This document shows positions 1 through 64,000 of a stretch of DNA of 64,000 nt, in pieces (positions within the stretch are counted from its first letter, which is position 1; every line of letters begins with the position of its first letter). The DNA comes from Dehalococcoidia bacterium. GTDB taxonomy: Bacteria; Chloroflexota; Dehalococcoidia; Bin125. Below the pieces are notes generated by a model. That model did no database searches. It was not told the DNA's origin and saw only the letters and a list, made by a program, of their open reading frames with translations. The position numbers were made by a program, and so were the translations under genes. The stretch covers positions 1,469,827 through 1,533,826 of the forward strand of contig OZ244557.1 of assembly GCA_965217625.1 (NCBI GenBank), read 5' to 3'.

Positions 1-609
1 GTGGCGCAGCATGATGCGCAGGTTGGTGGCGCCGATGGTTTGGGCGGCGATGACGTACTCCCGCTCCCGCAGGGCCAGGGTCTCGCCGCGGACGATCCGC
101 GCCCAGGTCGCCCAGAGCCCGAAGACGAGCACGATGACGACGTTGGTCAGACTCGGGCCCCAGATCGCGGCCAGGAAGACGGCCACGAGGATGCCCGGCA
201 GCGCGAGCTGGTAGTCCACCATCGCCCCGATGGCGCGGCCGGTCCAGCCGCCGAACCAGCCGGCCAGCAGGCCCAGGAAGGTCCCGATCAGGGTCGCGAT
301 GGGAATGATGAGCACGATGGCGACCAGGGAGATGCGGGCGCCATGCATCAGGCGGCTGAGGTAGTCACGGCCGAAATGGTCCGTCCCCAGGGGATGATCC
401 CAGCCGCCGCCGTCGAAGACGGGGGGTTGGATCCGCCCGACGAGGTCCTGGGCGTAGGGATCCTGGGGGGCGAGGGCGGGACCGAAGACGCCGAGAAAGA
501 CGAAGCCCAGGAGCATGCCGAGCGTCACCGCGAGCGTCTTGGGCGAGCGCACGTGGAAGCGGCGACGGCGGCTCGGGACCTCGGCCAGGAGGGGGACGTC
601 GACGGCCAC
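1..609 (-). CDS. ABC transporter permease, DppC/OppC-like (N-terminal part; C-terminus runs off the window edge)
   Basis: Reverse-strand translation gives VAVDVPLLAEVPSRRRRFHVRSPKTLAVTLGMLLGFVFLGVFGPALAPQDPYAQDL...DYQLALPGILVAVFLAAIWGPSLTNVVIVLVFGLWATWARIVRGETLALREREYVIAAQTIGA. This is a typical binding-protein-dependent transport permease with an EAA-loop region. GTG start at 609, just downstream of the DppB stop. Confidence 0.75.
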   Translation of the reverse strand, partial: MAVDVPLLAEVPSRRRRFHVRSPKTLAVTLGMLLGFVFLGVFGPALAPQDPYAQDLVGRIQPPVFDGGGWDHPLGTDHFGRDYLSRLMHGARISLVAIVLIIPIATLIGTFLGLLAGWFGGWTGRAIGAMVDYQLALPGILVAVFLAAIWGPSLTNVVIVLVFGLWATWARIVRGETLALREREYVIAAQTIGATNLRIMLRH

Positions 610-612
610 GGC

Positions 613-1548
613 TCAGTTCACTCCCGTCCGGATGCGGGGGTCGAGGAAGGTGTAGGAGACGTCGACCACGAAGTTGACGAAGATGATCCAGGTGGAGGTC
701 ATGATCACGGCCGCCTGCACGACCGGGTAGTCGATCGCCTTGATCGACTGAATGATCAGGAACCCCAGCCCGGGCCAGGCGAAGACCGTCTCCACGATGA
801 CCGAGCCGGAGAGGATGTAGCCGACCTGCAAACCGAGCAGGGTGACGACGGCCAGCATGGAGTTGCGCAGCGCGTGCTTGCGGACGACGACGCGCTCGCG
901 GAGCCCCTTGGCGCGCGCAGTGCGGATGTAGTCCTGCTGCAGCGTGTCCAGCATGGAGGAGCGGGTGAAGCGCATGACCGCGGCGGCCGGGAATGATCCC
1001 AGCGTGATCGCGGGCAGGATGATGCTGGACACGCCCGACCGGCCACCCGTGGGCAAGAAGTCGAAGTTCACCGCCAGGAAGAGGATCAGCATCAGGCCCA
1101 GCCAGAAGTTAGGCACCGCCTGTCCCAGCAGCGCGAACAGCCGCGCGATCACATCGACGCCGCCGCCGCGGCGCACCGCGGCGAGGACGCCCAAGGGGAC
1201 GCCCACGGCGAAGGCGAAGCCGAGCGCCGCGACGCCCAACAGGACGGTGGCGACGATGCGCTCTTTGACCACGGTGGAGGCGGGGACGTGGGCGCGGAAG
1301 GAGGTGCCGAAGTCGAACTGGGCGGTGTCGCTCAGGAAGCGGCCGTACTGCACGATCAGCGGATCGTTCAGGCCGAGCTGGTCCTTGAACTTCTCGATCT
1401 GCTCGGCGGTCGTCTCGATCGGCGCCAGATAGCTGATCGGGTCGCCGGTGGCCCGGCTGAGGATGAAGACGCTCGTCACGACCAGGAACACGACCGCGAC
1501 GCCGCGAATGAACCGCGCGACCGCGGCGTAGGCCAGCTGAGTGTTCAT
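613..1548 (-). CDS. ABC transporter permease, DppB/OppB-like
   Basis: 311-aa ORF with 6 predicted TM segments, the RTARAKGL EAA motif and a C-terminal DPRIR tail. Paralogous to 6488..7423 and 12654..13613. Confidence 0.9.
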   Translation of the reverse strand: MNTQLAYAAVARFIRGVAVVFLVVTSVFILSRATGDPISYLAPIETTAEQIEKFKDQLGLNDPLIVQYGRFLSDTAQFDFGTSFRAHVPASTVVKERIVATVLLGVAALGFAFAVGVPLGVLAAVRRGGGVDVIARLFALLGQAVPNFWLGLMLILFLAVNFDFLPTGGRSGVSSIILPAITLGSFPAAAVMRFTRSSMLDTLQQDYIRTARAKGLRERVVVRKHALRNSMLAVVTLLGLQVGYILSGSVIVETVFAWPGLGFLIIQSIKAIDYPVVQAAVIMTSTWIIFVNFVVDVSYTFLDPRIRTGVN

Positions 1549-1696
1549 CCCGGCGTCGACCCCTCCGGTACTTCGGCCTCACCTAGGCAGCAGGCTAGCG
1601 GCGGCGTGTGGCCCCTGGCAATCGGGGCATCAAACGACCCCCGGGGCCGCCATGTCCATGGCGACCCCGGGGGGACGGTTCACAAGCCGCAGACTC

Positions 1697-3742
1697 CTAG
1701 GTGTTCACCGCGAGGTACCGAGGATTGAGTGACGGGTCCGCGTTGAGCCAGCCCTGGTAGGTAATGTCTTTCCGCGCTCCGTGCTCGTGCGAGAGGTTGA
1801 ACAGCGGGATGTTGTACGCCCCCTCGTAGTGGATCACCGCCGCGTCCCAGTAGATGTCGTCGCGCTTCTGCGGATCGAACTCCTGGTTCCCCTGGTCGAT
1901 CAGCGCCTGGAAGTCCAAGAACCCCGGTATGAAGTCGTCGTCCGCATTCGTGTGCGTGTACGGGTTGTCGATCGCCCCGATCAGGGTCCAGGCGAAGCCG
2001 GCGCCCGCCGGCGACCCGAGCTCCGTCGCCCCGTTCTGACTCATCAGGAAGGGCCAGGGCACCGTGTGGTCGCGAACATCGGCCAGGGCGCCGCCCAAGT
2101 CGATGTAGTCCGTTTCCACGTCGAATCCCACGTCGTTCAGCATCTGCTGGATGGACGGCACCCAGCGTTCCTCGCCCCAGATCCCGGTGGCGATGTGCAA
2201 TCGGAACTGGAAGCCGACCTGGCCCGCCTCCTCGAGCAAGGCGCGCGCCTTATCCGGATCGTAGCCGCGGAGGCCGGAGGGGCCGAGCGGCAAGGGGTAG
2301 CCAGAGGGGAATGGCGAGACGGCCGGCAACTCCAGGCCGGTCAGCAGGTTGTCGATGATCGCCTTCCGGTCGATGGCGTAGTTGGCCGCCTCCCGCACGC
2401 GCTTGTCGCGCCAGGGGTTCGGGCCGCCCGTGATCGGGTCGACGGACGCGTTGAGCGGCAGCTCCAGCCCCATGACGCGCAGGCCCGAAATGGTGAGCAC
2501 GTGGTGGTCGTCCGAATCCGCGAACAGCGCGGCGCCGTCCGGGCCGAGGCGATCGGCGACGTCGATCTCCCCCGCCTCCAGGGCGGCGATACGGGTCGAC
2601 TCCTCCGGGAAGTAGCGGGCGGTGACCGTCTTGGCCCAGTTTCCGTACTTATCGTGCGGGCCGGTGTCGGAGGGGTTGGGCTGGAAGAACCAGTCGTCCC
2701 AGCGCTCGCTGACCATCTCCTGGTCCGGCGTGAAGGAGACGAACGTATACGGGCCCGTGCCGACCGGGTTGCGGGCGAAGAACTCGTCACCGTTGTCCAC
2801 GATGTAGTCCCGAGGCGTCACCGCGGTGTTGGCGCCGCCCAGCTGCTCCGACATGTTGACGCTGGGCGGGTCCATGCCCACGCGAAGCGTGAGGTCGTCC
2901 ACCACCTGCAGGTCGTCGATAAAGGCGATGCGCGCGCGGATACCGCTCACGTAGTCCGGGTTGTACTCGGCGATACCCAGGTTGCGCTCGTAGAACCACT
3001 TCAGGCGCTCGGCGTCCAACGGCTCGCCGTTGTGGAAGGTGACGCCGGGCTGCAGCGTGAGCAGGGCGGCCGTGTTTTGGTCCACGAACTCCCAGTCCGA
3101 GTAGCCGCCGCTCGCTATGAACTGACGGCCCTTGTCCATGGCGAAGATCGGGTCGAAATGCAGGCCGTTGGTGACGGCGGCGCCGCCCTGGTCGGTATTG
3201 TGGTCCAGTGAGGCCGGCCAGGAGGCGTAGCCGATCCGCAGCGGGGCCTCCGTGTCGAAGCGGCTGACCATGGGGGCCGCGTCTTCCTCGTCGGCCATGG
3301 TGGCGGCGTCGGCGGCCTCGCGGGCGGCCTGGGCCGCGTCCTCGGCGGCCGCGGCGGCGGCGGCGGCGGCGTCCGCGGCGGCTTGCGCCTGATCGGCGCC
3401 CGCCTCGCGGGCCGCTTCCGCGGCAGCGGTGGCCGCAGCAGCCGCAGCCTCGGCCACCGCGGCGGCGCCGGCATCCCCGGCGGCGGCAGCCGCAGCGGCA
3501 GCCGCTTCCGCGGCGGCGGCGGCGCGTTCGGCCGCGGCGGCGGCGGCGCTGGAGTCGCCGGCGGCGGCGGCGGCCTCCGCGGCAGCCGCGTCGCCCGCGC
3601 CCCCGTCGTCATCGTCGTCGCCGCCGCAGCCGACCAAGGCCAGCCCGGCGGCGCCAACGCCAGCCTTCGCGCTGGCTCCCAACATCGTGCGACGGCTGAT
3701 CTTGTGGTGTCGCAGTCTCGTCCAATAGTTCGGCGTGCTCAT
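1697..3742 (-). CDS. ABC transporter substrate-binding lipoprotein (family 5, DppA/OppA-like) with a long Ala/Glu-rich linker (SBP1)
   Basis: Start MSTPNYWTRLRHHKISRRTMLGASAKAGVGAAGLALVGCGG is a Tat-like RR motif plus an LVGC lipobox. Then about 150 aa of A/E/D low complexity, followed by an SBP_bac_5-like domain. AGGAAGGAA SD upstream of the ATG at 3742. Confidence 0.85.
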   Translation of the reverse strand: MSTPNYWTRLRHHKISRRTMLGASAKAGVGAAGLALVGCGGDDDDDGGAGDAAAAEAAAAAGDSSAAAAAAERAAAAAEAAAAAAAAAGDAGAAAVAEAAAAAATAAAEAAREAGADQAQAAADAAAAAAAAAEDAAQAAREAADAATMADEEDAAPMVSRFDTEAPLRIGYASWPASLDHNTDQGGAAVTNGLHFDPIFAMDKGRQFIASGGYSDWEFVDQNTAALLTLQPGVTFHNGEPLDAERLKWFYERNLGIAEYNPDYVSGIRARIAFIDDLQVVDDLTLRVGMDPPSVNMSEQLGGANTAVTPRDYIVDNGDEFFARNPVGTGPYTFVSFTPDQEMVSERWDDWFFQPNPSDTGPHDKYGNWAKTVTARYFPEESTRIAALEAGEIDVADRLGPDGAALFADSDDHHVLTISGLRVMGLELPLNASVDPITGGPNPWRDKRVREAANYAIDRKAIIDNLLTGLELPAVSPFPSGYPLPLGPSGLRGYDPDKARALLEEAGQVGFQFRLHIATGIWGEERWVPSIQQMLNDVGFDVETDYIDLGGALADVRDHTVPWPFLMSQNGATELGSPAGAGFAWTLIGAIDNPYTHTNADDDFIPGFLDFQALIDQGNQEFDPQKRDDIYWDAAVIHYEGAYNIPLFNLSHEHGARKDITYQGWLNADPSLNPRYLAVNT

Positions 3743-3908
3743 GGTCAGTTCCTTCCTGAATACCGGCTGTCCCCTTGTGGGACCGCTCGGTGCAAGAGCG
3801 CGGACAGTATGACACATTTTCGGAGAATCGTCCCTGCCCCCCACCCAGAGTGATGTCTCCTAGTGGAGAAGAGCGATCACGGAGGTCGTCGGTGTCGGGC
3901 GCCGGGCC

Positions 3909-5486
3909 CTACGGGCGGACGCCCACCTTGGCCTTCGGGCCCAATTGGCTGCGCACGGCCTCGTAGGCCAGTTCCAGGAAGCGATGCACGTACGACCGCG
4001 TCTGGCGCGGGTCGATGATGTCCTCAATGCCGAAGGCCTCGGCGGTGCGGAACGGGTTGCGGAACTGCAGCAGGTGCGTCTCGATCTCTTTGCGCCGCGC
4101 GTCGGGGTCGGGCGCGGCCTCGATCTCGCGCTTGTAGGCCGCCGCGACGCCGCCCTCTATCGGGATCGAGCCCCAGTCGCCCGCCGGCCAGCCCACGCGG
4201 TAGTTGATCCGGCCGACGTTGGCCGTCGCCTGCCCGGCCATGCCGAAGTTCTTGCGCGTGATCACGGTGAAGACGGGCACCGTGGCGAGATAGGTCGCCC
4301 AGTAGGCGCGCATCCCGTGGCGCAGCGTGCCGGTGCGTTCCGCTTGCGGGCCGAGCATGAAGCCTGGCACGTCGGCCAGAAAGACGATGGGGATGTGGAA
4401 GTGGTCGCACAATTCGACGAAGTGACCCTGTTTGCCGGCCGAGTCGGCCGACATCGCGCCCGCGAGCACGTAGGGGTTGTTGGCGACGATGCCCACGGGG
4501 TAGCCACCGACGCGCGCGAGAAGCGTGTGGACGGAGGCGCCGAACTCCGGCTTGATCTCGAAGAACTCGCCGTCGTCGACGATCAGCTCCACCACCCGCC
4601 GCATGTTGTAGGCCCGCGTCCGCTTCCGTGGGACGATCGAGAGCAACTCCTGCTCTTCGCGATCGGGCGGGTCACTGCTGGGGCGCACCGGCGGCTGCTC
4701 GTAGACGTTGCTCGGCATGTAGGAGAGGAAGGTCTTCATCTGACGCAGCGCGTCCAGCTCGTCACTGGCGCGGTTGTCGAGCGCCCCGGAGGTCCCGATG
4801 TGGATGTCGGGGCCACCGAGCTCCTCCTTCGTCACCTTGTGTCCGAGTGCCCGCTCGACCACCGGCGGACCGGCGGCGAAGAGCGATCCTTCGGGCGTCA
4901 TCACCGTGAAGTGTCCCAACACGGCCGCGGCCGCGGCGCCGCCCGCGGCCGGGCCGGGGACCGAGTAGACCAGCGGCACCTCCTGGCCGGCGAGGATGGC
5001 GTGTCCGAAGGCATCGAACGAGCTCGGCAGATGGCCATGGCCGTCTCCCTCGGCGGCGACGTTGGCGGCCGCGCTCTCGATGAAGTGGATCAGCGGCACC
5101 CGGTACTCCCGCGCCATGTCCTCGAAGAAGTGACTCTTCGAGCGTTCCTGGCCGCTGATGTCGGCGGCCCCCCCGGAGACCGTGAAATCCGACCCCGACA
5201 CCACGACGCGGCGGCCGTCGACCTTGGCCAGCCCGCCCACGTGGGCCACGGGCGTGAAGTCGACGAATTGCCCCTGCTCGTACGTGCCCTGGCCCGCCAG
5301 GCTGCCGACCTCGTGGAAGCTGCCGGGGTCGGCGATCGCGTCGATGCGCTCCCGGATCGTCAGCTTCCCCCGTGCGTGCTGCCGGGCGACGCGTTCCTCA
5401 CCGCCGAGCTTGAGCGCCAGGCGGCGGCGCATATTGAGTTCATCGACCTCGGGCTGCCAGTCGCGGGGCTGCTGCGGTTGGGGCAT
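3909..5486 (-). CDS. Acyl-CoA carboxylase carboxyltransferase (beta) subunit, PccB/AccD-like (CT1)
   Basis: Carboxyl_trans family. Diagnostic segments VDELNMRRRLALKLGGEERVARQHARGKLTIRERIDAI and PGFMLGPQAERTGTLRHG. Start at MPQPQQPRDW (5486). Confidence 0.85.
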   Translation of the reverse strand: MPQPQQPRDWQPEVDELNMRRRLALKLGGEERVARQHARGKLTIRERIDAIADPGSFHEVGSLAGQGTYEQGQFVDFTPVAHVGGLAKVDGRRVVVSGSDFTVSGGAADISGQERSKSHFFEDMAREYRVPLIHFIESAAANVAAEGDGHGHLPSSFDAFGHAILAGQEVPLVYSVPGPAAGGAAAAAVLGHFTVMTPEGSLFAAGPPVVERALGHKVTKEELGGPDIHIGTSGALDNRASDELDALRQMKTFLSYMPSNVYEQPPVRPSSDPPDREEQELLSIVPRKRTRAYNMRRVVELIVDDGEFFEIKPEFGASVHTLLARVGGYPVGIVANNPYVLAGAMSADSAGKQGHFVELCDHFHIPIVFLADVPGFMLGPQAERTGTLRHGMRAYWATYLATVPVFTVITRKNFGMAGQATANVGRINYRVGWPAGDWGSIPIEGGVAAAYKREIEAAPDPDARRKEIETHLLQFRNPFRTAEAFGIEDIIDPRQTRSYVHRFLELAYEAVRSQLGPKAKVGVRP

Positions 5487-5600
5487 CGGGGGCTCGTTTC
5501 GATCATGCGTCGGGCGGGGTGGGATCATCCGTGCCGGCGCCGTACCCGCCGGGCCGGGGCCCATCCGATGCTACACACGGGAGCGCTGTGGGCGCACGAC

Positions 5601-6491
5601 TCAGCGCGAGCGGCGCAGGCGCGGATCGAGGAAGTCGCGCAGCCAGTCGCCCATCAGGTTGGCGACCAGCGCCAGGATGACGATCGCCAAGCCCGGGATG
5701 CCGACGAGCCAGAACTTGATCGAGAGCAGATCGCGTCCCTCGGCCACCATGGAGCCCCAGGAGGGCGTGCCGATCTCGGCGCCCACGCCCAGGAAGCTGA
5801 GCGACGCCTCGGCGATGATCACCGTGGCCAGCTGCAGCGTCGCCAGGACGATGATCGAGTTGACGAGGTTGGGCAGCACGTGGCTGCCGAGGATGCGATA
5901 CGCGGGGGCGCCGATGGTTCTGGCGGCGAGGATGTAGTCGCGCTCGCGCAGGGAGATCGTTTCCGCCCGCACGAGGCGGGCGAAGGGGGCCCAGAGGAAG
6001 ATCGTGAGGATGATGATCACGTTGCGCAGGCTGGGGCCGGTGATCGCGGCGAGCAAGACGGCGGCGAGGATGGCGGGAAAAGCGAGCTGCACGTCGACGA
6101 CGCGCATGATTCCGCGGTCGACCAGGCCCAGTCGCCAGCCGGCGAGCAGTCCCAACAGGGTTCCCAGGAGGACCGCCGCGGGGATCACGATCGCGACGAC
6201 CTTCATGGAGATGCGGGCGCCGTGGATCACGCGCGAGAACTGGTCGCGTCCCAGGGCGTCGGTGCCGAAGACGTGATTCCAATCGCCCGTCTGCCAGATG
6301 GGCCCGTGCAGCCGCTCGACGAGGTCCTGCCGGTCCGGATCGTGCGGCGAGATGACATCGGCGAAGATGCCGGCGAAGATCACGACGCCGATCACGAGCA
6401 GGTAGACGCTGAGCGTGCGCCAGCCGCGCGGCAGCCCTCGTCCTGCAGAGCGGAACTCGACGGCCCCCGCCCCCGGGCCGGCGGCGCTCAT
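5601..6491 (-). CDS. ABC transporter permease, DppC/OppC-like
   Basis: Permease with FGTDALGRDQFSRVIHGARIS and an EAA-loop region. ATGA overlap with the upstream DppB stop at 6488. Confidence 0.85.
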   Translation of the reverse strand: MSAAGPGAGAVEFRSAGRGLPRGWRTLSVYLLVIGVVIFAGIFADVISPHDPDRQDLVERLHGPIWQTGDWNHVFGTDALGRDQFSRVIHGARISMKVVAIVIPAAVLLGTLLGLLAGWRLGLVDRGIMRVVDVQLAFPAILAAVLLAAITGPSLRNVIIILTIFLWAPFARLVRAETISLRERDYILAARTIGAPAYRILGSHVLPNLVNSIIVLATLQLATVIIAEASLSFLGVGAEIGTPSWGSMVAEGRDLLSIKFWLVGIPGLAIVILALVANLMGDWLRDFLDPRLRRSR

Positions 6492-7423
6492 ACGACGCCC
6501 TCGCGCACGCGCGGATCCAGGTAGGTGTAGCTGAAGTCCACGATCACGTTGGCGATGATCACCCAGGTCGCCGTCACGACCACCGCCGCCTGGACCACCG
6601 GGAAGTCGGCGCCGCGGACGGACGACCAGATGAGCAAGCCGACGCCGGGCCAAGCGAAGACGGTCTCGATGATGATGGAGCCGGCGATCAGGTCGCCCAC
6701 GTACAGCCCCAGGATCGTGATCACCGGGAAGAGCGCGTTGCGCAGCGCGTGCCGGCGGATGACGGTGAGCTCGCGCAAGCCCTTGGCGCGCGCGGTGCGG
6801 ATGTAGTCGCTGTCGAGCACCTCCAGCATCGCGGAGCGAGTCAGGCGGACCATGCCGGCGGCGAAGAACGAGCCCAGCGTGACCGCCGGCATGATCAGGC
6901 TGCGGAAGTCCCCCTTGCCGCCGGTGGGCAGCAAGCCCAGCTCGACGGAAAAGAGGAAGATCAGCAGCAGCCCTTGCCAGAAGCTGGGCGTCGCTTGCCC
7001 GATCAGCGCGAACAACCGCCCGATCAGGTCAATCGCGCTGCCGCGTTTGATCGCGGCCAGCACGCCGATGGGCACACCCACCCCGACGGCGAAGATGAGC
7101 GCCGCGGCGGCGAGCTGCAGCGTGTTCCCGATCCGGCGGCCAACATCGTCCATCGCCGGCTGGGCGCTGCGGTGCGAGACGCCGAAGTCGAGCTGCACGG
7201 CGTTCCAGAGGAAGCGCCCGTAGCGCTCCATGATCGGGTCGTTGAGTCCCAGCCGCTCTTTGATCTCCTCGATGCCCTCGGAGGTCGCCGTGATGTCGGC
7301 GAGCAGGAAGGCCGGGTCGCCGATGGCCCGGCTCATGAAGAAGACCAGCGTGAGGACGGTGAAGAGGACGAGGATGGAGGCGAGCAGCCGCAAGGCAAGC
7401 AGCCGCAGCAGGTTTTCCCTCAT
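6488..7423 (-). CDS. ABC transporter permease, DppB/OppB-like
   Basis: 311 aa, paralog of 613..1548 (same architecture, RTARAKGLRE motif). Confidence 0.9.
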   Translation of the reverse strand: MRENLLRLLALRLLASILVLFTVLTLVFFMSRAIGDPAFLLADITATSEGIEEIKERLGLNDPIMERYGRFLWNAVQLDFGVSHRSAQPAMDDVGRRIGNTLQLAAAALIFAVGVGVPIGVLAAIKRGSAIDLIGRLFALIGQATPSFWQGLLLIFLFSVELGLLPTGGKGDFRSLIMPAVTLGSFFAAGMVRLTRSAMLEVLDSDYIRTARAKGLRELTVIRRHALRNALFPVITILGLYVGDLIAGSIIIETVFAWPGVGLLIWSSVRGADFPVVQAAVVVTATWVIIANVIVDFSYTYLDPRVREGVV

Positions 7424-7534
7424 CGTATCCTCGGCAGGGGCATCCTCAACGGGGATGTCGTGCGGGCGGCGCCCCTCCCGTTGCGGAGAGGGGGCGCCGC
7501 CCGCGTCAGGAAGCGATCAGATCGCCGACTCGCG

Positions 7535-9559
7535 CTAGACGTTCCGCTGGCGAAGGTTCCACACCTCGACGGTTGAGGGCAGGTTCGCGAACTGCGGCCA
7601 CTCCAGGTTGCCGGCCGCGACGGTTGGTTGGACGAGCTCGAAGAGGTAGATCCAGGAGGCCTGATCGTAGTGCAGGTGGGCGCCCTCGTTCAGGAGCGCA
7701 TTCTGTTTGTCCTGATCGAACTCTGCCTCGGCCTCGTCGTAGAGGGCCTCGATCTCTTCGAAGATGGGGTCCGAGAGCTCTTCGATCCGGTGCGAGAAGA
7801 CCGCGGGCGTTCGCGACGACTCGAGGACGGCGATCAGTGGGTGGTTGCCGGCCGACTGCGGCATCAGGAACGGCACGTCGGTCTTCTTCTCGCGCAGGTC
7901 GGAGAAGTACTGGGAGATCTCCTGGGTGCGAATCTCGGCCCGGATGCCGACCTCTCGCAGCATCCCCCCCACGGCCTGGAAGAACGTATCGGAGTTGGTG
8001 TAGAGGCCCGCTGGGTAGCGGATCTCGGTGTCGAAGCCGTCGCCCCAGCCGGCTTCTTCCAAGAGCGCCCGGGCGCGGTCCGGGTCGTAGCCCCAGTCCT
8101 TGTCCGCGAGGGGGCCCTGCGGGCCGTCGTTCCCGCCCTGGTCGACCGCGAGCGTGTAGGTGTGGAACTCTTGGCCCGTCATGATCTCGTTGATGATCAA
8201 GTCGACGTCGACGGCCAGGTTGGCGGCGATGCGGACCCGCCGGTCCCGCCAGGGGTTGGGGCCGCCGCCGACCGCGTTCTCCAGCAGGTGCTGCGGCAGC
8301 TGGAGGTGCAGGCCGCGCTGCGCGCGGTGGAACCAGACGACGAAGTCGTCGTCGGCTTCGAAGGGCTCGGCCAGGTCCGGGGCGATCCGGAGGGCGACGT
8401 CGATCTCGCCGGCCTCCAGGGCGAACAGCCGCGCCTGTGCCTCCGGGATGTTCGTGGCCGTCGCGTTCTTGATGTAGGGAAGCCGCTTTTCATGCGCGAA
8501 GTCGCGGCTGTTGAGGAAGTCGTCGTTGCGGGTGCTGCGGATCTCCTGGTCCGCCTCCCAGGAGAGGAACTTGAAGGCCCCGAAGCCGACGGGGTGCTGC
8601 GCGACCCCGTCGGGGCCCTGCTCCTCGGCGTGGCGTCTCGACATCATCGGCAGGCGCGTGAGAATGCTGGGGGCGCCCGAACTCGGCGGGTCCATCGCGA
8701 CCCTCGCGGTGAACTCGTCCTCGATCCTGGGCTCGCCGAAGGTCGCGAAGTCGGCCGCGCGCCCCACGAAGTTCGGGTCGCCGGCCCAACGCCCGCCCGT
8801 CCGTTCGAGGTTGAATTTGAACTCTTCGGCGGTGACGGGATCGCCGTTATGGTACATCACGCCCTGTCGGAACGTGAACAGGATGTTCGCGTTGGCGTCG
8901 ACGAACTCCCAGTCCGAGGCGCCCCCCTGCCCGGCGGAGCCATCCGCCGTACGGGCAACGGGGTTATCGAAGTGGCAGTGAATGTTGAAGGCGCTGTGTC
9001 CCCCGAACCCCGCCTGGGCCTGGGGATCGAGCGTGGACGAGAAGACGTCGTAGCCGAGCACGAGACTCGCGTCGAGGTTGTAGTCGCCGGCGGGCGCCAT
9101 CTCTTCGTCGCCCGCGGTGGCGGCGTCGGCGGCCTCGCGGGCGGCCTGGGCCGCGTCCTCGGCGGCGGCAGCGGCGGCAGCGGCGGCCTCCGCGGCCGCT
9201 TGCGCCTGGTCGGCGCCAGCCTCGCGGGCCGCTTCCGCGGCGGCGGTGGCCGCAGCAGCCGCAGCCTCGGCGACCGCGGCGGCGCCGGCATCCCCGGCGG
9301 CGGCAGCCGCAGCGGCAGCCGCTTCCGCGGCCGCGGCCGCGCGTTCGGCCGCCGCGGCGGCGGCGCTCGAGTCGCCGGCGGCGGCCGCGGCCTCCGCAGC
9401 GGCGGCGTCGCCCGCGCCCCCGTCGTCATCGTCGTCCCCGCCACAGCCGACCAAGGCCAGCCCGGCGGCGCCAACGCCGGCCTTGGCGCTGGCTCCCAAC
9501 ATCGTGCGACGGCTGATCTTGTGGTGTCGCAGGCTCGTCCAGTAGTTCGGCACGCTCAT
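7535..9559 (-). CDS. ABC transporter substrate-binding lipoprotein with Ala/Glu-rich linker (SBP2)
   Basis: The first ~160 aa are near-identical to SBP1 (MSVPNYWTSLRHHKISRRTMLGASAKAGVGAAGLALVGCGG plus A/E linker). The mature SBP_bac_5-like domain is divergent. Confidence 0.85.
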   Translation of the reverse strand: MSVPNYWTSLRHHKISRRTMLGASAKAGVGAAGLALVGCGGDDDDDGGAGDAAAAEAAAAAGDSSAAAAAAERAAAAAEAAAAAAAAAGDAGAAAVAEAAAAAATAAAEAAREAGADQAQAAAEAAAAAAAAAEDAAQAAREAADAATAGDEEMAPAGDYNLDASLVLGYDVFSSTLDPQAQAGFGGHSAFNIHCHFDNPVARTADGSAGQGGASDWEFVDANANILFTFRQGVMYHNGDPVTAEEFKFNLERTGGRWAGDPNFVGRAADFATFGEPRIEDEFTARVAMDPPSSGAPSILTRLPMMSRRHAEEQGPDGVAQHPVGFGAFKFLSWEADQEIRSTRNDDFLNSRDFAHEKRLPYIKNATATNIPEAQARLFALEAGEIDVALRIAPDLAEPFEADDDFVVWFHRAQRGLHLQLPQHLLENAVGGGPNPWRDRRVRIAANLAVDVDLIINEIMTGQEFHTYTLAVDQGGNDGPQGPLADKDWGYDPDRARALLEEAGWGDGFDTEIRYPAGLYTNSDTFFQAVGGMLREVGIRAEIRTQEISQYFSDLREKKTDVPFLMPQSAGNHPLIAVLESSRTPAVFSHRIEELSDPIFEEIEALYDEAEAEFDQDKQNALLNEGAHLHYDQASWIYLFELVQPTVAAGNLEWPQFANLPSTVEVWNLRQRNV

Positions 9560-9627
9560 GACTGAATCCTTTCGCGGGCGTATGCAGTCGTCGCCCGGGC
9601 GGGCGGCTCATCGTTCAAGGCCAGCGA

Positions 9628-9657
9628 ATCGTAATCCTGGGAACGCTATGGTGTCAA
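9628..9657 (-). promoter_or_regulatory. Candidate sigma70-type promoter for the SBP2 cassette
   Basis: On the gene strand: TTGACA, 18-nt spacer, TACGAT (TAnnnT), about 95 nt upstream of the SBP2 ATG. The same module is conserved upstream of SBP3. Confidence 0.35.
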
Positions 9658-9716
9658 CAAGGCCCGCCGATCAGGGAAGCGGCACGCGAATGGACGCGCG
9701 ACCGCCTCGCCCGGCC

Positions 9717-11543
9717 TCACGGCTCCTGCGTGTAGCCGTCTTCCCCCTCGCGGATGACGATGGTGGCGTTCGCGGGGACGTCCTCCAGCACGGTGCGGGT
9801 TCCGCCGGCGGGCCAGATGACCGTGACCCGCGCGACCAGCGGCGGATCCGCGGCCCCGGCGCCTATCCCGCTGCCTAGTCCGAAGTGCAGCGTCGACTCG
9901 CTTTGGCCGAGGAAGTGCGTCGCGACGCCGGCCTCCCGCAGCTGCACGCCGGCGCCGGCCTCCACCTCCACCTCGACGCGCGCGCCGATCGCGTCCCGGT
10001 TCGAGGCCGAGCCGATCAGGCGCAGGCGCAGCCAGGCGAGCTGATTCCCCCCATCGTTGCGGTACAGCGTGGGTTGGCCGGCGTTGTTGACGACGAACAC
10101 GTCGAGGTCCCCGTCGCGGTCGTAGTCGAAGGTCAGCAAGCCCTTGCCCGCGGCCGTGGAGACGATGCCGGCGTCGGCGGACCGCTCGGCCATGCGTCCC
10201 GTGCCGTCGTTCTCCCAGAGGCGCATGGGGTCGTCGTTGAAGACCACCTCGTGCTCCGTGAGCACGAAGCCGTTGGTCATGATCAGGTCCGGGTCGCCGT
10301 CGTTGTCGGCGTCGAAGAAGGCGGCCCCCCAGCCCCAGTAGCCGTCGCGCACGTCGGCGGCGTCCGTCTGGTCGGAGAAGCGCCGGCCGCCCTCGTAGGC
10401 GAAGAGGCGGTTGCCGGAGGGGCGCCAGTCGCACATCCCGGTGAGATACGACTCGCCCCCCAGGCAAGGGAACGAGCTCGCGATGGCGGTCACGAACCAG
10501 TCCAGATCGCCGTCCCCATCGACGTCGCCGAAGGTCGAGCCCATGCCGTTCTCGTCCGTGCCGACGCCCGCCGCGACGGTGCCGTCGCTGAACGTGCCGT
10601 CGCCGTTGTTCCAGAACAGGCGCGAGCGGCCGTAGTCGCCCGCGACGGCCAGGTCCGGCCAGCCGTCGGCGTCCAGATCGACGAAGGCGGTGCCGAAAGA
10701 GAAGGCGCCGTCGAAGCCCGAGTCCGTCAGCGATTCGGCATCGGCCATGGAGACCCCGGCGGCGGCGGTCACGTCCTCGAAGAAGCCGGGCTGCTCCGCG
10801 CCCAAGTTGCGCAGCAGGCGCGCGTGCGCGGGCGCGGGCGCGGGCGCGTCGCGCTCGATGTACTGGGCCAGGCGCCACTCCGTGGTATGGATGTCCAGCC
10901 AGCCGTCGCGATCGAAGTCCCCCATGGCGACGCTCATGCCGGCGCGGGGCGCGTCGTCCGCGACGGCGGCGCCCCGCGCCACGGCCTCCTCCCGGAACGC
11001 ACCGTCGCCGTCGTTGATGTAGAGGAGGAAGCGCGGCGCCGCGATCGTGGTGACGAACAGATCCTGGTCGCCGTCGTTGTCGATGTCGCCCCACCATGCC
11101 CCGTTGGTCGGATAGGAGATCGTCGCCAGCCCGGCGGCCTCCGTCACGTCGGCGAAGGTCCCGTCGCCCTGGTTGCGGAAGAGGAGGCCGGGGCCGTCCA
11201 GCCGGGTGACATAGAGGTCGATCCAGCCGTCGCCGTCGTAGTCGGCGGCGGCGGCGCCGCCGGTGGCTCGCTCGACCAGGCAGCCGGTCGCGCCGGGCGG
11301 GTAGCCGGCGAAGATGCAGTCGGGCGTGGCCCGGAACTCGTGCTGGACATAGGAGAGGCCGGACTCCGCCGTGACGTCGGTGAACAGCAAGCGGGGTGGC
11401 GGCGGCTCGTCCGCCCCGCCGCAGGCCGTGGTCAGCAGCGCGGCGGCGACGCCGCCCAGCGCCCACGCCCCACAGCCGCGAACGATTGACCGCGCCCGCC
11501 AGACAAGCGCGGCACGGCGGACGGAGGGGTGGGGGAGCGGCAT
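9717..11543 (-). CDS. CRTAC1-family protein (FG-GAP/VCBS beta-propeller repeats plus a C-terminal ASPIC/UnbV domain), lipoprotein
   Basis: Multiple DxDxDGxxD repeats (DYDGDGWIDLYVT, GDIDNDGDQDLFVT, FDADNDGDPDLIMTNG). C-terminal RLRLIGSASNRDAIGARVEVEV. LLTTACGG lipobox after a signal sequence. Start uncertain (11543 or 11720). Confidence 0.75.
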   Translation of the reverse strand: MPLPHPSVRRAALVWRARSIVRGCGAWALGGVAAALLTTACGGADEPPPPRLLFTDVTAESGLSYVQHEFRATPDCIFAGYPPGATGCLVERATGGAAAADYDGDGWIDLYVTRLDGPGLLFRNQGDGTFADVTEAAGLATISYPTNGAWWGDIDNDGDQDLFVTTIAAPRFLLYINDGDGAFREEAVARGAAVADDAPRAGMSVAMGDFDRDGWLDIHTTEWRLAQYIERDAPAPAPAHARLLRNLGAEQPGFFEDVTAAAGVSMADAESLTDSGFDGAFSFGTAFVDLDADGWPDLAVAGDYGRSRLFWNNGDGTFSDGTVAAGVGTDENGMGSTFGDVDGDGDLDWFVTAIASSFPCLGGESYLTGMCDWRPSGNRLFAYEGGRRFSDQTDAADVRDGYWGWGAAFFDADNDGDPDLIMTNGFVLTEHEVVFNDDPMRLWENDGTGRMAERSADAGIVSTAAGKGLLTFDYDRDGDLDVFVVNNAGQPTLYRNDGGNQLAWLRLRLIGSASNRDAIGARVEVEVEAGAGVQLREAGVATHFLGQSESTLHFGLGSGIGAGAADPPLVARVTVIWPAGGTRTVLEDVPANATIVIREGEDGYTQEP

Positions 11544-11727
11544 TGGGGGGGCCCTCAGGGTCGCCAGGAGGGGCCGGCCGTGGGCCCGAGCTGCGTCCGG
11601 AGAACCGGCTGGGCCAGCTCGCAGCGCCGGTGGATCTCGTCGACCTCGGGTTGCCGGATCATCGAGTTGCCTTTCAGCGCGCCGGGAGTGGGCGGTGCGC
11701 GTCAGGGCAGGAGCATACAAGCGGGGC

Positions 11728-12657
11728 TCAGCGGATATTCCGCAGGCGCGGATCGAAGGCGTCCCGCATGCCGTCGCCGACGAAGTTGAACGACATCACG
11801 AGCAGGATGATGGCGATCGCAGGCGCGACGAGCGGCCAAGTGCCCCGCGTCAGCATGGTCTGGTAGCCCTGCGACACCATCCCGCCCCAGGCGGGCGTGG
11901 GCGGCTGCACCCCGGCGCCGATGAAGCTGAGCCCGGCCTCGATGAGGATGATGCCCGCCGCCGAGAGCGAGGCCAGCACCATGACCGGCGCGACGACGTT
12001 GGGCAGCATGTGCCGCCCCATGATGCGTGCCGGGGGCGCGCCGATCGCCCGCGCGGCATCGACATAGACCTCCTGTTTGATCGAGAGCACGATGCCGCGC
12101 GTGAGCCTCGCGTAGCCCGGTGACCAGACCACGCCAACGATGATCATCGTGTTCGTCAAGCTGGGCCCCGTGGCGCCGACAACGGCGAGGATGAGGATCA
12201 ACCCCGGCATCGCCATGACCGCGTCGACGAAGCGCATGATCACCAACTCGTCCAGCTTGCCGCCCACATACCCGGCCAGGAGTCCCAGCGGCACCCCGGA
12301 CCCCACCGCGATGCCGATCGCGACGATCACGATCTGCCAGGCGATCCGCGTGCCGAAGATCGTGCGGCTCAAGACGTCGCGGCCGAGCCGGTCGGTGCCG
12401 GCGATGTGATCCCAACTGGGGCTGTTGAAGACCGCCTCGCGCGTCTGTTCCGTCTGCAGCGGATCCGCCGGGGCGATCAGCGGGGCGAAGGCCGCCACGA
12501 TTCCGAAGCCGATCAACAGCACGCCCCCCGCGACCGCCGGCCGGTTGCGGAGATAGACGCGCAAGATCGCCCGAAGCTCCCGGACCCAAGCCCGCTCCCG
12601 CAGGCCGGACGTGGAGAACAGCGGCAGCGCTGTCGGGGGCGCCGTGCCGTCGCTCAT
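11728..12657 (-). CDS. ABC transporter permease, DppC/OppC-like
   Basis: Permease with GTDRLGRDVLSRTIFGTRIA and an EAA region. ATGA overlap with the DppB3 stop. Confidence 0.85.
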   Translation of the reverse strand: MSDGTAPPTALPLFSTSGLRERAWVRELRAILRVYLRNRPAVAGGVLLIGFGIVAAFAPLIAPADPLQTEQTREAVFNSPSWDHIAGTDRLGRDVLSRTIFGTRIAWQIVIVAIGIAVGSGVPLGLLAGYVGGKLDELVIMRFVDAVMAMPGLILILAVVGATGPSLTNTMIIVGVVWSPGYARLTRGIVLSIKQEVYVDAARAIGAPPARIMGRHMLPNVVAPVMVLASLSAAGIILIEAGLSFIGAGVQPPTPAWGGMVSQGYQTMLTRGTWPLVAPAIAIILLVMSFNFVGDGMRDAFDPRLRNIR

Positions 12658-13613
12658 AACGCCTCCCGGCCGGCGCGGATGCGCGGATCAAGCAGCGGAT
12701 ACGAGAGATCGACGATCAGATTCACGGCCACCACGCAGACGGCGAAGAACATCACCACGTTCTGGATGATCGCGAAGTCTTGATTGACCACCACGCTCTC
12801 CACGAACCAGCGGCCCATGCCCGGGATGGCGAAGACGTTCTCCGTGATCACCGCGCCGCTGAAGATCAGCCCGACCTGGAAGCCGAAGACAGTGATCACC
12901 GGGATCATCGCGTTGCGCAGCCCGTGCCGGATGATCACGGTCCGCCCTTGCAGCCCCTTGGCGCGGGCCGTGCGGATGTAGTCGTCGTTGAGCACGTTGA
13001 TCATCGCCGATCGTGTCTGCCGCATCAGCAGCGTCGTCGCGGCCAGGGAGATCGCGAGGACGGGCATCGCCATGCTCTTGAGGTTCTCGATGGGGTCTTC
13101 GCCGATCGAGACGTACCCGCCGACCGGGAGCAGATCCAACTCGAGCCCGAGCACCAGGATCAGCGCGATGCCGGTGAGGAACTCGGGGATCGAGTTCCCC
13201 ACGATCATGGTCGTGCTGGCCGCGACCTCGCGCTTGGAGCCGGGCTTCAGCGCCGCCAGCACGCCGATCGGAATGGCCACGACGAGGACCAGCAGGAGGC
13301 TCAGGACGCCCAACTCGATCGTCGCGGGCAGCCGCCGGGCGAACTGGTCCGTGATCGACTCCTGATTGATCAGGCTCAAACCCAGATCGCCCTGCAGCAG
13401 GTTGAACAGCCAGCGGAAGTAGCGCTGCATGAGCGGATCGTTGAGGTGCAGGCGATCGCGGATGGCGGCCAGCGACTCCGGGGTCGATTCGATGCCCCCG
13501 ATGCCGAAGGAGGGATCCCCCGGCAGCAGGTTCATCAACAGAAAGGAGACGAGGCTGACGATCCACAGGATCACGAGCGAGGAGAGGACGCGGGTGGCGA
13601 TGTAGCGGGACAT
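12654..13613 (-). CDS. ABC transporter permease, DppB/OppB-like
   Basis: 319 aa, RTARAKGLQGR motif, paralog of the two DppB-like genes above. Confidence 0.9.
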   Translation of the reverse strand: MSRYIATRVLSSLVILWIVSLVSFLLMNLLPGDPSFGIGGIESTPESLAAIRDRLHLNDPLMQRYFRWLFNLLQGDLGLSLINQESITDQFARRLPATIELGVLSLLLVLVVAIPIGVLAALKPGSKREVAASTTMIVGNSIPEFLTGIALILVLGLELDLLPVGGYVSIGEDPIENLKSMAMPVLAISLAATTLLMRQTRSAMINVLNDDYIRTARAKGLQGRTVIIRHGLRNAMIPVITVFGFQVGLIFSGAVITENVFAIPGMGRWFVESVVVNQDFAIIQNVVMFFAVCVVAVNLIVDLSYPLLDPRIRAGREAL

Positions 13614-13752
13614 CCGTCTTCGCTCGAATCACGCGGGCGCCGAACTGGCGGGCCCGCGACGCCCGATCCCAGGCCGCCGTTCGGCCGCAGCCGAGGACAA
13701 CCGCCGTGACCCCCGGCGGCGCACGCGCCGCCGGGGGTCCGGTTTCCCGGTC

Positions 13753-15999
13753 CTAGGTATTGATCCAGAGGCCCTTGTAGCCGTCGCCGTCGACATCGCC
13801 ATCGACAGGTCGCAGCCGGAACGCCCCGATGTTGCCCTGGGCGGCGAGGCCGGCCGGATACTGAACCCAGTTATACGTCCAGGAGTGGCCCTCGACATCG
13901 GCGCTGCCGTCGCCGTAGCTGGCGAAGAGCCGGTCGTACGGCGCCAGGCGATCCTCCTGCGCGGCGAAGCTCGCCGCCACGTTGAGAAGGTCCTCGGTCT
14001 CCGCGAGCCCCTGCAGCACCTCGTCGTTGGGGTAGTCCGCCAGGCTGGCGCGTCCCGTGCCGGGACCCTCCGCCGGCGAGCCGTACATCCAGCCCTTGAG
14101 GAGAAGTTCCATGGTGGGGCGCATCGTGACGTCCGGGTCGAAGGGCGACTCCCAACTGAGGCAAGCCGTGATGAAGTCGCCGGCCTGGAAGAAGCGGTCG
14201 AGCACGACCGACTCCGAGGCGTCGAAGTACTCGAGGTCCCAGCCGCGTTCCAGCAACTGATTGAAGACCGGCTGAGCCGAGCGGCGGTGGAAGTCCGTGC
14301 CGAAACCCAGGAAGACGCCACTGACCGGGTTGCCGTCGCCGAAGCCGGCGGCGTCCCGCAGCTGCTGGGCCGCTTGGAAGTCGGGCGGGTCGTAGTAGTT
14401 GGCCCCGGGCTGAATCGCCCAGCTCTCGGTGCTGGTGTTGCAGACCGACGCCTTGCCGCGTCCGTCGAAGGCCACGGCGTTGACCGCTTCCCGATCAACG
14501 CTGAGGTTGAGGGCCTTGCGCAGGCGGGGGTCGCGGAACATGTTGAATCCCTCAGCCGCCGGGTTCAGGTTGAACCACTCGCCCATCCAGGTTTGCCAAA
14601 TGCCCAGGCCCACCTGGAAGCCGTCGGCCTCCAGATCCGCCTGGAGGTCCGTCGTCATGCCGCCGGGGGGCTCGGCGTAACTGACCTCCCCATCCAAGAA
14701 CGCCGCCCACCTCCCTTGGGCGTCCGGACGGATGAGGATATCGAGTTCGTCCGCGTAGACGCGCTCATTGTCCCAGTAGCCGTCCCATTTCTCGCCCAGC
14801 CAGCGCTCACCATCCTGGTACTCGACGACCCGAGCGGGACCCGCGCCCACGGGATCGGTGATCGCCGTCTCGAAATGCGCCGGCGAGATCAGCATCCCGG
14901 CGCCCGGGTTGCCGTAGAAGCCCACGATGGTCGGCCCGAAGGGCTGCTCTTTCACCATGCGCCATGAGAGCTCATCGACGGCCTCGAACTGCGAGTTCGC
15001 GATCGCCGTCTGGGCGCGGCTGTTGCCCGCGGCGTCGGGGTCGGACTGCACGTACTCCATGTTGAGTTGCATGGCATTCGCGTCGACCGGCGCACCATCC
15101 TGGAACCGCGCGCGGCCCGCCGCGAAGTTGAAGATGTACGTCGTTTCGTTCGGAATCTCCCACGAATCGGCGAGCTCCGGCTGCACGCGGCCGTTGTCGT
15201 CGTAGCCCAAGACGGAGTCGTAGATGTACTTCAGGAAGCCGCCGTGGTCCGCGCCCGTCAGGGAGATGAAGGGGTTCCAGCCGCCGTCGATGCCGAAATC
15301 TCGCGTGCGGACGATCGTTCCGCCGTACACCGGCGCGCCGGCCGCGGCCGGCTCGTCCTCCTCGTCGGCCATGGTGGCGGCGGCGGCGGCCTCGCGGGCC
15401 GCGTCGGCAGCCTCTTCCGCCGCCGCGACGGCGGCGGCGGCGGTCTCGGCGGCCGCCGCGGACGCCTCTCCGGCGGCCGCCGCAGCGGCAGCCGCGGCAT
15501 CGGCCGCGGCCTGGGCGGCGGCAGCGGCAGCGGCGGTGTCCTCGGCGCCGGCTTCCCGCGCGGCGGCGGCGGCGGCTTCCGCTGCATCCGCAGCCGCCTG
15601 CGCGACGGCAGCGGCGCCCGCGTCGCCCGCGGCCCGGGCGGCCTCGGCCGCATCGGCGGCGGCATCGGCGGCGGCCTGGGCCGCAGCGGCGGCCTGTTCG
15701 GCGTCATCCGACTCCGCCGCTTCGGCCGCCAGGGCGGAGGCCGCCTCGGCGGCTTCGGCGGCGCGGCCCGCGGCATCGGCGGCGGCGCTCGCGGCCTCCG
15801 CCGCGGCAGCGGCGTCGCCCGCCGCCGCGTCGATCGCCGACGTATCGACGGCGGCCGGCGCGGCGTCATCGTCGTCGTCGCCGCAGCCGACGAGCGCGAG
15901 CCCGGCGGCCCCAACGCCGGCCTTGGCGCTGGCTCCCAACATCGTGCGGCGCGAGATCTTTCGCTGTCGCAGGGTGGTCCAATAGTTCGGTGTGCTCAT
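13753..15999 (-). CDS. ABC transporter substrate-binding lipoprotein with an extended (~200 aa) Ala/Glu/Asp-rich linker (SBP3)
   Basis: MSTPNYWTTLRQRKISRRTMLGASAKAGVGAAGLALVGCG plus a long A/E/D low-complexity region, then an SBP_bac_5-like domain. AAAGGA SD before the ATG at 15999. Confidence 0.8.
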   Translation of the reverse strand: MSTPNYWTTLRQRKISRRTMLGASAKAGVGAAGLALVGCGDDDDDAAPAAVDTSAIDAAAGDAAAAAEAASAAADAAGRAAEAAEAASALAAEAAESDDAEQAAAAAQAAADAAADAAEAARAAGDAGAAAVAQAAADAAEAAAAAAREAGAEDTAAAAAAAQAAADAAAAAAAAAGEASAAAAETAAAAVAAAEEAADAAREAAAAATMADEEDEPAAAGAPVYGGTIVRTRDFGIDGGWNPFISLTGADHGGFLKYIYDSVLGYDDNGRVQPELADSWEIPNETTYIFNFAAGRARFQDGAPVDANAMQLNMEYVQSDPDAAGNSRAQTAIANSQFEAVDELSWRMVKEQPFGPTIVGFYGNPGAGMLISPAHFETAITDPVGAGPARVVEYQDGERWLGEKWDGYWDNERVYADELDILIRPDAQGRWAAFLDGEVSYAEPPGGMTTDLQADLEADGFQVGLGIWQTWMGEWFNLNPAAEGFNMFRDPRLRKALNLSVDREAVNAVAFDGRGKASVCNTSTESWAIQPGANYYDPPDFQAAQQLRDAAGFGDGNPVSGVFLGFGTDFHRRSAQPVFNQLLERGWDLEYFDASESVVLDRFFQAGDFITACLSWESPFDPDVTMRPTMELLLKGWMYGSPAEGPGTGRASLADYPNDEVLQGLAETEDLLNVAASFAAQEDRLAPYDRLFASYGDGSADVEGHSWTYNWVQYPAGLAAQGNIGAFRLRPVDGDVDGDGYKGLWINT

Positions 16000-16066
16000 C
16001 ACGTGTCCTTTCGCAAACACATAGGGCCGTCGTCCCCACGGACGGCTCGACCATCAAGGCGCGGGG

Positions 16067-16095
16067 AGTCTAGCCCCGGGCATAGGGCCTGTCAA
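16067..16095 (-). promoter_or_regulatory. Candidate sigma70-type promoter for the SBP3 cassette
   Basis: Gene strand: TTGACA, 17 nt, TAGACT. Homologous in position and sequence to the SBP2 upstream module. Confidence 0.35.
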
Positions 16096-16180
16096 CGGAA
16101 TCCACCGCCCAGCGGAGCGGCGCGGGAGTGGTCGCGCGACCGTCTCGCCGGGCCTCAGGGCGACGGCGTGTAGCCGTCTT

Positions 16181-16211
16181 CCCCCTCTCCATCCTCCAGA
16201 TGGAGAGGGGG
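16181..16211. terminator. Perfect 13-bp inverted repeat hairpin (CCCCCTCTCCATC / 5-nt loop / GATGGAGAGGGGG)
   Basis: Seen directly in the sequence. It lies 58 nt downstream of the CT2 stop, inside a remnant of a CRTAC1 gene 3' end. No U-tract follows, so it is not a canonical intrinsic terminator. Confidence 0.4.
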
Positions 16212-16268
16212 TTAGGGGGTGAGGTCCGGCTCGCGACTGGGATCTCGCCAGCGGCGCAGGCGGTTCCC

Positions 16269-17828
16269 TCAGGGTCGCCAGGAGGGGCCGGCCGTGGGGC
16301 CGAGTTGCGTCTTGAGGACGGGCTGGGCGAGCTCGGCGAACTCGCAGAGCAGCGAGCGGGTGTCGCGGGGGTCGATGAGGTCGAGCCCGCTCGCCTCGGC
16401 CGTCTTGAAGGGCGACGAGTACTTGCGGAAGTCGTTCTCCAGCTCGAGCCGCTTGGCCTCGGGGTCGGGGGCCGACTCGATCACCCGGCGGAAGGCGGCC
16501 GAGGTGCCGCCCTCGATGTGCATCGAGCCCCAGTGCCCCGACGGCCAGGCGTAGCGCCGGAAGAGATGCGGGCCGGGGCGGTACTGCAAGCTGCCCGCCA
16601 GCCCGTACGACTGCCGGCAGATGAACGAGACCCAGGGCATGCGGCTGTGGATGATCTGGTACATGAAACGTGCGCCCGCGCGCTCGATGCCCTGCTTCTC
16701 GGACTCGGGGCCGACGAGGAAGCCGGGGTCGTCCATGAGCACGACCATGGGCAAGTGGAAGGTGTCGCAGAGCTGGACGAGGCGCGTGCACTTCTCGGCC
16801 GCCGCGACGTCCATCGAGCCGCCGCGCCGGTTGGGGTTGTTCATCATCACGCCCACTGGGTAGCCGTCGGCGCGGGCCAGGCCGATGATCCGGGAGGGGC
16901 CGTAGGCGGGGGCGATCTCGAAGAACGAGCCCTCGTCGAAGACGCCCTCGATGATGGGGCGCGGGTTGTAGGGCTTGCGGATGTCGCGCGGGATCAGCGA
17001 CAGCAGGCGCTCGTCGCGGCGGTTTGGGTCGTCGCCGGTTTCGACGCGGGGCGCCATCTCGTAGACGTTGTCGGGCAGGTAGCTGAGGAAGCGTTTGGCC
17101 TGCTCGATCGCGGCCGGCTCGTCGGGGGCGACGTTGTCGACCACGCCGCTGACGCGGGTGTGCACGCGCCAGCCGCCCAGGTCCTCCTTGTCGATGTCGA
17201 GGCCCAGGGCCGCCTTGACCACCGGCGGCCCGCCGGGGAACACCTGCCCCAGGCCCTTCGCCACGACGCTGAAATGGCTCAGCGGCGGGATGGGGGCCGC
17301 CCCGCCGGCGGCGGGGCCCAGCACGACCGTGACGACCGGCGCCACGTTGACGACCTTGCACATCCACTCGAACTGGGCGCCGTCGGGGATGTAGGTGCGG
17401 CCCAGCTCCGTGAACTCGTTCACGCTGCCCCCGGCGGCGTCCATGAGGTGCACCGTGGGCATGAGCATGGCCGACGCGTCGGGCTGGCCGTGGCCGATAT
17501 CGACCGCGCCGTCGCTGGTCCGGCCGGATGCGCCGCGGATGGTGAAGTCGGAGCCGCTGACGTAGACAGGTCGCCCGTTGACCTTGGCGACGCCGCGGAC
17601 GCGGGGGGCCGGGGTGAAGCCGGCGAGGGCGCCGTCGTCGTCGTAGGTGGCGTGACCCTGCAGCTTGCCCATCTCGCGCAAGGTGCCGGGGTCGACCAGC
17701 AGCGCCAGGCGCTCGCGGACGGTGAGCTTGCCGCGGGCGCGCTGCCGGGCGATGCCCACGGGCCCGCCCATGCCCTCGGCCAGCGTGTGGCGGCGCTGCA
17801 ACTCGTCGATCTCCGGCTGCCAGGTCAT
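16269..17828 (-). CDS. Acyl-CoA carboxylase carboxyltransferase (beta) subunit, PccB/AccD-like (CT2)
   Basis: Paralog of CT1. MTWQPEIDELQRRHTLAEGMGGPVGIARQRARGKLTVRERLALL... and PGFLVGPESEKQGIERAGARF. ATG at 17828. Confidence 0.85.
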   Translation of the reverse strand: MTWQPEIDELQRRHTLAEGMGGPVGIARQRARGKLTVRERLALLVDPGTLREMGKLQGHATYDDDGALAGFTPAPRVRGVAKVNGRPVYVSGSDFTIRGASGRTSDGAVDIGHGQPDASAMLMPTVHLMDAAGGSVNEFTELGRTYIPDGAQFEWMCKVVNVAPVVTVVLGPAAGGAAPIPPLSHFSVVAKGLGQVFPGGPPVVKAALGLDIDKEDLGGWRVHTRVSGVVDNVAPDEPAAIEQAKRFLSYLPDNVYEMAPRVETGDDPNRRDERLLSLIPRDIRKPYNPRPIIEGVFDEGSFFEIAPAYGPSRIIGLARADGYPVGVMMNNPNRRGGSMDVAAAEKCTRLVQLCDTFHLPMVVLMDDPGFLVGPESEKQGIERAGARFMYQIIHSRMPWVSFICRQSYGLAGSLQYRPGPHLFRRYAWPSGHWGSMHIEGGTSAAFRRVIESAPDPEAKRLELENDFRKYSSPFKTAEASGLDLIDPRDTRSLLCEFAELAQPVLKTQLGPTAGPSWRP

Positions 17829-18214
17829 GGGTGCTCCTCGTGCGATGCCGGGCGCAGCCCCGTCGGGGGGTGCGGGGGCTCGCGCACCCCACGAGCCTAA
17901 CGTGCCTAACGAGTTACGGTGCGCTGCGCCCGGCGCGCGGGCGGGGCCGCCACGTCGTCCTCGGCGGCGACGAGGCGCGTCCGGCCGGGGCATCGCTCAG
18001 CGGCGGCGGCGCCCGTCTGCTAAAGTGCTAGCGGAGCCGGGGCGTCACCCCCGACGATCCGGCAGGCCGGCGCCGACCACGACCGCGGCCTGCCCTCGCC
18101 ACCTGCGAACAGGCGGCCCCACCAGCGCCCCCGACCATACCGGCCGGGGGCGCTTCGCGTTCAGGCTCCGCAGCGGTGCCGACCCCTTGACGGCTGGAAG
18201 CTGCGCGGCGGCGG

Positions 18215-19594
18215 CTATCCGGCCGCATCCTCCTCGAGTTCCTCCGGCATGAGCACGAACTCGGGGTAGGCCTCGATGCCCAACTCGCCGCTGTCCTGGC
18301 CCAAGCGTTCGACCTGCGGCGACACCCGCAGGCCCAGCGTCCGGTCGAGCGCCTGCCACAGCAACCAGGTGGTCGTGAAGACGAACGCGCCGATGCTCAC
18401 GACGCCGAGCAGCTGGATGTGGAAGCTCCCGCCCGCGGCGATGCACACCGCCAGCGTCCCCCAGATGCCGGCGCAGAGGTGAGCGGGGATCGCGCCGACG
18501 ACGTCGTCGAGCTTGACCACCTCCAGCAGCTTGATCGCGCTCGTGCAGATGATGCCGCCGATGGCGCCGATGATGATCGCCCAATAGGGGTCGACGATGT
18601 CCGGGCCGGCGGTGATCGAGACGAGCCCCGCGATCGCGCCGTTGAGGCTCGCGAAGAGGTCGACGCGGCCCAAAAGCGGCCGCGAGACGGCGAGAGCGGC
18701 GATGACGCCGCCGGCCGCCGCCAGGTTCGTGTTGACGAGCACTTGGCTCATCGCGACGGCGTCGGCGGCGCTGCCGATGGCGAGCTGTGATCCGCCGTTG
18801 AAGCCGAACCAGCCCAGCCAGAGGATGAAGACGCCCAGCGTCACCACGAGCACGTTGGAGGGGGGCGTCGCTCGCACGCTACCGTCGCGGCGGAACTTGC
18901 CCAGCCGCGGCCCGACGACCATCACGCCCGCGAGGGCCGCCCAGCCGCCGGTGCCGTGCACGATGGTGGAGCCGGCGAAGTCTTGGAAGTCCAGCTCGGC
19001 GAGCCAGCCGCCGCCCCACGTCCAGGCGCCGACGATCGGGTAGATGAGCGCCGTGAGCACCAGCGTGAAGAGCAGGAACGACCACAGCTTCACGCGCTCG
19101 GCGATGGCGCCGGACACGATCGAGGCGGTGGTCGCGACGAAGACCATCTGGAAGAACCAGTCGGACATGGTGGCGTGGCCGGCGCTGATCACGCTCGCCG
19201 TCGTGTCGCGCGCGCCCGTCAGCAGGTCGATCTCGTCGGCCGACGGGCCGTAGAGGAGCTGCAGCGAGCCGATCACGCTGCCGACGTCGACGTACATCAG
19301 GCCGTAGCCGACGACGAAGTAGGCGATCCCGGCGATCGCGTAGAGGCCGATGTTCTTCAGGCAGATCATCGAGGCGTTCTTGGTGCGGACCGCGCCCGAC
19401 TCGAGCATGGTGAAGCCGGCGCACATCCACATGATCAGCGCGCCCCAGACGAGGAACATGAAGGTGTTGAGGATGAACTGCGTCTCGTCGTCGGTCGCGG
19501 CGTGCGCGGTACCGGTCTTGGCGAGGAAGGCCCCGACCGTCAGCAGCACAATCGCGGCCACGAGGACGAGACGGCGGCGATGCGCGAGTCGCAT
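18215..19594 (-). CDS. amt: Ammonium transporter, Amt/MEP family
   Basis: Signal peptide followed by about 11 TM helices. Amt signature region FMFLVWGALIMWMCAGFTMLESGAVRTKNA. GGAG SD before the ATG at 19594 (alternative GTG at 19609). Confidence 0.9.
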   Translation of the reverse strand: MRLAHRRRLVLVAAIVLLTVGAFLAKTGTAHAATDDETQFILNTFMFLVWGALIMWMCAGFTMLESGAVRTKNASMICLKNIGLYAIAGIAYFVVGYGLMYVDVGSVIGSLQLLYGPSADEIDLLTGARDTTASVISAGHATMSDWFFQMVFVATTASIVSGAIAERVKLWSFLLFTLVLTALIYPIVGAWTWGGGWLAELDFQDFAGSTIVHGTGGWAALAGVMVVGPRLGKFRRDGSVRATPPSNVLVVTLGVFILWLGWFGFNGGSQLAIGSAADAVAMSQVLVNTNLAAAGGVIAALAVSRPLLGRVDLFASLNGAIAGLVSITAGPDIVDPYWAIIIGAIGGIICTSAIKLLEVVKLDDVVGAIPAHLCAGIWGTLAVCIAAGGSFHIQLLGVVSIGAFVFTTTWLLWQALDRTLGLRVSPQVERLGQDSGELGIEAYPEFVLMPEELEEDAAG

Positions 19595-19908
19595 TGTCAG
19601 GCTCCGCACGGGCTCACTCCCGTCTCCACGTCGCGCCGCCGGGCCGCGGGGGACGTCCGATCACTCCGTCTCATAGTCCCGCGCCGGGCGTTTGTCCAGC
19701 CGAGTCTCAGTCCGGGGCGGATCAGCCGGGTGCGTGCTGGCGCGCGCCGGGGAGGATCGGACAGCGGCCGGTTACGCCCGGGCCGACGTGACCAAGCTGG
19801 TAGCCTCGCCGCCAGGGCGTCGCGTCGCTGCGGCATGTACCGGCGCCGTATGTCGCCACGGCCAGCGGCGCTAAGGGCTGGGCGGCGGGGCGTAGCGGGG
19901 AGTGGTCC

Positions 19909-22887
19909 GTGGGTAGACGGGCCGTTGTGTTCGTCTTGGTTTTGCTGCTGGGCGGCCTGGCGGCGGCGATCATCCTCGCGTCCGGGGACACGCCAGGGGA
20001 ACCAGCGGAGGCTCCCGGGCCCTCGGCGGCCGCCGCGGATGCGGAGGCGTCGCCCGAGGCCGAGCCCGCCGCCGCGGAGGCGGAGCCGCCGCCCGAGGCT
20101 GAGCCCGCCGACGCCGAACCGGAGCCGCCGCCCGAGGCCGAGCCGACCGCCGCAGAGCCGGAGCCGCCGCCCGAGCCCACCGCCGCCGAGGCCGAGCCGC
20201 CACCCGAGCCCGAGCCCGCCGCCGAGGCCGAGCCGACCGCCGCGGAGCCGGAGATACCGCCCGAGTCCGAGCCGGCCGCCGCGGAGGCCGAGGCACCGCC
20301 CGAGCCCGAGCCGGCCGCCGCAGAGTCGGAGACGCCGCCGGAGCCCGAGCCGGCCGCCGCGGAACCGGAGGCGCCGCCCGCGCCCGAGCCGGCCGCCGCG
20401 GAGCCGGAGACGCCGCCCGCGCCCGAGCCGGCCGCCGCGGAACCGGAACTGCCGCCGCGATGCGACAGCGGGACGGCGGTTCCCAGCCCCGAGGACAACC
20501 CCGGACTCGTCGCCGACTGCGCCATCCTGCTCGAAGCGGAAGCGCAGCTCGCCGGCCGCGCCACGCTCAACTGGGACGCCGGCACGCCAATCAGCGAGTG
20601 GGACGGTGTCACGGTGGGCGGGACGCCGGAGCGCGTGCAGCGGCTGCGCTTGGCTTCGCGTGAGCTCACCGGCAGCCTGCCGCCAACACTCGGCGGTTTA
20701 TCGGGTCTGCTGGTCCTGGAACTCCGCGGCAACCAGTTAAGCGGCCCGATACCGGCGGAACTGGGAACACTGGCTGAACTCCAAGAACTGAGCCTGAGCC
20801 GCAATCAGTTCAACGGTGCGATTCCGGCGGAGGTTGGCTCCCTGCGCTCCCTGGAGGCCCTGCGCCTGGAAGACAACCAGCTCAGCGGTGCGATTCCGGC
20901 GGAGTTGGGATCCCTTGCGAACCTTCGGCGACTGCTTCTCGAAAACAACCAATTGAGCGGCCCGATCCCGAGCGAGTTGGGGCGTCTGGAAGGCCTGCGG
21001 CTACTGCACCTGTACAACAACCAGTTGAGCGGCCCCATCCCGAGCGAACTGGGGCGCCTGCGAGGCCTGCAGGTACTGCACCTGCACAACAACCAGTTGA
21101 GCGGGCCGATCCCGAGCGAATTGGGGTGGGTGCGCAGCCTGCTGTCCCTGCGACTGCAGGGCAACCAACTGAGCGGAGCAATCCCGCCGATGCTTGGGGT
21201 GCTGCGGCGCCTTCAGCGCTTGGATCTGCGCGATAACCAGTTGAGCGGCGACGTCCCCCAGTGGCTGCAACGCCTGCCAGCCCTCGTCGAGGTGTATCTG
21301 GCCGGCAACGCCGGTCTGACGGGCTGCGTCGTGACGCTGCCGCTACGGGTGACGCGTAGCGATCTCCGCGATCTCGGCCTGCCAACGTGCGAGTCGGCCC
21401 CACCCACGACGACGGCAGCAGCATCGTCGCCCTCTACCTCCCGGCCGGCGTTGCCGCCCGGTCCCTCGCCGTCACTCCCGCCGGGCCCCCCGGGAACGCC
21501 GCCGATCACGCTTGCTGTCTGGATATCCGACGAGGAGTCGGCGATCATCCAGGAAGTGGTCGCCGACGTGTTCGCGTACTTCACGCCGCGGCTGGGGCCG
21601 CCGCCCGATGACTACCGGTTCGTTGTCAGATCAATCTCGTTCCCCTGCTTGACGAGCTTATACAACGGCGGCGTGAACGAGATCTACGTGCCCTGCCGGC
21701 AACTGGAAGCGCTACTCCGATTCGACCTGCCGCGCAGCTATGCAGAACAAATACTGCATCGGAACGTCTACCGTAACCCTTGCGACTACCCCGACCCGGC
21801 GTGGCTGGTGCTCGGCGCTCCGTACTACGTGGCACGGCGGTATGCCGACGCACGTGGGCTACTCGCCTACGAGGAGTCCCGGAAACCCATAGTCGCCCTG
21901 GCGCGCGCGACGCGACTCGCACTCGATGATCCCGATCTGCACAAACCGGGTACGTGTGGGAACTACCCACCGCACTACGAGTTCTACATCGAGATGGTGA
22001 GAATGCTGGGAGTGCTCGCCGTCGAGCGGTTGGTCGAGCGCAGCGGGGACGAGGCGCTCGGCGAGTACTTCACGCTCAGCAAGACGACGGCGTGGCGGGA
22101 CGCCTTCGCGGCCGCCTTCGGCCTGTCCGTCGAGGACTTCTACCGGGAGTTCGCGGAATACCGGCGCTCGGTAACGCCGGCGGGGCTGGCGGAGGCGGAC
22201 GCCACGCCCGAGTTGCACGTGGTCATGAACGTGGCGGATCCGAGCGTGGAGGGCGCGCAGGAGGTGTGGGCGGAGTGGGAGGCCGTGCGGCGCTTCTACC
22301 TGGACCGCTTCGGCCTGGAGGTCGACGCGGCCATCGCCTACGCGGACCTCACGCCCACATTGTACCGCGACCTGCTCGGGTGGTGGGACGTGACGTCACA
22401 GTGCGCCATCGTGCTGCGCCCCGGCGTCGCGATGTATCTGAAGAAGGACTGCGGGGGGCGCGACGTGAATCTCGCGCACGAGTACTTCCACCTGCTACAG
22501 CGCGAACTGGGTGATGGCGGTGGGCACCATTGGATGATCGAGGGCTCCGCCATCCACATGCAGGAACAGTTCGTGCTCGACCAGTGGGGCTTCTCGGCCG
22601 AGGAGCGGAGGCCGAACAATGTGCGCCTCGCCGCCTCATACATACAATCGGTCAGCCGTGGGGTACCCGACGCCAGCTTTGCCGAAACCGCTCTAGAGTA
22701 CGGTCCGCACTACGTCGGATTCCTGGCCGTGGAGTGGCTGGTGGAGCGCGCGGGAGAGGAAGCGATCCTTGAGTACTTCCAAGGGCGATCGTTCTCCAAT
22801 CTGTTCGGCTTGACCGAGGAGGAGTTCTACGCGGAATTCGGCCCCTATCTGCGCGCGCTCCTGGAGGAGCACGCCTCGGGTCGGTGA
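19909..22887 (+). CDS. Membrane-anchored multidomain protein: PEAE-rich linker, about 11 leucine-rich repeats, Pro-rich spacer, two tandem ~220-aa domains with an HExxH motif in the second
   Basis: N-terminal TM anchor (GRRAVVFVLVLLLGGLAAAIIL). (A/E/P)-rich repeats. 24-residue LRRs (LSGPIPSELGRLxxLxxLxLxNNQ). Internally duplicated C-terminal domain (LAVERLVERSGDEALGEYF vs LAVEWLVERAGEEAILEYF). HEYFH present only in copy 2. GGGGAG SD before the GTG start. Confidence 0.7.
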   Translation: MGRRAVVFVLVLLLGGLAAAIILASGDTPGEPAEAPGPSAAAADAEASPEAEPAAAEAEPPPEAEPADAEPEPPPEAEPTAAEPEPPPEPTAAEAEPPPEPEPAAEAEPTAAEPEIPPESEPAAAEAEAPPEPEPAAAESETPPEPEPAAAEPEAPPAPEPAAAEPETPPAPEPAAAEPELPPRCDSGTAVPSPEDNPGLVADCAILLEAEAQLAGRATLNWDAGTPISEWDGVTVGGTPERVQRLRLASRELTGSLPPTLGGLSGLLVLELRGNQLSGPIPAELGTLAELQELSLSRNQFNGAIPAEVGSLRSLEALRLEDNQLSGAIPAELGSLANLRRLLLENNQLSGPIPSELGRLEGLRLLHLYNNQLSGPIPSELGRLRGLQVLHLHNNQLSGPIPSELGWVRSLLSLRLQGNQLSGAIPPMLGVLRRLQRLDLRDNQLSGDVPQWLQRLPALVEVYLAGNAGLTGCVVTLPLRVTRSDLRDLGLPTCESAPPTTTAAASSPSTSRPALPPGPSPSLPPGPPGTPPITLAVWISDEESAIIQEVVADVFAYFTPRLGPPPDDYRFVVRSISFPCLTSLYNGGVNEIYVPCRQLEALLRFDLPRSYAEQILHRNVYRNPCDYPDPAWLVLGAPYYVARRYADARGLLAYEESRKPIVALARATRLALDDPDLHKPGTCGNYPPHYEFYIEMVRMLGVLAVERLVERSGDEALGEYFTLSKTTAWRDAFAAAFGLSVEDFYREFAEYRRSVTPAGLAEADATPELHVVMNVADPSVEGAQEVWAEWEAVRRFYLDRFGLEVDAAIAYADLTPTLYRDLLGWWDVTSQCAIVLRPGVAMYLKKDCGGRDVNLAHEYFHLLQRELGDGGGHHWMIEGSAIHMQEQFVLDQWGFSAEERRPNNVRLAASYIQSVSRGVPDASFAETALEYGPHYVGFLAVEWLVERAGEEAILEYFQGRSFSNLFGLTEEEFYAEFGPYLRALLEEHASGR

Positions 22888-22978
22888 GCCGGCAGGCGCT
22901 CCCCTTGGCAGCGACGCGACGCTGCGACTACCCTCCCGGCATCATCCATCCGTTGTTCGCAGGGAATCGGGGGGCGTC

Positions 22979-23395
22979 ATGCGCAATCAATCCATCATCA
23001 TGCGGCTGCTATCGGTCTACCTGATGGGGTTGGCCGCCGTCGTCGCGGTGTACTTCATCCTCTCGCCGGTGATCCACGGCGACGCGACGGAGTTCCCCGT
23101 CTGGGAAGTGCTCAACTACTTCATGGCCGTCGCGGTCGTCATCGCCGTGGGGGCGAGCGCGCTGCACAAGCTCGACATGGAGAGCGACGTCCGATCGACG
23201 GACGCCGTGCGGTACTTCCGCATGAGCGGGGCGTTCTACGGCGCGGCGCTGCTGGCGCTGTGGTTCTTCTGGCGCTGGTTCACGCAGTTGAACGGTGGGG
23301 ACGGGTCCGATGTCTCCTGGGCGATCATTGACCCGCTCTTCGCGATCGTGACCGCGGCCGTCGGCCGGCACGTGTGGCAGGGCGCCGAGGGCTAG
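22979..23395 (+). CDS. Small hypothetical membrane protein (4 predicted TM helices)
   Basis: 138-aa ORF, hydrophobic segments, coding-like GC3. No recognisable family. Confidence 0.5.
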   Translation: MRNQSIIMRLLSVYLMGLAAVVAVYFILSPVIHGDATEFPVWEVLNYFMAVAVVIAVGASALHKLDMESDVRSTDAVRYFRMSGAFYGAALLALWFFWRWFTQLNGGDGSDVSWAIIDPLFAIVTAAVGRHVWQGAEG

Positions 23396-23431
23396 CCGGC
23401 CGGACCGCCCCCGGTCCGCCGCGCAGGGCGG

Positions 23432-24814
23432 CTACTTCAGGCGCGTGAGGATGCGGCCCTGGTGGTCGGCGTGCGGCGGCGGATACGTGCGCATCTGCGC
23501 GGTCCAGCGCAGGACGCGGCCGACGTGGTCGCGGGTCTCCGTGGGCAGCATCACGTCGTCGATGACGCCCTCGGCAGCGGCGGCGAAGGGGCCGCGGCCA
23601 TCGTCGGCGGTCGCGGCATGGGTCGTATAGGCGGGGACGGGGCCGGTCGCGACGTCGGCCTGCGCCCACGCTCCGACGTAGTGCCGCCCCAGCTCCTCGC
23701 CGCCCAGGAGCCAGTCGCCGAAGACGTAGCCGCGCGAGACGATCAGCGACAGCAGAGGCGCGTCCGCCTCGCGCAAGTGGTTGCCGGCCGTGGCGATATC
23801 GCGCAGCGTCTCGGGGTCGGCGAGGGCGGCCGGGTCGTAGGCCGCGCCGTGCTGAATCAGCAGGATGGGGATGCGGAACCGGCGCCGCAGCCGCGCGATG
23901 TGCAGCAGCGGCGTGACGTGCGCGCGCGTCAGGCCCAGCCCCGGCCCCGCCGCCGCGTAGGCGGTCAGGATCCCGTCGATGACGCCGAGCCCGGTCGCGA
24001 ACGTGCCGTCGGAGGCGGCGTGGATGGGGAAGTGGCTGCCCTCGTCGAGGAGGCCGGCGAGCAGGTCCGCGACGCTCAGGGTGGCGGGATCGACGTCGTC
24101 GGCGAAGCGACCTCTCGGCGGGGCGGCGTCGCGGCGCAGATCATCCTCGCCGTCGTGGGGCAGGAGGGCGAGGCAGCGGCGCGCGGCCGCGATCGCGGCC
24201 GCATCGTCGGCGACGGCGATGTCGGCGATGGCGCGGGTCGCGTCGGAGGCGGCACCGCCGGCGATCGTGAGATCCGCGGCGGCCAGCAGGCCGGTGTCGG
24301 CCCCCTCAAGACCGCCCAGGACGACCGCGATCAGCGGTGCCTGGCGATCATCGAGGCGCAACTCCGGGACCACGGACGCGCGGTCGGACGCGCCGCGGCG
24401 GAGCAGGCCTTCGGCCGCGTCGGGGAACTGCGCGGGCAGGGCGGCGTCGGCGAGGTAGGCGATGGCGACGCCGCCGGCGAGGCTCTGCTGGACGATGCGC
24501 ACGCGCTTGTTCGTGCCCACTTGGCCGTCGCTGCGGGCCATGATCACGGGGTCGTCGGCGATGACGCCGACGAGGCGGCCGCCGACATCGGCGAAGCCCG
24601 CGACCACGCCGTCGCCGGGGGTGGCGTCCTCGATCGCCGGGAGCTGGCTGCGGGTCAGCGCGCCGATCTCGAACAGGCTGCCCGGGTCGATCAGCTGCTC
24701 GACGCGGCGGCGCGGCGTGAGCGCGCCCGGGGCGGGGGTGCGCGCCGCCTCGTAGGCGGCGAGGTCGCGCTTCTCGGCGTGCGCGCGGGCGATGCGGTCG
24801 GCGGTACCTGCCAT
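23432..24814 (-). CDS. Divergent carboxyltransferase-domain protein (acyl-CoA carboxylase beta-like, possibly non-catalytic) (CT4)
   Basis: 460 aa with CT-like N-terminal (RRRVEQLIDPGSLFEIGAL) and C-terminal halves, but degenerate catalytic regions. Directly downstream of CT3 on the same strand. Confidence 0.6.
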   Translation of the reverse strand: MAGTADRIARAHAEKRDLAAYEAARTPAPGALTPRRRVEQLIDPGSLFEIGALTRSQLPAIEDATPGDGVVAGFADVGGRLVGVIADDPVIMARSDGQVGTNKRVRIVQQSLAGGVAIAYLADAALPAQFPDAAEGLLRRGASDRASVVPELRLDDRQAPLIAVVLGGLEGADTGLLAAADLTIAGGAASDATRAIADIAVADDAAAIAAARRCLALLPHDGEDDLRRDAAPPRGRFADDVDPATLSVADLLAGLLDEGSHFPIHAASDGTFATGLGVIDGILTAYAAAGPGLGLTRAHVTPLLHIARLRRRFRIPILLIQHGAAYDPAALADPETLRDIATAGNHLREADAPLLSLIVSRGYVFGDWLLGGEELGRHYVGAWAQADVATGPVPAYTTHAATADDGRGPFAAAAEGVIDDVMLPTETRDHVGRVLRWTAQMRTYPPPHADHQGRILTRLK

Positions 24815-24834
24815 GGCGGGGGTCCGTTCTGCTG

Positions 24835-26355
24835 CTAGCGATAGGGCCGCATGCGGCGGCGGCAGATCTCGAGCACGCGGGCCAGCACGGGCCGGGTGTC
24901 GGCGGGGTCGATGACGTCGTCGAGGTAGCCGAGCCGGGCGCCGATCCAGGGCTCGCCCCGCTCGCGGAACGTTTCGGCGCGCTCCTCCAGGTAGGCCTGC
25001 GGATCGGGCGCGGCCTCCATCTCGCGCCGGAACGCGACGCGCACGCCGGGCTCAGGCCCCATGAACATGATCTGCGAGGTCGGCCAGGCGATGGTGTGCC
25101 ACTCGTAGTCGGAGGCGCTCATGCCGGGATAGGCGTAGCCGTAGCCCTTGCGCAGCGAGATCGCGATCTTCGGCACGGGCACGCGGATGCGGCGAATCGC
25201 CATGTCGTAGATCACCGTGAGCAGCCGGTGGTGCTCCTGCTCGACGTTGGGGATCACGCCGGGCACGTCGACGAAGCTGAGCAGGGGCAGGCGGAAAGCG
25301 TCGCAGGCGCGCAGCATGCGGTCGATCTTGTTGATCGCGGGCACGTCGAGCGAGCCGGCCTTGCGGGCAGGCTGATTGGCGATGATCGCGACGGCGTGTC
25401 CGTCGAGCCGGGCCAGGCCGGCGACCAGGTTCGAGGCGTAGTCGGGCGTCCACTCCATGAAGCTGTCGCGGTCGACGACGAGGCGGATGATCTTGCGCAC
25501 GTCGTAGGCGCGGTTGAGGCGGTCGGGGATGATGTCGCGGAGGATGGGCTCGCGGCGATCGACGGGGTCCCCGCAGCGCACGACGGGCGGCGGCTCCCAG
25601 GCGTTGCCGGGCACATAAGAGAAGGTGCGCCGCAGCAGCGCGATGGCGGCGGCATCGTCGGGGACGACGGCGTCGATCTGGCCCGTCACGCGCCCCTGGA
25701 TCTCGGCGCCGCCGATGTCGAAGGGGGAGACGAACTCGCCGCTGGCCTCCTGCACGACCGGCGGGCTGGCGATGGAGAGGTTGGAGTTCTGCGTCATGAT
25801 GCAGAAGTCGGCGTCGGCGGCGTCCCAGGGGGCGTAGTAGTTGCCCATCACGGCGGCGAAGTGGGCCCAGCGGTTGGGGAAGGCGAGGCGCTCACCGAGC
25901 TCACCGCCGGGCACGCCGGCGAAGCGCGAGGAGAGGACGTCGGTGATGCGGCCGCCGCCGCCCTGGATCAGCGCAAACAGCGGCAGGCCCGCTTGCTCGC
26001 AGACCCGGTGGATGCGGGTCTTCTTGCGCATGTTGCCGCCGCCCAGGGAGCCGCCCTTCACCGTCGCGTCCGAGGCGTAGTAGCCGACGGGGCGGCCGTC
26101 GATCTCGCCGAAGCCGGTCAGCAGGCCGTTGCCCAGCGTGCGCGCCTCCTCCCCCGGGACGCCGGACGTGAGGAAGGAGCCCAGCGGCAACTCGCTGCCG
26201 GGGTCGAGCAGCAGGTCGATCCGTTCCCGCGCGGTGAGCAGCCCGCGCGCGTGCTGTCGCGCGACGCGCTGCGGCCCGCCGAGGCCGCGGGCGCTCTCGC
26301 GCAGCGCGCGCAGATACGCGACGGCGTCGGCGGGGGCGTCGGTGGGTGCAGTCAT
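24835..26355 (-). CDS. Acyl-CoA carboxylase carboxyltransferase (beta) subunit (CT3)
   Basis: GGPQRVARQHARGLLTARERIDLLLDPGS, KGGSLGGGNMRKKTRI, VPGVIPNVEQEHHRL. Carboxyl_trans family. ATG at 26355. Confidence 0.85.
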   Translation of the reverse strand: MTAPTDAPADAVAYLRALRESARGLGGPQRVARQHARGLLTARERIDLLLDPGSELPLGSFLTSGVPGEEARTLGNGLLTGFGEIDGRPVGYYASDATVKGGSLGGGNMRKKTRIHRVCEQAGLPLFALIQGGGGRITDVLSSRFAGVPGGELGERLAFPNRWAHFAAVMGNYYAPWDAADADFCIMTQNSNLSIASPPVVQEASGEFVSPFDIGGAEIQGRVTGQIDAVVPDDAAAIALLRRTFSYVPGNAWEPPPVVRCGDPVDRREPILRDIIPDRLNRAYDVRKIIRLVVDRDSFMEWTPDYASNLVAGLARLDGHAVAIIANQPARKAGSLDVPAINKIDRMLRACDAFRLPLLSFVDVPGVIPNVEQEHHRLLTVIYDMAIRRIRVPVPKIAISLRKGYGYAYPGMSASDYEWHTIAWPTSQIMFMGPEPGVRVAFRREMEAAPDPQAYLEERAETFRERGEPWIGARLGYLDDVIDPADTRPVLARVLEICRRRMRPYR

Positions 26356-26435
26356 CGGACCTCCCGGCTGGCGAAGGGTCGCCGTGGCGCAGGATAGCCG
26401 CAACCGGCGTCGTGGGGGGGCGCAACCTCAACTGG

Positions 26436-26666
26436 CTATGGGTCGAAGCCAATCTCGCTGAGGAAGTCGGCGAGGCTCCATGCCGCGAGGCCGAGACGCT
26501 GACAGGCTGTCGTCATTGCGATCTTGATCGGCAGCCGGTCGATACGATCTTCGGTCACGACGCGGACCAACCGACCGGACTGCTGGAACTCCATGCCCTG
26601 CGCCGATATATCGAAGACGGCGATCCGATCGAGATCGCGGCGGAGAATGTCCCCGCCGGCGCTCAT
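26436..26666 (-). CDS. Small hypothetical protein (76 aa), translationally coupled to the upstream HTH/ImmA gene
   Basis: ATGA start/stop overlap at 26663-26666. High GC3 consistent with coding. No family recognised. Confidence 0.45.
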   Translation of the reverse strand: MSAGGDILRRDLDRIAVFDISAQGMEFQQSGRLVRVVTEDRIDRLPIKIAMTTACQRLGLAAWSLADFLSEIGFDP

Positions 26667-27835
26667 GCCGAAGTGCCGATCTCGTCGGCAAGTTCCACGA
26701 TCTCGGCACCGTCGAGACGCAAGTATCGGCGCGCGTCGAGCTCATTGAGCCGGTGATCAGACACCGCGCGCAGGACCGTCATCGCCGCACGGGGTCCGAC
26801 CTCGTTCAGCCTGCGCTTCGGCGCTCGCCGAGCACCCCCGCGGCCGAAACCCTTGTCAAAGTCGGCAGTCGGAGCGGCTTCCTCGACATCTGCATACAGC
26901 GTGTCGTCCGCCAGTCCAGATCGGATCAACGCGACTGCCGTCGCTCGCAGGCTGACGTTGAATTCCGAGGCAAGCTCCTGGACGAGTGCGAAGTCGGGCT
27001 CAACAGCCACTACAGCACTCCGGACCGCCGCACGTAGCGCGTCCCGCGGGAGCACGGCTGCGCTCGCGACGGCTTCGCACCAGCGCTCAACGTCGTCAGC
27101 ACCGGGCCCGTGGCCCACTTCCTCAAGGCACGAGGTCCCTGTTCCTGCGCCGAGATGCGCGAGTTCATGCAGCAGCGTGAATATCCGCGCCTGGGGGTTT
27201 TCGCGCGTATTCACGGCGACCAAGGGAGCGAAATCATCGGGGAGCGAGAACCCTCGCAGGCCGTCGCTGCCAAGCTGCAATTGCATAACGACGACGCCGC
27301 GGCGCTCCAACGCGTCGCGCCACGCATTGAACGCTTCCCGGGCCGACGACCAGTCCCGTTGCTCCTGCAGCGTCAGCCCGAGCCATGTCCTCAGCCGAGC
27401 GCCAGCGACGTCGGCCGGGGACGTGATGGGCACGCGGGGCAACTCCACGGATTCCCCGTGCTCGTCCCGCTCAAGCAGGCTCAGAAGGCGCTGCATGCGT
27501 CGGGCCCGGCGCACAGGCAGCAACTCCGCTGCGGTCAACCGTCTCGTGGTCCTCCCGACGGCGCTACGCAGCCGGGGTGGCACTCCGCCGGTCTTCGGAG
27601 GCTCCGGGAGGAAGAAGATCGACTTTGGGCGGTGTAGTCTCTCCGCGAGTTTGGTGAACTGCCCCTGTGTCGGTCCATCGTCGCCCGTGATCCACGCCTG
27701 GACGGTCGCTGCGTCGAGCTTGAGGCCCGCTGCAAGATCCTCGGCCGAATAGCCGGACTCTTCGATTGCCCATTTGAGAACCTCGGAGGTCACGGGCGGT
27801 CGTGCAGGCGGCATTATCCGGCTCGCTTCACGCAT
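26663..27835 (-). CDS. XRE-family HTH fused to ImmA/IrrE-type (COG2856/DUF955) metallopeptidase-like domain; candidate ScfR/RamB/PrpR-like regulator
   Basis: N-terminus VTSEVLKWAIEESGYSAEDLAAGLKLDAATVQAWITGDDGPTQGQFTKLAERLHRPKSIFFLPEPP is the HTH typical of the COG2856 family. HExxH in RIFTLLHELAHLGAG. Only the C-terminal ~390 aa of the 890-aa track ORF is real. Confidence 0.75.
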   Translation of the reverse strand: MREASRIMPPARPPVTSEVLKWAIEESGYSAEDLAAGLKLDAATVQAWITGDDGPTQGQFTKLAERLHRPKSIFFLPEPPKTGGVPPRLRSAVGRTTRRLTAAELLPVRRARRMQRLLSLLERDEHGESVELPRVPITSPADVAGARLRTWLGLTLQEQRDWSSAREAFNAWRDALERRGVVVMQLQLGSDGLRGFSLPDDFAPLVAVNTRENPQARIFTLLHELAHLGAGTGTSCLEEVGHGPGADDVERWCEAVASAAVLPRDALRAAVRSAVVAVEPDFALVQELASEFNVSLRATAVALIRSGLADDTLYADVEEAAPTADFDKGFGRGGARRAPKRRLNEVGPRAAMTVLRAVSDHRLNELDARRYLRLDGAEIVELADEIGTSA

Positions 27836-27879
27836 CCAGTACGTTGGCGGAATGATACGGGACGGGGGAGGCGCAGGCC

Positions 27880-29373
27880 CTACCCCGCGACGGACGGGCG
27901 CGTGCGACCGACGCCCGTCGCCGTCTCGAAGGCGTGCGCGAGTTGCAGGACCTCGAAGTCGGCCTGGTGGCGGCCGACGATCTGGACGCCGACGGGGAGG
28001 CCGTCGGCGGTGAAGCCGGCGGGGACGGAGATCGCGGGCAGGCCGGTGAGCGTGATGGCGTAGCAGACGGCCATCCAGTCGATGTAGGTGTGCATGACGA
28101 CGCCGTCGATCTCGCGCACCCAGGGCTGTTCGATGGGGAAGGGCGGGACGGCGGCGGCCGGCAGCACCAGGAAGTCGTAGCGCTGCATGAACCCGCGCAC
28201 GCGCTGATACAGTTCGCTGCGTTTCGCCACGGCCTCGGAGACGTCCATGCCGGAGAGCGCGAGCCCCTTCTCCGTGTTCCAGCCGACGGTGTCCTTCATG
28301 CGGTCGCGATGCAGCCGCAGGTCGTCGATGCGGGCGCGGGAGGTCGCCCAGGCGCGCAGCGTCTGGAAGATGGCGTCGGCGTCGTGGAGGTCGGGCTCGC
28401 CGTCCTCGACGACGCAGCCGAGCGCTTCGAACACCGGACGCTGGGCGTCGAGGGTCTGCGTGACGGCGGGCTCGACGGGGTAGCGCCCCAGGTTCCGGCT
28501 CCAGGCGACGCGCGTGCCCTCGAAGCTGGCGTCGAGGGGGGCGGCGAAGCGCTCGCCGGGCTCGGCGATGGCGATGGGTGCGCGGGCGTCGGGCCCGGCG
28601 ATGGCGGAAAGCAGCAGCGCGGCGTCGGCGACGGAGCGACCCATGGGGCCCAGGACAGCCAGCGGCGACCAGGCGTCGAGCGTGGGCCAGGACGGGACGC
28701 GGCCCGGCGAGGGGCGAAAGCCCACGACGTTGCAGAAGCTGGCGGGGTTGCGCAGCGAGCCGCCGAGGTCGGAGCCGTCGGCGATGGGGACCATGCCGGT
28801 CGCCAGCGCGACGGCCGCGCCGCCGCTGCTGCCCCCGCAACTGCGGGTGAGGTCGTAGGGGTTGCGCGTCGCGCCGAAGACGGGGTTGAAGGTGTGCGAG
28901 CCCGCCCCGAACTCGGGCACGTTGCTCTTGCCCAGGATGATCGCGCCGGCGGCGCGCAGGCGCTCGACGATGAGGTCGTCCTGGGCGGGCACGTGGTCGG
29001 CGTAGATGGGCGAGCCGAAGGTCGTGCGGATGCCCGCCGTCGAGACGAGGTCCTTGATCACGATGGGCAGCCCGTGCAACGGGCCCGGCGGACGGCCCGC
29101 GGCGAGGGCGGCGTCGTCGGCGGCGGCGTCGGCCAGGGCGCGCTCGGGGAGGAGCGTGCAGATCGCGTTGACGCGCGGGTTGACCCGCGCGATCTGGTCG
29201 AGGTGCGCCTCGACGACCTCGCGAGCGGAGAGTTCCCGGCGGCGGATCAGGCCGGCGAGGTCGCGGGCGGAGCGGAAGTGGAGTGGGTCGGTGATGGGGG
29301 TTCTCCCGGGGGTGCCGGCGCCTGGAGACGGCCACAGGACCGAGGTTAGCGCGCCGGACCCTCGACGGCCCAC
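27880..29373 (-). CDS. Amidase (amidase-signature family, GatA-like)
   Basis: GGSSGGAAVALATGMVPIADGSDLGGSLRNPASFCNVVGFRPS signature. KDL/Ser-cisSer-Lys context (PIVIKDLVSTAGIRTTFGS). Start uncertain (GTG 29373 suggested; the track ORF extends to 29736, overlapping the next gene). Confidence 0.8.
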   Translation of the reverse strand: MGRRGSGALTSVLWPSPGAGTPGRTPITDPLHFRSARDLAGLIRRRELSAREVVEAHLDQIARVNPRVNAICTLLPERALADAAADDAALAAGRPPGPLHGLPIVIKDLVSTAGIRTTFGSPIYADHVPAQDDLIVERLRAAGAIILGKSNVPEFGAGSHTFNPVFGATRNPYDLTRSCGGSSGGAAVALATGMVPIADGSDLGGSLRNPASFCNVVGFRPSPGRVPSWPTLDAWSPLAVLGPMGRSVADAALLLSAIAGPDARAPIAIAEPGERFAAPLDASFEGTRVAWSRNLGRYPVEPAVTQTLDAQRPVFEALGCVVEDGEPDLHDADAIFQTLRAWATSRARIDDLRLHRDRMKDTVGWNTEKGLALSGMDVSEAVAKRSELYQRVRGFMQRYDFLVLPAAAVPPFPIEQPWVREIDGVVMHTYIDWMAVCYAITLTGLPAISVPAGFTADGLPVGVQIVGRHQADFEVLQLAHAFETATGVGRTRPSVAG

Positions 29374-29380
29374 GCAGCGG

Positions 29381-30226
29381 TCACGACTCGCACCCCAGCC
29401 CATCCCCGTCGACGTCGAAGCGGTGCGGGTCGGCGCCGACGACGCGGAACCGGCGCAGCGAGATGTCGCCGCAGTCGAGGTCGGGCGGGGGCGGCGGGAT
29501 GCACACGCCGGGGTACGACGGATCGCAGTGCGAGGCGTCGGGGATGGTCGCGGAGCGGCGGCCGTCCGACTGCACCCAGAGGGCCTGCCCGCGCTCGACC
29601 ATATGGAGCGTGCGGAGCCCAGGCGGCAGGCCAGCGGCGAAGGACATGAAGCGGCCGTCGGCGTAGGCGATGATCCGATCGGCGCCCAGCGTCGCCGCGA
29701 CCTCGGAGGCCGTCGCGCCGGGCCCGGTCCAGCCAATCGTGCTCCACCCGTCCGCGACGGCGACCGTGCGCGCGCCGGTGAACACGGGTCGCGTCCAGGA
29801 CGAGGGCCCAGACAGTTGCAGCCAGAGCGCGTCCCCCGCCGCGACCTCGGGCAGCGTGTTGAGGGACGAGGCTGACGTCACGCGCCAGGTATCGAACTCG
29901 CCGGCCTCGACGTTCCAGCGGAACACCGCAAGCAGACCGGGGATCGCTCCCAGCACCGCCGCCGGCGCGCCCGCCTCGGTCGCGACCACGAAGCTCCAGG
30001 GGGCCTGCAGCGGGATGGTTTGGGGGGTGACGGCGGCATCGGTCGCGGCGGACGGGGTCGTCGGCGGGGCGGGTTGCTCGGTCGCCTGGATGTCGCGCGA
30101 CTCGGCCCCGGCGACCAGCATCCCAGCGACGAGCAACACGACGGCAAGCAGAGCAGCCGCCAAGCCCGCGGGGCGCTCCTCATGGCCGGTTCCGCCGACG
30201 CATCGGCGCAGCGTAGCAGCGGGCAT
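29381..30226 (-). CDS. Secreted/membrane-anchored protein with a C-terminal Excalibur (extracellular Ca-binding) domain
   Basis: C-terminal CDPSYPGVCIPPPPPDLDCGDISLRRFRVVGADPHRFDVDGDGLGCES contains the DxDxDGxxCE Excalibur motif. Hydrophobic anchor LAAALLAVVLLVAGMLVAG. Start uncertain. Confidence 0.6.
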   Translation of the reverse strand: MPAATLRRCVGGTGHEERPAGLAAALLAVVLLVAGMLVAGAESRDIQATEQPAPPTTPSAATDAAVTPQTIPLQAPWSFVVATEAGAPAAVLGAIPGLLAVFRWNVEAGEFDTWRVTSASSLNTLPEVAAGDALWLQLSGPSSWTRPVFTGARTVAVADGWSTIGWTGPGATASEVAATLGADRIIAYADGRFMSFAAGLPPGLRTLHMVERGQALWVQSDGRRSATIPDASHCDPSYPGVCIPPPPPDLDCGDISLRRFRVVGADPHRFDVDGDGLGCES

Positions 30227-30374
30227 CGCGCCGGAACGGCGTCGCGGGCCGCCGACCGTGACGGGGGCGCGGAACCTGGCGCAGGTCGACAGCGGCAGCG
30301 CGATCCGATACACAAGCGCGAGGCCGTCCCGGCGCGGCGGCCCGGCAGACCCTGCACCGCTGAGGAGGCCCGCA

Positions 30375-31118
30375 ATGCGGCTGGCGCGAATCGAGCACAA
30401 CGGCAACCCGGTCTACGCGATCGTCGAGGGCGACGAACTGGCGCTGATCGAGGGCGACCCGTTCGGCGCCCACGGGACGACGGGCGAGCGCGTGCCGCTG
30501 GCCGGCGCGACGCTGCTCTGCCCGGCGACGCCCACGAAGATCGTGGCGATGGCCGTCAACTACCGCAGCCACGGGGATCCGGTGACGGTGCCGCAGCCCT
30601 TCCTCAAGGCCCCGTCGGCGCTGATTGGGCCGGAGCAGCCGATCGTGCTGCCGCCCGACGCGGGCCGCGTGGACGAGGAGGGCGAGGTGGTCGCGGTGAT
30701 CGGGCGGCGGGCGTCGCGGATCACGGTCGACGAGGTCGACGCGCACGTCTTCGGCTACACCTGCGGCAACGACGTCTCGGCGCGCGAGTGGCAGGGGGCC
30801 GACGTGCAATGGTGGCGCGCCAAGTCGTCCGACACGTTCGCGGCCGTCGGGCCCTGGATCGAGACGGACCTCGACCCGGAGGCGATCGGGTTCCGCGCGC
30901 GCGTGAACGGGGAGACGGTGCAGGACGCGCACACCAGCGAGCTCGTCTTCGCGGTGCGCGAGTGCGTGGCGTTCATCTCGCAGGCGATGACGCTGGAGCC
31001 CGGGGATCTGGTCTACACGGGCACGCCGGGCACGACGGCGCGGCTGTCGGCCGGGGACGTCGTCGAGATCGAGGCGGACGGGATCGGCGTGCTGCGGAAC
31101 CCGGTCGTCGGGGGCTGA
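30375..31118 (+). CDS. Fumarylacetoacetate hydrolase (FAH) family protein
   Basis: MRLARIEHNGNPVYAIVEGDE...KIVAMAVNYRSH...GTPGT...DVVEIEADGIGVLRNPV. TGAGGAGG SD 7 nt upstream of the ATG. Confidence 0.85.
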   Translation: MRLARIEHNGNPVYAIVEGDELALIEGDPFGAHGTTGERVPLAGATLLCPATPTKIVAMAVNYRSHGDPVTVPQPFLKAPSALIGPEQPIVLPPDAGRVDEEGEVVAVIGRRASRITVDEVDAHVFGYTCGNDVSAREWQGADVQWWRAKSSDTFAAVGPWIETDLDPEAIGFRARVNGETVQDAHTSELVFAVRECVAFISQAMTLEPGDLVYTGTPGTTARLSAGDVVEIEADGIGVLRNPVVGG

Positions 31119-31124
31119 CGGGGG

Positions 31125-33608
31125 TCAGGGGCGGGAGCGGCGCACCAGCGCAGTAGCGGCCAGGCCGAGGGTCAGGGCGGCAGCGACGGCGAGGGGGAGG
31201 ACAGCGCGCGAGGGCCGGTCGAGGCCGCCGCTGCCGGTATTGGGGAGGGCGGTGGGGCCGGGGACGGCCTCATCGTCCGCGGGAGCGGTGTCGCGATCGT
31301 CCGCGGGGGCGGCATCGCTATCGTCCGCGGCGGCGGCATCGTCCTCATCCGCGGCGCCGGCATCGTCCTCATCCGCGGCGCCGGCATCGTCCTCATCCGC
31401 AGCGGCGGTGTCGCCATCATCCGCGGCGACGCCGACGTCATCATCCGCGGCGGCGGCATCGCTATCGTCCTCGGCGCCGGCGATGTCATCGTCCTCGGCG
31501 GCGTCACCATCGCCGCGGTCCTCCTCCGCCGGAGCGTCGCTGTCAGCGTCGTCGCCGGCGCCGTCTCCGGTGTCCGGCGAGCCGAAGGCGAGGGCGACTT
31601 CGGTCCAGGCCCCGCCGACGACATCGTACGGCGCGCTGTGCTCCGACCCCTCAATGCTGAACGCGACGCGGGCGGCCTCCCCCTCGCTGACATCGATGAC
31701 CCAGTCGCCGCCGGCGACCACCGCGCTGTGGAGCTCTTCTCCGTCTTGGTCCCAGGCGATGATGACCGTGCCGTCGGCGACGAGTTCACCGTCGATGGTG
31801 GGGCCGGAGCCGTCCGCGGCGGAGCCGTAGAACACGTGTGACGAGGCGACCGGGACCTCGATGGCGCGCCGCATCCAGACGACGCTGCCCAGGGTCAGAG
31901 AGGAGTCGTCAAGCGTGCTCACGAGCTCGGGGACGCCAACCCTGTGGCTCAGGAAACGCTGCGCGGCGACATCGAACATCCACACGCCGGCGACCGGGAA
32001 CTGCTGCGCGGCGATCAGGGCCGCCAGGTCGGATGTGCACGCGAGCCCGTAGGTCCATCCGCCCGGCGGCGGAACCGGCAGAGCGGTTGGCTCGTCCTCG
32101 GCGATCGACGCCTCCGCGTCCGACACGCCGCCCGGCGCGTCGGTGCGCCGCATGATCACGACGCTCCCGGGCCGCAGCGAGGAGCCGTCGAGGGTGTTCA
32201 AGGAATCGGGCGCGCCAACGGTGTGGCCCCGGAACTCCTGCGCGTCGATGTCAAACAACCAGACGCTGGCGACCGGGAACCGCTGCGCGTCCATCAGGGC
32301 CGCGAGGTCCGATGTGTCGGAGGCGCCGTAGGTCCATCCACCTGGTGGAGGGACCGGCAGGACGCTCGACCCGCACGCCTCGGCGGGCGCCGGCTCCTCG
32401 GACCCTGTCGAGTCTGGCGTCCCGCCGGCGCCGTCGCCCACGATGCCGCCGGGCGCACCACCCTGGGAGCCGCCCGGTGGGTCAGTCCCCGCGGTCTCCA
32501 GTGGGGGCGTCTGGGTGTCCTGCGGCGGCGGGTTCTGGGTGTCCTGCGGTGGCGGGTTCTGGGTGTCCTGCGGTGGGGGGTTCTGCGTGTCCTCCGGCGG
32601 GGGGTCCTGCGTGTCCTCCAGCGGGGGGTCCTGCGTGTCCTCCGGCGGGGGGTCCTGCTCCGTGTCCTCCGGCGGCGGGTCCTGCGTGTCCTCTGGCGGC
32701 GGGTCCTGCGTGTCCTCCAGCGGGGGGTCCTGCGTGTCCTCCGGCGGCGGGTTCTGCGTGTTCTGCGGCGGGGGGTTCTGGGTGTTCTGCGGCGGAGGGC
32801 TCACGTCGCAGTTGGCCTGGTCCACGCGCAGGACCGCGTCATCGAAGTCCTCGTCGCCGCCGCCGTACCAGTCCTCGAAGGAGACGGTGGAGCCCGAGGT
32901 CCGTGCGTGTGTGAGTCCGTCGGGGTTGCGCGTCCCAGACCCCGCCCAGAACACGTCTCCGGTGTCGTGCACGCGGATCCCGAGTATGAAGTCCCCCGCT
33001 GAAAGGTCGTCGAGCACCTTCGTGCTGCCGGCATCGTGGTTCGTGATGCCGAGTGAGGTCGACGGGCCCGTTTCGGAGCGCTTGAAGAGGAACGTGCTCA
33101 CATACAGGGCCTCCGAGGGCTGCACGGTGAAGGTGATCTTGGTGCAGGCGCCCGTCAGCGTGATGGCGGGACCGATCGCTGGGCCGTTGGCGCCCATCCG
33201 GGTCGGTTCCTGTCCGAGCGCGACCTCGCGGGCCCGCCCCGGCCCGCAGCCGGCGTCGTTGCACGCCTGCAGCCGCACTCGCCACAGACCGCGGCCGGGC
33301 ATGGCGAGCGTGGCCTCGGTCTCGGTGACGGTCACCGCGTCGCCCGGCTCGAAGTCCCCGCCGGGGCGCCGCCAGTTGAGGGAATAGGAGGTCGCTCCGG
33401 GAACGTCATCCCATGACACGCCCACCTCCAGCGCGGCCACCTGGACGCCGACCGCCAATCCGGCGGGCTTGGCTGGCGCCCTCTCCTCGGTGCGCACGTC
33501 GCGGGCGGCGGCGGCGGATCCGGGCAGCGCCAGCAAGACACTCAACAGGACCAGGACGCCCGCGAGGAACTGGATACGGAAGGTCGGACTCTTGTCGCGC
33601 AGCCCCAC
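31125..33608 (-). CDS. LPXTG-anchored surface protein A: FN3-like and DUF4114-like domains, PPPQDTQN octapeptide repeats, duplicated ~75-aa domain, acidic D/A tail, LPNTG sorting signal
   Basis: Signal peptide FRIQFLAGVLVLLSVLLALPGSAAA. FEDWYGGGDEDFDDAVLRV matches the DUF4114 motif. C-terminal LPNTGSGG plus a hydrophobic stretch plus RRSRP. GGGAG SD before the GTG at 33608 (the track ORF starts at 33647). Confidence 0.8.
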   Translation of the reverse strand: MGLRDKSPTFRIQFLAGVLVLLSVLLALPGSAAAARDVRTEERAPAKPAGLAVGVQVAALEVGVSWDDVPGATSYSLNWRRPGGDFEPGDAVTVTETEATLAMPGRGLWRVRLQACNDAGCGPGRAREVALGQEPTRMGANGPAIGPAITLTGACTKITFTVQPSEALYVSTFLFKRSETGPSTSLGITNHDAGSTKVLDDLSAGDFILGIRVHDTGDVFWAGSGTRNPDGLTHARTSGSTVSFEDWYGGGDEDFDDAVLRVDQANCDVSPPPQNTQNPPPQNTQNPPPEDTQDPPLEDTQDPPPEDTQDPPPEDTEQDPPPEDTQDPPLEDTQDPPPEDTQNPPPQDTQNPPPQDTQNPPPQDTQTPPLETAGTDPPGGSQGGAPGGIVGDGAGGTPDSTGSEEPAPAEACGSSVLPVPPPGGWTYGASDTSDLAALMDAQRFPVASVWLFDIDAQEFRGHTVGAPDSLNTLDGSSLRPGSVVIMRRTDAPGGVSDAEASIAEDEPTALPVPPPGGWTYGLACTSDLAALIAAQQFPVAGVWMFDVAAQRFLSHRVGVPELVSTLDDSSLTLGSVVWMRRAIEVPVASSHVFYGSAADGSGPTIDGELVADGTVIIAWDQDGEELHSAVVAGGDWVIDVSEGEAARVAFSIEGSEHSAPYDVVGGAWTEVALAFGSPDTGDGAGDDADSDAPAEEDRGDGDAAEDDDIAGAEDDSDAAAADDDVGVAADDGDTAAADEDDAGAADEDDAGAADEDDAAAADDSDAAPADDRDTAPADDEAVPGPTALPNTGSGGLDRPSRAVLPLAVAAALTLGLAATALVRRSRP
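32500..32810 (-). repeat. Coding tandem repeat, 24-bp unit x ~13 (encodes PPP(Q/E)DTQ(N/D))
   Basis: Seen directly: ggggggttctgcgtgtcctccggc-type units repeated head-to-tail inside the LPXTG-A gene. Confidence 0.8.
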
Positions 33609-33697
33609 GGTGCTCCCGTGCGCGGGGCGCGGCACGCAGCCGCGCACTCCACCGCCCGCTCAGAGAGTCACGTCACCACCAATTGCGCCAGGGCCGC

Positions 33698-33703
33698 ACT
33701 ATA
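33698..33703 (-). promoter_or_regulatory. Candidate -10 element (TATAGT) upstream of LPXTG-A
   Basis: TATAGT on the gene strand, about 90 nt upstream of the proposed GTG start. No good -35. Confidence 0.25.
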
Positions 33704-33902
33704 CGATCTCCGCGCCCGCGGGGCCAGGGGACAGCACCCGATTGGCGGTTTCGGTAACCCGCAGTTAACGCGTGACCGGTGGCGGCTCCGATCGGCCGGC
33801 ATGGAGCGCGCCCTCCACCCGGTGTGGGGTCGTTCCGGGGTGACGGGGGAGATCACGGGGGCGGGCGTCGATCGCCCCGCGCTTGCCGCTCGTGAGACGT
33901 GT

Positions 33903-36314
33903 CTAGCCCGCGGCTGCGTCATCGACCGCGGCGGCGGCGACCGCTGGTTCGGCGAATTCGGGGAACCGCTCCGCCATCAGGCCACCGATATCGAGTGCAG
34001 GCCGGCCCTCGTGCGCTTCCTGGACATCACGCCAGACGATCGCTGCCGGTACACCCTCGTGCTCGACGCTCAGAGCGCTGGCCACATCGTTCAACGAACG
34101 GATCGGGGTATGCAGACCGAGTTCGCCGGCGATCCGCTGGTCGACCGGCAGCGAGCCGGGGGAGGCTCGCTGCACGACTCGCAGGTCCACCTCGGGGCCA
34201 CCCGGCTGGTGGCAGACGAACAGCAGGTCCCCGACCCGCGCGCCTGTCTCCTTCAGCACCGGCCCGACCGAGCCCATCGCGGGTTTCGGCGTGACTTCCG
34301 CCCAGACCAGGCTGATCGAGCCCCACGCACTCGCGACGTTTTGGCGCCCTCCCGGCCGGCAGCCCAGCTGCGCGGCGAACTGCGCCGGCACTTCTCGTCC
34401 GCTGCCCCGGAGCAGATTCCGCGTGACCGACATCCGCAGCGACCAATGATCGTCGTGCCAGAAGCACACCCCACTCGTCGCGGGGTCGTCCTTGAATTCG
34501 TACGGGACGTCCTCGGTCCGAAACGCCAGCTTGCCGGCGGCGGTCTTCATGAATATGGGCGCCGCGGTGCGACCGCGGACGGAGGCCGCGGACACGCCGT
34601 ACCGCGCGGCGAGTACGCGGCACAGCTCACCGATGGGGGCCACGCCGCCGCGACGCTCCAACTCATCGATCAGCCCATCCGTGATGTGCGTGTATCCCTT
34701 GAAGCCCCAGTCCCGATGCGCCAAGGTGGCGGTCCGATCGAGGCGCGTGAAGCGCGGATCGTCGATCGCTTCGTAGCGGGCCCCCCGCGGGTTGAGGTGG
34801 GTGAGCCGGGCTTCCTCCAGCAGTTGGGGCACGGTCGCGGGCTCCCCGCGGTGGCGCAGCAACCGCTCGAAGTCATCGCGGGACGAGCCCCGCGGGAGCG
34901 CGCCGGCGTCGATGAACCGGAGACGGTCGAACTGCGTGCACCACGCCTCCACGTGGTCCGCCGCGATCCCGTGGCCGCCCAGCACGCGTGCGAGTTCCGC
35001 AAGCGGCACGACAGGCCATTGCTCGAGCAACGCCGCGACGCCCGCGGCCAAGTCGTCCCGGTCCTCGGACGACAGGCGCATGAGCCAGCCCTCGGTCCGC
35101 GAATACCCCGTCAACTCCAAGAAGATGTGGAGGACGACGGTGCGATGTTCCGACGCCAGACCACCGCAGAAGTCGTCCACGACCTGCGACAGCCGCTCAT
35201 CCGATAGTGGGACTGCCGACCCGATGTGGGCACTGAATTTCTCGGCGAAATCGCGAAGCGGTTGGTAGTCCGGGCGGTCAAACCGCGCCCTCCACTTTGC
35301 GCTCGCGCGGGTTTCAATCTGCCGGATCCGTTCACGCGTGACGCTGAAGTCCGAACCGATCGATTCGAGCGTTCTTCGTCCTTCCGACGTGAACGATCGC
35401 GCTGCAAATACGTAGAGTTCCCGTTCTCGTAAGCCGCTCAACAGCTGGACAAGCAGATCGATCGGATCGCGCGGCTCCGGCTCTGGAGCGACCGGATCGT
35501 CCGGAGCGTCCGGAGCGTCCGGCATGACCGGAATGACTGCGGGCGGCGGTTCACCGGGGGCGAAGTCCGCGACCGTCAGCCATTCGGGGAGCGGGGGGTC
35601 TTCTCCCGTATCGAGGGGATCATCATCTGGCGACAAGTGGGATTCCTCGACCGCGCGGACGATGGTCCAAACGACCGGTTCGGCCAAGCGGGCCTCCGGG
35701 GCCGGGATGGGTAGCTCCAGCGGGACATCGGCATCCGCGTCGCCGTCGGATGCCGTGCTCGCCGATTCGCCGGCCTGGACGGCGCGATCCCGCACCTCTA
35801 CGGCCGCCGCCGCCAGGAGATCCGCGGCGAGTATCCGATCCGCCGCCCGACCGGTCTCGACCTGCAGAAGAAGCTGATCCCGCATCTCTTCCCCGCGCCC
35901 GGCGTCGATCAACTCGCGAGCGGCGCTGATGAGCGGCGCCCGCACCTGCTCCTTGCGAATCGTCAGGTTTCTGGCCAGCAAGCGGGTCGCGGAGGGGTCG
36001 CCCGCGTGCGCGGACTGAATGATCAGTTGGACGGCGTCGCGGCGGGTTTTCGGCACGCGCGAGTGGAGCGATCGCTCCACCGCCCGGGTTGCCAGGCTGT
36101 CCGAACCGAAGAGGCCGGCCACCGCGTCGAAGGCGGCGCGGCGCGTCGCCGGGTCCCGCTCTTCGTCGCGGCCGACGACGGAGATCACGGCGATCCGGAG
36201 CCTGTCATTTTCGCGAACGTGCCCCGCGGCCTCACGAATGGCCTTGCGACGGACAACGGCGTCTGTGTCCTCGCACCGGGCAAGTATCTCGTCAACGGTC
36301 GTGAGGTCAAGCAT
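33903..36314 (-). CDS. Large HEAT-like-repeat / sigma-70 region-4 HTH domain protein with an uncharacterised ~450-aa C-terminal domain
   Basis: Residues ~300-345 (ELYVFAARSFTSEGRRTLESIGSDFSVTRERIRQIETRASAKW) match sigma-70 region 4.2. N-terminal helical repeats (DAVVRRKAIREAAGHV..., DPATRRAAFDAVAGL...). Long acidic/Pro linker. C-terminal domain has no recognisable family. Confidence 0.65.
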   Translation of the reverse strand: MLDLTTVDEILARCEDTDAVVRRKAIREAAGHVRENDRLRIAVISVVGRDEERDPATRRAAFDAVAGLFGSDSLATRAVERSLHSRVPKTRRDAVQLIIQSAHAGDPSATRLLARNLTIRKEQVRAPLISAARELIDAGRGEEMRDQLLLQVETGRAADRILAADLLAAAAVEVRDRAVQAGESASTASDGDADADVPLELPIPAPEARLAEPVVWTIVRAVEESHLSPDDDPLDTGEDPPLPEWLTVADFAPGEPPPAVIPVMPDAPDAPDDPVAPEPEPRDPIDLLVQLLSGLRERELYVFAARSFTSEGRRTLESIGSDFSVTRERIRQIETRASAKWRARFDRPDYQPLRDFAEKFSAHIGSAVPLSDERLSQVVDDFCGGLASEHRTVVLHIFLELTGYSRTEGWLMRLSSEDRDDLAAGVAALLEQWPVVPLAELARVLGGHGIAADHVEAWCTQFDRLRFIDAGALPRGSSRDDFERLLRHRGEPATVPQLLEEARLTHLNPRGARYEAIDDPRFTRLDRTATLAHRDWGFKGYTHITDGLIDELERRGGVAPIGELCRVLAARYGVSAASVRGRTAAPIFMKTAAGKLAFRTEDVPYEFKDDPATSGVCFWHDDHWSLRMSVTRNLLRGSGREVPAQFAAQLGCRPGGRQNVASAWGSISLVWAEVTPKPAMGSVGPVLKETGARVGDLLFVCHQPGGPEVDLRVVQRASPGSLPVDQRIAGELGLHTPIRSLNDVASALSVEHEGVPAAIVWRDVQEAHEGRPALDIGGLMAERFPEFAEPAVAAAAVDDAAAG

Positions 36315-36422
36315 TGCAAAAATGGTAGCCGATGCGACGCTATGGCGTTGTGTGTGGCTCGACAGAACGCGTTCCGCGATGCCCGGGGCGCGGGCGTGAC
36401 GGGCGATCGGCGCCGCCGACGC

Positions 36423-38111
36423 TCAGGCGCGCGTCCGCCGCGCCACGGCCACGCCACCCAGGGCCAGCACCAGGCTGACGGCAAGGGCCACGGGGAGCGC
36501 CGCGCGACCGCCGCCACCCAGGCCGCCGCTGCCGGTGTTCGGCAGGGCGACGGGGCCGGGCGTGTCGTCATCGTCCCCGGCGGGGGTATCAGCGGCGGGG
36601 GCATCGTCGGCGGGGGCCTCCTCGGCGGGGGCGTCGGCGGCCGCATCGTCATCGGGAGCGACGGGGGCAGGGGCGGGGGCGGCGCGCGACATGATCACGA
36701 CGCTGTCGGGGTGCAGTGAGGCGGCGTCGAGGGTGTTGACGACCGCGGGCGCGCCGACGCCGTAGCCCAGGAACGCTTGCGCCGCGACGTCGAGCACCCA
36801 CACGGCGACGACCTCGAACTGCTGCACGGCGATGAGGGCGTCGATGTCGGAGGTGCAGGCGACGCCGTAGGTCCATCCGCCGGGCGGGGGGACGGGCAGC
36901 ACGCTCGGCTCGTCACGCTGTGAGCCTCCCGCGGCGGCGGGGGTGGCGTCGGCGGCGGGGTCCGCGGGGGCGTCGGTGCGGCGCATGATGACGACGCTGC
37001 CGGGCGCGAGGGTGGAGGCATCGAGGCTGTTGACGAGGCCGGGCCGCCCGACGCGGTGGCCGAGGAACTCCTGTGCGGCGACATCGAACACCCAGACGCT
37101 GTCGACCGGGAACCGCTGCGCGGCGATCAGGGCGTCGATGTCGGACGTGTCCGAGACGCCGTGGGTCCATCCGCCGGGCGGCGGGACGGGCAGCACGCTC
37201 AAGCCGCAGCTGTCGGTGCCCGCCCGATCGCCTTCGTCCTCCTCGGGAGGGATCCCTTCGTCGGAGTCCGGCGGGGGCTCGTCCTCGTCGGAGGCGTCGT
37301 CTTCCGTGCCGTCTTTCGTGCCGTCTTTCGTGCCGTCTGGCGTGCCGTCCGGGGTGCCGCCGGTGGTGTCACCCGGAGGGGTGCCCGAGTCGTCCGTCTC
37401 GATGTCCTCCTCGTCCTCGTCCTCCTCCGGCGTCGGTGTCGGCGTCGGTGTCGGGGTCGGTGTCGGCGTCGGTGTCGGGGTCGGCGTCGGCGTCGGCGGG
37501 GTTCCGACGCACTCGGCCGGAGACACGCTCAGGACCGCGTCATCGAAGTCCTCGTCCCCGCCGTCCCAGAAGTCCTCAAAGGACACGGTCGCGCCCGAGA
37601 CCCGTGCATGCACGACACCGTCGGGATTGCGCGAGCCGGGCCCCGTCTTGAACACGTTCCCGGTGTCCTCGACGCGGATCCCGAGCACGAGCTCCCCCGC
37701 CGAAAGGCCGCTGAGCGTCATCGTTTGGCCGACATCACGGTTCGTGAAGCCGAGATCCGTCGCCGTGCCATTGTTGAAGTGCAGGAACGTGCTCGTGTAC
37801 GCGGCCTCGAAGTCCTCCACGGCGAGCGTGATCGTGGTGCAGGCGCCCGTCAGCGTGATGGTGCGACGCTTCGGCGGGCCGCTGGTCTCCGACCACGCGT
37901 CGGCGCCGACCCGGACGCTGGGGGGCGCCGGGGAGGGCGTGGAAGCGCTGCCGGCGGCGGAGTCGAGGGCGTCGGAGGACACCCGCGGGCCATCCGGAGG
38001 CGTGTCGCGGGTCGCGGAGGCGGACCCGGGCAGGGCCAGGAACACGGCGAGCAGAACGAAGACACCGGTGAGGAGCCGGACATGGAACGCCATGGTCCTG
38101 CTGCGAATCAC
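36423..38111 (-). CDS. LPXTG-anchored surface protein B (paralog of A): DUF4114-like domain, (TP)12 repeat, acidic region, duplicated ~75-aa domain, LPNTG
   Basis: FEDFWDGGDEDFDDAVLSV. TPTPTPTPTPTP... Two LPVPPPGGWTxG...VVIM(R/S)R repeats. LPNTGSGG plus TM plus RRTRA. Start at GTG 38111 or ATG 38093. Confidence 0.8.
   Translation of the reverse strand: MIRSRTMAFHVRLLTGVFVLLAVFLALPGSASATRDTPPDGPRVSSDALDSAAGSASTPSPAPPSVRVGADAWSETSGPPKRRTITLTGACTTITLAVEDFEAAYTSTFLHFNNGTATDLGFTNRDVGQTMTLSGLSAGELVLGIRVEDTGNVFKTGPGSRNPDGVVHARVSGATVSFEDFWDGGDEDFDDAVLSVSPAECVGTPPTPTPTPTPTPTPTPTPTPTPTPEEDEDEEDIETDDSGTPPGDTTGGTPDGTPDGTKDGTKDGTEDDASDEDEPPPDSDEGIPPEEDEGDRAGTDSCGLSVLPVPPPGGWTHGVSDTSDIDALIAAQRFPVDSVWVFDVAAQEFLGHRVGRPGLVNSLDASTLAPGSVVIMRRTDAPADPAADATPAAAGGSQRDEPSVLPVPPPGGWTYGVACTSDIDALIAVQQFEVVAVWVLDVAAQAFLGYGVGAPAVVNTLDAASLHPDSVVIMSRAAPAPAPVAPDDDAAADAPAEEAPADDAPAADTPAGDDDDTPGPVALPNTGSGGLGGGGRAALPVALAVSLVLALGGVAVARRTRA
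37436..37505 (-). repeat. Hexanucleotide coding microsatellite (GTCGGN)n x ~12 encoding (TP)n
   Basis: Seen directly: cggtgtcggcgtcggtgtcggggtcggtgtcggcgtc... Confidence 0.8.
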
Positions 38112-38234
38112 GACGGCACTCCCGGCGCAGCCAGGGCGCGCCTCTCGGCCGCGCCTCTCGCCTGACGGTCGATCAAGAACGCTCGATCAGGAATGTGAGA
38201 CGCGCGCCAACGTCGACTGCGCGGCACGGAAGAG

Positions 38235-38280
38235 TAGGTGGATTATTGATATGTCGTCAATCTGATTAATCGGAATACTC
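38235..38280. promoter_or_regulatory. AT-rich island with palindromes in the divergent intergenic region between LPXTG-B and the PPC-domain protein
   Basis: gtgGATTATTGATATGTCGTCAATCTGATTAATCggaatact is about 30% GC within a 70% GC genome. It contains the palindrome GATTAATC and an ATTGA(N7)TCAAT inverted repeat. Confidence 0.35.
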
Positions 38281-38422
38281 GGAGCCGATGTCCGTCGGCG
38301 CGCGGCGTCCATTCCGGCTTCCTGATTGCGAGGGCACGGGTGGAAACTTAGGCTCCGCGTATCGCCGGTACGGGGCGCTCCGTATGCGCCGCCGTCCGGC
38401 GGGCAAGACCCAGGAGATGCAA

Positions 38423-40921
38423 ATGAGTCGCAACGCGTCCGCGGTGATCCCCGCTGGGTTCGGATTGCGCACGCTGGCGAAGGCGCTGGCCGTCGTCGCG
38501 CTGATCGCCGGAGCGCTGATGGTGGACGGACCTCGCGCCGCCTGGGGACAAGAGGAACCAGGCTGCGACGTCACCGACCTGGGCGCGCTCGGCGCCGATG
38601 CCGACGGCGAGCTGCGGGTGGACGGGCGCTGGACGACCGCGGACTGTGACTCGCGCTTCCGCATCGACAGCGATGCCCACACCTACCGCTTCGAGATCAC
38701 CGATCCCGGCCGGGTGCGGATCAATCTGACATCGGCCGACGGCGACCCCTACCTCTATCTGCTGGCCGAGGACGGCAGCCGCGTCGCGGACGACGACGAG
38801 GGCGGCGCCATCCTCAACGCGCGGATCGAGCGCGATCTGGCGACGGGCGTCTACCTGGTCGAGGCGACGACGGTCGGCGGGCGCGGGCGCGGCGCGGCGG
38901 ACTTCACGCTGTCGGTCCACTACGTCACGGGCTGCGAGCCGATCGGCCTGGGCGTTCTCGAGCCGGGCGTCGACCTGACCGCGTCCGGCACCTGGACGCT
39001 CGACGTCTGCGGCTCCCGCTTCGTCGTGGCGCACCCCGCCCACACCTACTTTTTCCATCTGCCGACGGACGGCCGCGTGCTGATCGACCTGACGTCGGTG
39101 AACGGCGACCCGGTGCTCTCCCTGTTCTCGCCCGAGCAGGGCGTGATCGGCGCCAACGACGACGGCGGGGGCCGCCGCGACGCGCGCATCGAGGAATACG
39201 TGACCGCGGGAACCTACCTGATCGAGGCGACGACCTACTTCGAGCGTGGCCTCCAGCCGGTGTCGACCGACTTCGACCTCGTGGTCCATCTGGTGGACGA
39301 GGAGGCCGAGCAGCACCGCTCCAACCTCAAGGTGGAGGCGATCCACACGCCCGACCAGGTGGTGGCGGGCGAACCCTTCCACGTGCACTACCGCGCCGGC
39401 AATCTGGGCGGCGGCGGCCTGTCCGACGTCGGCGGGGGCGCCGTGCTGTATGTCGTGGGCCCCGGCGACCGCGCGTTTACGGACCCCATCTGGGCGTCCG
39501 AGGAGCGCTGGCGGGCCGGTGCCTCGTACCACTCCGGCCCGCAGACGGCGAGCGCGACGAGTACCACCCTCGATCAGGTTGCGCCGTTCACGCTGACGCT
39601 CGACAGCCCCGGCCCCTCGTGGGTGTTCGTCGGGGTCGTCGCGGTCGACGGCCTGGGCCGGGAGATCGGCTTCCACGGCATCTGGCGCAATCTGACGGTG
39701 CTGAGCGGCGTGACGTTCGACCCGGTGACGGTGAGCGCCGACGGCGCGGACTACGAGGTCTCGGCGGCGGCCAATTCGCGCGGGCTGGTCACGGTCGCGG
39801 TGCGCGCCGTCGCGGATCCTGAGGCGGCCATCGGGCGGGCGCAGCGGGCGAAGGCGATCTACGCGGCCGGCGTGCGGGCCCGGGTGCTCGACGGCATCCT
39901 CGAGCGGCCGGCGATCGCCGCGCTGCGCCAGCAACATGAGGGGGTCGCGGAGACGGAGGGCGCGGCGCCCGTCGTCGTGGCCAACCCGTCGTCGCGCGCC
40001 CTGCTGGCGGCGTTCGCGGATCACCACGCGAACGCGATCGCCACGTCCGGGGTGGCCGCGCGGGTCGCCGCGGGCGAGCTGATCAGTCAGGCGGCGGTTG
40101 AGGATCTGACGCTGAGCGCGGCGGAGGCGGCGTCGGCGCAGTGGCTCTCGCTGGCCGCCGCCTGGAGCGCGCTCCAGGAGCGGATCGCGGGCGGGGCGGC
40201 GCTCTCATTCGCCGACGCGCTGGCCGTGCAGTCGCAGCTCGCCTACGCCGAGCGCATCATCGCGCCGATCGTGGCCGGCGGCGAGATCGTCCGGGCGGCC
40301 CGCGCCGCCGAGTTGGGCTGGGACGACGCCGCGGTCCGGGCGATGGTCGCCGATCTGGCGGCGGGGGCGTCCTGCGCCGGCGGCGGCGGGCCGTTGATCG
40401 CGCTCGACGCCGAGTTGCGCGCGGCGCTGCCCATCCACGGTCTCGTGGACGGCAGCGTGCTCTGCGGCGTGGCGGAGGCCGATGCGGCGACTGCCCGCTT
40501 CCTGCGAGGGCTGGCAATCGCCGGCAGCAGCGATCTGCGCGCGCTGGTCGCGCCCGCGCCACCGGCGCCGCCGGCGGCGTATCGGCTGCGGGTCATCGCA
40601 CGGCTGGCCGAGGACGGCCGGGTCGAGCACGGCGTGGAGCTCGCGAGCGGCCAACGCATCTTCCCGTCGGTTCGCTTCCTGCCCACCAGCGCGGCCGTCG
40701 GCGCCTGGAAGATCACCAGCGCCGTCGAGGTCGGGGGGGTCTCGATCGGCTGGATCCGTGCGCAACGCTTGGCCGACGGTCGCGTTGAGGTGGGCTTCCG
40801 CAGCGCCGGCGGCGGCCTGATCACGCCCGCCATCCGCTACCTGCCGGCCGACGTGGCGGTCGGGGTCTGGCTGCGCAGCAGCGAGACCGAGGTGCCGCCG
40901 GTGGCGCCGCCGGTCGAGTAG
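38423..40921 (+). CDS. Secreted protein with two tandem PPC (pre-peptidase C-terminal)-like domains, a central uncharacterised region and two C-terminal ~45-aa repeats
   Basis: Signal peptide AKALAVVALIAGALMV. PPC-like patterns DGDPYLYLLAEDGSRVADDDEGG...GVYLVEATT and NGDPVLSLFSPEQGVIGANDDGG...GTYLIEATT. CAGGAG SD 6 nt before the ATG at 38423. Confidence 0.65.
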   Translation: MSRNASAVIPAGFGLRTLAKALAVVALIAGALMVDGPRAAWGQEEPGCDVTDLGALGADADGELRVDGRWTTADCDSRFRIDSDAHTYRFEITDPGRVRINLTSADGDPYLYLLAEDGSRVADDDEGGAILNARIERDLATGVYLVEATTVGGRGRGAADFTLSVHYVTGCEPIGLGVLEPGVDLTASGTWTLDVCGSRFVVAHPAHTYFFHLPTDGRVLIDLTSVNGDPVLSLFSPEQGVIGANDDGGGRRDARIEEYVTAGTYLIEATTYFERGLQPVSTDFDLVVHLVDEEAEQHRSNLKVEAIHTPDQVVAGEPFHVHYRAGNLGGGGLSDVGGGAVLYVVGPGDRAFTDPIWASEERWRAGASYHSGPQTASATSTTLDQVAPFTLTLDSPGPSWVFVGVVAVDGLGREIGFHGIWRNLTVLSGVTFDPVTVSADGADYEVSAAANSRGLVTVAVRAVADPEAAIGRAQRAKAIYAAGVRARVLDGILERPAIAALRQQHEGVAETEGAAPVVVANPSSRALLAAFADHHANAIATSGVAARVAAGELISQAAVEDLTLSAAEAASAQWLSLAAAWSALQERIAGGAALSFADALAVQSQLAYAERIIAPIVAGGEIVRAARAAELGWDDAAVRAMVADLAAGASCAGGGGPLIALDAELRAALPIHGLVDGSVLCGVAEADAATARFLRGLAIAGSSDLRALVAPAPPAPPAAYRLRVIARLAEDGRVEHGVELASGQRIFPSVRFLPTSAAVGAWKITSAVEVGGVSIGWIRAQRLADGRVEVGFRSAGGGLITPAIRYLPADVAVGVWLRSSETEVPPVAPPVE

Positions 40922-40950
40922 CCCGGACGGCGCGGCCTACGCGCGCGGGC

Positions 40951-41322
40951 TCAGCCGCTTGGGAGGGGCTTCGCCCAGTAGCCGGCGTCGGCGGGGAACA
41001 CCGACTCCAGGCGGGTGAGCTCGATGGGGCCGTCGAGCGTGTCGGCGACGGCCTTCCAGGCCGCGTAGTGGGGCGCGCGTGCATGCGCGGCGAGCGCGGC
41101 GTCGTCCTCGTACACCTCGTAGAAGTAGTAGGTGTCCTCGTCCGCGGGATCCTGCAGCACGTTGAAGCGCAGGCAGCCCGGCTCGTCGCGTTCCGATCCC
41201 AGGGCGTCGGTCTCGATGCCCTGCAGGAACCGATCCCGCTGGTCCGGGTGGATGCGAACCTTGACCCATATCGCGAGCACTGGCGCCTCCTCGTCCCCGC
41301 GCCCGTCCGAGTGGAGGAGCAC
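40951..41322 (-). CDS. Antibiotic-biosynthesis-monooxygenase (ABM)-domain protein
   Basis: AIWVKVRIHPDQRDRFLQGIE...CLRFNVLQDPADEDTYYFYEVYEDDAALAAHARAPHYAAW is the ABM fold signature. Start uncertain. Confidence 0.6.
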   Translation of the reverse strand: MLLHSDGRGDEEAPVLAIWVKVRIHPDQRDRFLQGIETDALGSERDEPGCLRFNVLQDPADEDTYYFYEVYEDDAALAAHARAPHYAAWKAVADTLDGPIELTRLESVFPADAGYWAKPLPSG

Positions 41323-41382
41323 GGGCGCCGGGCCAGTCTAGCGCCCGGCCACGATCGAGGCGCGGGGCGTCGACGCCCGGCG

Positions 41383-42198
41383 CTACACCGCGCGGCGCTT
41401 GAAGACGGCGGCCAGCGCGAAGAACGCCGTCGCGACCAGGGCCATGGCGGGGCCCGAGGGCAGGTCGGCGTGGAAGGAGAGGTAGAGGCCCGCAATGGCC
41501 GAGAGCGCGCCGATGCCGGCCCCGACCAGCATCACGCCGACGAAGCGCTTGGCGAGCAGATAGCCGGTGGCGGCGGGGGTGATGAGCATCGCCATGACGA
41601 GCACGATGCCGGCGGCCTGGATGCCGATCACGACGACCAGCGCGAGCAGGGCGAGCAGCACGTACTCGACGACGCCGGTCCTGATCCCCACCACCTGGGC
41701 GCCCACCGCGTCGAAGGTGGTGTAGACGAGCTGGCGGTGGAAGGCGTAGAGCCCGAAGACGACGAGCGCGGTGAGCCCCAGCGAGACGTAGACATCGGTC
41801 TGGGAGACGCCCAGCACCTGTCCGAGCAGCAGATCCTCGATGTTGACGGTGACGTTCGTGGCCTGCGACAGCATGACGAGACCCAGCGCGAACATGCCGG
41901 CGAAGATGATGCCGATCGACGTGTCTTCGCTGATGCCGGTGCGCCGGCCGACGGAGCCCATCAGCAGCGCGATGCCAATCCCGGCCGGCACGGCGGCGAT
42001 GAAGGGGCTGATGCCCAGCAGGAACGCGACCACCATGCCCGGCAGGACGGAGTGGGCGAGGGCGTCGCCCATGAAGGCGCGCCCCCGCGTGATGACGTAG
42101 GCGCCGAGTACGGGGCACATAACGCCGACCAGCACGGAGACGATCAGCGCCCGCACCATGAAGCTGTATTCGAACGGCCCGACGATGTGGTCGATCAT
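41383..42198 (-). CDS. znuB: Metal (Zn/Mn) ABC transporter permease, ZnuB/MntB (ABC-3) family
   Basis: About 8 TM segments, ABC-3 family profile (DALAHSVLPGMVVAF, GAQVVGIRTGVVEYVLLALLA). ATGA overlap with the ATPase gene. Confidence 0.85.
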   Translation of the reverse strand: MIDHIVGPFEYSFMVRALIVSVLVGVMCPVLGAYVITRGRAFMGDALAHSVLPGMVVAFLLGISPFIAAVPAGIGIALLMGSVGRRTGISEDTSIGIIFAGMFALGLVMLSQATNVTVNIEDLLLGQVLGVSQTDVYVSLGLTALVVFGLYAFHRQLVYTTFDAVGAQVVGIRTGVVEYVLLALLALVVVIGIQAAGIVLVMAMLITPAATGYLLAKRFVGVMLVGAGIGALSAIAGLYLSFHADLPSGPAMALVATAFFALAAVFKRRAV

Positions 42199-42960
42199 GA
42201 CGCCGCTCCCCCGTGGCTGAAGTGATCGGCGGCGAACTCGATCCCGTGCGAGCCGTACAACTCCTCCAGCACGTCGGGCGTGAACGCCTCGTCGGGCGGG
42301 CCGTAGGCGCAGACGTGGTGATTGATGCACAGCACTTGGTCGAAGCGCTGGGCGAGGTTGGTGAGGTCGTGCGTGGCGAGCAGGACGATGCGGCCCTCGT
42401 CGCGGAGCGACTGCAGCACCTCGACGATGCCCTCCTGTGCGCCGACATCGACGCCGCTGAAGGCCTCGTCGAACAGGATGACGATCGCTTCCTGCGCCAG
42501 GGCCCGGGCGATGAAGACGCGCTGGCGCTGGCCGCCGGACAGCTGCGTGACCAGCGAGGAGCGGCTGTCCCACATGTTCACGCGCTCCAGGCAGAGCCGG
42601 ACCGCCTCCTTGTCGCGCTTGCCGGGACGCCGCAGCCAGCCGATGTGGTTCTCGCGGCCCATCATGACCACGTCGTGCACGGTCGCGGGGAAGGCCCAGT
42701 TGATGCTGTCGCGCTGGGGCACGTAGGCGAGGGCGCCCTCGTGCGCCGCCGCGCCGCGCCGGGTCACGGCGCCCCGCGTGACGGGCAGGATGCCCGCGAT
42801 GGCGTCGAAGAGGGTGCTCTTGCCGGCGCCGTTGGGACCCACGACGCCCACCAGCGCGCCCGGCCCGATGTCGAAGCTGACGTCGATCAGTGCCTTGTGG
42901 CCGCCCCGCTCGACATCGAGCCCCTCGACCCTGATGCCGGGTTCGGAAGTCGTCATCATC
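42195..42960 (-). CDS. znuC: Metal ABC transporter ATP-binding protein, ZnuC/MntA-like
   Basis: Walker A GPNGAGKST. Signature LSGGQRQR. Walker B ILFDEAFSGVD. H-loop ATHD. Confidence 0.9.
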
Positions 42961-43011
42961 GCCTCGATTCCAGGGGGGCCGCCAACGCGCCCCGCCACAT
43001 GATCGCGCCGG

Positions 43012-44037
43012 TCACCGCAGGGCCTCGGTCACGCGCCCGACGTTCGTCCGCACCATCTCGATGTACGTCTCCGCGCCGCTGCCCTCCGTGCCGAGCGAGC
43101 CCGAGTAGAGCCGGACGAGCACGGCGCCGGATTCCGTCGCCAGGGCGTCGGCCAGGCGTTCGCTGACCGTCGTTTCGCCGAACACGGCGGGGACCCCGTA
43201 CTCCCGGATCTCGTCGGACAGCTCGGTAAGGGCCGCCGCCGAGGGCTCGACTTCGGTCGTGATGGAGAGGATGACGCCAACGACCTCGAAGCCGTACCGC
43301 TCCGCGAAGTAGCCCAGGCTGTCGTGTGAGGTCACGAGCAGCCGGCGCTCCAGCGGGATCACGCCGACCTGCTCCTCGGTCCACGCGTGCAACTCGTCGA
43401 GCTGCGCGTTGTAGGCGTCGGCGTTGGCGCGATAGGCGTCGGCCCGGCCGGGGTCGAGCGCGGCGAGCCGGGCGGCGATGTCGCTGACGACGCGCTGCAC
43501 GCGGAGGGGGTCGAACCAGAAGTGGGGGTCGTCGATGCCGTGGCCGTGGTCGTCGTGCTCCTCGTCCCGCTCTTCGGCTTCGGTCTCCGCCAACTCGATG
43601 GGATCGATGACCTCCCCCAGCTCGACGATCGCGCTGGGGTCCCGGGCCGCGTTCTCCAGCAGGTCGCGCAGCCAGGACTCCTCGAGACCCAGGCCGACGC
43701 TGAGCACGAGATCGGCGTCGGCGACCTTGGCGACATCGCGGGCGCCCGGCTGGAAGCCGTGCGGGTCGACGCCGACGGGGACGAGGCTGAAGACCTCGAC
43801 GTGGTCGCCGCCCACGTTCGCGACCCAGTCCGCGACGATGCTGGTCGTGACGACGACGCGGATGGGGGCGGGGGGTTCCGGGTCCGCCTGGGCGGCCGCG
43901 GGCGTCCCCTGGGCGGGGCTCGCAGCAGGGGGAGCGTAGTCGTCGCCCGAGCAGGCGGCCAGGGCTGCCACCAGCGCGAGGGCGGCGATCAGGACCATCG
44001 TGCGTCCCGCGATCCTCATCACGATACTGTGTCTCAT
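43012..44037 (-). CDS. znuA: Metal ABC transporter substrate-binding lipoprotein, ZnuA/TroA family with a His/acid-rich loop
   Basis: Lipobox LAAC. EAEERDEEHDDHGHGIDDPHFWFDP loop typical of ZnuA. AAGGA SD before the ATG at 44037. Confidence 0.85.
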   Translation of the reverse strand: MRHSIVMRIAGRTMVLIAALALVAALAACSGDDYAPPAASPAQGTPAAAQADPEPPAPIRVVVTTSIVADWVANVGGDHVEVFSLVPVGVDPHGFQPGARDVAKVADADLVLSVGLGLEESWLRDLLENAARDPSAIVELGEVIDPIELAETEAEERDEEHDDHGHGIDDPHFWFDPLRVQRVVSDIAARLAALDPGRADAYRANADAYNAQLDELHAWTEEQVGVIPLERRLLVTSHDSLGYFAERYGFEVVGVILSITTEVEPSAAALTELSDEIREYGVPAVFGETTVSERLADALATESGAVLVRLYSGSLGTEGSGAETYIEMVRTNVGRVTEALR

Positions 44038-44147
44038 TTGTCCTTGTCCTTTCCGGGGCATGGCGGCTCGCCTGAGCCAATCGATCACGTATTGGTACTG
44101 GGTATCATCTTCTGGCGGACGGTCGCGGGGGACCGGATCATCGTCTG

Positions 44148-44579
44148 TCAGCTCCCGTCGGCCGCGATGCAGCGGTCGCAGGTCACGTAGAGCTCGATGC
44201 GGTGGCCCACGATGTCGCCCGGGATGTCGCTGCCGATGACGCGCAGGACGCGCTCGACGGTCGCGGCGCGGAACTCCCCCACGTCGCCGCAGCGGACGCA
44301 GACGGTGTGATGGTGGTGCTCGACACGGGAGAGGCTGTACCGAGGGGTGCCGTCGATCAGGTTGAGGCGGCAGATGATGCCGGCCTCGCGCAGGAGCTTG
44401 ATCGTCCGGAAGATCGTGGCGCGGCCCACCCAGGGCAGCTCATCGCCGATCTCCTCCGCGGTGAAGCCGCCGGGCTTCCCGTCGAGGATGTCGATGACGG
44501 CGCGGCGCGGCGCCGTCGATCGGTAGCCCCGGTCCTCGAGCACGGCCATGATGTCGAGTCGTGACGGGTGACCGGCCAT
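44148..44579 (-). CDS. zur: Fur-family transcriptional regulator, probable Zur
   Basis: RSTAPRRAVIDILDG...FTAEEI DNA-binding helix region. HHHHTVCVRCG and CDRC metal sites. Start ambiguous (ATG 44600, 44579 or 44549). 44600 is unlikely because the candidate promoter and operator overlap it. Confidence 0.8.
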   Translation of the reverse strand: MAGHPSRLDIMAVLEDRGYRSTAPRRAVIDILDGKPGGFTAEEIGDELPWVGRATIFRTIKLLREAGIICRLNLIDGTPRYSLSRVEHHHHTVCVRCGDVGEFRAATVERVLRVIGSDIPGDIVGHRIELYVTCDRCIAADGS

Positions 44580-44583
44580 CAGA

Positions 44584-44628
44584 ATGATACCTCGTATCAT
44601 GGATAGCGGAGCCTGCTCGCGCCGTCAA
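44584..44628 (-). promoter_or_regulatory. Candidate zur-znuACB promoter (TTGACG, 17 nt, TATCCA) with an overlapping 7-3-7 palindrome ATGATAC-ctc-GTATCAT (putative Zur box)
   Basis: Seen directly in the sequence. The palindrome sits at or just downstream of the -10, the classic repressor-operator geometry. AT-rich palindromes of this type are Fur-family operators. Confidence 0.45.
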
Positions 44629-44749
44629 GCCTGGGGGGCGGTCGCGCGTGAGTCGGGGGGGGGGGGCGTGAGTCGGGGGGCAACCCTCCGACCTCCTGTG
44701 GCGGCTCATCGCAGCGCCGACAGGCGCTCGGTGACTCGGCACCACTGAC

Positions 44750-46195
44750 TTACCGGGGCATCTCGCGCTGATGCAGATCGATCAGCTCGCCGAGGCGGCT
44801 AACGCCCTGCCTCGGCACTCTCCCCCGTTCGTCACTATGCATTATGTCCATCAGCCTCCCAATTCTTCGAGGGTCTGCTGTCTTCGTTCTTTGCGAAATG
44901 CACTGGGGCTGTGTCAAATCCGCACCGTCTCTGAGAAGTTGCAGTTGCGCCAACGCTGGTGCCTGCTCATCCAGGTCTTGTTGGTCCGCAATGTACAAAT
45001 GGCTCTCGATCACATCCAGCACCCGCTCTGTGTCTCTAGTCTGACGCCCGCTGGGATCCGCTGCGTCGATATAATTCATGACATCACTGCCACGACACTT
45101 GCCTGAGAGAAATCGGCGATATAGTCCGGTATTGCCAAGCTTCAGTGCCACAAGCGGCGCAAGCAGCACAGGGTACATAAATCGCCGGACTTCCATGCTC
45201 TTGGCGAGCAACACTACCAACCGCACACAGTAGTCTATATCCCTGAGGGATAGTCCCACGCGGTCACAGATCACCGAGAAGGCTGTGGCGAACACATCAA
45301 GTTCTTCGGTGTGCAGTCTTGTGTTGCCTTCCTTGCCGAGCTCCTCAAAGAACTCCGCCAGTCCGTACCTGTCGATCATGTGCTTGCAGAATGGCTCTGA
45401 GCTCACTTCTGACAGCGTGAGCTCCATATCGAAGAAGCGCCGGAGGTAGACATCCGCGTCGATCCCTCCATAGACCGACTGGAGGGCCGAGCAGAGTTCA
45501 GTCCGGTTCACGCCAAACACGAACACCATGTGGGGTACGTCGAAGATGTGCTTGACCCTCTCCAACAGCTCGATGGCGAAGGTCGGGCGACATCTGTCCA
45601 GCTCATCAATGATGAAGACCAGAGGGTGCTCGGTCTTCCGATGCACTTCCGATGCCAGGTCCCGCAAGGACTCCCTCAGCTCATCCTTGCTGGCTCGCTG
45701 CGCAGCATAGGCACCGAGAAGATTCCCTTGATCCGGTCCCCTCGGCTCTACCTGGAACGTGATCCCGACTTGTTTGCTTAGGACCCCCAGCACGTTCTGG
45801 CGGATCAGTGGTACGGCAGCCTTGGCAATCCGGCCAGCCATGTCCTTGAGTTCCGATCCGCTGAAGTACGCCGAGAGCTGGCCGAGGATCGCTAGAAGTG
45901 GGTCGTCGCAGAAGTCGTCTTCCCAGGCATTGAAATAGATGGCTCTGAAGCCATCGCTCTGCAACTCCGCCTGCCAGCGCTGGAGGAAGAATGTCTTACC
46001 TGTCCCCCAATGGCCATGGACGCTGAGCACGAACGGGGATTCCTGATCGCGGACGACGTTGGTCAACCGTTCGGCGACCTCCGCCCGATTGAGGACATCA
46101 TCGTGCCATGGTTTCCCTGCCGAAACATCCGGCTCCAGCACCTTCAAGCTCAATGGGTCACGAGTCTTCGCTGCGGGCGTACCATCTTCGCTCAT
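44750..46195 (-). CDS. KAP-family P-loop NTPase
   Basis: Walker A HGHWGTGKTFFL. Walker B FIIDELDRC. Size and architecture typical of KAP NTPases. Locally depressed GC (about 55-60% versus about 70%). Confidence 0.8.
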   Translation of the reverse strand: MSEDGTPAAKTRDPLSLKVLEPDVSAGKPWHDDVLNRAEVAERLTNVVRDQESPFVLSVHGHWGTGKTFFLQRWQAELQSDGFRAIYFNAWEDDFCDDPLLAILGQLSAYFSGSELKDMAGRIAKAAVPLIRQNVLGVLSKQVGITFQVEPRGPDQGNLLGAYAAQRASKDELRESLRDLASEVHRKTEHPLVFIIDELDRCRPTFAIELLERVKHIFDVPHMVFVFGVNRTELCSALQSVYGGIDADVYLRRFFDMELTLSEVSSEPFCKHMIDRYGLAEFFEELGKEGNTRLHTEELDVFATAFSVICDRVGLSLRDIDYCVRLVVLLAKSMEVRRFMYPVLLAPLVALKLGNTGLYRRFLSGKCRGSDVMNYIDAADPSGRQTRDTERVLDVIESHLYIADQQDLDEQAPALAQLQLLRDGADLTQPQCISQRTKTADPRRIGRLMDIMHSDERGRVPRQGVSRLGELIDLHQREMPR

Positions 46196-46378
46196 TGTTG
46201 GACTCCACTACGTTCTCGGTCGGCCGGTTGCTGGGGTCTCAGTCTCCGCGCTGAGCATATCCACAGCTACGCCTTGGGACAGGCACATGGGCCGCGGCAT
46301 GCACGACCACCGCGTGAAGTCGGCACCGACGACGACTTTGCCGCAACAGGGCGGCTAGCAACCAACCGCCCCACCCCA

Positions 46379-48595
46379 TCACACCCCCACGCCCGACGGC
46401 CACCAATTCCAGCGACCGACGACCTTCACCAGCGCCGGGACGATCAAGGTGCGTGTGACGAACGTGTCGATCAGGACGCCGGTGGCGACGGCGAAGCCCA
46501 GCTGCATGAGGTCTTGCAGGGGCAGCAGCATGAGCGCGGAGAAGGTGCCGGCCAGGATGAGGCCGGCGGAGGTGATGACGGGGCCGGTGCGGGCGAGCGC
46601 GTGCGCGGTCGCCTCGGCGAGGGGGGCGCGGCGGACCTCCTCGCGGATGCGGGACATGAGGTAGATGTTGTAATCGACGCTGAGGGCGTTGAGGAAGACG
46701 AAGAGGAAGAAGGGCACGCTCTCGCCGATGCCGCCGTGACCGAGCAGCAGGATGAACACCGCGACGGCGAGGCCGAGCGTCGCGAAGTAGGTGAAGGCGA
46801 TGGTGGCCATCAGGTAGAGCGGCGCGACGGCCGAGCGCAGGAGCAGCGCCAGCACGACGCCGATCGCGAGCAGGATGGCCGGCAGGACGACCAACGCATC
46901 GCGGTTGCCGGCGGCGCGGGTGTCGGCCGCCTCGGGCGTGTCGCCGCCGACGAGGACGCTGCCCGGCGGGAGGCCGGCCGCGGCCGCGCTTTCGCGGGCG
47001 ACATCGCGCAGCTCCGCCACGGCGTCGAGCGCATCGGCGGCGTAGGGGTTCATCGCCAGCACGACGTCGATGCGGGCGGCGCCGCCGTCGGGCGAGACGA
47101 AGCGCGACCGGGCGGCGTCGGGAGGCCCGGGGCCGCCGCCCGGTCCGGCCGTGCCGAAGGGGCGGCTGGGGCCCGACGCCCCGGCGACGTCGGGATGCCC
47201 GGCCAGGGCGAGCGTCAGAGCGTCGATCCGCTCCAGCGACGCCGGGTCCAGCGCGTGGTCGCCGGGCGGGAGCGAGACGTAGACGCGCGTGGGGGAGAGT
47301 TCGCCGGCCGGGAAGCCGCCCCGCAGCAGCTCGAAGCTGCGCACCGATTCGGTGTCGTCGGGCAGGCTCTCCAGCCGGTCGTAGTTGGGGCGGAAGGCGA
47401 GCAGGCCGGCGATGAGCACGCTGAGGGCCAGGGCTGTGCAGGCGAGCGTCGTGCCGGGGCGCCGCAGCACGACCGCGCCGATGCGCCCGTAGACGCTGCG
47501 CCGCCAGTCGGCCGCGGCGGCGGGCCGGGGGTCGAGGCGGGGCTGCATCGGCCAGTAGGCGCGGCGCCCGACGACCGTCAGCACGGCCGGGATCAGGGTG
47601 AGCGCGGCGAGCATCATCAGCGCGACGGCCAGCGCGATGACCGGCCCGAGCGTCTGGTAGGAGCGCAGGCTGGCGAAGCCGAGCGCGGCGGAGGCGACGA
47701 GGATGGTCGCGCCGGCGGAGGCGACGGCGCCGCCGACGCCGCGCATCGTGCGGCGCATCGCCTCGTGGCGGTCGCCGTGGCGGGTCAGCTCCTCGCGGAA
47801 GCGCGCCGAGACGAAGAGCACGTAGTCGGTGCCGGTGCCGAACAGCACGACGGTCATGATGCCGGTGGCCTGGCCGGAGATGGGCAGGTCGAACTGCTGG
47901 GCGACCCAGGCGCCGATCCCGCCGGCCAGCTGGAAGACGAGCCCGACGCCCAGCAGCGGGATGACGGCGACGATGGGCGATCGGTAGATGGCGAGCAGCA
48001 GCGCGAGGACGAGCGCGACGGTCACGAGCAGGAGGACGGTGTCGATCTGCGCGAAGACGCCCACGAGGTCGACGACCAGCCCGCCGGGCCCGCCCACGGC
48101 CACCTCGACGCCGGGCAGGTCGAGCGCCGCCGTGCGGTCGCGGATCGCGTCGACGGTGTCGATGAAGGGCGGCTCGGCCGGTTCGCCGGCGATGTCGGCG
48201 AGGACGTAGAGCGTCGTGCGGTCGGGCGAGACGAGGGGGGAGCCGGGGTCGCCGGCGTCGGGCGCGCGCACGTGGATGACGTTGCCCGGGGCGCCGGGGC
48301 CGGTCAGCCAGCCGGCGAGATCGGCCGCGGCGGCGAAGGTCGCCGGGCGGAGCCCGTCCGGCTCGCGGAAGACGGCCAGGACGGGCGTCCCGGCCGACGG
48401 GAACCGCTCCCGCGCGAAGTCGTAGGCGCGGGTCGATTCGGCGTCGGCGGGGAGGAAGAGCGCGGCCTCGTTCTCGCGCACGTCGCTGAGGCGCGGCAGC
48501 TGCGAGATCAGCAGCCCCGCGACCACGAGCCAGACGAGCAGCGTGACCCACTTGCCGCGCGGACTGCTCGCGAAGTCGGTGATGCGACCGAGCAC
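46379..48595 (-). CDS. MMPL-family (RND superfamily) membrane transporter
   Basis: 738 aa, two 6-TM bundles separated by soluble loops. MMPL-like N-terminus MLGRITDFASSPRGKWVTLLVWLVVAGLL. Confidence 0.8.
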   Translation of the reverse strand: MLGRITDFASSPRGKWVTLLVWLVVAGLLISQLPRLSDVRENEAALFLPADAESTRAYDFARERFPSAGTPVLAVFREPDGLRPATFAAAADLAGWLTGPGAPGNVIHVRAPDAGDPGSPLVSPDRTTLYVLADIAGEPAEPPFIDTVDAIRDRTAALDLPGVEVAVGGPGGLVVDLVGVFAQIDTVLLLVTVALVLALLLAIYRSPIVAVIPLLGVGLVFQLAGGIGAWVAQQFDLPISGQATGIMTVVLFGTGTDYVLFVSARFREELTRHGDRHEAMRRTMRGVGGAVASAGATILVASAALGFASLRSYQTLGPVIALAVALMMLAALTLIPAVLTVVGRRAYWPMQPRLDPRPAAAADWRRSVYGRIGAVVLRRPGTTLACTALALSVLIAGLLAFRPNYDRLESLPDDTESVRSFELLRGGFPAGELSPTRVYVSLPPGDHALDPASLERIDALTLALAGHPDVAGASGPSRPFGTAGPGGGPGPPDAARSRFVSPDGGAARIDVVLAMNPYAADALDAVAELRDVARESAAAAGLPPGSVLVGGDTPEAADTRAAGNRDALVVLPAILLAIGVVLALLLRSAVAPLYLMATIAFTYFATLGLAVAVFILLLGHGGIGESVPFFLFVFLNALSVDYNIYLMSRIREEVRRAPLAEATAHALARTGPVITSAGLILAGTFSALMLLPLQDLMQLGFAVATGVLIDTFVTRTLIVPALVKVVGRWNWWPSGVGV

Positions 48596-48646
48596 AAGGG
48601 ACTCCCTGCGAGTCGAGAGAGGATGTCACGCAAAAATAAGGTGGGG

Positions 48647-48722
48647 TGGTGGGCCCTCAGGGGTTCGAACCCTGGACCTTCGGATTAAAAGTCCGCTGCT
48701 CTACCAGCTGAGCTAAGGGCCC
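48647..48722 (-). tRNA. tRNA-Lys (anticodon UUU), CCA encoded
   Basis: GGGCCCUUAGCUCAGCUGGUAGAGCAGCGGACUUUUAAUCCGAAGGUCCAGGGUUCGAACCCCUGAGGGCCCACCA. Clean cloverleaf, 7-bp acceptor stem, TpsiC GGUUCGAAC, anticodon loop CUUUUAA. Confidence 0.9.
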
Positions 48723-48897
48723 CCTGCCAGTCTGGCGCACGGCCCGGCGGGGCGTCGAGGGGGACGGGGAGGCCAGGACCGCCCGGCGACCAACCGCGAG
48801 GACGCCGCGCTGCTCAAGGCCGCGCGAACCGTCGAGAATGACGGAGCGGCGGCGAGACGCCACACGTACATTAGCAGCCTCTTCACCTGTGCCACGA

Positions 48898-50667
48898 TCA
48901 GATGCCGTTGGCGAACGGCCACACCTCTGTCACGAGTTTGGCTAGTTCTCCGCTCCGCTTCCGAATAGTCTCCTCGTTCCAAATTCGTGGCGGATCCTTC
49001 AATAGCACCCAGTTCAGACGCAAGGCGGTGTGCTTCTCCAGGGTCACCATCTTTTGATCCCACGGATCGTTCGACAGCGATGCATTCAGTTTTCCGGTAA
49101 CAAGTGTTAGGTTGCCAAGTTCCTTGACGGCTTGGTCTCGAGCGTTTTCTGCTTCGTCTCCACTGATGCCGGCTGGCAATGGCCAGTTCTTTCGCCATGC
49201 TTGTGGCATTATGTGCTCTCTGGTCAACTTGCCCTGATTCAGTGGTTCGGTCATGCCGCTCCTGAGCTGCGACTCAATGGCCTTCAGCACCATCGTCTGC
49301 CTTCCGATAGTGCCCCGTAGTGGGGTTCCGACGAGACTCTCTTCCAGCATTGAGTCTCTCGGCCAGATGCGGTTATCGACGGTCTGCTCATTCAGAAAGT
49401 CAATGATCACCTGGTCGGTCGTGGAAGAGCCACTTCCTTCTGCTCTTACCAGCAGTTCTACAAAAAGCCTGTTGAGCCCCTGCGACGGAACACCGCAAAG
49501 CATTCGCCGGACAAGGTAGCTCTCGATGGCCCGAGTGCTCCGTTCGCGTATATCGCCAGGGATATCTGTAGTATAGAGCCACATTAGAAGTGGCATCGTA
49601 ACACCGATTTCCATCTCCTTCATGCGGCCGAGGAACGCCTCAATCCCTGGAGTCCTCGCCTCTTCCAGGTCTTGATAGACCTGCCCAGCATCCCCGATGT
49701 CTGTAGCAACCTCTTCGATCGGCAGGTCACTGTCCGCCAAGAACCGACTGAACTCAGTAGACACGCTATCCGCGTTCACTTCATGCGTCCGAGTCCGCAT
49801 AATCACCCAGTAGTTCAGGAAGCGGTCCAGGTGGATACGGCTGATCCTTCCTTCATTCGTGCTGCCGCGCCACCACTCATTCGTGTCGAAACTTCCCCAG
49901 AGCTCTGTCGCCTTGGCCGCGTCATCGATCACGTTCGCCTCGTACATGACGGTGTTCTTGATGTGGTCAGACTCCTTCAACGGTTCAGCCCTGGCATTGA
50001 GGACAGAGAATATGAAGTGTGGTCTCTCACCCTCATCGAGATCAACAGTAGCCAGTTGCAGATACTCGGTGAGAACGGTTTCCAGCGCATCGGCTCGAGC
50101 ATCTCTGTTTGCGGGCTCTTCGTTCAGCCATGTTTCTATTGCCTGCGTGAAGAATTGATACGCCTTCCCAATAGAGCGCAAGGGCTTGCTCGTCTCGCTT
50201 AGGCCCCGCATGACATCTTGGAAGGACTGCAAATCATTGGCGTTAGACTGACGGACCTTGGTGTCGTCGTCAGCAGCCCTGCCCTGCTCCTGGTCACTAT
50301 TCAAAGTGAGCTGAGACATTCGGGTTGCTCTTTGGGTATCGTTGAGGTTCTGGAACGATTGTTGGGCCGCTCTAATCAGGAGTTGCAGAGTTGTCAGGCG
50401 CTGTTGACCGTCAACGACGATACGTTTCACAACGTGACCTGATTTGGCACTCTGCAATTGCAGCACGATGGCTCCCATGAAGTGGGGTGGGATTGTTTCC
50501 CCTGTCTTTGCTTCGAGGAGCTGTTCGGCGATCCGTTGAGCATCGCTCCAAAGTGGTTGCCACTGCCTTTCCTTCGTCCATGCGTAGGGACGTTGGAACA
50601 CTGGTATGCGATATGAGACAGGGGTGCCGAAGAGGCCCTTCAGGGTCTGTATGGCGGCTTCCATCAT
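48898..50667 (-). CDS. GmrSD-family type IV (modification-dependent) restriction endonuclease, DUF262 (ParB-like) plus DUF1524 (HNH-like)
   Basis: N-terminal FQRPYAW...DGQQRLTT (DUF262). C-terminal REHIMPQ (DUF1524 His-Me). Low local GC (about 53-55%). GGGAGGAG SD. Confidence 0.75.
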   Translation of the reverse strand: MMEAAIQTLKGLFGTPVSYRIPVFQRPYAWTKERQWQPLWSDAQRIAEQLLEAKTGETIPPHFMGAIVLQLQSAKSGHVVKRIVVDGQQRLTTLQLLIRAAQQSFQNLNDTQRATRMSQLTLNSDQEQGRAADDDTKVRQSNANDLQSFQDVMRGLSETSKPLRSIGKAYQFFTQAIETWLNEEPANRDARADALETVLTEYLQLATVDLDEGERPHFIFSVLNARAEPLKESDHIKNTVMYEANVIDDAAKATELWGSFDTNEWWRGSTNEGRISRIHLDRFLNYWVIMRTRTHEVNADSVSTEFSRFLADSDLPIEEVATDIGDAGQVYQDLEEARTPGIEAFLGRMKEMEIGVTMPLLMWLYTTDIPGDIRERSTRAIESYLVRRMLCGVPSQGLNRLFVELLVRAEGSGSSTTDQVIIDFLNEQTVDNRIWPRDSMLEESLVGTPLRGTIGRQTMVLKAIESQLRSGMTEPLNQGKLTREHIMPQAWRKNWPLPAGISGDEAENARDQAVKELGNLTLVTGKLNASLSNDPWDQKMVTLEKHTALRLNWVLLKDPPRIWNEETIRKRSGELAKLVTEVWPFANGI

Positions 50668-50697
50668 TAACTCCTCCCGGAAGGATGGCGGGCGCTG

Positions 50698-51672
50698 CTA
50701 GGAGCGCTCGAAGACGAGCTGGAACTCCATGATGCCGTGGTCGTCGATCGCCAGCACGATGAAGGCGCTGGGCGAGTCCATGTCGTAGTCGGCGAAGACG
50801 ATCTCGATCGACCCCACGACCGCCACCCGATCCCCGACGAGCTGGCCTTCCATCGGAATCTGCACCTCGCGCGTGACGCCGTGCAGCGTCAGGTCGCCCG
50901 TGGCCGTGACCGACAGCGTCTCCCCCTCGGCGGGCGCCGCATCGATGGGGATGGGCTCGGTGAGCGTGAAGGTGGTCGAGGGGTAGGTGTTCGTCTCAAG
51001 CGCCTGGCGGCGCAGGGCGCCGTCGCGGCGGCTGTCGTCGCTGGTGAGCGCGGTGAGGTCGACCTCGATGACGACCTCAGTGATCGCGGCGCCGTCGAAG
51101 ACGAGCGACCCCGTCAGGACCGTCGAGCGCCCAACGGCCGTCGTGGCGCCGATGCGCGCGAGTTCCTCCTCGACGCGGTAGCCGGCGAAGGACGACCCGT
51201 CGGCGAGCACCTCCCAGCGTCCGACGAGGCCGGCGTCGGCGGGGGCGTCCTCCTCGGTGGCTTCGTCAGCGGGGGCGTCGTCAGCGGGGGCTTCGGGTTC
51301 GGCCGTCGTCTCGGCCGCGGCGTCTTCAGCTTCTTCTGCTGCTTCTTGTGCCGCCGCCGCGGGGGCGCTGCCTTCGTCGCTCTGGGCGGTCGCGGAATCG
51401 GCGGCCGGCTCGTCCGCCTCGGGCTCCACCTCTGACTCGACCGGGGCGGCCTGCTCGGCGGCGGCCTGCTCGGCGGGGGCCGCGTCGGCATCGGATTCGG
51501 TGGGGGTGTCCGCGTCCGACGCCTGGGCGGCGGCCACGGCCTGCTCGAGCGCAACGGGCGGCGGGGCGTCGCCGCGCAGCACGAAGTACCAGACGGCGAT
51601 CACGATCACCGCGACGGCCAGCAGCGCGGCGCCACCACCGAGAACGAGTCGTCTCCTGGTCAGTTCCGGCAT
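50698..51672 (-). CDS. YceI-family (polyisoprenoid-binding-like) protein with N-terminal TM anchor and acidic linker
   Basis: C-terminal ~180 aa match the YceI domain (GRWEVLADGSSFAGYRVEE...LTLHGVTREVQIP). TM LAVAVIVIAVWYFVL. Confidence 0.7.
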   Translation of the reverse strand: MPELTRRRLVLGGGAALLAVAVIVIAVWYFVLRGDAPPPVALEQAVAAAQASDADTPTESDADAAPAEQAAAEQAAPVESEVEPEADEPAADSATAQSDEGSAPAAAAQEAAEEAEDAAAETTAEPEAPADDAPADEATEEDAPADAGLVGRWEVLADGSSFAGYRVEEELARIGATTAVGRSTVLTGSLVFDGAAITEVVIEVDLTALTSDDSRRDGALRRQALETNTYPSTTFTLTEPIPIDAAPAEGETLSVTATGDLTLHGVTREVQIPMEGQLVGDRVAVVGSIEIVFADYDMDSPSAFIVLAIDDHGIMEFQLVFERS

Positions 51673-51788
51673 CGTGGACCCCTCCGAACTCGCGCCCGCC
51701 CAGCCTATCCCGCCGAGCGCGCTTCGTGCGCCAGCGTCAGACGCGCTAGCCTCGGTCGTGGACGGCGATCGCGGAGAGGAGCACGGCG

Positions 51789-52241
51789 ATGACGACGGCG
51801 ATGAGCAAGCAGGAGCGGGAGGCGTTTCTGGCCGAGGTGCGCGTGGGCATCCTCAGCGTGCCGCAGCCCGGCCTCGGGCCGCTGGCGGCGCCGATCTGGT
51901 ACGCGTACGAGCCGGGCGGCGACGTGCTGGTCCTGACGGGCCGCGACAGCCGCAAGGGCCGCCTGCTGGCCCCCGGCGTTCGCGTGAGCCTGTGCGTGCA
52001 GACCGAGACCCGCCCGTACAAGTACGTCACGGTCGAGGGCCCGGTGGTCGCCATCGATGCGCGGGACGTGGATCGGGATCTGCGGCCGATGGCGGTCCGC
52101 TACCTGGGCCGCGAGCAGGGCGACCAGTACGCGGCGGCGGCCGCGAGCGCCACGATGGACAGCGTGCTGGTGCGCATCCGCCCCGAGCACTGGCTCACGG
52201 TCGACTACGGCAAGGCGGAACCGTCGGGGGACGGCGGCTGA
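51789..52241 (+). CDS. Pyridoxamine 5'-phosphate oxidase-like / F420-dependent PPOX-class protein
   Basis: EREAFLAEVRVGILSV...APIWYAYEPGGDVLVLTGRDSRKGR is the PPOX split-barrel family. GAGGAG SD. Confidence 0.7.
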   Translation: MTTAMSKQEREAFLAEVRVGILSVPQPGLGPLAAPIWYAYEPGGDVLVLTGRDSRKGRLLAPGVRVSLCVQTETRPYKYVTVEGPVVAIDARDVDRDLRPMAVRYLGREQGDQYAAAAASATMDSVLVRIRPEHWLTVDYGKAEPSGDGG

Positions 52242-52265
52242 GGGGAGCGGGGCGACGTCGCGGCG

Positions 52266-53162
52266 CTACGGCCTTCGCGACCGCACCTCTGTGTTCATCG
52301 TCTCCTCATACACACGCATCAGCGCGGTCGTGTTCTCACCGCCGTGTCCCATGGCCCGGGCCATGCGCATGAGGTTGTGCACCTGCGGGCTGAGGGATAC
52401 GGGGACGTTCAGTTCATCGGCCAGCTCGAGCGCCAGGTGCATGTCCTTGTACGCGAGATCGAGCGCGAAGGTCGGGGACCAATCACCGGCGAGCGTGTTC
52501 TTCGCGAGGCTGTGAAAGGCTCCGCTGTCGCCGGTCGAGTTGCGGACCACCCGATCGAGGACGTCGGGATCGACGCCGGCAACGGCGCCGAGCAAGAGTC
52601 CTTCGGCGGCGGCGGCCATATTGCAAAACGCCAGCATATTGTTGACGAGTTTCGCGATGCAGCCGGTGCCCACGTCCCCAGTATGGATGATGTTCTTGCC
52701 GAACGACTCCAGCACGCCCCGATACGTCTCCAGCGCCGCTTGGTCACCCCCGACCATGACCGTCAACGTGCGCTCCTCGGCGCCGGCCACTCCACCACTC
52801 ACCGGCGCGTCCAGCATGGTGATGCCCTTGGTTCGCAGCTGCCCCGCGACGGTGCGAGCCACCGCGGGTGAGTTGGTGCTCAGATCGAAGTACACCGTGC
52901 CCGGCCGGGCGTGGCCCTCGATGCCCTCCGCGCCCAGCGCGACCGTCTCGACATCCCGCGGGCGCGGCAGGGAAGTCAGCACGACGTCGGCATCCCTCAC
53001 CGCGTCCGCGACCGACGTCGCGGCGATGCCGCCCACGTCGGTGCAGCGCTTCACCGCGTCGGGGTTGAGGTCGAATACCGCCACGTCGGCGCCGCTGTGC
53101 CGAATCACATGGCGACACATGGGCCCGCCGATGTTGCCGGTTCCGATGAATCCGATCTTCAT
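52266..53162 (-). CDS. NAD(P)-dependent 3-hydroxyisobutyrate dehydrogenase-family oxidoreductase (MmsB/GarR-like)
   Basis: MKIGFIGTGNIGGPMCRH Rossmann motif. Family-typical length (298 aa). GGAG SD before the ATG at 53162. The track ORF has a 52-aa false N-terminal extension. Confidence 0.85.
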   Translation of the reverse strand: MKIGFIGTGNIGGPMCRHVIRHSGADVAVFDLNPDAVKRCTDVGGIAATSVADAVRDADVVLTSLPRPRDVETVALGAEGIEGHARPGTVYFDLSTNSPAVARTVAGQLRTKGITMLDAPVSGGVAGAEERTLTVMVGGDQAALETYRGVLESFGKNIIHTGDVGTGCIAKLVNNMLAFCNMAAAAEGLLLGAVAGVDPDVLDRVVRNSTGDSGAFHSLAKNTLAGDWSPTFALDLAYKDMHLALELADELNVPVSLSPQVHNLMRMARAMGHGGENTTALMRVYEETMNTEVRSRRP

Positions 53163-53250
53163 GCCATCTCCATCCCTCGGAGAGCATACTCGCGCGGCCG
53201 GATCGCCGGCCGTCGAACGATCCGCGATCCTGCGCGGTCCCCGGTCGCTG

Positions 53251-53358
53251 CCTGGGCCGCGAGCAGGGCGATGGACAACGTGCCCGGTGCGCATCCGCCC
53301 CGGGCGCTGGCTCACCATCGGCTACGGTAGGGCGGAACCCTCGGGAGACGGGGGCTAA
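53251..53358 (+). pseudogene. Decayed duplicate of the 3' end of the PPOX gene (52104..52241)
   Basis: cctgggccgcgagcagggcga...gcgcatccgcccc(g/a)(g/a)gc(g/a)ctggctcac...ggcggaacc(c/g)tcggg(a/g)gacgg(g/c)ggctaa aligns to the end of 51789..52241. One ~34-bp deletion. Ends at the same stop position. Confidence 0.6.
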
Positions 53359-53374
53359 GCAGGGAGACGACCCC

Positions 53375-54100
53375 ATGCCCAACCCGATCGACCTCACGCA
53401 GATCCGCGTCCTGACCTGGGACATCGGCGGGACGGTCTTCGACTGGCATCACACGATCCGGGACGAGGTCGCCGGACTGGCCGCGGCCCGCGGCGGCGAC
53501 GTCGACCCCGCGCGCTTCGCCAACACCTGGCGACGGCGCATGTTCCAGGAGCTGGCGCGGGTGCGGAGCGGCGACCTGCCTTGGATGAACGCGGACCAGA
53601 TCCACCGCGGGCTGCTCGACGAGCTGGCGGAGCAGCACCCGTCGCTTGCGCTCTCGCCGGCGGACCTGGATGCGCTCAACGACGTCTGGCACCGGCTGGC
53701 GGCCTGGCCCAACGCCGCCGCCGCGCTGCGCCGGCTGCGGGCACGCTACACCGTCGTCGTGCTGACCGTGATGAGCACGGCCATCGCCGTCGACAGCTCC
53801 AAGCACAACGGCATCGAGTGGGACGGCATCATCTCCTGCGAGTTCCTGGGCCACTACAAGCCCGACCGGGAGGCCTATCTGGGCGGCCTGCGCCTGCTGG
53901 GCGTCGAGCCGGGGCAGGCGATGATGTGCGCCGCCCATCACCGCGACCTGCGCGCCGCGATGGCCGCGGGCCTGCGCTCGGCCTACGTGCCTCGCCCGGG
54001 TGAGAGCGGCGCCGGCAACGACGGCGACCTCTCGCCGCAGCCCGACTTCGACGTCAACGCGCGGGACTTCACCGATCTGGCCGATCAACTGCTGGCCTGA
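53375..54100 (+). CDS. HAD-superfamily hydrolase (haloacid dehalogenase type II-like)
   Basis: LTWDIGGTVFDW motif I region. HYKPDREAY motif. AGGGAGA SD. Confidence 0.75.
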   Translation: MPNPIDLTQIRVLTWDIGGTVFDWHHTIRDEVAGLAAARGGDVDPARFANTWRRRMFQELARVRSGDLPWMNADQIHRGLLDELAEQHPSLALSPADLDALNDVWHRLAAWPNAAAALRRLRARYTVVVLTVMSTAIAVDSSKHNGIEWDGIISCEFLGHYKPDREAYLGGLRLLGVEPGQAMMCAAHHRDLRAAMAAGLRSAYVPRPGESGAGNDGDLSPQPDFDVNARDFTDLADQLLA

Positions 54101-54180
54101 GCGCGCGGGCGCCGTCGGGCGCGCATCCGCGTAGCGTCCGCACGGCGCATGGGGTACGTTCCGGGCGTCAGGAGAGCACG

Positions 54181-55446
54181 ATGACCGCCGTGCGCAGCGA
54201 TCCCGTCCCTCCATCCGCGCCGCCGCCGCGGCGGGGGCCCGCCGGCGCACGGCCGGCCGACTTCGCGCCGATGCGCGAGGTGCGCAAGTCGCTGCGGGTG
54301 AAGTGGTACCGCAGCCCGATCGAGAAGGCCACGCTCTGGCAGTTGATGGAGCGCAGCGATCGCAAGGGCTTCACGCAGACGCTGGGCCACATCGGGCTGG
54401 CGGCGGCCTTGGGGGCGCTGGCGGCCTTCTTCTTCATCCAGGGGCAGTGGCTGCTGTTCGGCGTCTTCCTCTGGCTCTTCGGCGCCGTGCGCACGTTCCT
54501 GTCGGGCCCGGCGAACCATGAACTGGGGCACGGCGCGGTCTTCCGCACGCCGGTTCTGAATCGCGTCTTCCTACGCGGCCTGAGCGTGCTGACGTTCTGG
54601 AACTACAACGAATACCGGATGAGTCACACCTACCACCATCGCTACACGTTGCACGCGGACGGGGATCGAGAGGTGCTGCTGCCACTCGACCCGTCGCTGC
54701 ACCCGTTGGTGGTCCTCGAGATGCTCACGTTCAACCTGCGCGGGATGGTCCGCCAACTCCGCTTCACGGTCCGCACGGCGATGGGTCGCTTCGACAGCGG
54801 CATGACGGTCGGCGCGATGGGGAGTACGGCCTGGATCGAGACGCTGGCCGACGTGCATCCCGACACCTACCGGGCGGCGATCCGGCTGGCTCGGGTCACC
54901 TTGCTCTTCCACGCCGCCGTGATCGCGATCTCGATCGCGACCGGGTTCTGGTGGCTCGCCATCGTGATCACGGGCGGGAACTGGATCGGCAATTGGTACC
55001 GCTACGTCCTCGCGTCGACCCAGCACGCCGGGCTGCGGGACAACATCCCCGACTTCCGGCTCTGCGTGCGCTCGCTGCGCATCGACCCGTTCTCCTCGTT
55101 TCTCTACTGGCACATGGACCGCCACGCCGAGCATCACATGTACGCCGGCGTACCCTGCTACAACATGGCGGCGCTGGGGCAGGAGATCGCCTGGGACATG
55201 CCGCAGCCGCGCACGCCGCTGGCGGCCTGGCGCGAGATGTATGCGGCGCGCCGGCGGCAGCAGACGGACCCCGACTACCAGTTCGACACGCCGCTGCCGC
55301 CCACGGCGAACCCCGCCGTACTGCGCGAGGCCCACGTCCCGGCGGCGCCGGCCGGCGCCGGCGCGATGGCCTCCTCGATCGGGACGATGGACCCCGACGA
55401 CGACGTGGAGAACCCCGTCGGGCAGGGCGCCGCGGCCGGCGGCTGA
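54181..55446 (+). CDS. Membrane fatty-acid desaturase
   Basis: Three His boxes HELGH, HTYHHRY, HAEHHMY. Multiple TM helices. AGGAGAG SD 5 nt before the ATG. Confidence 0.85.
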   Translation: MTAVRSDPVPPSAPPPRRGPAGARPADFAPMREVRKSLRVKWYRSPIEKATLWQLMERSDRKGFTQTLGHIGLAAALGALAAFFFIQGQWLLFGVFLWLFGAVRTFLSGPANHELGHGAVFRTPVLNRVFLRGLSVLTFWNYNEYRMSHTYHHRYTLHADGDREVLLPLDPSLHPLVVLEMLTFNLRGMVRQLRFTVRTAMGRFDSGMTVGAMGSTAWIETLADVHPDTYRAAIRLARVTLLFHAAVIAISIATGFWWLAIVITGGNWIGNWYRYVLASTQHAGLRDNIPDFRLCVRSLRIDPFSSFLYWHMDRHAEHHMYAGVPCYNMAALGQEIAWDMPQPRTPLAAWREMYAARRRQQTDPDYQFDTPLPPTANPAVLREAHVPAAPAGAGAMASSIGTMDPDDDVENPVGQGAAAGG

Positions 55447-55560
55447 CGGCCCCCGCGCGATCCGCGAACGCTATACTGCCGCTGATCGCCGTCCCGGCGG
55501 TCAGCAGTTCCCGCGCGGCGCGATCCCTGGCGATCAGCCGGCCCAGAAAGGCAACAGCCC

Positions 55561-56754
55561 ATGCCCAGCAACCGCGGTATCGCCTACCTGGAGCCCGGCA
55601 AGGTGGCCGTACACTCGATCGACTATCCGGAGCTGGCGCTGGGCGATCGGGCCTGCCACCACGGCGTCATCCTGCGCGTCCTGACGACGAACATCTGCGG
55701 CTCCGATCAGCACATGGTGCGCGGCCGCACGACTGCGCCCGCCGGGCTGATCCTGGGCCACGAGATCACCGGCGAGGTCGTGGAGCGCGGCCGCGACGTG
55801 GAATTCCTGCAGTTGGGCGACGCCGTCTCGGTGCCGTTCAACATCGCCTGCGGGCGCTGCCGTAACTGCAAGGAGGGGCAGACCGGCATCTGCTTGAACG
55901 TGAACCCCGCCCGGCCCGGGGCCGCCTACGGCTACGTCGATATGGGCGGCTGGGTGGGCGGCCAGGCCGAGTACGTGATGGTGCCCTACGCCGATTTCAA
56001 CCTGCTCAAGCTGCCCCCGATGGACGTCACGCTGCCCAAGATCCGCGACCTCACCCTGCTCTCCGACATCTTCCCCACCGGGTTCCATGGCGCGGTCAAG
56101 GCGGGGGTCGGGCCGGGATCCACCGTCTACGTGGCGGGCGCGGGACCGGTGGGCCTGGCCTGCGCCGCCTCGTGTCAACTGCTGGGCGCGGCCGTCGTCA
56201 TCGTCGGGGACCTGATCGACGAGCGGCTGGCGCAGGCGCGCAGCTTCGGCTGCGAGACGATCGATCTGAAGCAGGACGCCAGCCTGACGGAGCAGGTGGA
56301 GCAGATCCTGGGCGTCCCGGAGGTGGACTGCGCGGTCGATTGCGTGGGCTTCGAGGCCCGCGGGCACGGTGCCGACGCGGACACGGAGCATCCCGCGACG
56401 GTGCTGAACTCGATCATGGAGGTCACGCGCGCGGGCGGCAGCTTGGGCATCCCCGGGCTGTACGTCACGGGCGACCCGGGCGCCGGGACCGAGGCGGCGA
56501 AGGAAGGCCGGCTGGTGATCCGCATCGGCCTGGGCTGGGCCAAGAGCCACTCGTTCTATACGGGGCAGTGCCCCGTCATGCGCTACCACCGCCCGCTGAT
56601 GCAGGCGATCCTCTACGACAAGGTGCAAATCGCCGACGCCGTGAACGCGACGGTCATCACCCTGGACGACGCGCCCAGCGGCTACCAGGACTTCGATCGC
56701 GGCGCCGCGAAGAAGTACGTGATCGATCCGCACGGCCTCGTCCCGCCCGTCTGA
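55561..56754 (+). CDS. fdhA: Glutathione-independent formaldehyde dehydrogenase (Zn-dependent MDR family)
   Basis: N-terminus MPSNRGIAYLEPGKVAVHSIDYP...HGVILRVLTTNICGSDQHMVRGRTTA...CGRCRNCKEGQTGICLNVNPARPGAAYGYVDMGGWVGGQAEY is colinear with characterised FdhA proteins. Confidence 0.85.
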   Translation: MPSNRGIAYLEPGKVAVHSIDYPELALGDRACHHGVILRVLTTNICGSDQHMVRGRTTAPAGLILGHEITGEVVERGRDVEFLQLGDAVSVPFNIACGRCRNCKEGQTGICLNVNPARPGAAYGYVDMGGWVGGQAEYVMVPYADFNLLKLPPMDVTLPKIRDLTLLSDIFPTGFHGAVKAGVGPGSTVYVAGAGPVGLACAASCQLLGAAVVIVGDLIDERLAQARSFGCETIDLKQDASLTEQVEQILGVPEVDCAVDCVGFEARGHGADADTEHPATVLNSIMEVTRAGGSLGIPGLYVTGDPGAGTEAAKEGRLVIRIGLGWAKSHSFYTGQCPVMRYHRPLMQAILYDKVQIADAVNATVITLDDAPSGYQDFDRGAAKKYVIDPHGLVPPV

Positions 56755-56805
56755 GCGGGGCCGGGGAACGACGCGGCCGCCGGCGCCGGCGGCAAGAGGA
56801 GTCGC

Positions 56806-57807
56806 ATGCGCATCGATGAGGGACCGTTCCGCTTCGAGTGGGTCGAGGACTGGGCCGAGATCCCGGAGCCGGCCGCGGCGGCGCGGGGCTGGGCGCATCC
56901 GGGCATGGTGCTCTCGCCGGCGGGCACGATCGTGACCTTCCATCCGGGGCTGCCGCGGGCGCTGGAGCTTGCGGCGGACGGCGCGTTGCGGGCGTCGTGG
57001 GACGTGCCGGTGGTCGAAGGGCACGGGATCGCCGTCGCCGGCGACGGCGTCGAGCCGTGTCTGTGGTTCGCCGACCCGGGCAGCAAGCGCGACCCCGGCA
57101 GCCAGTACAGCTCTCCAATCGAGGGGCCGCCCCACACCGTGAAGACCGACCTGCGGGGCAACGTGCTGGCGGAGATGGGAATCCCCGACCTGCCCGCCTA
57201 CCGCGAGGGCGGCTACGCGCCCACGCACGTCGCCGTCTTCGATGAGGCGCGCGGCGGCAACGGCGACGTCTGGATCACGGACGGCTACGGCCGCAGCCTG
57301 ATCCATCGCTACACGCGCGGCGGCGATTACGTGGGCACCATCACCGGCGAGGAAGGCCGGACGGGGGCGTTCCGGACACCGCACGCGATCCACATCGACA
57401 CGCGCGGGCCGGCGCCCGAGCTGTACATCGCCGATCGCGCCAACGACCGCCTCCAGGTCTACGACCTCGACGGCGGCTACAAGCGCGGGGCCGGCGCGGG
57501 AGTCCTGCGCCACCCGGCCGCGTTCGCCGCGATGGGCGAGTACCTCGTGGTCGCCGAGTTGCACGCGCGCCTGACGGTGCTGGACGGCGACGATCAGCCG
57601 GTGGCGTTCCTGGGCGAGAACTCCGCGGTGATCGGGGAGCCGGGCTGGCCCAACATGCTCGACCCGGCCGGGAAGCCGGTGCGCACCGACCGCCTCCGCC
57701 CCGGGCTGTTCAACGGCCCGCACGGGGTCGCGGCCGACGCCGCCGGCAACATCTACGTCGCGGAGTGGCTGATCGGCGGACGCTACGTCAAACTGGCGGC
57801 CGTGTAG
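56806..57807 (+). CDS. NHL-repeat / six-bladed beta-propeller protein
   Basis: Repeated GxHGIAVxxDG / PHAIHID / PHGVAADAAGNIYVAE blades. AGAGGAG SD. Confidence 0.65.
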   Translation: MRIDEGPFRFEWVEDWAEIPEPAAAARGWAHPGMVLSPAGTIVTFHPGLPRALELAADGALRASWDVPVVEGHGIAVAGDGVEPCLWFADPGSKRDPGSQYSSPIEGPPHTVKTDLRGNVLAEMGIPDLPAYREGGYAPTHVAVFDEARGGNGDVWITDGYGRSLIHRYTRGGDYVGTITGEEGRTGAFRTPHAIHIDTRGPAPELYIADRANDRLQVYDLDGGYKRGAGAGVLRHPAAFAAMGEYLVVAELHARLTVLDGDDQPVAFLGENSAVIGEPGWPNMLDPAGKPVRTDRLRPGLFNGPHGVAADAAGNIYVAEWLIGGRYVKLAAV

Positions 57808-57826
57808 GCCGCCGGGTCCGATCCGG

Positions 57827-58366
57827 CTAGAGCCCGCGCCAATCGACCGACGGCGCCGCGCGCTGTCCCTCGGCCGGGGGCGCAAGCGCGTAGCCCAGGT
57901 AGACGTAGGCCACGATGCGGTCGCCGGGCGCGAGGCCCAGGTGCCGCTTGGCGGCCGCGGACTCGGCGAGGGCGCCCGTGCTCCACTTCGACGCGAGGCC
58001 GGCCGCCTGCGCGGCGAGCAGCAGGTTCTGCACCGCGCAGGCGCAGGCGGCGTAGTCCTCGCGCTCCAGGACGGCGTCCACGTCCCGGGGGATGCACTGC
58101 CCGACGACGACGCAGACGGGCGCGCGCGTCAGCTTCGCGTGCGCGGTCTTGGCGACGCCGGCCGACGGGTCGGCCGCGACGACCGCCTCGGCCAGGGCCG
58201 CGCGGGCGTCGCCCGCCAGCACCGTGAAGCGCCAGGGCTGCGTGAGGTGATGCGTCGGCGCCCAGCTGGCGGCCTCGATCAACTCCGCGACGGTGGCACG
58301 AGGCACCGGCCGGTCGCCGAACGCGCCCACGGAGCGGCGCGAACGGATGGCCTCGCCGACATCCAT
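57827..58366 (-). CDS. Nitroreductase-family protein
   Basis: IRSRRSVGAFGDRPVPRATVAELIEAASWAPTHHLTQPWRFTVL. GGAGGAG SD before the ATG at 58366. The track ORF fuses it with an upstream frame. Confidence 0.8.
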   Translation of the reverse strand: MDVGEAIRSRRSVGAFGDRPVPRATVAELIEAASWAPTHHLTQPWRFTVLAGDARAALAEAVVAADPSAGVAKTAHAKLTRAPVCVVVGQCIPRDVDAVLEREDYAACACAVQNLLLAAQAAGLASKWSTGALAESAAAKRHLGLAPGDRIVAYVYLGYALAPPAEGQRAAPSVDWRGL

Positions 58367-58443
58367 GGCTGGCTCCTCCGCTTCCCCGTCCGCGGGTGGT
58401 CGCAGCATACCGCCGCGCCAGTCGGGCGGCTCCGGTCCGCAGC

Positions 58444-59385
58444 CTAGTCGTCGCGCGCCCAGGTCGGGTCGAAGTCGGGCGCGCCCGTGGCGACGCGCGC
58501 CGGGCTCGAGCCGTCGGCGTTCATCACGTAGATCTGCCGCAGGCCGTCGCGGGTCGACACGAAGGCGATGCGCCGGCCGTCGGGCGACCAGGCGGGGTCC
58601 AGATCGCCCCAGGGGTTGTCGGTGAGCAGGGTGCGGGCGCCCCCAACCACCGGGATGACGGCGATCGAGGCGCGCTCGAGGGGCAGATGGCCATCGGGCA
58701 CGGCGGTGTAGGCGATGCGCGAACCGTCCGGCGACCACGCGGCTTGATGGTTGAAGCCCGGATCGTTGGTAAGCAACGTCAGCTCGCCGCCGGTCGCGGG
58801 GATCACGGCGATCTGCGAGGCCAGCGAGAACTCGAACTCGCGCGCGATGGTGAAGGCGATCGTGCGGCCGTCCGGCGACCAGGCCGGGAAGGCGACCGGC
58901 TCCGGCAGGTCGGTGAGCTGCGATGCATCGCCGTTCTCGATGTCCAGGATGAAGAGGTTGGAGCGGCCGTCGCGGATGGAGACGAACACGATCCGGCGGC
59001 CGTCGGGCGACCAACTGGGCTGCTGGTCCACGCCGGGGGAGCGGGTGAGCTGACGGGCCTCGCCGCCCGCGGCACCGATCACCCAGATGTCGAGGTTGCC
59101 CGCGCGGTCGCTGACGAAGGCGATCTGCTCCCCGTCCGGCGACCAGGCGGGGTCGCTCTCAGCGGCGGCGTTATGCGTCAGCGCGACCGCGGGCCCGCCC
59201 GAGGCCGCGCGCACGAAGAGGTCGGCCACGCCGTCGCGCCGGGAGATGAAGGCGTGGCGGCCGTCGCCCACGCGGCGGGCAGCATCGTCGTCGTCGGCGA
59301 TGGCGACGCCGGCCAGCAGCCCGGCGATCAGCAGCAGGACCAGGGTCAGGCGCGAGACCGTCCGCCGGGGCAGGTGTCGCGGCAT
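58444..59385 (-). CDS. TolB-like / PD40 WD40-like beta-propeller repeat protein, secreted
   Basis: Signal anchor LTLVLLLIAGLLAGVAIA. Five or more repeats of PAWSPDG(x)IAF(V/T)S. ATG at 59385. Confidence 0.75.
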   Translation of the reverse strand: MPRHLPRRTVSRLTLVLLLIAGLLAGVAIADDDDAARRVGDGRHAFISRRDGVADLFVRAASGGPAVALTHNAAAESDPAWSPDGEQIAFVSDRAGNLDIWVIGAAGGEARQLTRSPGVDQQPSWSPDGRRIVFVSIRDGRSNLFILDIENGDASQLTDLPEPVAFPAWSPDGRTIAFTIAREFEFSLASQIAVIPATGGELTLLTNDPGFNHQAAWSPDGSRIAYTAVPDGHLPLERASIAVIPVVGGARTLLTDNPWGDLDPAWSPDGRRIAFVSTRDGLRQIYVMNADGSSPARVATGAPDFDPTWARDD

Positions 59386-59584
59386 GGGGCTCTCGCGCCT
59401 CCTTCGCCGCGGCGCGCCCGGCACGGCCCGCGCGGCGCCCGTGGAGACCGCGCCAAGACGGCGCGCCGGACGCAGATCAGGGTAGCGGCGATGGCGCGCA
59501 CACGGAGACGCGCCGTCGCGACCCGCCGCGGGGAAGTTCCGATAGCATCGACGCGCCACCCCGCCGCGACCAAGGAGCGCATCA

Positions 59585-60700
59585 ATGACCAGGATCACCG
59601 CCGTTCGATCGCGCATGCTGCGCATTCCGCTCGACCACCCGACCTCGTTCTCGAACCGCACCGTCACCCACCGCGACACTCCGGTGGTCGAAGTCGAGTG
59701 CGACGACGGTCACACCGGCATTGGCTTCTGTTACGCCGGCAGTTCCAACGGGCAGTTGGTGACCTCAGCCGTGGACAACCTCTTCGCCCCGCTGCTGCTG
59801 GGTCGGGACCCGTTCCGAGTCGAGGGCCTCTGGGCCGAGATGTATCAGGAGTCGCTGCTGCACGGGCGCGCCGGCGTGACGATGCGCGCGCTGTCGGCGC
59901 TCGACATCGCGCTTTGGGATCACAATGCCAAGGCGGCCGGGTTGCCCCTCCACAAGATGCTCGGCGGCTACTACGAAGACACGGTCCCCGCCTACGCGTC
60001 GGGCGGCTACTACCTCGAGGGCAAGGGCCACGAGGGGCTGCAGCAGGAACTGCTGGGCTACGTCGAGATGGGCTTCGACGCGGTCAAGATCAAGGTCGGG
60101 CGGCTGTCGGTCCGCGAGGAGGCATCCCGGATGCAGGCGGCCCGGGAGGCCGTCGGACCCGACGTCCACATCATGCTCGACGCCAACAACGCCTGGTCGA
60201 ACCTCGAGGATGCGCTGCGCTACATGACCGCGTATGAGCCCGCCAATCCGTACTGGATCGAGGAGCCGTTCTCCCCCGACGCGATCGGCCTGCACGCGAA
60301 GCTGGCGCTGCGCGCCGGCGTGCCGGTCGCGACGGGGGAGATCGAGGCCGGGCGGTGGCGCTTCAAGGAACTGCTCGACCAGGACGCGGCGATGATCCTG
60401 CAGCCCGACGCCGCCGTCCTCGGCGGCGTGACGGAGTTCCGCAGGGTCGCCCACACGGCCGCCTCATACGGCGTCTCGATCTGCCCGCACTGGTTCCACG
60501 ACCTGCACCGCCACCTCGTCGCCGCGTCGCCGAACGCAACCTACGTCGAGTTCTTCCCCGACGACCAGGTCCACAACTTCCGCAACGTGATCGATCGGCA
60601 GACGGAGGTCCGGGACGGCCGGCTGGTGCTGCCCGACACGCCGGGGCTAGGATTCGAGTTCCTGCCCGAGGCGCTGGAGCGGTACACCGTCGCTCAGTAG
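59585..60700 (+). CDS. Enolase-superfamily enzyme (mandelate racemase / muconate lactonizing enzyme family)
   Basis: KIKVG...DANNAW...EEP...GE metal-ligand progression (IMLDANNAWS, WIEEPFSPD, ATGEIEAG). AAGGAG SD. Confidence 0.8.
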   Translation: MTRITAVRSRMLRIPLDHPTSFSNRTVTHRDTPVVEVECDDGHTGIGFCYAGSSNGQLVTSAVDNLFAPLLLGRDPFRVEGLWAEMYQESLLHGRAGVTMRALSALDIALWDHNAKAAGLPLHKMLGGYYEDTVPAYASGGYYLEGKGHEGLQQELLGYVEMGFDAVKIKVGRLSVREEASRMQAAREAVGPDVHIMLDANNAWSNLEDALRYMTAYEPANPYWIEEPFSPDAIGLHAKLALRAGVPVATGEIEAGRWRFKELLDQDAAMILQPDAAVLGGVTEFRRVAHTAASYGVSICPHWFHDLHRHLVAASPNATYVEFFPDDQVHNFRNVIDRQTEVRDGRLVLPDTPGLGFEFLPEALERYTVAQ

Positions 60701-60844
60701 CGGAACACTCAGTGCGGATCTCCCGTCCCGGCCTCGGAGCCGGGATCCGTTCCGCGGCCCACGCGGCGCCCGTGGCGACCGCGCCAAAACGGCGCGCCGG
60801 GCGTACCCTCAGCGTACGGGCGATCGACCGGGAGGCGGGGCGGC

Positions 60845-62458
60845 ATGCACAAGATCTGGACCCCGCCCAGCGATGTTCGCTCCATCCGCGGCGCGCTGCG
60901 GCTGGCCGGCCCGGGGGCGGTCGGGGCGCTGGGCGCGCTCGCGGCCTGGCTGCTCGTCGTGCAGGAGTCCGACGCGCCCTTCCTGGGCAACCTGATCATC
61001 GACGCCAGCAGTTCGGTGCTGTCGCCGTCCGGCTTCACCGTGGCGCTCGACATCGTGGGGCAGGCCGGAAAGGCCGTCACGCTGGCGACGACCATCGCCA
61101 TGCAGTTCCTGCTCTTCGTGCTGCTCTGGGCCTGGGGCACGCAGTACGTGCAGGCCCGCGACGGCTGGGGCACGCGCTGGCGCTTCGGCTTAATCCAGCT
61201 GGGCGTGGCGGTCGCGCTGCTCGTGATCGCGGCCGCGATCTTCGATCTGGCCGCCTCGTCCGTCTTCAGCGCCGGGGACTGGTGGACCTACCTCTGGCAG
61301 ACCGTGTTCTTCACGACGCTCTTCCTGACGGTCGCGCACGGGCTCGATCGGTTCGCCGCGCCCGCGCCGCCGGCGGTCGCGACGCCCGCGCCCGAGGCGG
61401 TCGCGACGCGCCCGCGTCCCCCGCGGCCGACGCCGCTGCTGGAGCGCGGCCAGACGCGGCGCGGCTTCCTGGCGATGGCGGGCGGCCTGGCCGTCTTCGT
61501 GACGGCAGCCGTCTTCGTGGGGCGGGTCGTCAGCGACACGGCCGCGACGGGGGTGCGTCGCGTGTTCCTGGGCAGGCTGCCGCCGGCCGTGACGCCGAAC
61601 GAGGCCTTCTACACCGTCTCCAAGAACTTCTTCGACCCCGAAGTCGACGGCGACAGGTGGCGCTTGCAGATCGACGGGCTGGTGGAAGCCCCGCAGGAGT
61701 TCACGCTCGCCGAGCTGCGGGCCTTCCCCGCCGAGGAGACGATGAACACGCTGATGTGCATCAGCTACGAGCCGGGCGACAACCTGATCAGCAACGCGCG
61801 CTGGACGGGCGCCTCGCTGCGCGACCTGCTCGACCGGGCGGGCGTGCTGCCGGCGGCGACGCACCTGCAATTCACGAGCGCCGACGATTACGTCGAGTCG
61901 CACTCCCTGGCCTACGCGCAGGATCCGCGCGTGCGGCTGGTCTGGGAGATGAACGGCGAGCCGCTGCCCTACAAGCACGGCTTCCCGGCGCGGCTCCTGG
62001 CGCCCGGCCGCTACGGCATCAAGAACCCCAAGTGGATCACCCGCATCACCCTGATCGAGGGCGACATCGAGGGCTATTGGCAACAGCGCGGCTGGGACCA
62101 GGACGGCTTCATCAAGACGATGTCCCGCATCGACGTGCCGAGCCGGGGCGTGCGGGGAACGCCGGTGCGCACCCGCGTGGAGGGCATCGCCTTCGCGGGC
62201 GAGCGCGGCATCGAGCGGGTCGAGGTCAGCACGGACGACGGCGTCACCTGGAGCGACGCGGAACTGCACGACCCCTTCGCGCCCCTAGCCTGGCGCTTCT
62301 GGTCGTTCGAGTTCGATGCTACGGTCGGCAAGCACGAGCTGCGGGTGCGCGCCAGCGACGGCGCCGGCGCCCTGCAGATCCGCGAGAAGAGTTCCGCGCT
62401 GCCCGACGGATCGAGCGGCTACCACAAGCGCACGCTCCGGGTGGCGCCCACTGCCTAG
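60845..62458 (+). CDS. Sulfite-oxidase-family molybdopterin oxidoreductase with ~200-aa N-terminal multi-TM domain and internal RR motif
   Basis: Oxidored_molyb region EFTLAELRAFP...MCISYEPGDNLISNARWTGASLRDLL...HGFPARLLAPGRYGIKNPKWITRITL. TRRGFLAMAGGLAVF at about aa 200. GGGAGG SD. Confidence 0.75.
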   Translation: MHKIWTPPSDVRSIRGALRLAGPGAVGALGALAAWLLVVQESDAPFLGNLIIDASSSVLSPSGFTVALDIVGQAGKAVTLATTIAMQFLLFVLLWAWGTQYVQARDGWGTRWRFGLIQLGVAVALLVIAAAIFDLAASSVFSAGDWWTYLWQTVFFTTLFLTVAHGLDRFAAPAPPAVATPAPEAVATRPRPPRPTPLLERGQTRRGFLAMAGGLAVFVTAAVFVGRVVSDTAATGVRRVFLGRLPPAVTPNEAFYTVSKNFFDPEVDGDRWRLQIDGLVEAPQEFTLAELRAFPAEETMNTLMCISYEPGDNLISNARWTGASLRDLLDRAGVLPAATHLQFTSADDYVESHSLAYAQDPRVRLVWEMNGEPLPYKHGFPARLLAPGRYGIKNPKWITRITLIEGDIEGYWQQRGWDQDGFIKTMSRIDVPSRGVRGTPVRTRVEGIAFAGERGIERVEVSTDDGVTWSDAELHDPFAPLAWRFWSFEFDATVGKHELRVRASDGAGALQIREKSSALPDGSSGYHKRTLRVAPTA

Positions 62459-62489
62459 CCGGCGCGGCCGGCGAGACGCGGAGGTACGT

Positions 62490-63515
62490 GTGTCATCTGG
62501 AGAGCGGGTGCGGATCGCGCTGGTCGGCTGCGGCAACATCGCGCGGGCGCACTGGCGCGGGATCCACTACCACGCGCCGCTGATCGAGGTGACGGCCGTC
62601 GTCGACGCCGACCCGGCCCGCGCCGCCGCGATGGCGGAGCGCACCGGGGGCCGCGCGTTCACCTCCTTGTCGGCGGCGCTCGCGGAGGGCGACTTCGGCG
62701 CCGTCGATCTGATGCTGCCGCACGACCTGCACGAGCCGGCCGCGATCGAGTCGTTCGCGGCGGGCAAGCACGTCGTGCTGGAGAAGCCGATGGCGCCGAC
62801 GCTCGACGCCTGCGCGCGGATCATGGCGGCGGCGGAGGTCTCGGGGCTGGTCTTCATGATCGCCGAGCAGTCGCAGTTCTGGCCCGACGTGATCCGGATC
62901 CGCGAGTTGCTGGCGGCGGGGGCGATCGGGGAGGTGATCTGGGCGCGCGCGTTCTTCTTCGACCCGCTGGTGCGGGATCCGGCCGACCCCGTGCCCTGGC
63001 GTTTCCGCCTGGCCCGCTCCGGCGGCGGCATCTGCATCGACGGGGGGGCGCACTGGATCCGCCCGCTGCGGATGTGGTTCGGCGACGTGGCGGAGGTCCT
63101 GGCGTCGACGCACCGCCACATCGCGGGGATGGAGGGCGAGTCGCGCGCGCACGCGATCTTCCGCTTCGAGAGCGGCGTCACGGCCACCTTCGACGCACTG
63201 CTGAGCGAGGGACCCGGAGCGCCCCCGGAGGACTTCCGCATCACCGGCACGGCGGGGCAGATCGTGGCGGAGCGCGGCGGGGCGGGGCGACTGTCGCTCT
63301 ACGACGCCGCTCACCCCGGCGGCGACGTGCTGCTCGACTCGTTCGACGGCCGCCGCGACGCGTTCGGCGTCGAGCTGGACGAGTTCAGCCGCGCGGTGCT
63401 GCACGGCGCCCCGCTGACGGCGGGGCCCGCCGACTCGCTGGGGGAGCTGCGCACCGCGCTGGCGATCTACCGCTCGGCGCGGAGCGGCGGCTGGGAGCGG
63501 GTCGGCCCGGACTGA
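62490..63515 (+). CDS. Gfo/Idh/MocA-family NAD(P)-dependent oxidoreductase
   Basis: RIALVGCGNIARAHW Rossmann start. EKP motif (VVLEKPMAP). GGAGG SD 5 nt before the GTG at 62490. The upstream part of the track ORF is an artefact. Confidence 0.8.
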   Translation: MSSGERVRIALVGCGNIARAHWRGIHYHAPLIEVTAVVDADPARAAAMAERTGGRAFTSLSAALAEGDFGAVDLMLPHDLHEPAAIESFAAGKHVVLEKPMAPTLDACARIMAAAEVSGLVFMIAEQSQFWPDVIRIRELLAAGAIGEVIWARAFFFDPLVRDPADPVPWRFRLARSGGGICIDGGAHWIRPLRMWFGDVAEVLASTHRHIAGMEGESRAHAIFRFESGVTATFDALLSEGPGAPPEDFRITGTAGQIVAERGGAGRLSLYDAAHPGGDVLLDSFDGRRDAFGVELDEFSRAVLHGAPLTAGPADSLGELRTALAIYRSARSGGWERVGPD

Positions 63516-63539
63516 GCGGGGCCGGCGGGGACGAGGCCG

Positions 63540-63950
63540 CTACTTCAGGCGCTGCAGCAGTTGCATGCGCACGCCGTGCGCGTTGCGGGGGCTGACGAAC
63601 GCCTCTTGCACCTCGTCGTTGCCGATGGGGTCGGTGACGGTGCAGCCCTTGGCCCGCAGGTCGGCGATGGCGGCCGCCATGTCGTCGACGCGCACGCAGA
63701 ACATGTAGAGCCCCTCGCCGCGCCGCTCGATGTGCTTGCGGACGAAGTTCCCCTCCGAGTCGTCGTAGGGCGTGACGAGTTCCAGGATGGCGTCGCCGAC
63801 GTTGAAGTAGGCGGCCTTGATGCCCAGCTCCGGGGCCTCACCGAGATGGTCGAGGCTCAGCCCCCACGTCTCCCCGAACGTCTCGATGCCGGCCTCCAAG
63901 TCCTCCACGGCGACGATCACGTGATTGATGCCGGTAACGTTGATTCCCAT
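63540..63950 (-). CDS. VOC-family (glyoxalase/dioxygenase fold) protein, methylmalonyl-CoA-epimerase-like
   Basis: INHVIVAVEDLEAGIETFGETWGL...AAYFNVGDAILELVTP...GEGLYMFCVRVDDMAAAIADLRAKGCTV is a two-module VOC fold with MCE-like length (136 aa). Confidence 0.6.
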   Translation of the reverse strand: MGINVTGINHVIVAVEDLEAGIETFGETWGLSLDHLGEAPELGIKAAYFNVGDAILELVTPYDDSEGNFVRKHIERRGEGLYMFCVRVDDMAAAIADLRAKGCTVTDPIGNDEVQEAFVSPRNAHGVRMQLLQRLK

Positions 63951-64000
63951 GCGGGTCCCTCCTTCTGCTTCGGCCTGCGTCGGCCCCTGTGGCCGGACGC

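Follow-up and report, generated by a model that had tools for sequence, protein, structure and literature searches.

Minus-strand genes at positions 1-17,828 of the window (the whole 64,000-nucleotide stretch of DNA analysed) form three binding-protein/DppB-like/DppC-like importer cassettes without ATPase genes, and the missing cis ATPase is a lineage-wide pattern: 69 of the 70 DppB-DppC pairs in 76 related Dehalococcoidia loci have no same-strand ABC ATPase gene within 3 kb. Likeliest, judged from sequence, is that an ATPase encoded elsewhere energises the cassettes, which probably import organic acids for breakdown. Both proposals are probable because the cassettes have no ATPase and stand beside an unusual subfamily of carboxyltransferases. 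Taken whole, the reading as an importer array with a shared ATPase in trans and carboxyltransferase-linked organic-acid catabolism is one in which we have slightly more confidence than doubt. If it is true, the shared-ATPase logic, so far reported for CUT1 sugar importers, extends to Opp-type importers.

Each cassette is composed of genes for an SBP_bac_5 binding protein (SBP) and for a DppB-like and a DppC-like permease; with two PccB-like carboxyltransferase (CT) genes and one lipoprotein gene, this makes 12 genes (Table 1). GC3 is 0.85-0.95 across the gene calls (frame plot) and the Pfam domains are concordant, which bears out the three ATPase-less cassettes described in the earlier note. 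The uninterrupted same-strand run that it reported also stands, but a single operon does not, as promoter-like sites lie 5' of SBP2 and SBP3, and its placing of CT genes between the cassettes fails for CT2, which precedes cassette 3 and separates no two cassettes of the window. The promoter-like sites match 10 of 12 positions (TTGACA-17/18-TAnnnT), with three in the region against 0.9 expected, and at least SBP2 and SBP3 are predicted to have their own promoter. The array is strain-variable, with cassettes gained and lost between strains; the CT2 remnant is a footprint left when cassette 3 inserted itself between CT2 and the FG-GAP gene. The lipoprotein encoded by the latter has the lipobox LTTAC and an orthologue, 92% identical, in the syntenic relative L001.

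Table 1. Features of the importer array, in window coordinates.
Feature	Position	Strand	Evidence
DppC1, OppC/DppC-like permease, N-terminal ~203 aa only	1-609	-	BPD_transp_1 + OppC_N
DppB1, OppB/DppB-like, 311 aa	613-1548	-	BPD_transp_1 150 bits + BPD_transp_1_N
SBP1, 681 aa	1697-3742	-	SBP_bac_5 189 bits
CT1, acyl-CoA carboxyltransferase fold	3909-5486 (or 5528)	-	Carboxyl_trans 340 bits
DppC2 permease, 296 aa	5601-6491	-	BPD_transp_1 107 bits; GC3 frame plot
DppB2 permease, 311 aa	6488-7423	-	BPD_transp_1 157 bits
SBP2, 674 aa	7535-9559	-	SBP_bac_5 171 bits
Sigma-70-like promoter (predicted), TTGACA-18-TACGAT, 5' of SBP2, within conserved repeat D9	9628-9657	-	
FG-GAP/VCBS + UnbV_ASPIC (CRTAC1-like) lipoprotein, 608 aa	9717-11543	-	FG-GAP_3 161 bits, UnbV_ASPIC 53 bits
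CT2 3'-end remnant, ~66 nt	11555-11621	-	Repeat D11; synteny break vs L001
DppC3 permease, 309 aa	11728-12657	-	BPD_transp_1 + OppC_N; NCBIfam Opp4C 265 bits
DppB3 permease, 319 aa	12654-13613	-	BPD_transp_1 + BPD_transp_1_N
SBP3, 748 aa	13753-15999	-	SBP_bac_5 125 bits
Sigma-70-like promoter (predicted), TTGACA-17-TAGACT, 5' of SBP3, within repeat D9	16067-16095	-	
CT2, carboxyltransferase-fold paralogue, 519 aa	16269-17828	-	Carboxyl_trans 282 bits

Purifying selection acts on the permeases, which are intact. Of the permease and SBP reading frames, the eight that are complete are uninterrupted, DppC1 being cut by the window edge; the EAA loops are canonical and intact (DYIRTARAKGL...HALRN in DppB1), and pN/pS against L001 is 0.15-0.39 overall (permeases 0.2-0.4, with DppB1 at 0.22; CT1 0.15). 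DppB1 scores 325 bits against the NCBIfam model Opp2B. DppC1 begins with a GTG 3 nt past the DppB1 stop, and the DppC2 and DppC3 starts overlap the DppB2 and DppB3 stops, each pair being joined by ATGA. The permeases had been called close paralogues, but they are only moderately so: DppB1 and DppB2 are 55% identical, DppC1 and DppC2 52%, and those of cassette 3 are 38-42% identical to the other two. SBP1 consists of a Tat signal, a lipobox (LVGC, Cys39), poly-Asp, a ~105-aa Ala/Glu/Asp-rich linker and the SBP_bac_5 domain. The first 148 aa of SBP2 are 98% identical to SBP1 (its 5' 459 nt are ~93% identical at the nucleotide level), and SBP3 shares this leader, followed by a ~185-aa linker. The mature domains are mutually divergent, as the note had stated (36% identity between SBP1 and SBP2, 27-28% between SBP3 and either), and most closely resemble AgaA, NikA and AccA, which bind small molecules (the nearest solved structures for SBP1, E ~1e-22), not OppA/DppA.

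A scan for the invariant 46-aa SBP leader kept 80 loci from ~37 Dehalococcoidia/Chloroflexota assemblies, with up to 11 leader-bearing SBP loci per assembly. The single DppB-DppC pair with a cis ATPase lies in locus L064. A fused 538-aa protein (L064, L090-L092) is the only DppDF-type ATPase seen close to a cassette; it is part of another conserved module, in which two ABC exporters accompany SBP-B-C-ATPase. The permeases of this module share only ~32% identity with those that lack an ATPase and differ in their EAA loops, and the 2.84- and 2.90-Mb chromosomes closest to the window carry no orthologue of the fused protein. Orphan ATPases acting in trans, one option of the earlier note, thus gain from elimination and from the 69 ATPase-less pairs, but the gene itself was not found: no candidate was located near the sampled cassettes.

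Within 1-17,828, neither a Walker-A/LSGGQ scan nor a DppDF-type HMM run on six-frame open reading frames detects an ABC ATPase, and the sole one in the whole 64 kb is a Znu-type gene (42,195-42,998) beside a Fur/Zur gene; this Znu-type importer and an NMT1/SsuA-type importer in L021, taken as controls, retain their own ATPases. The array could nonetheless be an ordinary multi-SBP peptide transporter with a DppD/DppF pair just off the left edge serving all cassettes, as DppC1 is truncated there and the window alone does not settle the matter. The left flank is read here from two syntenic relatives, not from the source genome: L001 and L004 are 90-98% identical to the window at the nucleotide level, L001 aligning with positions 5576-1 (94%) and L004 with 4677-1 (90%), and DppC1 matches the 295-aa DppC of L001 at 100% identity over 184 aa. 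Left of position 1, both carry the remainder of DppC1, then an unknown protein of 298 aa without a Pfam match (u298), a fourth SBP-B-C cassette and a third CT; in L004, 10 kb of unrelated genes follow, beginning with two on the other strand, and no DppD/F or other ABC ATPase lies within these 10 kb. As no dppD/dppF follows DppC1 in either relative, the refutation that the note had tied to such genes fails. Because strains differ in their cassettes, the source genome might not match the relatives here, but with almost all homologous pairs also lacking a cis ATPase an off-edge pair is extremely improbable. Decay, with the ATPases lost and no transport left, is scarcely more credible: in L004 and L005 one DppB orthologue is broken into two pieces (129 and 159 aa), L086 has a 96-aa BPD_transp_1 fragment and cassettes come and go, but the complete frames of the window (GC3 0.87-0.95), their EAA loops and pN/pS, the conserved promoter-like sites and leaders and the retention of the arrangement in ~37 assemblies all speak against it. 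Finally, the cassettes might work without any ABC ATPase, either as SBP-dependent secondary carriers or powered by a decarboxylase of the CT type, in the manner of the Na+-translocating methylmalonyl- and glutaconyl-CoA decarboxylases. A CT occupies the usual dppDF slot, the best NCBIfam match of the CTs is the mmdA family (336 bits against a cutoff of 999) and no partner ATPase has turned up, but the coupling helices on which NBDs dock are canonical, CTs are missing from the vicinity of most ATPase-less pairs, unrelated genes (u298, FG-GAP) follow DppC as well, and genes for a biotin carrier or a decarboxylase beta subunit are absent from the window. We know of no precedent for energising DppB/C in this way, and give the idea very little credence. 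An ATPase in trans is the likeliest solution because the permeases are undamaged, keep normal EAA loops and evolve under constraint.

The CTs form a distinct subfamily, found in several phyla, with altered active-site motifs. CT1 (525 aa from the ATG at 5486, or 539 aa from 5528) has no signal peptide, starts 37-115 nt past the DppC2 stop and matches PccB structures (PDB 1XNY, 1VRG) at ~300 bits; CT2 is 44% identical to it. In the subfamily, DSGGARIQEG is replaced by DG(A/T)GANV or (D/E)(G/S)AGANV and RKAYGGAY by RK(C/N)YGMAG (ESAAANV and FGMAG in CT1, DAAGGSV and YGLAG in CT2). More than 100 homologues, all ≥52% identical and belonging to Chloroflexota, Pseudonocardia, SAR324, Rokubacteria and Binatia, keep the motifs DG(A/T)GANV and RK(C/N)YGMAG. 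These CTs could still be chance neighbours, that is, ordinary acyl-CoA carboxylase beta subunits with the alpha subunit elsewhere and no link to transport. The genomes appear rich in CT paralogues (four in a 26-kb part of the window), so some of the adjacency could be fortuitous; one alpha subunit common to several AccD paralogues is normal in Actinobacteria, a CT lies within 3 kb of only 9 of the 70 pairs, and an 81%-identical CT1 homologue (L002/L003) has no transporter neighbour, standing instead beside UbiA and F420H2-quinone-reductase-like genes. Against chance, CT or BC-BCCP-CT genes abut cassettes in ~5 independent arrangements, several with same-strand spacings of 36-115 nt: DppC-CT in the window, L001 and L004, SBP-B-C-CT-CT-CoA-transferase in L017, SBP-CT separated by 36 nt in L038 and L063, and, with a different enzyme architecture, a BC-BCCP-CT fused in one chain ahead of DppB-DppC-SBPx3 in L013, L055 and L068. 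The transporter pairing seen by the earlier note is not a one-off. The active-site motifs are non-canonical and the subfamily recurs beside CoA-transferases in four phyla: a family III CoA-transferase (CoA_transf_3) adjoins the CT in L086, L088 and L017 and lies ~6 kb off in L087, and two precede the CT in L074. Among the 80 loci, 16 have a family III CoA-transferase gene within 10 kb of the SBP. Chance adjacency is thus doubtful, though with a real share of the probability. The recurrence beside CoA-transferases suggests organic-acid uptake followed by carboxyl transfer or decarboxylation of the CoA ester, and a CoA-activated organic acid is a likelier substrate than a peptide; no BC/BCCP or CoA-transferase gene lies within the window. 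The note's uptake-plus-carboxylation module is plausible in outline, given the recurring CT/cassette arrangements, with carboxylation or decarboxylation as its possible direction.

The region is thus a strain-variable tandem array of PepT/Opp-family binding-protein-dependent importers, each with a Tat-exported lipoprotein SBP (lineage-invariant leader, long Ala-rich tether) and a translationally coupled permease pair, and we propose that one or a few ATPases encoded elsewhere energise many cassettes in common. CT genes take the 3' end of cassette operons, the usual place of dppDF. From sequence, we infer that carboxylic acids, not ordinary peptides, are imported; they would become CoA thioesters through the family III CoA-transferases of related loci and then be acted on by the CT within a catabolic route. 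Like the PepT/Opp-Dpp-Nik importers (TC 3.A.1.5; E. coli DppABCDF, NikABCDE, GsiABCD), the cassettes have Cluster-C (SBP_bac_5) SBPs, OppB-/OppC-type permeases with N-terminal extensions and EAA loops, and SBP-B-C order; unlike them, they lack cis DppD/DppF, have Tat lipoprotein SBPs on Ala-rich tethers of 105-185 aa that score far below every equivalog cutoff, and carry a CT, u298 or FG-GAP gene after DppC. The CTs share the full-length two-domain Carboxyl_trans fold of PccB/AccD, the 12S transcarboxylase and MmdA/GcdA alpha, but differ from them in that both oxyanion-hole motifs are altered subfamily-wide and that family III CoA-transferases, not BC/BCCP, are the usual neighbours. In multi-OppA systems, several binding proteins feed one OppBCDF (e.g. 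in Borrelia and streptococci); clustered divergent SBP paralogues are common to both, and relatives also carry orphan SBP_bac_5 genes without permeases, but the cassettes here each have their own permease pair, and it is the ATPase rather than the translocator that they lack and presumably share. The proposed logic would be that of the MsiK/MsmX ‘multitask ATPase’, transferred by analogy to the Opp family. Such ATPases (MsiK, MsmX, MsmK) are reported only for CUT1 carbohydrate importers, not Opp-type ones (PMC7658222). In both cases many SBP plus two-permease operons have no NBD gene, implying that energy is supplied in trans, but importers of the PepT family normally require a heterodimer of the DppD/DppF type with oligo_HPY tails, the orphan ATPase proposed here is hypothetical, and the scale, judged from the sampled loci (up to 11 leader-bearing SBP loci from one assembly), appears larger.

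The array consists of three importer cassettes, each a substrate-binding protein (SBP) followed by two permeases (DppB and DppC), together with carboxyltransferase-fold genes (CT1 and CT2) and a lipoprotein gene. The window has a G+C content of ~70%, and a third-position GC of 0.85-0.95 traces one unbroken minus-strand gene series over 1-17828, which reads, 5' to 3', CT2-SBP3-DppB3-DppC3-FG-GAP-SBP2-DppB2-DppC2-CT1-SBP1-DppB1-DppC1. The gene assignments of the earlier note agree with Pfam and NCBIfam: the permeases carry BPD_transp_1 with BPD_transp_1_N or OppC_N and score 265-325 bits against Opp2B and Opp4C, under the equivalog cutoffs. The permeases, described there as close paralogues, are moderately related (cassettes 1 and 2 are 55% and 52% identical, and cassette 3 is 38-42% identical to the others), and the placing of carboxyltransferase genes between cassettes holds for CT1 but not for CT2, which is located before cassette 3 and divides no two cassettes. 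The DppB2/DppC2 and DppB3/DppC3 pairs have ATGA overlaps, and DppC1 starts 3 nt past the DppB1 stop. Promoter-like sites (10/12 positions; TTGACA-17/18-TAnnnT; three found versus 0.9 expected) lie upstream of SBP2 and SBP3, within a conserved 98-nt repeat, and the array is therefore not one operon. A search of the window with Rfam gave no riboswitch upstream of the SBPs and a tRNA (48650-48722) as the sole match. About 390 nt upstream of CT2 and on the same strand is a gene for an Amt ammonium transporter (18215-19609, minus, 334 bits), with no P-II gene adjacent.

Genes of the transporter array (window coordinates)
Gene	Position	Strand	Assignment
CT2	16269-17828	-	Carboxyl_trans (PF01039), 282 bits
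SBP3	13753-15999	-	SBP_bac_5 (PF00496), 125 bits
DppB3	12654-13613	-	OppB-type permease
DppC3	11728-12657	-	OppC-type permease
FG-GAP/UnbV_ASPIC lipoprotein	9717-11543	-	
SBP2	7535-9559	-	SBP_bac_5 (PF00496), 171 bits
DppB2	6488-7423	-	OppB-type permease
DppC2	5601-6491	-	OppC-type permease
CT1	3909-5486 or 5528	-	Carboxyl_trans (PF01039), 340 bits
SBP1	1697-3742	-	SBP_bac_5 (PF00496), 189 bits
DppB1	613-1548	-	OppB-type permease
DppC1	1-609	-	first ~203 codons only

In the PepT family, a DppD/DppF heterodimer is the usual ATPase. The array has the components of PepT/Opp-Dpp importers (TC 3.A.1.5), namely a cluster-C SBP (SBP_bac_5) and OppB- and OppC-type permeases with an EAA loop, but differs from them in that the two ATPase subunits (ABC_tran and oligo_HPY) are not encoded with the system. 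Every window ORF of at least 80 aa was searched for ATPase motifs and with a DppDF-type profile HMM, and the outcome bears out the earlier observation that the cassettes lack ATPase genes: the single ABC ATPase in the 64 kb (42195-42998) is not part of the array and, since a Fur/Zur gene adjoins it, belongs to a Znu-type system of its own. The earlier note had also proposed a shared ATPase past the left edge, or orphan ATPases, and had named dppD and dppF directly downstream of DppC1 as the finding that would make the locus an ordinary importer. What lies on the left flank is taken here from synteny with relatives rather than read from the source genome. The syntenic locus L001, on a 2.84-Mb chromosome, is 94% identical to window 5576-1 at the nucleotide level and 88-98% identical over the remaining region, and past DppC1 it continues with a 298-aa protein (u298), a fourth SBP/DppB/DppC cassette and a third CT. 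L004, on a 2.90-Mb contig, reveals where the array ends: beyond a final CT (516 aa) come 10 kb of unrelated genes (acetyltransferase, BNR, AP endonuclease, Ldh_2, MFS and molybdopterin oxidoreductase), of which the first two lie on the opposite strand. No ABC ATPase is found in these 10 kb, nor in the syntenic L001 and L004 loci, and because both continue with u298, a cassette and a CT, a dppDF pair next to DppC1 is not to be expected in the window's genome either. The u298 gene (L001:15941-16837, L004:5066-5962) is conserved and sits after DppC1 where a CT sits after DppC2; it was considered as a hidden ATPase subunit (NBD) and rejected, having neither a Pfam match nor a Walker motif. The fourth-cassette DppB of L004:8144-9069 and L005:6647-7572 is called as fragments of 129 aa and 159 aa, a frameshift or pseudogene that hints at ongoing decay of some cassettes.

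The absence of ATPase genes extends well beyond this array. The SBPs share a leader, MSxPNYWTxLRHHKISRRTMLGASAKAGVGAAGLALVGCGGDDDDD, that combines a Tat motif, a lipobox (Cys39) and a poly-Asp run, and 38 of its first 46 residues are invariant over seven paralogues with mature domains down to 25% identity. When genomes were scanned for this leader, one for each GTDB species, at least 211 matches were confirmed. The best 80 of these loci, from ~37 Dehalococcoidia/Chloroflexota MAGs, were compared; they contain 70 adjacent DppB-DppC pairs, and in just one case, L064, does an ABC ATPase gene lie within 3 kb on the same strand. As controls, the Znu system of the window and an NMT1/SsuA-type importer in L021 have the ATPase in their own operons, which indicates that the ATPase loss is specific to the SBP_bac_5 cassettes. 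The cassettes look functional, judged from intact ORFs, canonical EAA coupling loops (DYIRTARAKGL...H(A/G)LRN in DppB and Y(V/I)xAA(R/Q)xIGA...RHxLP(N/S) in DppC) and pN/pS values of 0.15-0.39 between the window and L001. Conservation of the EAA loop was rejected as a test for a shared ATPase, as the motif is kept throughout the whole family and is thus uninformative. In addition, L006, L008, L012, L018, L019 and L021 (at ~10000-12400 in each) carry orphan leader-bearing SBP_bac_5 genes with no permease genes adjoining, so that SBPs outnumber permease pairs in those genomes. The literature on sponge Chloroflexi and SAR202 was searched for carboxyltransferases or ATPase-less transporters, and no account of the pattern came up.

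The most economical reading would be that one or a few NBD genes elsewhere in the genome serve many cassettes. An SBP-plus-permease operon without an NBD gene is also a feature of MsiK/MsmX-type importers, and the array would work similarly; it differs from them in transporter family, its components being PepT-type rather than those of the CUT1 carbohydrate importers, and in that the ATPase was not found in the loci searched. Multitask ATPases have been reported exclusively for CUT1 sugar importers (2020 analysis, PMC7658222). A lineage in which nearly every Opp-type pair lacks an ATPase would carry the shared-ATPase principle from CUT1 to the PepT family, and would imply docking of an NBD on permeases that are only ~40% identical to one another. 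A search with the DppDF-type HMM found no shared NBD acting in trans within 1.6 Mb of related loci. The cis-encoded ATPase of L064, a 538-aa fusion of two ABC_tran domains, was weighed as the shared partner and rejected: it belongs to a separate complete module, the permeases of this module are divergent (~32% identical to the ATPase-less ones, with different EAA loops), and no orthologue was found on the 2.84- and 2.90-Mb chromosomes nearest the window, among the matches listed. Within the same matches, its orthologues (78-100% identity) are confined to relatives with 2.9-3.6 Mb; both of those looked up, L064 and L090, place the ATPase within a complete two-exporter and SBP-B-C-ATPase module, and more distant homologues are also cis-encoded (L089 at 58%, L091 and L092 at 44-46%). 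This module, the sole Opp-type system of the lineage in which an ATPase gene was seen in cis, may be of metallophore type. In L064:2-8056, L090:6442-16267, L091 and L092 it comprises two ABC_membrane-ABC_tran exporters, SBP_bac_5-B-C and the fused double ATPase; L064 and L090 also have a luciferase-like gene there.

The related loci contain further ATPase-like ORFs, which were set aside as not of DppD/F type: L070 and L080 have ABC-2-type permeases after theirs, that of L024 neighbours a membrane-protein ORF of 1168 aa and resembles MacB/FtsX, a second one in L064 carries a fused ABC_membrane exporter domain, and that of L021 is SsuB-like, in a complete NMT1-type operon. The ORFs of L012, L052, L069 and L083 (545-643 aa) have a single ABC domain against the DppDF profile and look exporter-like. 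A different explanation is that the dozens of Opp-type permease pairs in these Dehalococcoidia have no dedicated DppD/F-type ATPase and are driven by the adjacent CT-fold proteins, acting as decarboxylases, or by an ion gradient. The argument for a CT-fold drive is one of analogy, with the Na+-translocating acyl-CoA decarboxylases. A drive of either kind would, if real, mean an ABC-importer membrane module uncoupled from ATP hydrolysis, and we regard it as very improbable.

Neither CT1 nor CT2 has a signal peptide; both are cytoplasmic and have the full-length two-domain Carboxyl_trans (crotonase-like) fold (~300 bits against 1VRG, 3N6R and 1XNY), and the best homologues of CT1 are 96% identical. 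Against mmdA the CTs score 336 and 317 bits, where the cutoff is 999 bits. They resemble PccB/AccD in fold but differ in the canonical oxyanion-hole motifs (DSGGARIQEG and KAYGGAY), in place of which CT1 has ESAAANVAAEG and KNFGMAG, and CT2 DAAGGSVNEF and QSYGLAG. The subfamily consensus is DG(A/T)GANV or (D/E)(G/S)AGANV for DSGGARIQEG and RK(C/N)YGMAG for RKAYGGAY, and the altered motifs, whose backbone-NH function may be retained, are kept in more than 100 homologues (at least 52% identity) from Chloroflexota, Pseudonocardia, SAR324, Rokubacteria and Binatia. By these sequence features, CT1 and CT2 belong to a distinct subfamily of the PccB/AccD fold. The window has two more Carboxyl_trans paralogues 6-8 kb upstream of the array (23432-25051 and 24835-26403, minus), namely CT4 (307 bits, 33% identical to CT1/2) and a degenerate neighbour (64 bits over two short stretches), making four CT-fold genes in 26 kb.

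The link between CTs and cassettes takes several independent forms. In the window, L001 and L004, a CT comes 37-115 nt after DppC, L017 has the order SBP-B-C-CT-CT-CoAT (CoAT, CoA-transferase), L038 and L063 have SBP-CT with a 36-nt gap, and in L013, L055 and L068 a single-chain biotin carboxylase-biotin carrier-CT protein (BC-BCCP-CT, 1139 aa) is encoded directly upstream of DppB-DppC-SBPx3. The link is not universal: a CT lies within 3 kb of only 9 of the 70 DppB-DppC pairs (best 80 of at least 211 loci), a count from loci selected around SBPs, and no transporter gene adjoins a CT1 homologue of 81% identity. A family III CoA-transferase adjoins a subfamily CT in L086, L088 and L017 and lies ~6 kb off in L087, L074 has CoAT-CoAT-CT, and loci with both genes often contain enoyl-CoA hydratase and luciferase-like monooxygenase genes too. 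Among the best 80 of at least 211 loci, 16 have family III CoA-transferase genes within 10 kb of a leader-bearing SBP; the 64-kb window has neither a BC/BCCP gene nor a CoA-transferase gene, and a BC/BCCP partner of the CTs could be encoded outside it. The SBP mature domains are nearest to the small-molecule binders AgaA (agropinic acid), NikA and AccA (agrocinopine), at E values of only ~1e-22. Taken together, the CT neighbourhoods, the CoA-transferases and the small-molecule-type SBPs favour a route in which the cassettes would import carboxylic acids, which would be activated to the CoA form and then undergo a predicted carboxyl transfer or decarboxylation by the CT. A role of the subfamily in degrading carboxyl-rich organic acids is possible; with non-canonical motifs that are conserved, and with CoA-transferases as neighbours across four or more phyla, it offers enzymology a defined target. 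In the annotation of Chloroflexota MAGs, among them those that appear from their bin names to come from sponges, the cassettes would be scored as 'incomplete' transporters and the CTs as 'propionyl-CoA carboxylase', labels that may mislead metabolic reconstructions.

Cassettes have also been gained and lost between close relatives. Compared with L001, the window has an extra SBP3-DppB3-DppC3 segment (~11622-16265) between CT2 and the FG-GAP gene, marked by a 66-nt duplicate of the CT2 3' end (11555-11621) upstream of the FG-GAP gene and by a duplicated 98-nt promoter segment (9652-9749 and 16090-16187, 80% identical), which contains a promoter-like site and a remnant of the FG-GAP 3' end. In L001, a relative of 92-98% identity, cassette 3 is missing and an additional SBP with 84% identity to SBP2 is present instead. 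All three SBPs combine the Tat-lipobox leader and poly-Asp with an Ala/Glu/Asp-rich low-complexity linker of 105-185 aa (3299-3742, 9116-9559 and 15325-15999, minus), a tether that may span an unusual cell envelope. Over their first 148 codons, SBP1 and SBP2 agree in 98% of amino acids and ~93% of nucleotides, while their mature domains are 36% identical. This indicates that recombination or gene conversion has acted across a shared module of promoter, leader and tether, and points to concerted evolution of that module. Strain-level gain and loss of cassettes behind such an invariant module shows a route by which substrate range diversifies.

Elsewhere in the window, a 992-aa leucine-rich-repeat protein of eukaryote-like type is encoded at 19909-22887 (plus). 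This protein and the bin names of several related MAGs (RHO, COS, SB06xx and TK10), which we take to be associated with marine-sponge metagenomes, suggest that the organism may be host-associated. A KAP-family P-loop NTPase gene (44750-46195, minus) and an 890-aa ORF with HTH_3 and Peptidase_M78 (IrrE-like) domains (26663-29335, minus) bear no relation to the transporter array.

Follow-up and report, generated by a model that had tools for sequence, protein, structure and literature searches.

Probable gene conversion of a leader-linker cassette among substrate-binding protein genes of a Dehalococcoidia bacterium

A 444-nt repeat at the 5' ends of two substrate-binding protein genes is probably an exchangeable membrane-anchor and spacer cassette, the copies of which are homogenised among paralogs by gene conversion. 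The genes lie in a 64,000-nt stretch of Dehalococcoidia DNA (contig OZ244557.1), called the window below. According to this explanation, the repeat would be the 5' cassette shared by a lineage-specific family of lipoproteins anchored in the membrane. It would encode an export signal, marked by an RR motif and an LVGC lipobox, then poly-Asp right after the lipidated Cys, and a long acidic linker, poor in Lys/Arg and Pro and helix-favouring, that would keep the solute-binding domain off the membrane. SBP1, SBP2 and SBP3 would be old paralogs (at most 35% identity) in a tandemly triplicated ABC-importer unit, and their front ends would be kept similar by repeated non-reciprocal homologous recombination among the cassette copies of the genome. 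Exchange would be anchored in the conserved leader on the 5' side and in an '..AREAAxAATMADEED' junction on the 3' side, and would transfer short patches as well as entire linkers, so that orthologs come to carry different linker types and strains come to differ mainly in the module. Purifying selection would nearly fix the amino acids of each linker type, with wobble positions left to drift and be shuffled. We regard the locus as a clear natural case of module-restricted concerted evolution, in which one 0.4-0.7-kb cassette is apparently copied among non-orthologous genes and varies between otherwise 99%-identical strains.

The repeat and the genes that carry it

All three genes are read from the minus strand. 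SBP1 (1697..3742, 681 aa) and SBP2 (7535..9559, 674 aa) each encode a leader, a linker and an SBP_bac_5 domain, and SBP3 (13753..15999, 748 aa) joins the shared leader to a type-B linker of about 183 aa and the same kind of domain. We place the start of SBP1 at ATG 3742, which has AGGAAGGAA 7 nt upstream, and set aside a GTG at 3844. The SBP1 leader (codons 1-46, 3605..3742, minus strand) comprises an NYW..R n-region, an SRRTML twin-arginine-like motif, an h-region, the LVGC lipobox and GG-D5, and is followed by a type-C Ala/Glu/Asp-rich linker (codons 47-148, 3299..3604, minus strand). Codons 1-148 of SBP2 (9116..9559, minus strand) match those of SBP1 (3299-3742) at 419 of 444 nt, or 94.4%, without gaps. 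The preliminary description of this DNA had reported a repeat of about 450 bp and 93-95% identity at 3300-3742 and 9117-9559, which we recover to within 1 nt, and the RR leader, LVGC lipobox, D5 tract and A/E/D spacer that it named are indeed encoded by both genes (M-S-x-P-N-Y-W..K-I-S-R-R-T-M-L, L-V-G-C and G-G-D5). The two copies have the same coding strand and are thus in direct orientation, 5817 nt apart, with exact matches running to 59, 51 and 47 nt; the 25 differences include 23 at third positions, and three change an amino acid. Identity falls exactly at the ATG, to 45-52% upstream, and from codon 149 on it is 45-70%. Because unrelated or off-register Ala-rich linker DNA from the same data reaches just 60-73%, the 94.4% of the module lies far above the compositional background.

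SBP3 carries the longer and more divergent version of the module that had been described (15352..15999, minus strand): its leader is about 87% identical in DNA to those of SBP1 and SBP2 (87-94% across the three), and its 183-aa linker is a different one. At the end of the cassette, the junction ..AREAAxAATMADEED is again shared, with 44 of 46 nt identical between SBP1 (3280..3325) and SBP3 (15354..15399, both minus strand), and this element is likely the 3' homology anchor for exchange. GC3, a comparison of which had been suggested as a check, is 0.83-0.93 in leader, linker and mature parts and does not separate them, so composition gives no hint of a foreign origin.

The binding domains are homologous, contrary to the preliminary description, which had called them unrelated. 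PF00496 (SBP_bac_5) is found in SBP1, SBP2 and SBP3 at 189, 171 and 125 bits (cut-off 32.4), and the mature domains of SBP1 and SBP2 share 35% identity over about 499 aa (E about 1e-68 to 7e-68), a similarity that requires an unmasked search, composition-adjusted BLASTP having returned the 43-aa leader alone. No NCBIfam equivalog reached its cut-off on any of the three, and an exact-sequence look-up with SBP2 gave no match. As in family-5 ABC importers, the SBPs are adjoined by two BPD_transp_1 permease genes, and PF00528 is present in five permease ORFs downstream of them (106-157 bits). The pair belonging to SBP2 lies at 5601..7423 (minus strand) and the paralogous pairs at <616-1548 and 11728-13613, with about 70% DNA identity between units; no ATPase gene occurs within the transporter cassettes of the window. 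The locus is a tandem triplication of the importer unit and carries relics of deleted genes, and its order FG-GAP-SBP2-perm-perm-CT-SBP1-perm-perm is unbroken in three related assemblies. Sigma-70-like promoters precede SBP2 (TTGACA-18-TACGAT, 9628..9657, minus strand, outside the converted module) and SBP3 (TTGACA-17-TAGACT, 16067..16095, minus strand). These two are homologous, within upstream regions about 80% alike, and the region upstream of SBP1 is unrelated to either.

Gene conversion among module copies

Recent gene conversion or modular exchange had been proposed from the repeat itself, and interlocus conversion of the leader-linker module among paralogs is now well supported by sequence comparison with related strains and species. 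Over 9443 nt, identity between the window and the sister strain L117 is 98.9%, yet 47 of the 102 mismatches fall within the two modules, which make up 888 of those 9443 nt (binomial p 8e-22). For SBP2, 39 of the 41 differences between L117 and the window are in the first 444 nt, and the protein P0027 matches SBP2 but for seven changes, all in the module, with none in the remaining 526 residues. Within SBP2 a conversion tract can be mapped to gene nt 229-341 (9219..9331, minus strand). Over this tract the window SBP2 differs at 2 nt from the counterpart in SBP1 (3402..3514, minus strand), which has donor-type sequence and holds the 59-nt exact match, and at 18 nt from the SBP2 of L117, which itself differs at 7 nt from the SBP2 ortholog of another species (L113, MAG CBDHGH). 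These counts give good support to the view that a 113-nt block of SBP2 was overwritten by SBP1-type sequence. Since 25 differences remain between SBP1 and SBP2, direct exchange between them is not required, and the donors are likely to be other type-C copies elsewhere in the genome, beyond the window.

Comparisons of rates and of other pairs point the same way. Contrasting the leader-linker with the mature domain, as had been advised, gives for SBP1 against SBP2 (NG86) a linker dN of 0.005 and dS of 0.20, and a mature-domain dN of 0.70 and dS of 0.85. The SBP1 orthologs of L113 and L114 (ERZ25068966) are identical in 560 leader and mature codons, but 8 sites of the linker show synonymous differences (Fisher p 1.5e-4). 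These sites are grouped between about nt 170 and 228 and agree with SBP2-type variants. For SBP2, L114 against L113 has a mature dS of 0.21 and a linker dS of 0.54, and the window against L114 has a mature dS of 0.67 and a linker dS of 0.16. Within a single genome, L016 and L018 have modules that are 95% identical on mature domains that are 25% identical. Orthologs in other species can also carry a different linker, as in L092 for SBP1 and L109 for SBP3. The module variants as a whole are mosaics of shared synonymous sites. There is thus a sharp-bordered tract of high identity, incongruence between module and flanks and between orthologs and paralogs, and a concentration of strain differences in the segment, as looked for in gene conversion. 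The comparison sequences are all metagenome assemblies, some at 3-18x long-read coverage. The ortholog L111 (3x), whose mature-domain differences are equal over codon positions, which suggests errors, was left out of the rate estimates; the mosaic pattern of its module was later borne out with better contigs.

Leader, linker and their distribution in the lineage

The L-V-G-C lipobox (residues 36-39) follows an AGVGAAGLA h-region and an n-region with R/K/H, and does not vary among 34 aligned homologs; the SBPs are thus predicted to be lipidated at its Cys. In the S-R-R-T-M-L-G motif, R17 and R18 are likewise invariant in 34 homologs, and positions +5 and +7 depart from the Tat consensus. On the leader, the Tat profile PF10518 scored 8.7 bits (E 2.5), below its cut-off of 22.7, and NCBIfam Tat profiles gave no match to the SBPs at E<=1. 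Tat export of the SBPs is putative.

The preliminary description overlooked that the cassette is a lineage-wide feature. Among the scan matches listed, at least 110 DNA stretches encode GVGAAGLALVGCG, all of them in Dehalococcoidia/Chloroflexota MAGs, which are also the nearest genomes to the window, and the copy number reaches at least 8 per genome among those matches. In Dehalococcoidia MAGs, the linker behind the RR/lipobox/poly-Asp leader is acidic, rich in A/Q/E/D and 40-250 aa long, and most of the proteins that carry it are substrate-binding proteins. Among 1.84 billion cluster representatives, just 482 gave a match at E<=1e-3. The carriers among 70 longer matches are 54 SBP_bac_5, 4 Peripla_BP_4 and 2 NMT1 proteins, one esterase and one LTD protein. 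Across 115 ORFs the linker has a median length of 72 aa, is at most 247 aa long, and consists of A 35%, Q 27%, D 11%, E 9%, K+R 1% and P 2%. Many database copies of the cassette are frameshifted fragments. As dispersed repeats of at least 90% identity, the cassettes will break or chimerise short-read MAG assemblies, and they will mislead orthology calls that rest on N-terminal similarity. Literature searches on Ala-rich lipoprotein or SBP linkers and on the transporters of TK10 sponge Chloroflexi found nothing.

The linker of the SBP1/SBP2 module has 102 aa, about 60% Ala and 20% Asp+Glu, and a net charge of -12. It is one of three types. Between species, identity within a type is 85-98%, on SBP domains with 21-35% identity, and the landmarks GDSS, ER, GDAG, REAGADQ, ED and REA are invariant or near-invariant in 13 sequences. 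Pfam and NCBIfam searches with the linker alone found no family; weak NCBIfam matches to DnaX/GltJ were disregarded as hits to low-complexity regions. Also overlooked in the preliminary description, the amino-acid sequence of the linker is under stronger constraint than the binding domain: against the L113 ortholog, the SBP1 linker has 0 of 103 amino acids changed at a dS of 0.19 and the mature domain has 15% changed at a dS of 0.17, although out-of-register slippage or conversion within GCN runs, which alters wobble bases only, inflates the linker dS so that its low dN/dS is overstated. Linkers of this kind are usually assumed to evolve freely; this case shows that a low-complexity segment of 60% alanine can be constrained more tightly than a ligand-binding domain.

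Length is another matter. The conservation among orthologs anticipated for a tether is absent, since the 183-aa linker of SBP3 faces a 40-aa E/Q linker in its 88%-identical ortholog L109 and the 117-aa linker of SBP1 faces a 168-aa type-B linker in its ortholog L092, so a tether of specific length is unlikely. The replacement of linkers as different as 40 and 183 aa between orthologs also argues against any length- or sequence-specific role. The linker probably serves as a spacer, although a passive spacer does not explain the near-absolute amino-acid conservation within a linker type.

AlphaFold2 places helices at residues 51-61, 64-87, 91-113 and 116-150 (pLDDT 54-83), with breaks at the Gly landmarks; the poly-Asp residues 40-50 fall below a pLDDT of 50, and the module alone is modelled at a pLDDT of 63 and a pTM of 0.38. 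The linker may therefore be helical and broken at glycines, a prediction of modest confidence. The helical tether of the preliminary description is thus supported in part, by predicted helices over residues 51-150 that are broken at glycines and of moderate confidence. A stalk of roughly 100 residues would measure about 15 nm if it were helical throughout. Tests for coiled-coil or amphipathic periodicity (3.6, 7 and 11 residues, Fourier analysis of acidic, non-Ala and Gly positions) gave peaks that were all below the 95th percentile of shuffles, and Foldseek matched the module model to nothing in the PDB at E<=0.001. A profile search of PDB sequences returned weak compositional matches (best E 3e-4) to helical proteins designed de novo, consistent with a helix-forming composition and not with homology.

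It had also been suggested that the tether projects the binding domain through a thick wall. This finds no support in the published genomes of related SAR202/Dehalococcoidia, which are without peptidoglycan synthesis and have an envelope of the monoderm type that includes an S-layer-like layer (PMC10444878, PMC6306507). These Dehalococcoidia bear many family-5 transporters, and in a sponge metaproteome family-5 binding proteins were the most often detected bacterial function (K02035, 140 proteins; PMC6081418). How binding proteins are positioned and retained in a wall-less monoderm is poorly understood.

Alternative explanations and related systems

The strongest competitor to conversion of an anchor-and-spacer cassette takes the Ala-rich modules to be a sequence-specific envelope element, for example helices that associate between lipoproteins or dock to the S-layer, whose identity is selected and whose copies are kept compatible by conversion. 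The unchanged linker codons beside a diverging binding domain, the similarity of each linker type across species, the (nearly) invariant Gly/Asp/Ser/Arg landmarks, predicted helix breaks that fall exactly on the Gly landmarks, and the S-layer-like envelope of related Dehalococcoidia would all fit such an element. We nevertheless consider it unlikely, given that orthologs exchange the linker for very different ones, that the wider lineage has Q/E-rich linkers with an Ala content that tracks GC (rho 0.65), that no periodicity rises above shuffles, and that the model has a low pTM and no structural match. An extended form of the idea would make the linkers helical stalks on dozens of abundant lipoproteins of peptidoglycan-less, S-layer-type Dehalococcoidia, matching each other or a common envelope partner, so that selection for identity drives both concerted evolution and near-zero amino-acid change and the stalks form an ordered or brush-like compartment beneath the S-layer in place of a periplasm; as a whole this appears unlikely.

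A quite improbable alternative is that recombination between the direct repeats deletes or duplicates transporter cassettes or swaps their promoters, frequently or in a programmed manner, and so acts as a switch of copy number or expression. The size, orientation and spacing of the repeats and their exact runs of up to 59 nt would permit this, and the locus is itself the product of unequal recombination, but gene order is unbroken in the three other assemblies, no junction variant was seen, and no invertase or recombinase gene, invertible repeat or phase-variable tract occurs at the locus. That the module is instead an ancient conserved domain which joined each SBP long ago, and is kept similar by purifying selection with no recent exchange, would suit the very high amino-acid conservation between species. 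It is very improbable and already contradicted by a module dS of 0.20 far below the 0.85 (saturated) of the rest of the genes, by near-identical strains that differ chiefly in the modules, and by incongruent relationships of modules and mature domains. We give almost no credence to an artefact of look-alike (GCN)n tracts or of assembly and polishing that collapsed paralogous low-complexity regions: poly-Ala DNA, in which two positions of every codon are fixed, does start from a high baseline of identity, and several comparison contigs have low coverage (3-18x), but chance similarity and collapse are rejected by the ungapped 94.4% against a 60-73% baseline with every non-Ala residue in register, by the reappearance of both genes, modules included, in assemblies made independently from other samples (P0027 and P0040, 14 members each; L113, L114, L117), and by a third-position excess not expected of errors.

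Conversion of a shared 5' cassette has partial precedents. The vsp/vlp/vsa families of Mycoplasma and the vlp/vsp families of relapsing-fever Borrelia have near-identical signal-peptide and lipobox 5' ends, divergent mature regions and frequent recombination; in them the 5' UTR or promoter is shared as well, and antigens are varied by site-specific inversion or by switching of the expression site. Our paralogs resemble them in a common leader-coding 5' end and divergent mature parts, but each gene has a separate promoter, identity ends at the ATG where a shared promoter cassette would extend beyond it, and the mature parts belong to conserved transport proteins. Bacterial paralogs such as tufA/tufB and the rRNA operons undergo interlocus gene conversion and concerted evolution, with the same non-reciprocal recombination, high-identity tracts, sharp borders and mosaic variants; here, by contrast, one gene module alone is affected, in many dispersed copies on non-orthologous genes, and whole linkers are also replaced with a change of length. 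In the lpl cluster of Staphylococcus aureus, a conserved intragenic segment is a site of homologous recombination (Tsuru & Kobayashi 2008, PMC2568036). That cluster likewise consists of tandem paralogous lipoprotein genes with shuffled flanking variable regions and phylogenetic incongruence inside one ORF, but its conserved segment is central whereas ours is a 5' leader-linker, and its exchange unit covers two adjacent ORFs (PMC2568036). The lpl products are moreover host-interaction lipoproteins without a long low-complexity stalk, whereas the proteins here are ABC-transporter binding proteins.

As for the linker, Gram-positive and archaeal SBPs that are lipoproteins or carry an ST-linker have short linkers, and share with the present proteins the presence of a linker on the substrate-binding proteins of a monoderm. 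Disordered linkers follow Cys+1 in about half of the outer-membrane lipoproteins of E. coli (bioRxiv 10.1101/2021.01.05.425367). Common to bacterial lipoprotein linkers and ours is a low-complexity segment straight after the lipidated Cys that parts the anchor from the folded domain. Ours differ in being 100-250 aa long and not about 10-30, in an Ala/Glu/Asp (or Gln/Glu) composition that favours helices and is poor in Pro/Ser/Thr, in being predicted helical and not disordered, and in a sequence nearly invariant across paralogs and species; Lol sorting, moreover, has no bearing on a monoderm. Two other proteins of the window carry an acidic A/D-rich spacer, placed before a C-terminal LPNTG anchor.

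A repeated leader-linker cassette in a triplicated importer locus

The minus strand of window positions 1-18000 holds a tandem triplication of a unit consisting of a carboxyltransferase (PF01039), an FG-GAP/ASPIC protein, a solute-binding protein (SBP) and two permeases. The binding proteins SBP1 (1697-3742), SBP2 (7535-9559) and SBP3 (13753-15999), all on the minus strand, match the PF00496 solute-binding domain with 189, 171 and 125 bits, respectively, and downstream of each gene lie two BPD_transp_1 permease genes. The binding domains of SBP1 and SBP2, which the preliminary description took to be unrelated, are homologous: some 499 residues align at 35% identity (E 7e-68). No ABC ATPase gene was found in the three importer cassettes (613-1548, 5601-7423 and 11728-13613), each of which comprises only an SBP and two permeases, and the ATPases must therefore be encoded elsewhere or shared. 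Each of these peptide/opine-type importers is paired with an acyl-CoA carboxyltransferase-like gene. Gene relics at 16040-16190 and 11520-11640 are remnants of genes deleted from the triplicated locus: the last ~30 nt of an FG-GAP gene and its downstream promoter region persist between the third carboxyltransferase and SBP3, and a ~100-nt piece from the 3' end of a carboxyltransferase gene persists upstream of an FG-GAP gene.

The proposed repeat is confirmed by pairwise alignment. The first 148 codons of SBP1 (3299-3742) pair with those of SBP2 (9116-9559) without a gap, and 25 of the 444 nt differ (94.4% identity); identity begins exactly at the ATG, upstream of which it is 45-52%, and ends at about codon 149, the remainder of the genes being 45-70% identical. 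Composition alone does not account for the repeat, since Ala-rich DNA that is unrelated or off-register is no more than 60-73% identical in these data. Its product is MS.PNYWT.LRHHKISRRTMLGASAKAGVGAAGLALVGC-GG-DDDDD followed by a 102-residue linker of net charge -12, in which Ala makes up about 60% and Asp+Glu 20%. Third codon positions hold 23 of the 25 differences, and only three amino acids change (T3V, R9S and D124E). A contrast between module and mature domain is also evident in the NG86 estimates, with dN 0.005 and dS 0.20 for the linker versus 0.70 and 0.85 for the mature domain. SBP3 has, as first described, a longer and more divergent version: the leader is shared (about 87% DNA identity), the 183-residue linker is of another kind. 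Long plus-strand antisense ORFs overlie the linkers (3383-3853, 9117-9545 and 15224-15985) and also tolerate the third-position changes seen. A (GCN)n tract is read as (GCN)n on the opposite strand too, the wobble falling on the same nucleotide; antisense ORFs rich in Ala arise automatically from this, and these are most likely not genes.

Exchange of the cassette between paralogs

We are highly confident that interlocus gene conversion homogenises the cassette. A sister-strain contig from a public metagenome assembly (L117, ERZ25067264) is 98.9% identical to window positions 544-9986 over 9443 nt, and the two 444-nt modules take 47 of the 102 mismatches (binomial p 8e-22); the other 55, over the 8555 nt outside the modules, amount to about 0.64% divergence. 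Within SBP2, 39 of 41 differences between the strains lie in the module, and a database protein, P0027, differs from the SBP2 protein by seven changes that all fall there, with none in the other 526 residues. The tract mapped to nt 229-341 of the SBP2 gene (window 9219-9331) shows 2 differences from window SBP1 and 18 from L117 SBP2, whose own block is close to that of an SBP2 ortholog from another species (7 differences). SBP1-type sequence has therefore overwritten this part of window SBP2.

The locus is syntenic in two further assemblies, MAG CBDHGH (L113) and contig ERZ25068966 (L114). Their SBP1 orthologs are identical across 560 leader and mature codons and carry 8 synonymous linker differences (Fisher p 1.5e-4), which cluster about nt 170-228 and match SBP2-type variants; for their SBP2 orthologs, dS is 0.54 in the linker and 0.21 in the mature domain. 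Variable-site tables reveal all module copies to be mosaic for shared synonymous variants. Whole linkers also differ between orthologs: the SBP3 linker of 183 aa corresponds to a 40-aa E/Q type in its 88%-identical ortholog (L109), and SBP1 bears a type C linker where its ortholog L092 bears type B. In one genome, the modules of L016 and L018 are 95% identical on paralogs that are 25% identical. Strain comparison, mapped tract, mosaics and ortholog linker swaps thus uphold the earlier suggestion of recent gene conversion or modular recombination between paralogs. Exact-match runs between SBP1 and SBP2 extend up to 59 nt, and a 46-nt 3' junction (..AREAAxAATMADEED) is identical at 44 of 46 positions between SBP1 and SBP3. 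For module exchange, the leader serves as the 5' homology anchor and this junction probably as the 3' one.

The cassette is reminiscent of lipoprotein N-terminal linkers (10.1101/2021.01.05.425367) and of the S. aureus lpl lipoprotein cluster, in which recombination occurs at a conserved intragenic segment (PMC2568036), but it differs from both in its length, helix-favouring acidic composition, sequence invariance and presence on dozens of transport proteins. The cassette does not qualify as a phase-variable lipoprotein family: the locus has neither a shared 5' UTR nor a switch element.

Lineage-wide distribution and likely role

A DNA scan returned at least 110 stretches encoding GVGAAGLALVGCG; the matches listed all lie in Dehalococcoidia/Chloroflexota MAGs, with copies per genome reaching eight or more, and 'Chloroflexi bacterium TK10-74A' is the closest genome among them, at 86% DNA identity. 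A search of 1.84 billion cluster representatives gave just 482 module matches at E<=1e-3. When 70 of the longer module matches were scanned with Pfam, 54 proved to be SBP_bac_5 proteins, other carriers including Peripla_BP_4, NMT1, an esterase and an LTD protein. Judged from sequence, this range of carriers points to the cassette as a generic front end for the exported lipoproteins of the Dehalococcoidia lineage. In 115 ORFs, the acidic low-complexity linker following the leader has a median length of 72 aa (maximum 247) and a composition of A 35%, Q 27%, D 11%, E 9%, K+R 1% and P 2%, its Ala content rising with GC (rho 0.65). Many database copies are truncated or frameshifted (for example proteins P0001, P0005, P0009, P0011 and P0015 and loci L068 and L110), breaking inside the GC-rich linker, where translation of frameshifted copies becomes Arg/Pro-rich nonsense; in metagenomes, errors of assembly or gene calling seem to strike this cassette often.

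Both arginines of the RR motif are invariant and the lipobox is canonical; the Tat profile scored the leader at 8.7 bits, under its threshold of 22.7. In the leader ORFs (L001-L110), the n-region that precedes the RR motif shows lineage-wide conservation as M-S/T-E-R-N-Y-W-x-R-M-R-R-x-R-M/L-S-R-R. Such conservation, unusual for signal peptides, hints at a dedicated recognition step, for example by a chaperone or targeting factor.

The best-supported reading makes the cassette an exchangeable anchor-plus-spacer; our confidence in its role as a spacer is moderate. The extended helical tether originally envisaged stands only in part: given an alignment of 34 sequences, AlphaFold2 predicts helices at 51-61, 64-87, 91-113 and 116-150 (pLDDT 54-83), but these are broken at conserved Gly sites, and the module modelled alone gives three helices with a pLDDT of 63 and a pTM of 0.38. 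The poly-Asp stretch falls below pLDDT 50. The module model had no fold match, the linker matched no Pfam family and had no detectable helical or coiled-coil periodicity, and PDB sequence matches to the module were to designed helical proteins only. The stalk had also been thought to span a thick wall. Published Dehalococcoidia/SAR202 are monoderm, without peptidoglycan synthesis genes and with an S-layer-like layer (PMC10444878, PMC6306507), so a thick wall is not its likely reason.

The linkers are strongly constrained at the amino-acid level. The high-GC subclade has long Ala-rich linkers of at least three types (A, B and C), each 85-98% identical between species on binding domains merely 21-35% identical. 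Between window SBP1 and its L113 ortholog, none of 103 linker residues changes at dS 0.19, versus 15% change in the mature domain at dS 0.17. Out-of-register slippage or conversion in GCN runs alters only wobble bases; it therefore inflates linker dS and is ruled out as the cause of the zero amino-acid change. That the stalks form a sequence-specific envelope element strikes us as improbable.

Other repetitive proteins in the window

A 992-aa protein (19909-22887, plus strand) has N-terminal 13-residue A/E/P-rich repeats (39-nt DNA repeats at 19952-20521), with leucine-rich repeats after them and then a large region at the C-terminus; a minus-strand ORF across the DNA repeats is probably spurious. 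Two paralogous secreted proteins with weak DUF4114 matches, of 840 aa (31125-33647, minus strand) and 562 aa (36423-38111, minus strand), carry 8-residue QDTQNPPP/EDTQDPPP repeats or TP repeats (24-nt DNA repeats). Both end in an acidic Ala/Asp-rich spacer, LPNTGSGG, a hydrophobic stretch and RRSRP/RRTRA, a C-terminus that by its motif is a sorting signal of the sortase type; peptidoglycan is reported to be absent from this lineage. The acidic spacer adjoining this LPNTG anchor fits a general design that pairs the anchor with such a spacer.

Follow-up and report, generated by a model that had tools for sequence, protein, structure and literature searches.

The Pfam family Peptidase_MA_2 (PF13485) belongs to clan MA(E), is assigned to no MEROPS family, and has an HExxH helix followed by a helix on which a glutamate lies within an EGxAxY motif. 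The M9 collagenases (ColG, ColH, ColT, and those of Vibrio and Grimontia) are extracellular and modular, their peptidase domain acting together with a partner domain that is itself non-catalytic. In the M1 enzymes (LTA4H, ERAP1, PepN, PfA-M1, and a Deinococcus M1), the pattern is the exopeptidase motif GxMEN upstream of HExxH-x18-E, and the third zinc ligand is located on WLxEG. Anthrax lethal factor (M34) and the M16 pitrilysins have an active catalytic domain beside a degenerate duplicate that is retained for binding or enclosing the substrate. Fusions of LRR recognition and catalytic modules are known from the IpaH/SspH E3 ligases, XopL, and XopAC, all of which are type III-secreted cytoplasmic effectors. 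We analyzed a window of 64,000 nucleotides from a Dehalococcoidia bacterium (phylum Chloroflexota; contig OZ244557.1), in which one gene encodes an LRR protein ending in two tandem gluzincin-like domains, one intact and one degenerate (Table 1). We consider it likely that the product is an extracytoplasmic, probably membrane-tethered, modular endopeptidase that is predicted to bind zinc and to be catalytically active.

Table 1. Features of the LRR-protease gene and its surroundings (positions within the window)
Feature	Position	Strand	Details or basis
Shine-Dalgarno-like site, GGGGAG	19897..19902	+	6 nt 5' of GTG; read from sequence
Complete CDS, 992 aa plus stop	19909..22887	+	GTG start; ORF list and sequence reading
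Signal anchor or signal peptide, residues 1-26	19909..19986	+	MGRR, then 20-residue hydrophobic core
Acidic P/E/A spacer, residues 27-183	19987..20457	+	~12 repeats of 13 residues; 39-bp DNA period
LRR N-terminal cap, residues 184-243	20458..20637	+	Cys185/Cys204 pair
Plant-type LRR solenoid	20638..21333	+	9 full 24-residue repeats (244-459) and a partial capping repeat (460-475)
LRR C-terminal cap and Pro/Ser/Thr-rich hinge, to residue 533	21334..21507	+	Cys473/Cys494
Copy 1, degenerate gluzincin-like domain, residues 534-767	21508..22209	+	R/S/E/L in place of H/E/H/E
Copy 2, intact gluzincin-like domain, residues 768-992	22210..22884	+	
HEYFH: H857, E858, H861, predicted zinc ligands and general base	22477..22491	+	Sequence, alignment, model
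E878 in W-M-I-E-G, predicted third zinc ligand	22540..22542	+	Alignment, family profile, model
Exchangeable N-terminal cassette (5' leader, anchor, P/E/A spacer, LRR, hinge)	19829..21498	+	Contig comparison
138-aa hydrophobic protein	22979..23395	+	Starts 92 bp past stop of LRR gene

The coding sequence has a third-position GC of 0.83 in its reading frame and starts at the same position as the orthologs P0048 and L002; a scan of the locus for sigma-70 promoters and terminators found none above shuffle expectation. An earlier note on this DNA had described a 992-aa frame with an N-terminal signal anchor; the frame is real, and so is a hydrophobic segment at its N terminus. Residues 5 to 24 form the sole hydrophobic segment of the protein (Kyte-Doolittle, 19-residue window of >1.6, peak of 3.04), and the N-terminal segment lacks a lipobox cysteine. 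The P/E/A repeats that follow, put at about 160 residues beforehand, cover 157 (89% P+E+A, net charge of -45, autocorrelation of 0.65 at lag 13) and differ by indels among the orthologs. Judged from the single N-terminal hydrophobic segment, five local cysteine pairs, and the type of LRR, the protein is most likely extracytoplasmic. A candidate signal-peptidase site, ASG↓D, follows the hydrophobic core, and the window encodes two SBP_bac_5 peptide-binding proteins and an ammonium transporter, features that would suit a released nutritional protease, with a cleaved Sec signal peptide, that degrades environmental proteins for peptide uptake. We regard that reading as unlikely. The peptide-transport genes lie more than 3.8 kb from the gene and on the opposite strand, and the 20-residue core and the long acidic, proline-rich stalk would be more tether-like. 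Moreover, the cleavage site is not kept in P0048, which has MSR↓D at that position, and for this reason the sequences favor an uncleaved anchor over a cleaved signal peptide.

The LRR module is of the plant type with 24-residue units, as had been proposed, with nine full repeats and one partial capping repeat instead of the approximately 11 first counted. The nine in-register units carry NQLSG(P/A)IP and conform to the plant-specific-type consensus LxxLxLxxNxL(S/T)GxIPxxLGxLxx, and Pfam LRR_1, LRR_8, and LRR_4 score above their cutoffs over residues ∼248 to 470, with E values down to 3e-27. LRRs of this type are common to thousands of prokaryotic proteins, where they are fused to fn3, PPC, cadherin-like, and subtilase domains. 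The N-terminal cap (90% identity to L002, dN/dS of 0.21) is a bacterial variant and not the plant LRRNT_2 type; no Pfam model, LRRNT_2 (PF08263) included, matched residues 184 to 263 even at an E value of ≤10. At the other end, the "TGC...LPxC" C-terminal cap is also present in P0144, and the hinge, rightly called proline rich, has 14 prolines in 40 residues (494 to 533). The module matches plant LRR-RLK ectodomains significantly (E value of about 1e-86, 34 to 40% identity), and by that likeness the protein might be a receptor signaling across the membrane, akin to the plant LRR receptor kinases. However, the membrane segment is preceded by no more than MGRR, and the protein has neither a second such segment nor a cytoplasmic domain. 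With a 4-residue cytoplasmic stub, the signaling reading is effectively refuted by topology and retains almost no probability; of the earlier suggestion of a surface receptor or protease, the protease part is supported by the predicted fold described below.

The DNA of the LRR block had been taken for a near-perfect 72-bp tandem array. This description is wrong: the in-register pairwise identity of the units is on average just 58%, with a maximum of 85% (units 5 to 7), no two units have an exact word of more than 19 nt in common, and matches by TRF are 73 to 88%. A foreign origin of the LRR cassette was considered from its third-position GC (0.78 versus 0.82 to 0.90 in the remaining gene) and found unconvincing. 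Diversification of the ligand face was dropped as well: substitutions at concave-face positions stand at 25% versus 9% at all other positions (P value of 2e-4) but at 25% versus 17%, a nonsignificant difference, when set against the other non-scaffold positions (P value of 0.17).

The two C-terminal domains, each of about 230 aa, are homologous (BLASTP E value of 4e-14, 32% identity over 136 aa), and the HEYFH at residues 857 to 861, in copy 2, is the sole HExxH of the entire protein, in agreement with the tandem arrangement first noted. AlphaFold modeling had been suggested as a check for a gluzincin fold. Models were made of residues 528 to 992 (AF2; pLDDT of 81.7, pTM of 0.82) and of copy 2 alone (pLDDT of 87.4), and both match gluzincins. 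The pTM of the two-domain model suggests that the two domains may form a rigid pair with a defined mutual orientation. Copy 2 is modeled as four strands followed by eight helices, that is, with the β-sheet N-subdomain and helical C-subdomain of a thermolysin-like fold; HEYFH lies on predicted helix 84-100 and E878 on the next helix, 107-126. When copy 2 alone was compared with the PDB by Foldseek, the top 38 matches were all gluzincins. Query-normalized TM scores were 0.56 to 0.59 for the M9 collagenase ColG and about 0.5 for M1 enzymes; the 38 included M1 (LTA4H, ERAP1, PepN, and the Deinococcus M1), M61, and M4 structures, the TM scores to M9, M1, and M4 structures ranging from 0.47 to 0.59, and the E values were modest (5e-3 to 5e-2). 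Lethal factor (4pkw) appeared at rank 36 among weak matches to the two-domain model, and PDB sequences gave no match when searched with the C-terminal region as a single sequence. Every module is under purifying selection (dN/dS of 0.21 to 0.44), including the degenerate copy 1 (0.39 to 0.44).

The predicted zinc site was surveyed in 167 relatives, comprising 290 fully aligned domain copies, and the family profile aligns with an M1 metalloprotease across HExxH...WLxEG. The set H-E-H-E is complete in 110 of the 290 copies, and in the remaining copies the four residues are lost together; the downstream glutamate, equivalent to E878, is present in 100% of the intact copies and gone from the degenerate ones. 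A856, Y859, F860, Q864, A881, and a tyrosine at column 408 are likewise conserved solely in intact copies, the clade of the window protein having histidine at column 408 versus the usual tyrosine. One intact copy with degenerate copies is the commonest multicopy layout in the family, which has up to five tandem copies with the intact one at any position. The pair in the window protein thus follows the active-plus-degenerate pattern first suggested for it, with copy 1 kept by purifying selection and activity predicted for copy 2. The earlier note had named the lack of a metalloprotease fold, together with an HEYFH not conserved in homologs, as grounds for rejecting its proposal; the models gave a gluzincin fold, and H-E-H-E is invariant in all orthologs (the window protein, P0002, P0048, L002, P0016, and P0017) at an overall copy 2 identity of 69 to 76%.

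The same survey contains relatives without any intact copy, 23 with two degenerate domains ("dd") and 6 with three ("ddd"), and because of these the gluzincin-like fold is clearly able to function without catalysis. One could then read the protein as a surface adhesin or binding protein, with the LRR as its binding module, both gluzincin-like domains as mere scaffolds, and the HExxH of copy 2 non-catalytic; the conservation of copy 1, though its zinc site is lost, would agree with this. We find it improbable, since the invariance of H-E-H-E among the orthologs and the six further near-site positions restricted to intact copies both argue for a functional site, and some of the proteins with solely degenerate copies may represent pieces of longer genes. 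A zinc peptidase remains our preferred reading of copy 2. As far as motifs can tell, it is probably an endopeptidase rather than an exopeptidase, because the GxMEN exopeptidase motif is absent from the window protein and from 166 relatives and the window protein has no flanking M1 domains.

A word-indexed homolog search returned only 10 to 16 relatives, and an exhaustive HMM search raised the count to thousands: when clustered at 50% identity, the domain family has no fewer than 4,572 representatives, mostly from Chloroflexota and often with several paralogs per genome. A conserved C-terminal motif, FGxxxxxFYxxFxxYR, marks the family. In a Pfam scan of 59 relatives, Peptidase_MA_2 matched 24 (best E value of 6.3e-7) and M9 matched 10, all within clan MA. 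The window protein had no Pfam peptidase match, even when its isolated copies were searched at an E value of ≤10, and the M1 model PF01433 did not match it. The gathering cutoff of PF13485 is 32.4 bits, and relatives with scores shown, outside the 59-member scan, gave 19 to 27.5 bits; for PF01752, with a cutoff of 26 bits, the window protein gave no match, and the best scored relative (P0005) reached 25.7 bits. Its sole NCBIfam peptidase match was NF045524 (MXAN_6640 family putative metalloprotease), at 20.8 bits against a cutoff of 140 and over 38 residues around the HExxH. No Pfam or NCBIfam peptidase model therefore reaches its cutoff for the window protein, in keeping with the earlier remark that it fits no known MEROPS family in an obvious way. 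The family falls below the cutoffs tested, which for PF13485 and M9 covers the scores shown, and so forms a branch of clan MA(E) that has not been curated. Literature on PF13485, Chloroflexi LRR metalloproteases, HEYFH, and gluzincin pseudoproteases yielded no description or biochemistry of the family.

A comparison of repeat counts among orthologs gave 8 full LRRs in P0048, 9 in the window protein, and 11 in L002, the differences being entire in-register units, and so the predicted change in repeat number does occur. Contig L001 is near-identical but carries an unrelated 788 bp in place of the entire N-terminal cassette; the flanks of the locus are 98 to 100% identical, with 76 to 86% identity within. 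A 100%-identical fragment, P0001, was rejected as a real variant, as it comes from a contig of 2x coverage in which the gene is broken by frameshifts into three separate calls. Recombination, beyond point mutation, reshapes the recognition end of such enzymes, as is shown by the fusion to LRRs, the replaced cassette, and the variable number of repeats among near-identical strains. Tentatively, the tandem active/dead family might constitute a new MEROPS-level group of surface "capture-and-cut" proteases whose recognition cassette is exchanged under diversifying or balancing selection. The alleles at the locus would then be the LRR or a common beta-rich "GW" module in near-clonal strains, and LRR number would be tuned among 8, 9, and 11, with phages, hosts, or competitors as selective agents. 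If this is true, the locus encodes a fast-evolving surface enzyme with switching specificity.

The surroundings of the gene bear on a further possibility, an envelope-maintenance protease whose LRR docks on the cell's own S-layer or wall protein and which processes or turns over envelope proteins. The usual partner module of the family recurs in another surface protein of the window (29381-30406), a sortase-type LPNTG protein is encoded near the gene, and the concentration of the family in Chloroflexota, with its frequent paralogs, would suit such a role. Yet cassette replacement and lowered identity between nearly identical flanks fit housekeeping poorly, and no envelope-biogenesis genes share an operon with this one; we give this reading little probability. 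The 138-aa protein encoded downstream, which may belong with the LRR-protease gene, also adjoins it in L001 and L045 and has no Pfam or PADLOC match. Membership in a defense system was rejected, PADLOC finding 0 families at an E value of ≤1e-3.

For the tethered endopeptidase that we prefer, the following mechanism may be proposed. The short N-terminal hydrophobic helix would anchor the protein in the cytoplasmic membrane, and the acidic stalk would project the remainder off the membrane and through the envelope. There, the disulfide-capped nine-LRR solenoid may capture a protein or peptide ligand, the hinge joining it to the presumably rigid pair of thermolysin-like domains. In copy 2, zinc would be held by H857, H861, and E878, with E858 as the general base; H934/Y935 would occupy the place of the tyrosine found in most intact copies, a residue that could stabilize the transition state. 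Copy 1, with all four zinc-site residues gone and yet kept by selection, most likely gives the surface that binds the substrate its shape or a larger extent. In such a division of labor, the LRR module would choose the captured target and copy 2 would cleave it.

Chloroflexota are abundant and rarely cultured, their extracellular enzymes are poorly known, and the locus points to a large uncharacterized gluzincin-like family among them. The organizing rule of that family, one intact catalytic domain with one to four dead duplicates, makes it a natural series for pseudoenzyme studies in which dead duplicates are retained beside their active parent. If the enzyme is active, its LRR-directed version offers a simple system for targeted extracellular proteolysis.

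Of the described systems, Peptidase_MA_2 shares with this family the HExxH helix with the glutamate on the next helix and the helical C-terminal subdomain, and it is the Pfam family matched by the most relatives. Unlike PF13485, the present family has tandem copies, mostly degenerate sites, and its own C-terminal motif. The M9 collagenases provide the best structural match, with a similar HEY-x-H-x-LQ context (HEYFHxLQ here) and a comparable reliance on a non-catalytic partner; here, by contrast, the partner is the catalytic domain's own degenerate copy, and the His-to-Glu spacing is 16 residues. M1 likewise has its third ligand on WLxEG, and PfA-M1 has exactly the HEYFH of the window protein (PMC3244404). 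Even so, true membership in MEROPS M9 (collagenase) or M1 (aminopeptidase) is very improbable: the protein matches neither PF01752 nor PF01433, its spacing of 16 departs from that of M1, and it has no GxMEN and no M1 N-terminal, ERAP-type C-terminal, M9 activator, PKD, or collagen-binding (CBD) modules. Lethal factor and the M16 enzymes resemble the pair in its active-plus-degenerate logic and are of other families and folds within the metalloproteases, whereas here there are up to five tandem copies and the position of the intact one is free. Finally, IpaH/SspH, XopL, and XopAC share the fusion of LRR recognition to a catalytic module, and the NCBIfam XopAE, XopAC, and XopL models match the LRR region, far under their cutoffs. 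Those effectors differ in LRR subtype and in enzymatic domain, whereas the window protein combines a Sec-type N-terminus, disulfide caps, and the plant-type 24-residue repeat.

The open reading frame of 992 residues described in the earlier note exists: its GTG start follows a GGGGAG site and is shared by the orthologs, and the third-position GC of 0.83 in its frame is as expected of a real gene in DNA of 70% GC. Its product is best explained, quite probably on sequence and structural models, as a putative gluzincin endopeptidase, tethered to the surface and targeted by its LRRs, that has kept a pseudo-catalytic duplicate. The earlier note was right in outline, and its interpretation stood up on the two points by which it could have been overturned, the fold and the conservation of HEYFH. 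The hydrophobic N terminus that it had read as a signal anchor, the roughly 160 residues of P/E/A repeats, and the proline-rich hinge are all present. The LRRs are indeed plant-type 24-residue repeats, but they number nine full units and a cap and not about 11, and the DNA is not the near-perfect 72-bp array claimed. Identity between in-register units averages 58% and peaks at 85%, TRF matches are 73 to 88%, and the longest exact word common to two units is 19 nt.

Features of the LRR gene, its protein, and the low-GC/tRNA-Lys region
Feature	Position	Strand	Remarks
ORF	19909-22887	+	GTG start, 992 aa
GGGGAG site	6 nt upstream of GTG start	+	read from sequence
Hydrophobic N terminus	residues 1-26	+	sole hydrophobic segment of protein
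P/E/A spacer	residues 27-183	+	89% Pro+Glu+Ala, net charge -45, 13-residue period (39-bp DNA period)
Cys-paired cap	residues 184-243	+	
LRR solenoid	residues 244-459	+	nine in-register 24-residue repeats, plant-type NQLSG(P/A)IP core
Partial tenth LRR and second Cys pair	directly after residue 459	+	
Pro-rich hinge	residues 494-533	+	
Copy 1	residues 534-767	+	homologous to copy 2, BLASTP E 4e-14
Copy 2	residues 768-992	+	homologous to copy 1; HEYFH at 857-861
Low-GC/tRNA-Lys region	44750-46195, 48647-48722, 48898-50667	- (all three)	

Five local Cys pairs and a Sec-type N terminus would place the protein outside the cytoplasm. The related protein P0048 does not share its candidate signal-peptidase site (A-S-G|D); this and the long, acidic, Pro-rich stalk favor an uncleaved anchor. 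The surface receptor that the earlier note had offered as an option is ruled out in the signalling sense, since the cytoplasmic side amounts to four residues. The LRR module is one of a very large set of plant-type ectodomains in prokaryotes; matches at E≤1e-10 exceed 5,000, plant LRR receptor kinases among them (E about 1e-86). The best non-orthologous matches reach 51 to 59% identity, and the fusion partners in matching proteins are fn3, PPC, cadherin-like, and Big, with a subtilase in one case.

The two tandem C-terminal domains proposed earlier are homologous to each other, and the HEYFH of copy 2 is the only HExxH in the protein. The earlier note had called the type not obviously assignable to a known MEROPS family, and no curated model reached its cut-off on either copy. 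On the whole protein Pfam matched LRR families only, and on each copy taken alone it matched nothing, even at E≤10; the NCBIfam putative HExxH protease family gave 20.8 bits against a cut-off of 140, and PDB sequences searched with the single C-terminal sequence gave no match. A word-indexed search found only 10 to 16 relatives; when the search was made exhaustive with an HMM of 15 domain copies, the count rose to at least 4,572 cluster representatives at E≤1e-3, of which 301 were at E≤1e-30; two to five tandem copies are present in most. The family occurs in named genomes mostly among Dehalococcoidia, Tepidiformaceae, and other Chloroflexota, sponge-derived bins included, with weaker relatives in freshwater Actinomycetota; the 64-kb window holds no further copies.

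Conservation of the zinc site was surveyed in 167 proteins with 290 fully aligned domain copies. All four residues (H-E-H-E) are present in 110 copies, with HEYFH the dominant motif form (67 copies), and the remainder have almost any residue at all four positions. In the single-copy alignment, HExxH and the Glu of a downstream W-x-x-E-G are retained or lost jointly. A856, Y859, F860, Q864, A881, and a Tyr at alignment column 408, where the window clade has His934-Tyr935, are conserved in intact copies only. A catalytic zinc site would be expected to show such joint retention or loss and six such positions; a chance HExxH would not. The proposed pairing of an active with a degenerate domain recurs in the family, two-copy layouts being intact-degenerate in 36 cases, degenerate-intact in 18, two degenerate in 23, and two intact in 8; three- and four-copy layouts are less numerous, and 12 of these 20 have a single intact copy.

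A Pfam scan of 59 relatives gave Peptidase_MA_2 in 24, M9 in 10, and M61, M1, BSP, and DUF5700 in a few each, all families of clan MA. Against PDB sequences, the family profile matched best an M1 metalloprotease (E = 0.09), with the alignment running exactly through HExxH...WLxEG. AlphaFold2 modeled residues 528 to 992 (20 sequences) with a pLDDT of 81.7 and a pTM of 0.82, and copy 2 alone with 87.4 and 0.87. The model of copy 2 alone places HEYFH on a helix after four beta-strands and E878 on the helix that follows, which is the gluzincin arrangement. The gluzincin fold was likewise recovered by Foldseek against the PDB: the top 38 matches to copy 2 were all gluzincins, led by ColG collagenase (M9; query-normalized TM 0.56 to 0.59) and including LTA4H, ERAP1, PepN, and a Deinococcus M1 enzyme (TM about 0.46 to 0.56), an M61 aminopeptidase, and LasB (M4). 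E values were modest (5e-3 to 5e-2) with probabilities about 1, and the two-domain model matched the same families. These fold, profile, and Pfam matches assign the predicted domain to clan MA(E) as a divergent, uncurated branch; PF13485 and M9 are nearest, and by their cut-offs it is a member of neither. The Plasmodium M1 aminopeptidase has the HEYFH motif too (PMC3244404). The M1 exopeptidase motif GxMEN is absent from every family member checked, which makes endopeptidase action more likely.

The most conserved segment of each copy is its C-terminal ~40 residues (window ~961-985; W..AF...FG.....FY..F..YR), found in intact and degenerate copies alike, with weak Pfam matches to BTRD1, a polyglycine-hydrolase structural repeat (11/59), and villin headpiece (7/59). 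Just before its FG...FY...F motif, P0048, P0016, P0017, P0020, and the syntenic MAG L002 have a 13-residue APHPRGVTDWDTV-like segment that copy 2 of the window protein (residues ~957-960, nt ~22777-22788) and the related P0002 lack.

What stands out most at this locus is its variation between strains. The suggestion that the LRR block changes in repeat number was borne out, same-architecture orthologs having 8 (P0048), 9 (window), and 11 (L002) full repeats that differ by whole in-register units; the P/E/A spacer differs by indels among the same three. The near-identical strain contig L001 shares 98 to 100% identity in 300-bp bins of the flanks. Within them, window positions 19829-21498 (5' leader, anchor, spacer, LRR, and hinge) are exchanged for an unrelated 788 bp encoding a different anchor and a beta-rich 'GW' module, the gluzincin-like copies (21500-22800) are only 76 to 86% identical (dN/dS about 0.44), and identity is back at 94 to 100% about 300 bp beyond the stop codon. 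Set in a near-clonal background, the whole gene, and not the N-terminal cassette alone, forms an island of divergence. The LRR ligand face was considered as a target of diversification and rejected, with no specific evidence under a fair control (p = 0.17). 'GW' is the usual partner in the family (63/166 proteins), and LRR fusions are rare: of the 166 representatives, P0048 and P0144 alone have one, and P0144 differs in architecture; the LRR version would thus be a derived, rare variant. A 'GW' paralog (E = 8e-66) lies in another window surface protein, 29381-30406 (-).

In that 341-residue protein the N-terminal segment is hydrophobic and the C terminus Cys-rich; it has no Pfam match, and its domain is paralogous to the P0002 N-terminal module (E = 8e-66). 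On contig L045 (ENA ERZ25072670, 2x coverage), frameshift errors have probably broken the LRR gene into three calls and left the ammonium transporter as two, so the public 359-residue P0001 would be an artefact fragment. The 17-kb contig L046 (ENA ERZ25067264) carries a cluster of LRR only, LRR plus cadherin-like, and cadherin-like plus PPC proteins; LRR proteins and gluzincin-like family members may cluster elsewhere too, in L046 perhaps with the family fragment P0020.

The closest named genome, Dehalococcoidia MAG CBDBQC010000003.1, is syntenic with the window (upstream carboxyltransferase gene 91 to 97% identity, downstream genes 84 to 96%). On one side of the LRR gene is an ammonium transporter, divergently transcribed, and on the other a 138-residue hydrophobic protein on the same strand; both sides are flanked by carboxyltransferase paralogs. 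These lie at 16269-17993 (-), 23432-24814 (-), and 24835-26403 (-); the second matches the Pfam carboxyltransferase model weakly and partially (E = 6.5e-18) and may be a degenerate subunit. The locus shows no sign of an operon with a defined pathway, a promoter and terminator scan was uninformative, and defence-system models did not match the LRR gene. The 1.47-kb segment at 26410-27877 has the look of a small insertion, mobile or defence-related: L002 lacks it, and L001 has other genes in its place. The segment carries an HTH_3 plus Peptidase_M78 (ImmA/IrrE-like) gene, 26663-27790 (-), matching PADLOC RmrA (E = 5e-16), which a DUF4411 gene adjoins in L045. The tRNA-Lys is flanked by two low-GC stretches (0.61 to 0.63 against about 0.71 elsewhere), likely a defence island, one with a KAP-family NTPase (PADLOC PDC-S20, E = 5e-101) and the other with a GmrSD type IV restriction enzyme. 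An 840-residue surface protein, 31125-33647 (-), combines a DUF4114 match, PPEDTQD-type repeats, a duplicated ~85-residue module, and a long Asp/Ala-rich stretch; at its C terminus LPNTG, a membrane segment, and RRSRP make up a sortase-type sorting signal, which points to a single-membrane cell envelope that uses sortase.

Copy 1 carries R, S, E, and L in place of the four zinc-site residues. Its dN/dS between the window and two orthologs, 0.39 to 0.44 (copy 2, 0.33 to 0.44), argues that it is maintained by selection, and the two-domain pTM suggests a fixed mutual orientation of the copies. Copy 1 probably has no catalytic role of its own and, as a partner, shapes the surface that binds substrate or enlarges it. 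The protein falls within a known clan and is not a new kind of system. Anthrax lethal factor, with its degenerate domain I, and the M16 enzymes, with their inactive halves, are precedents for a degenerate domain kept beside an active one, as we propose by analogy for copy 1.
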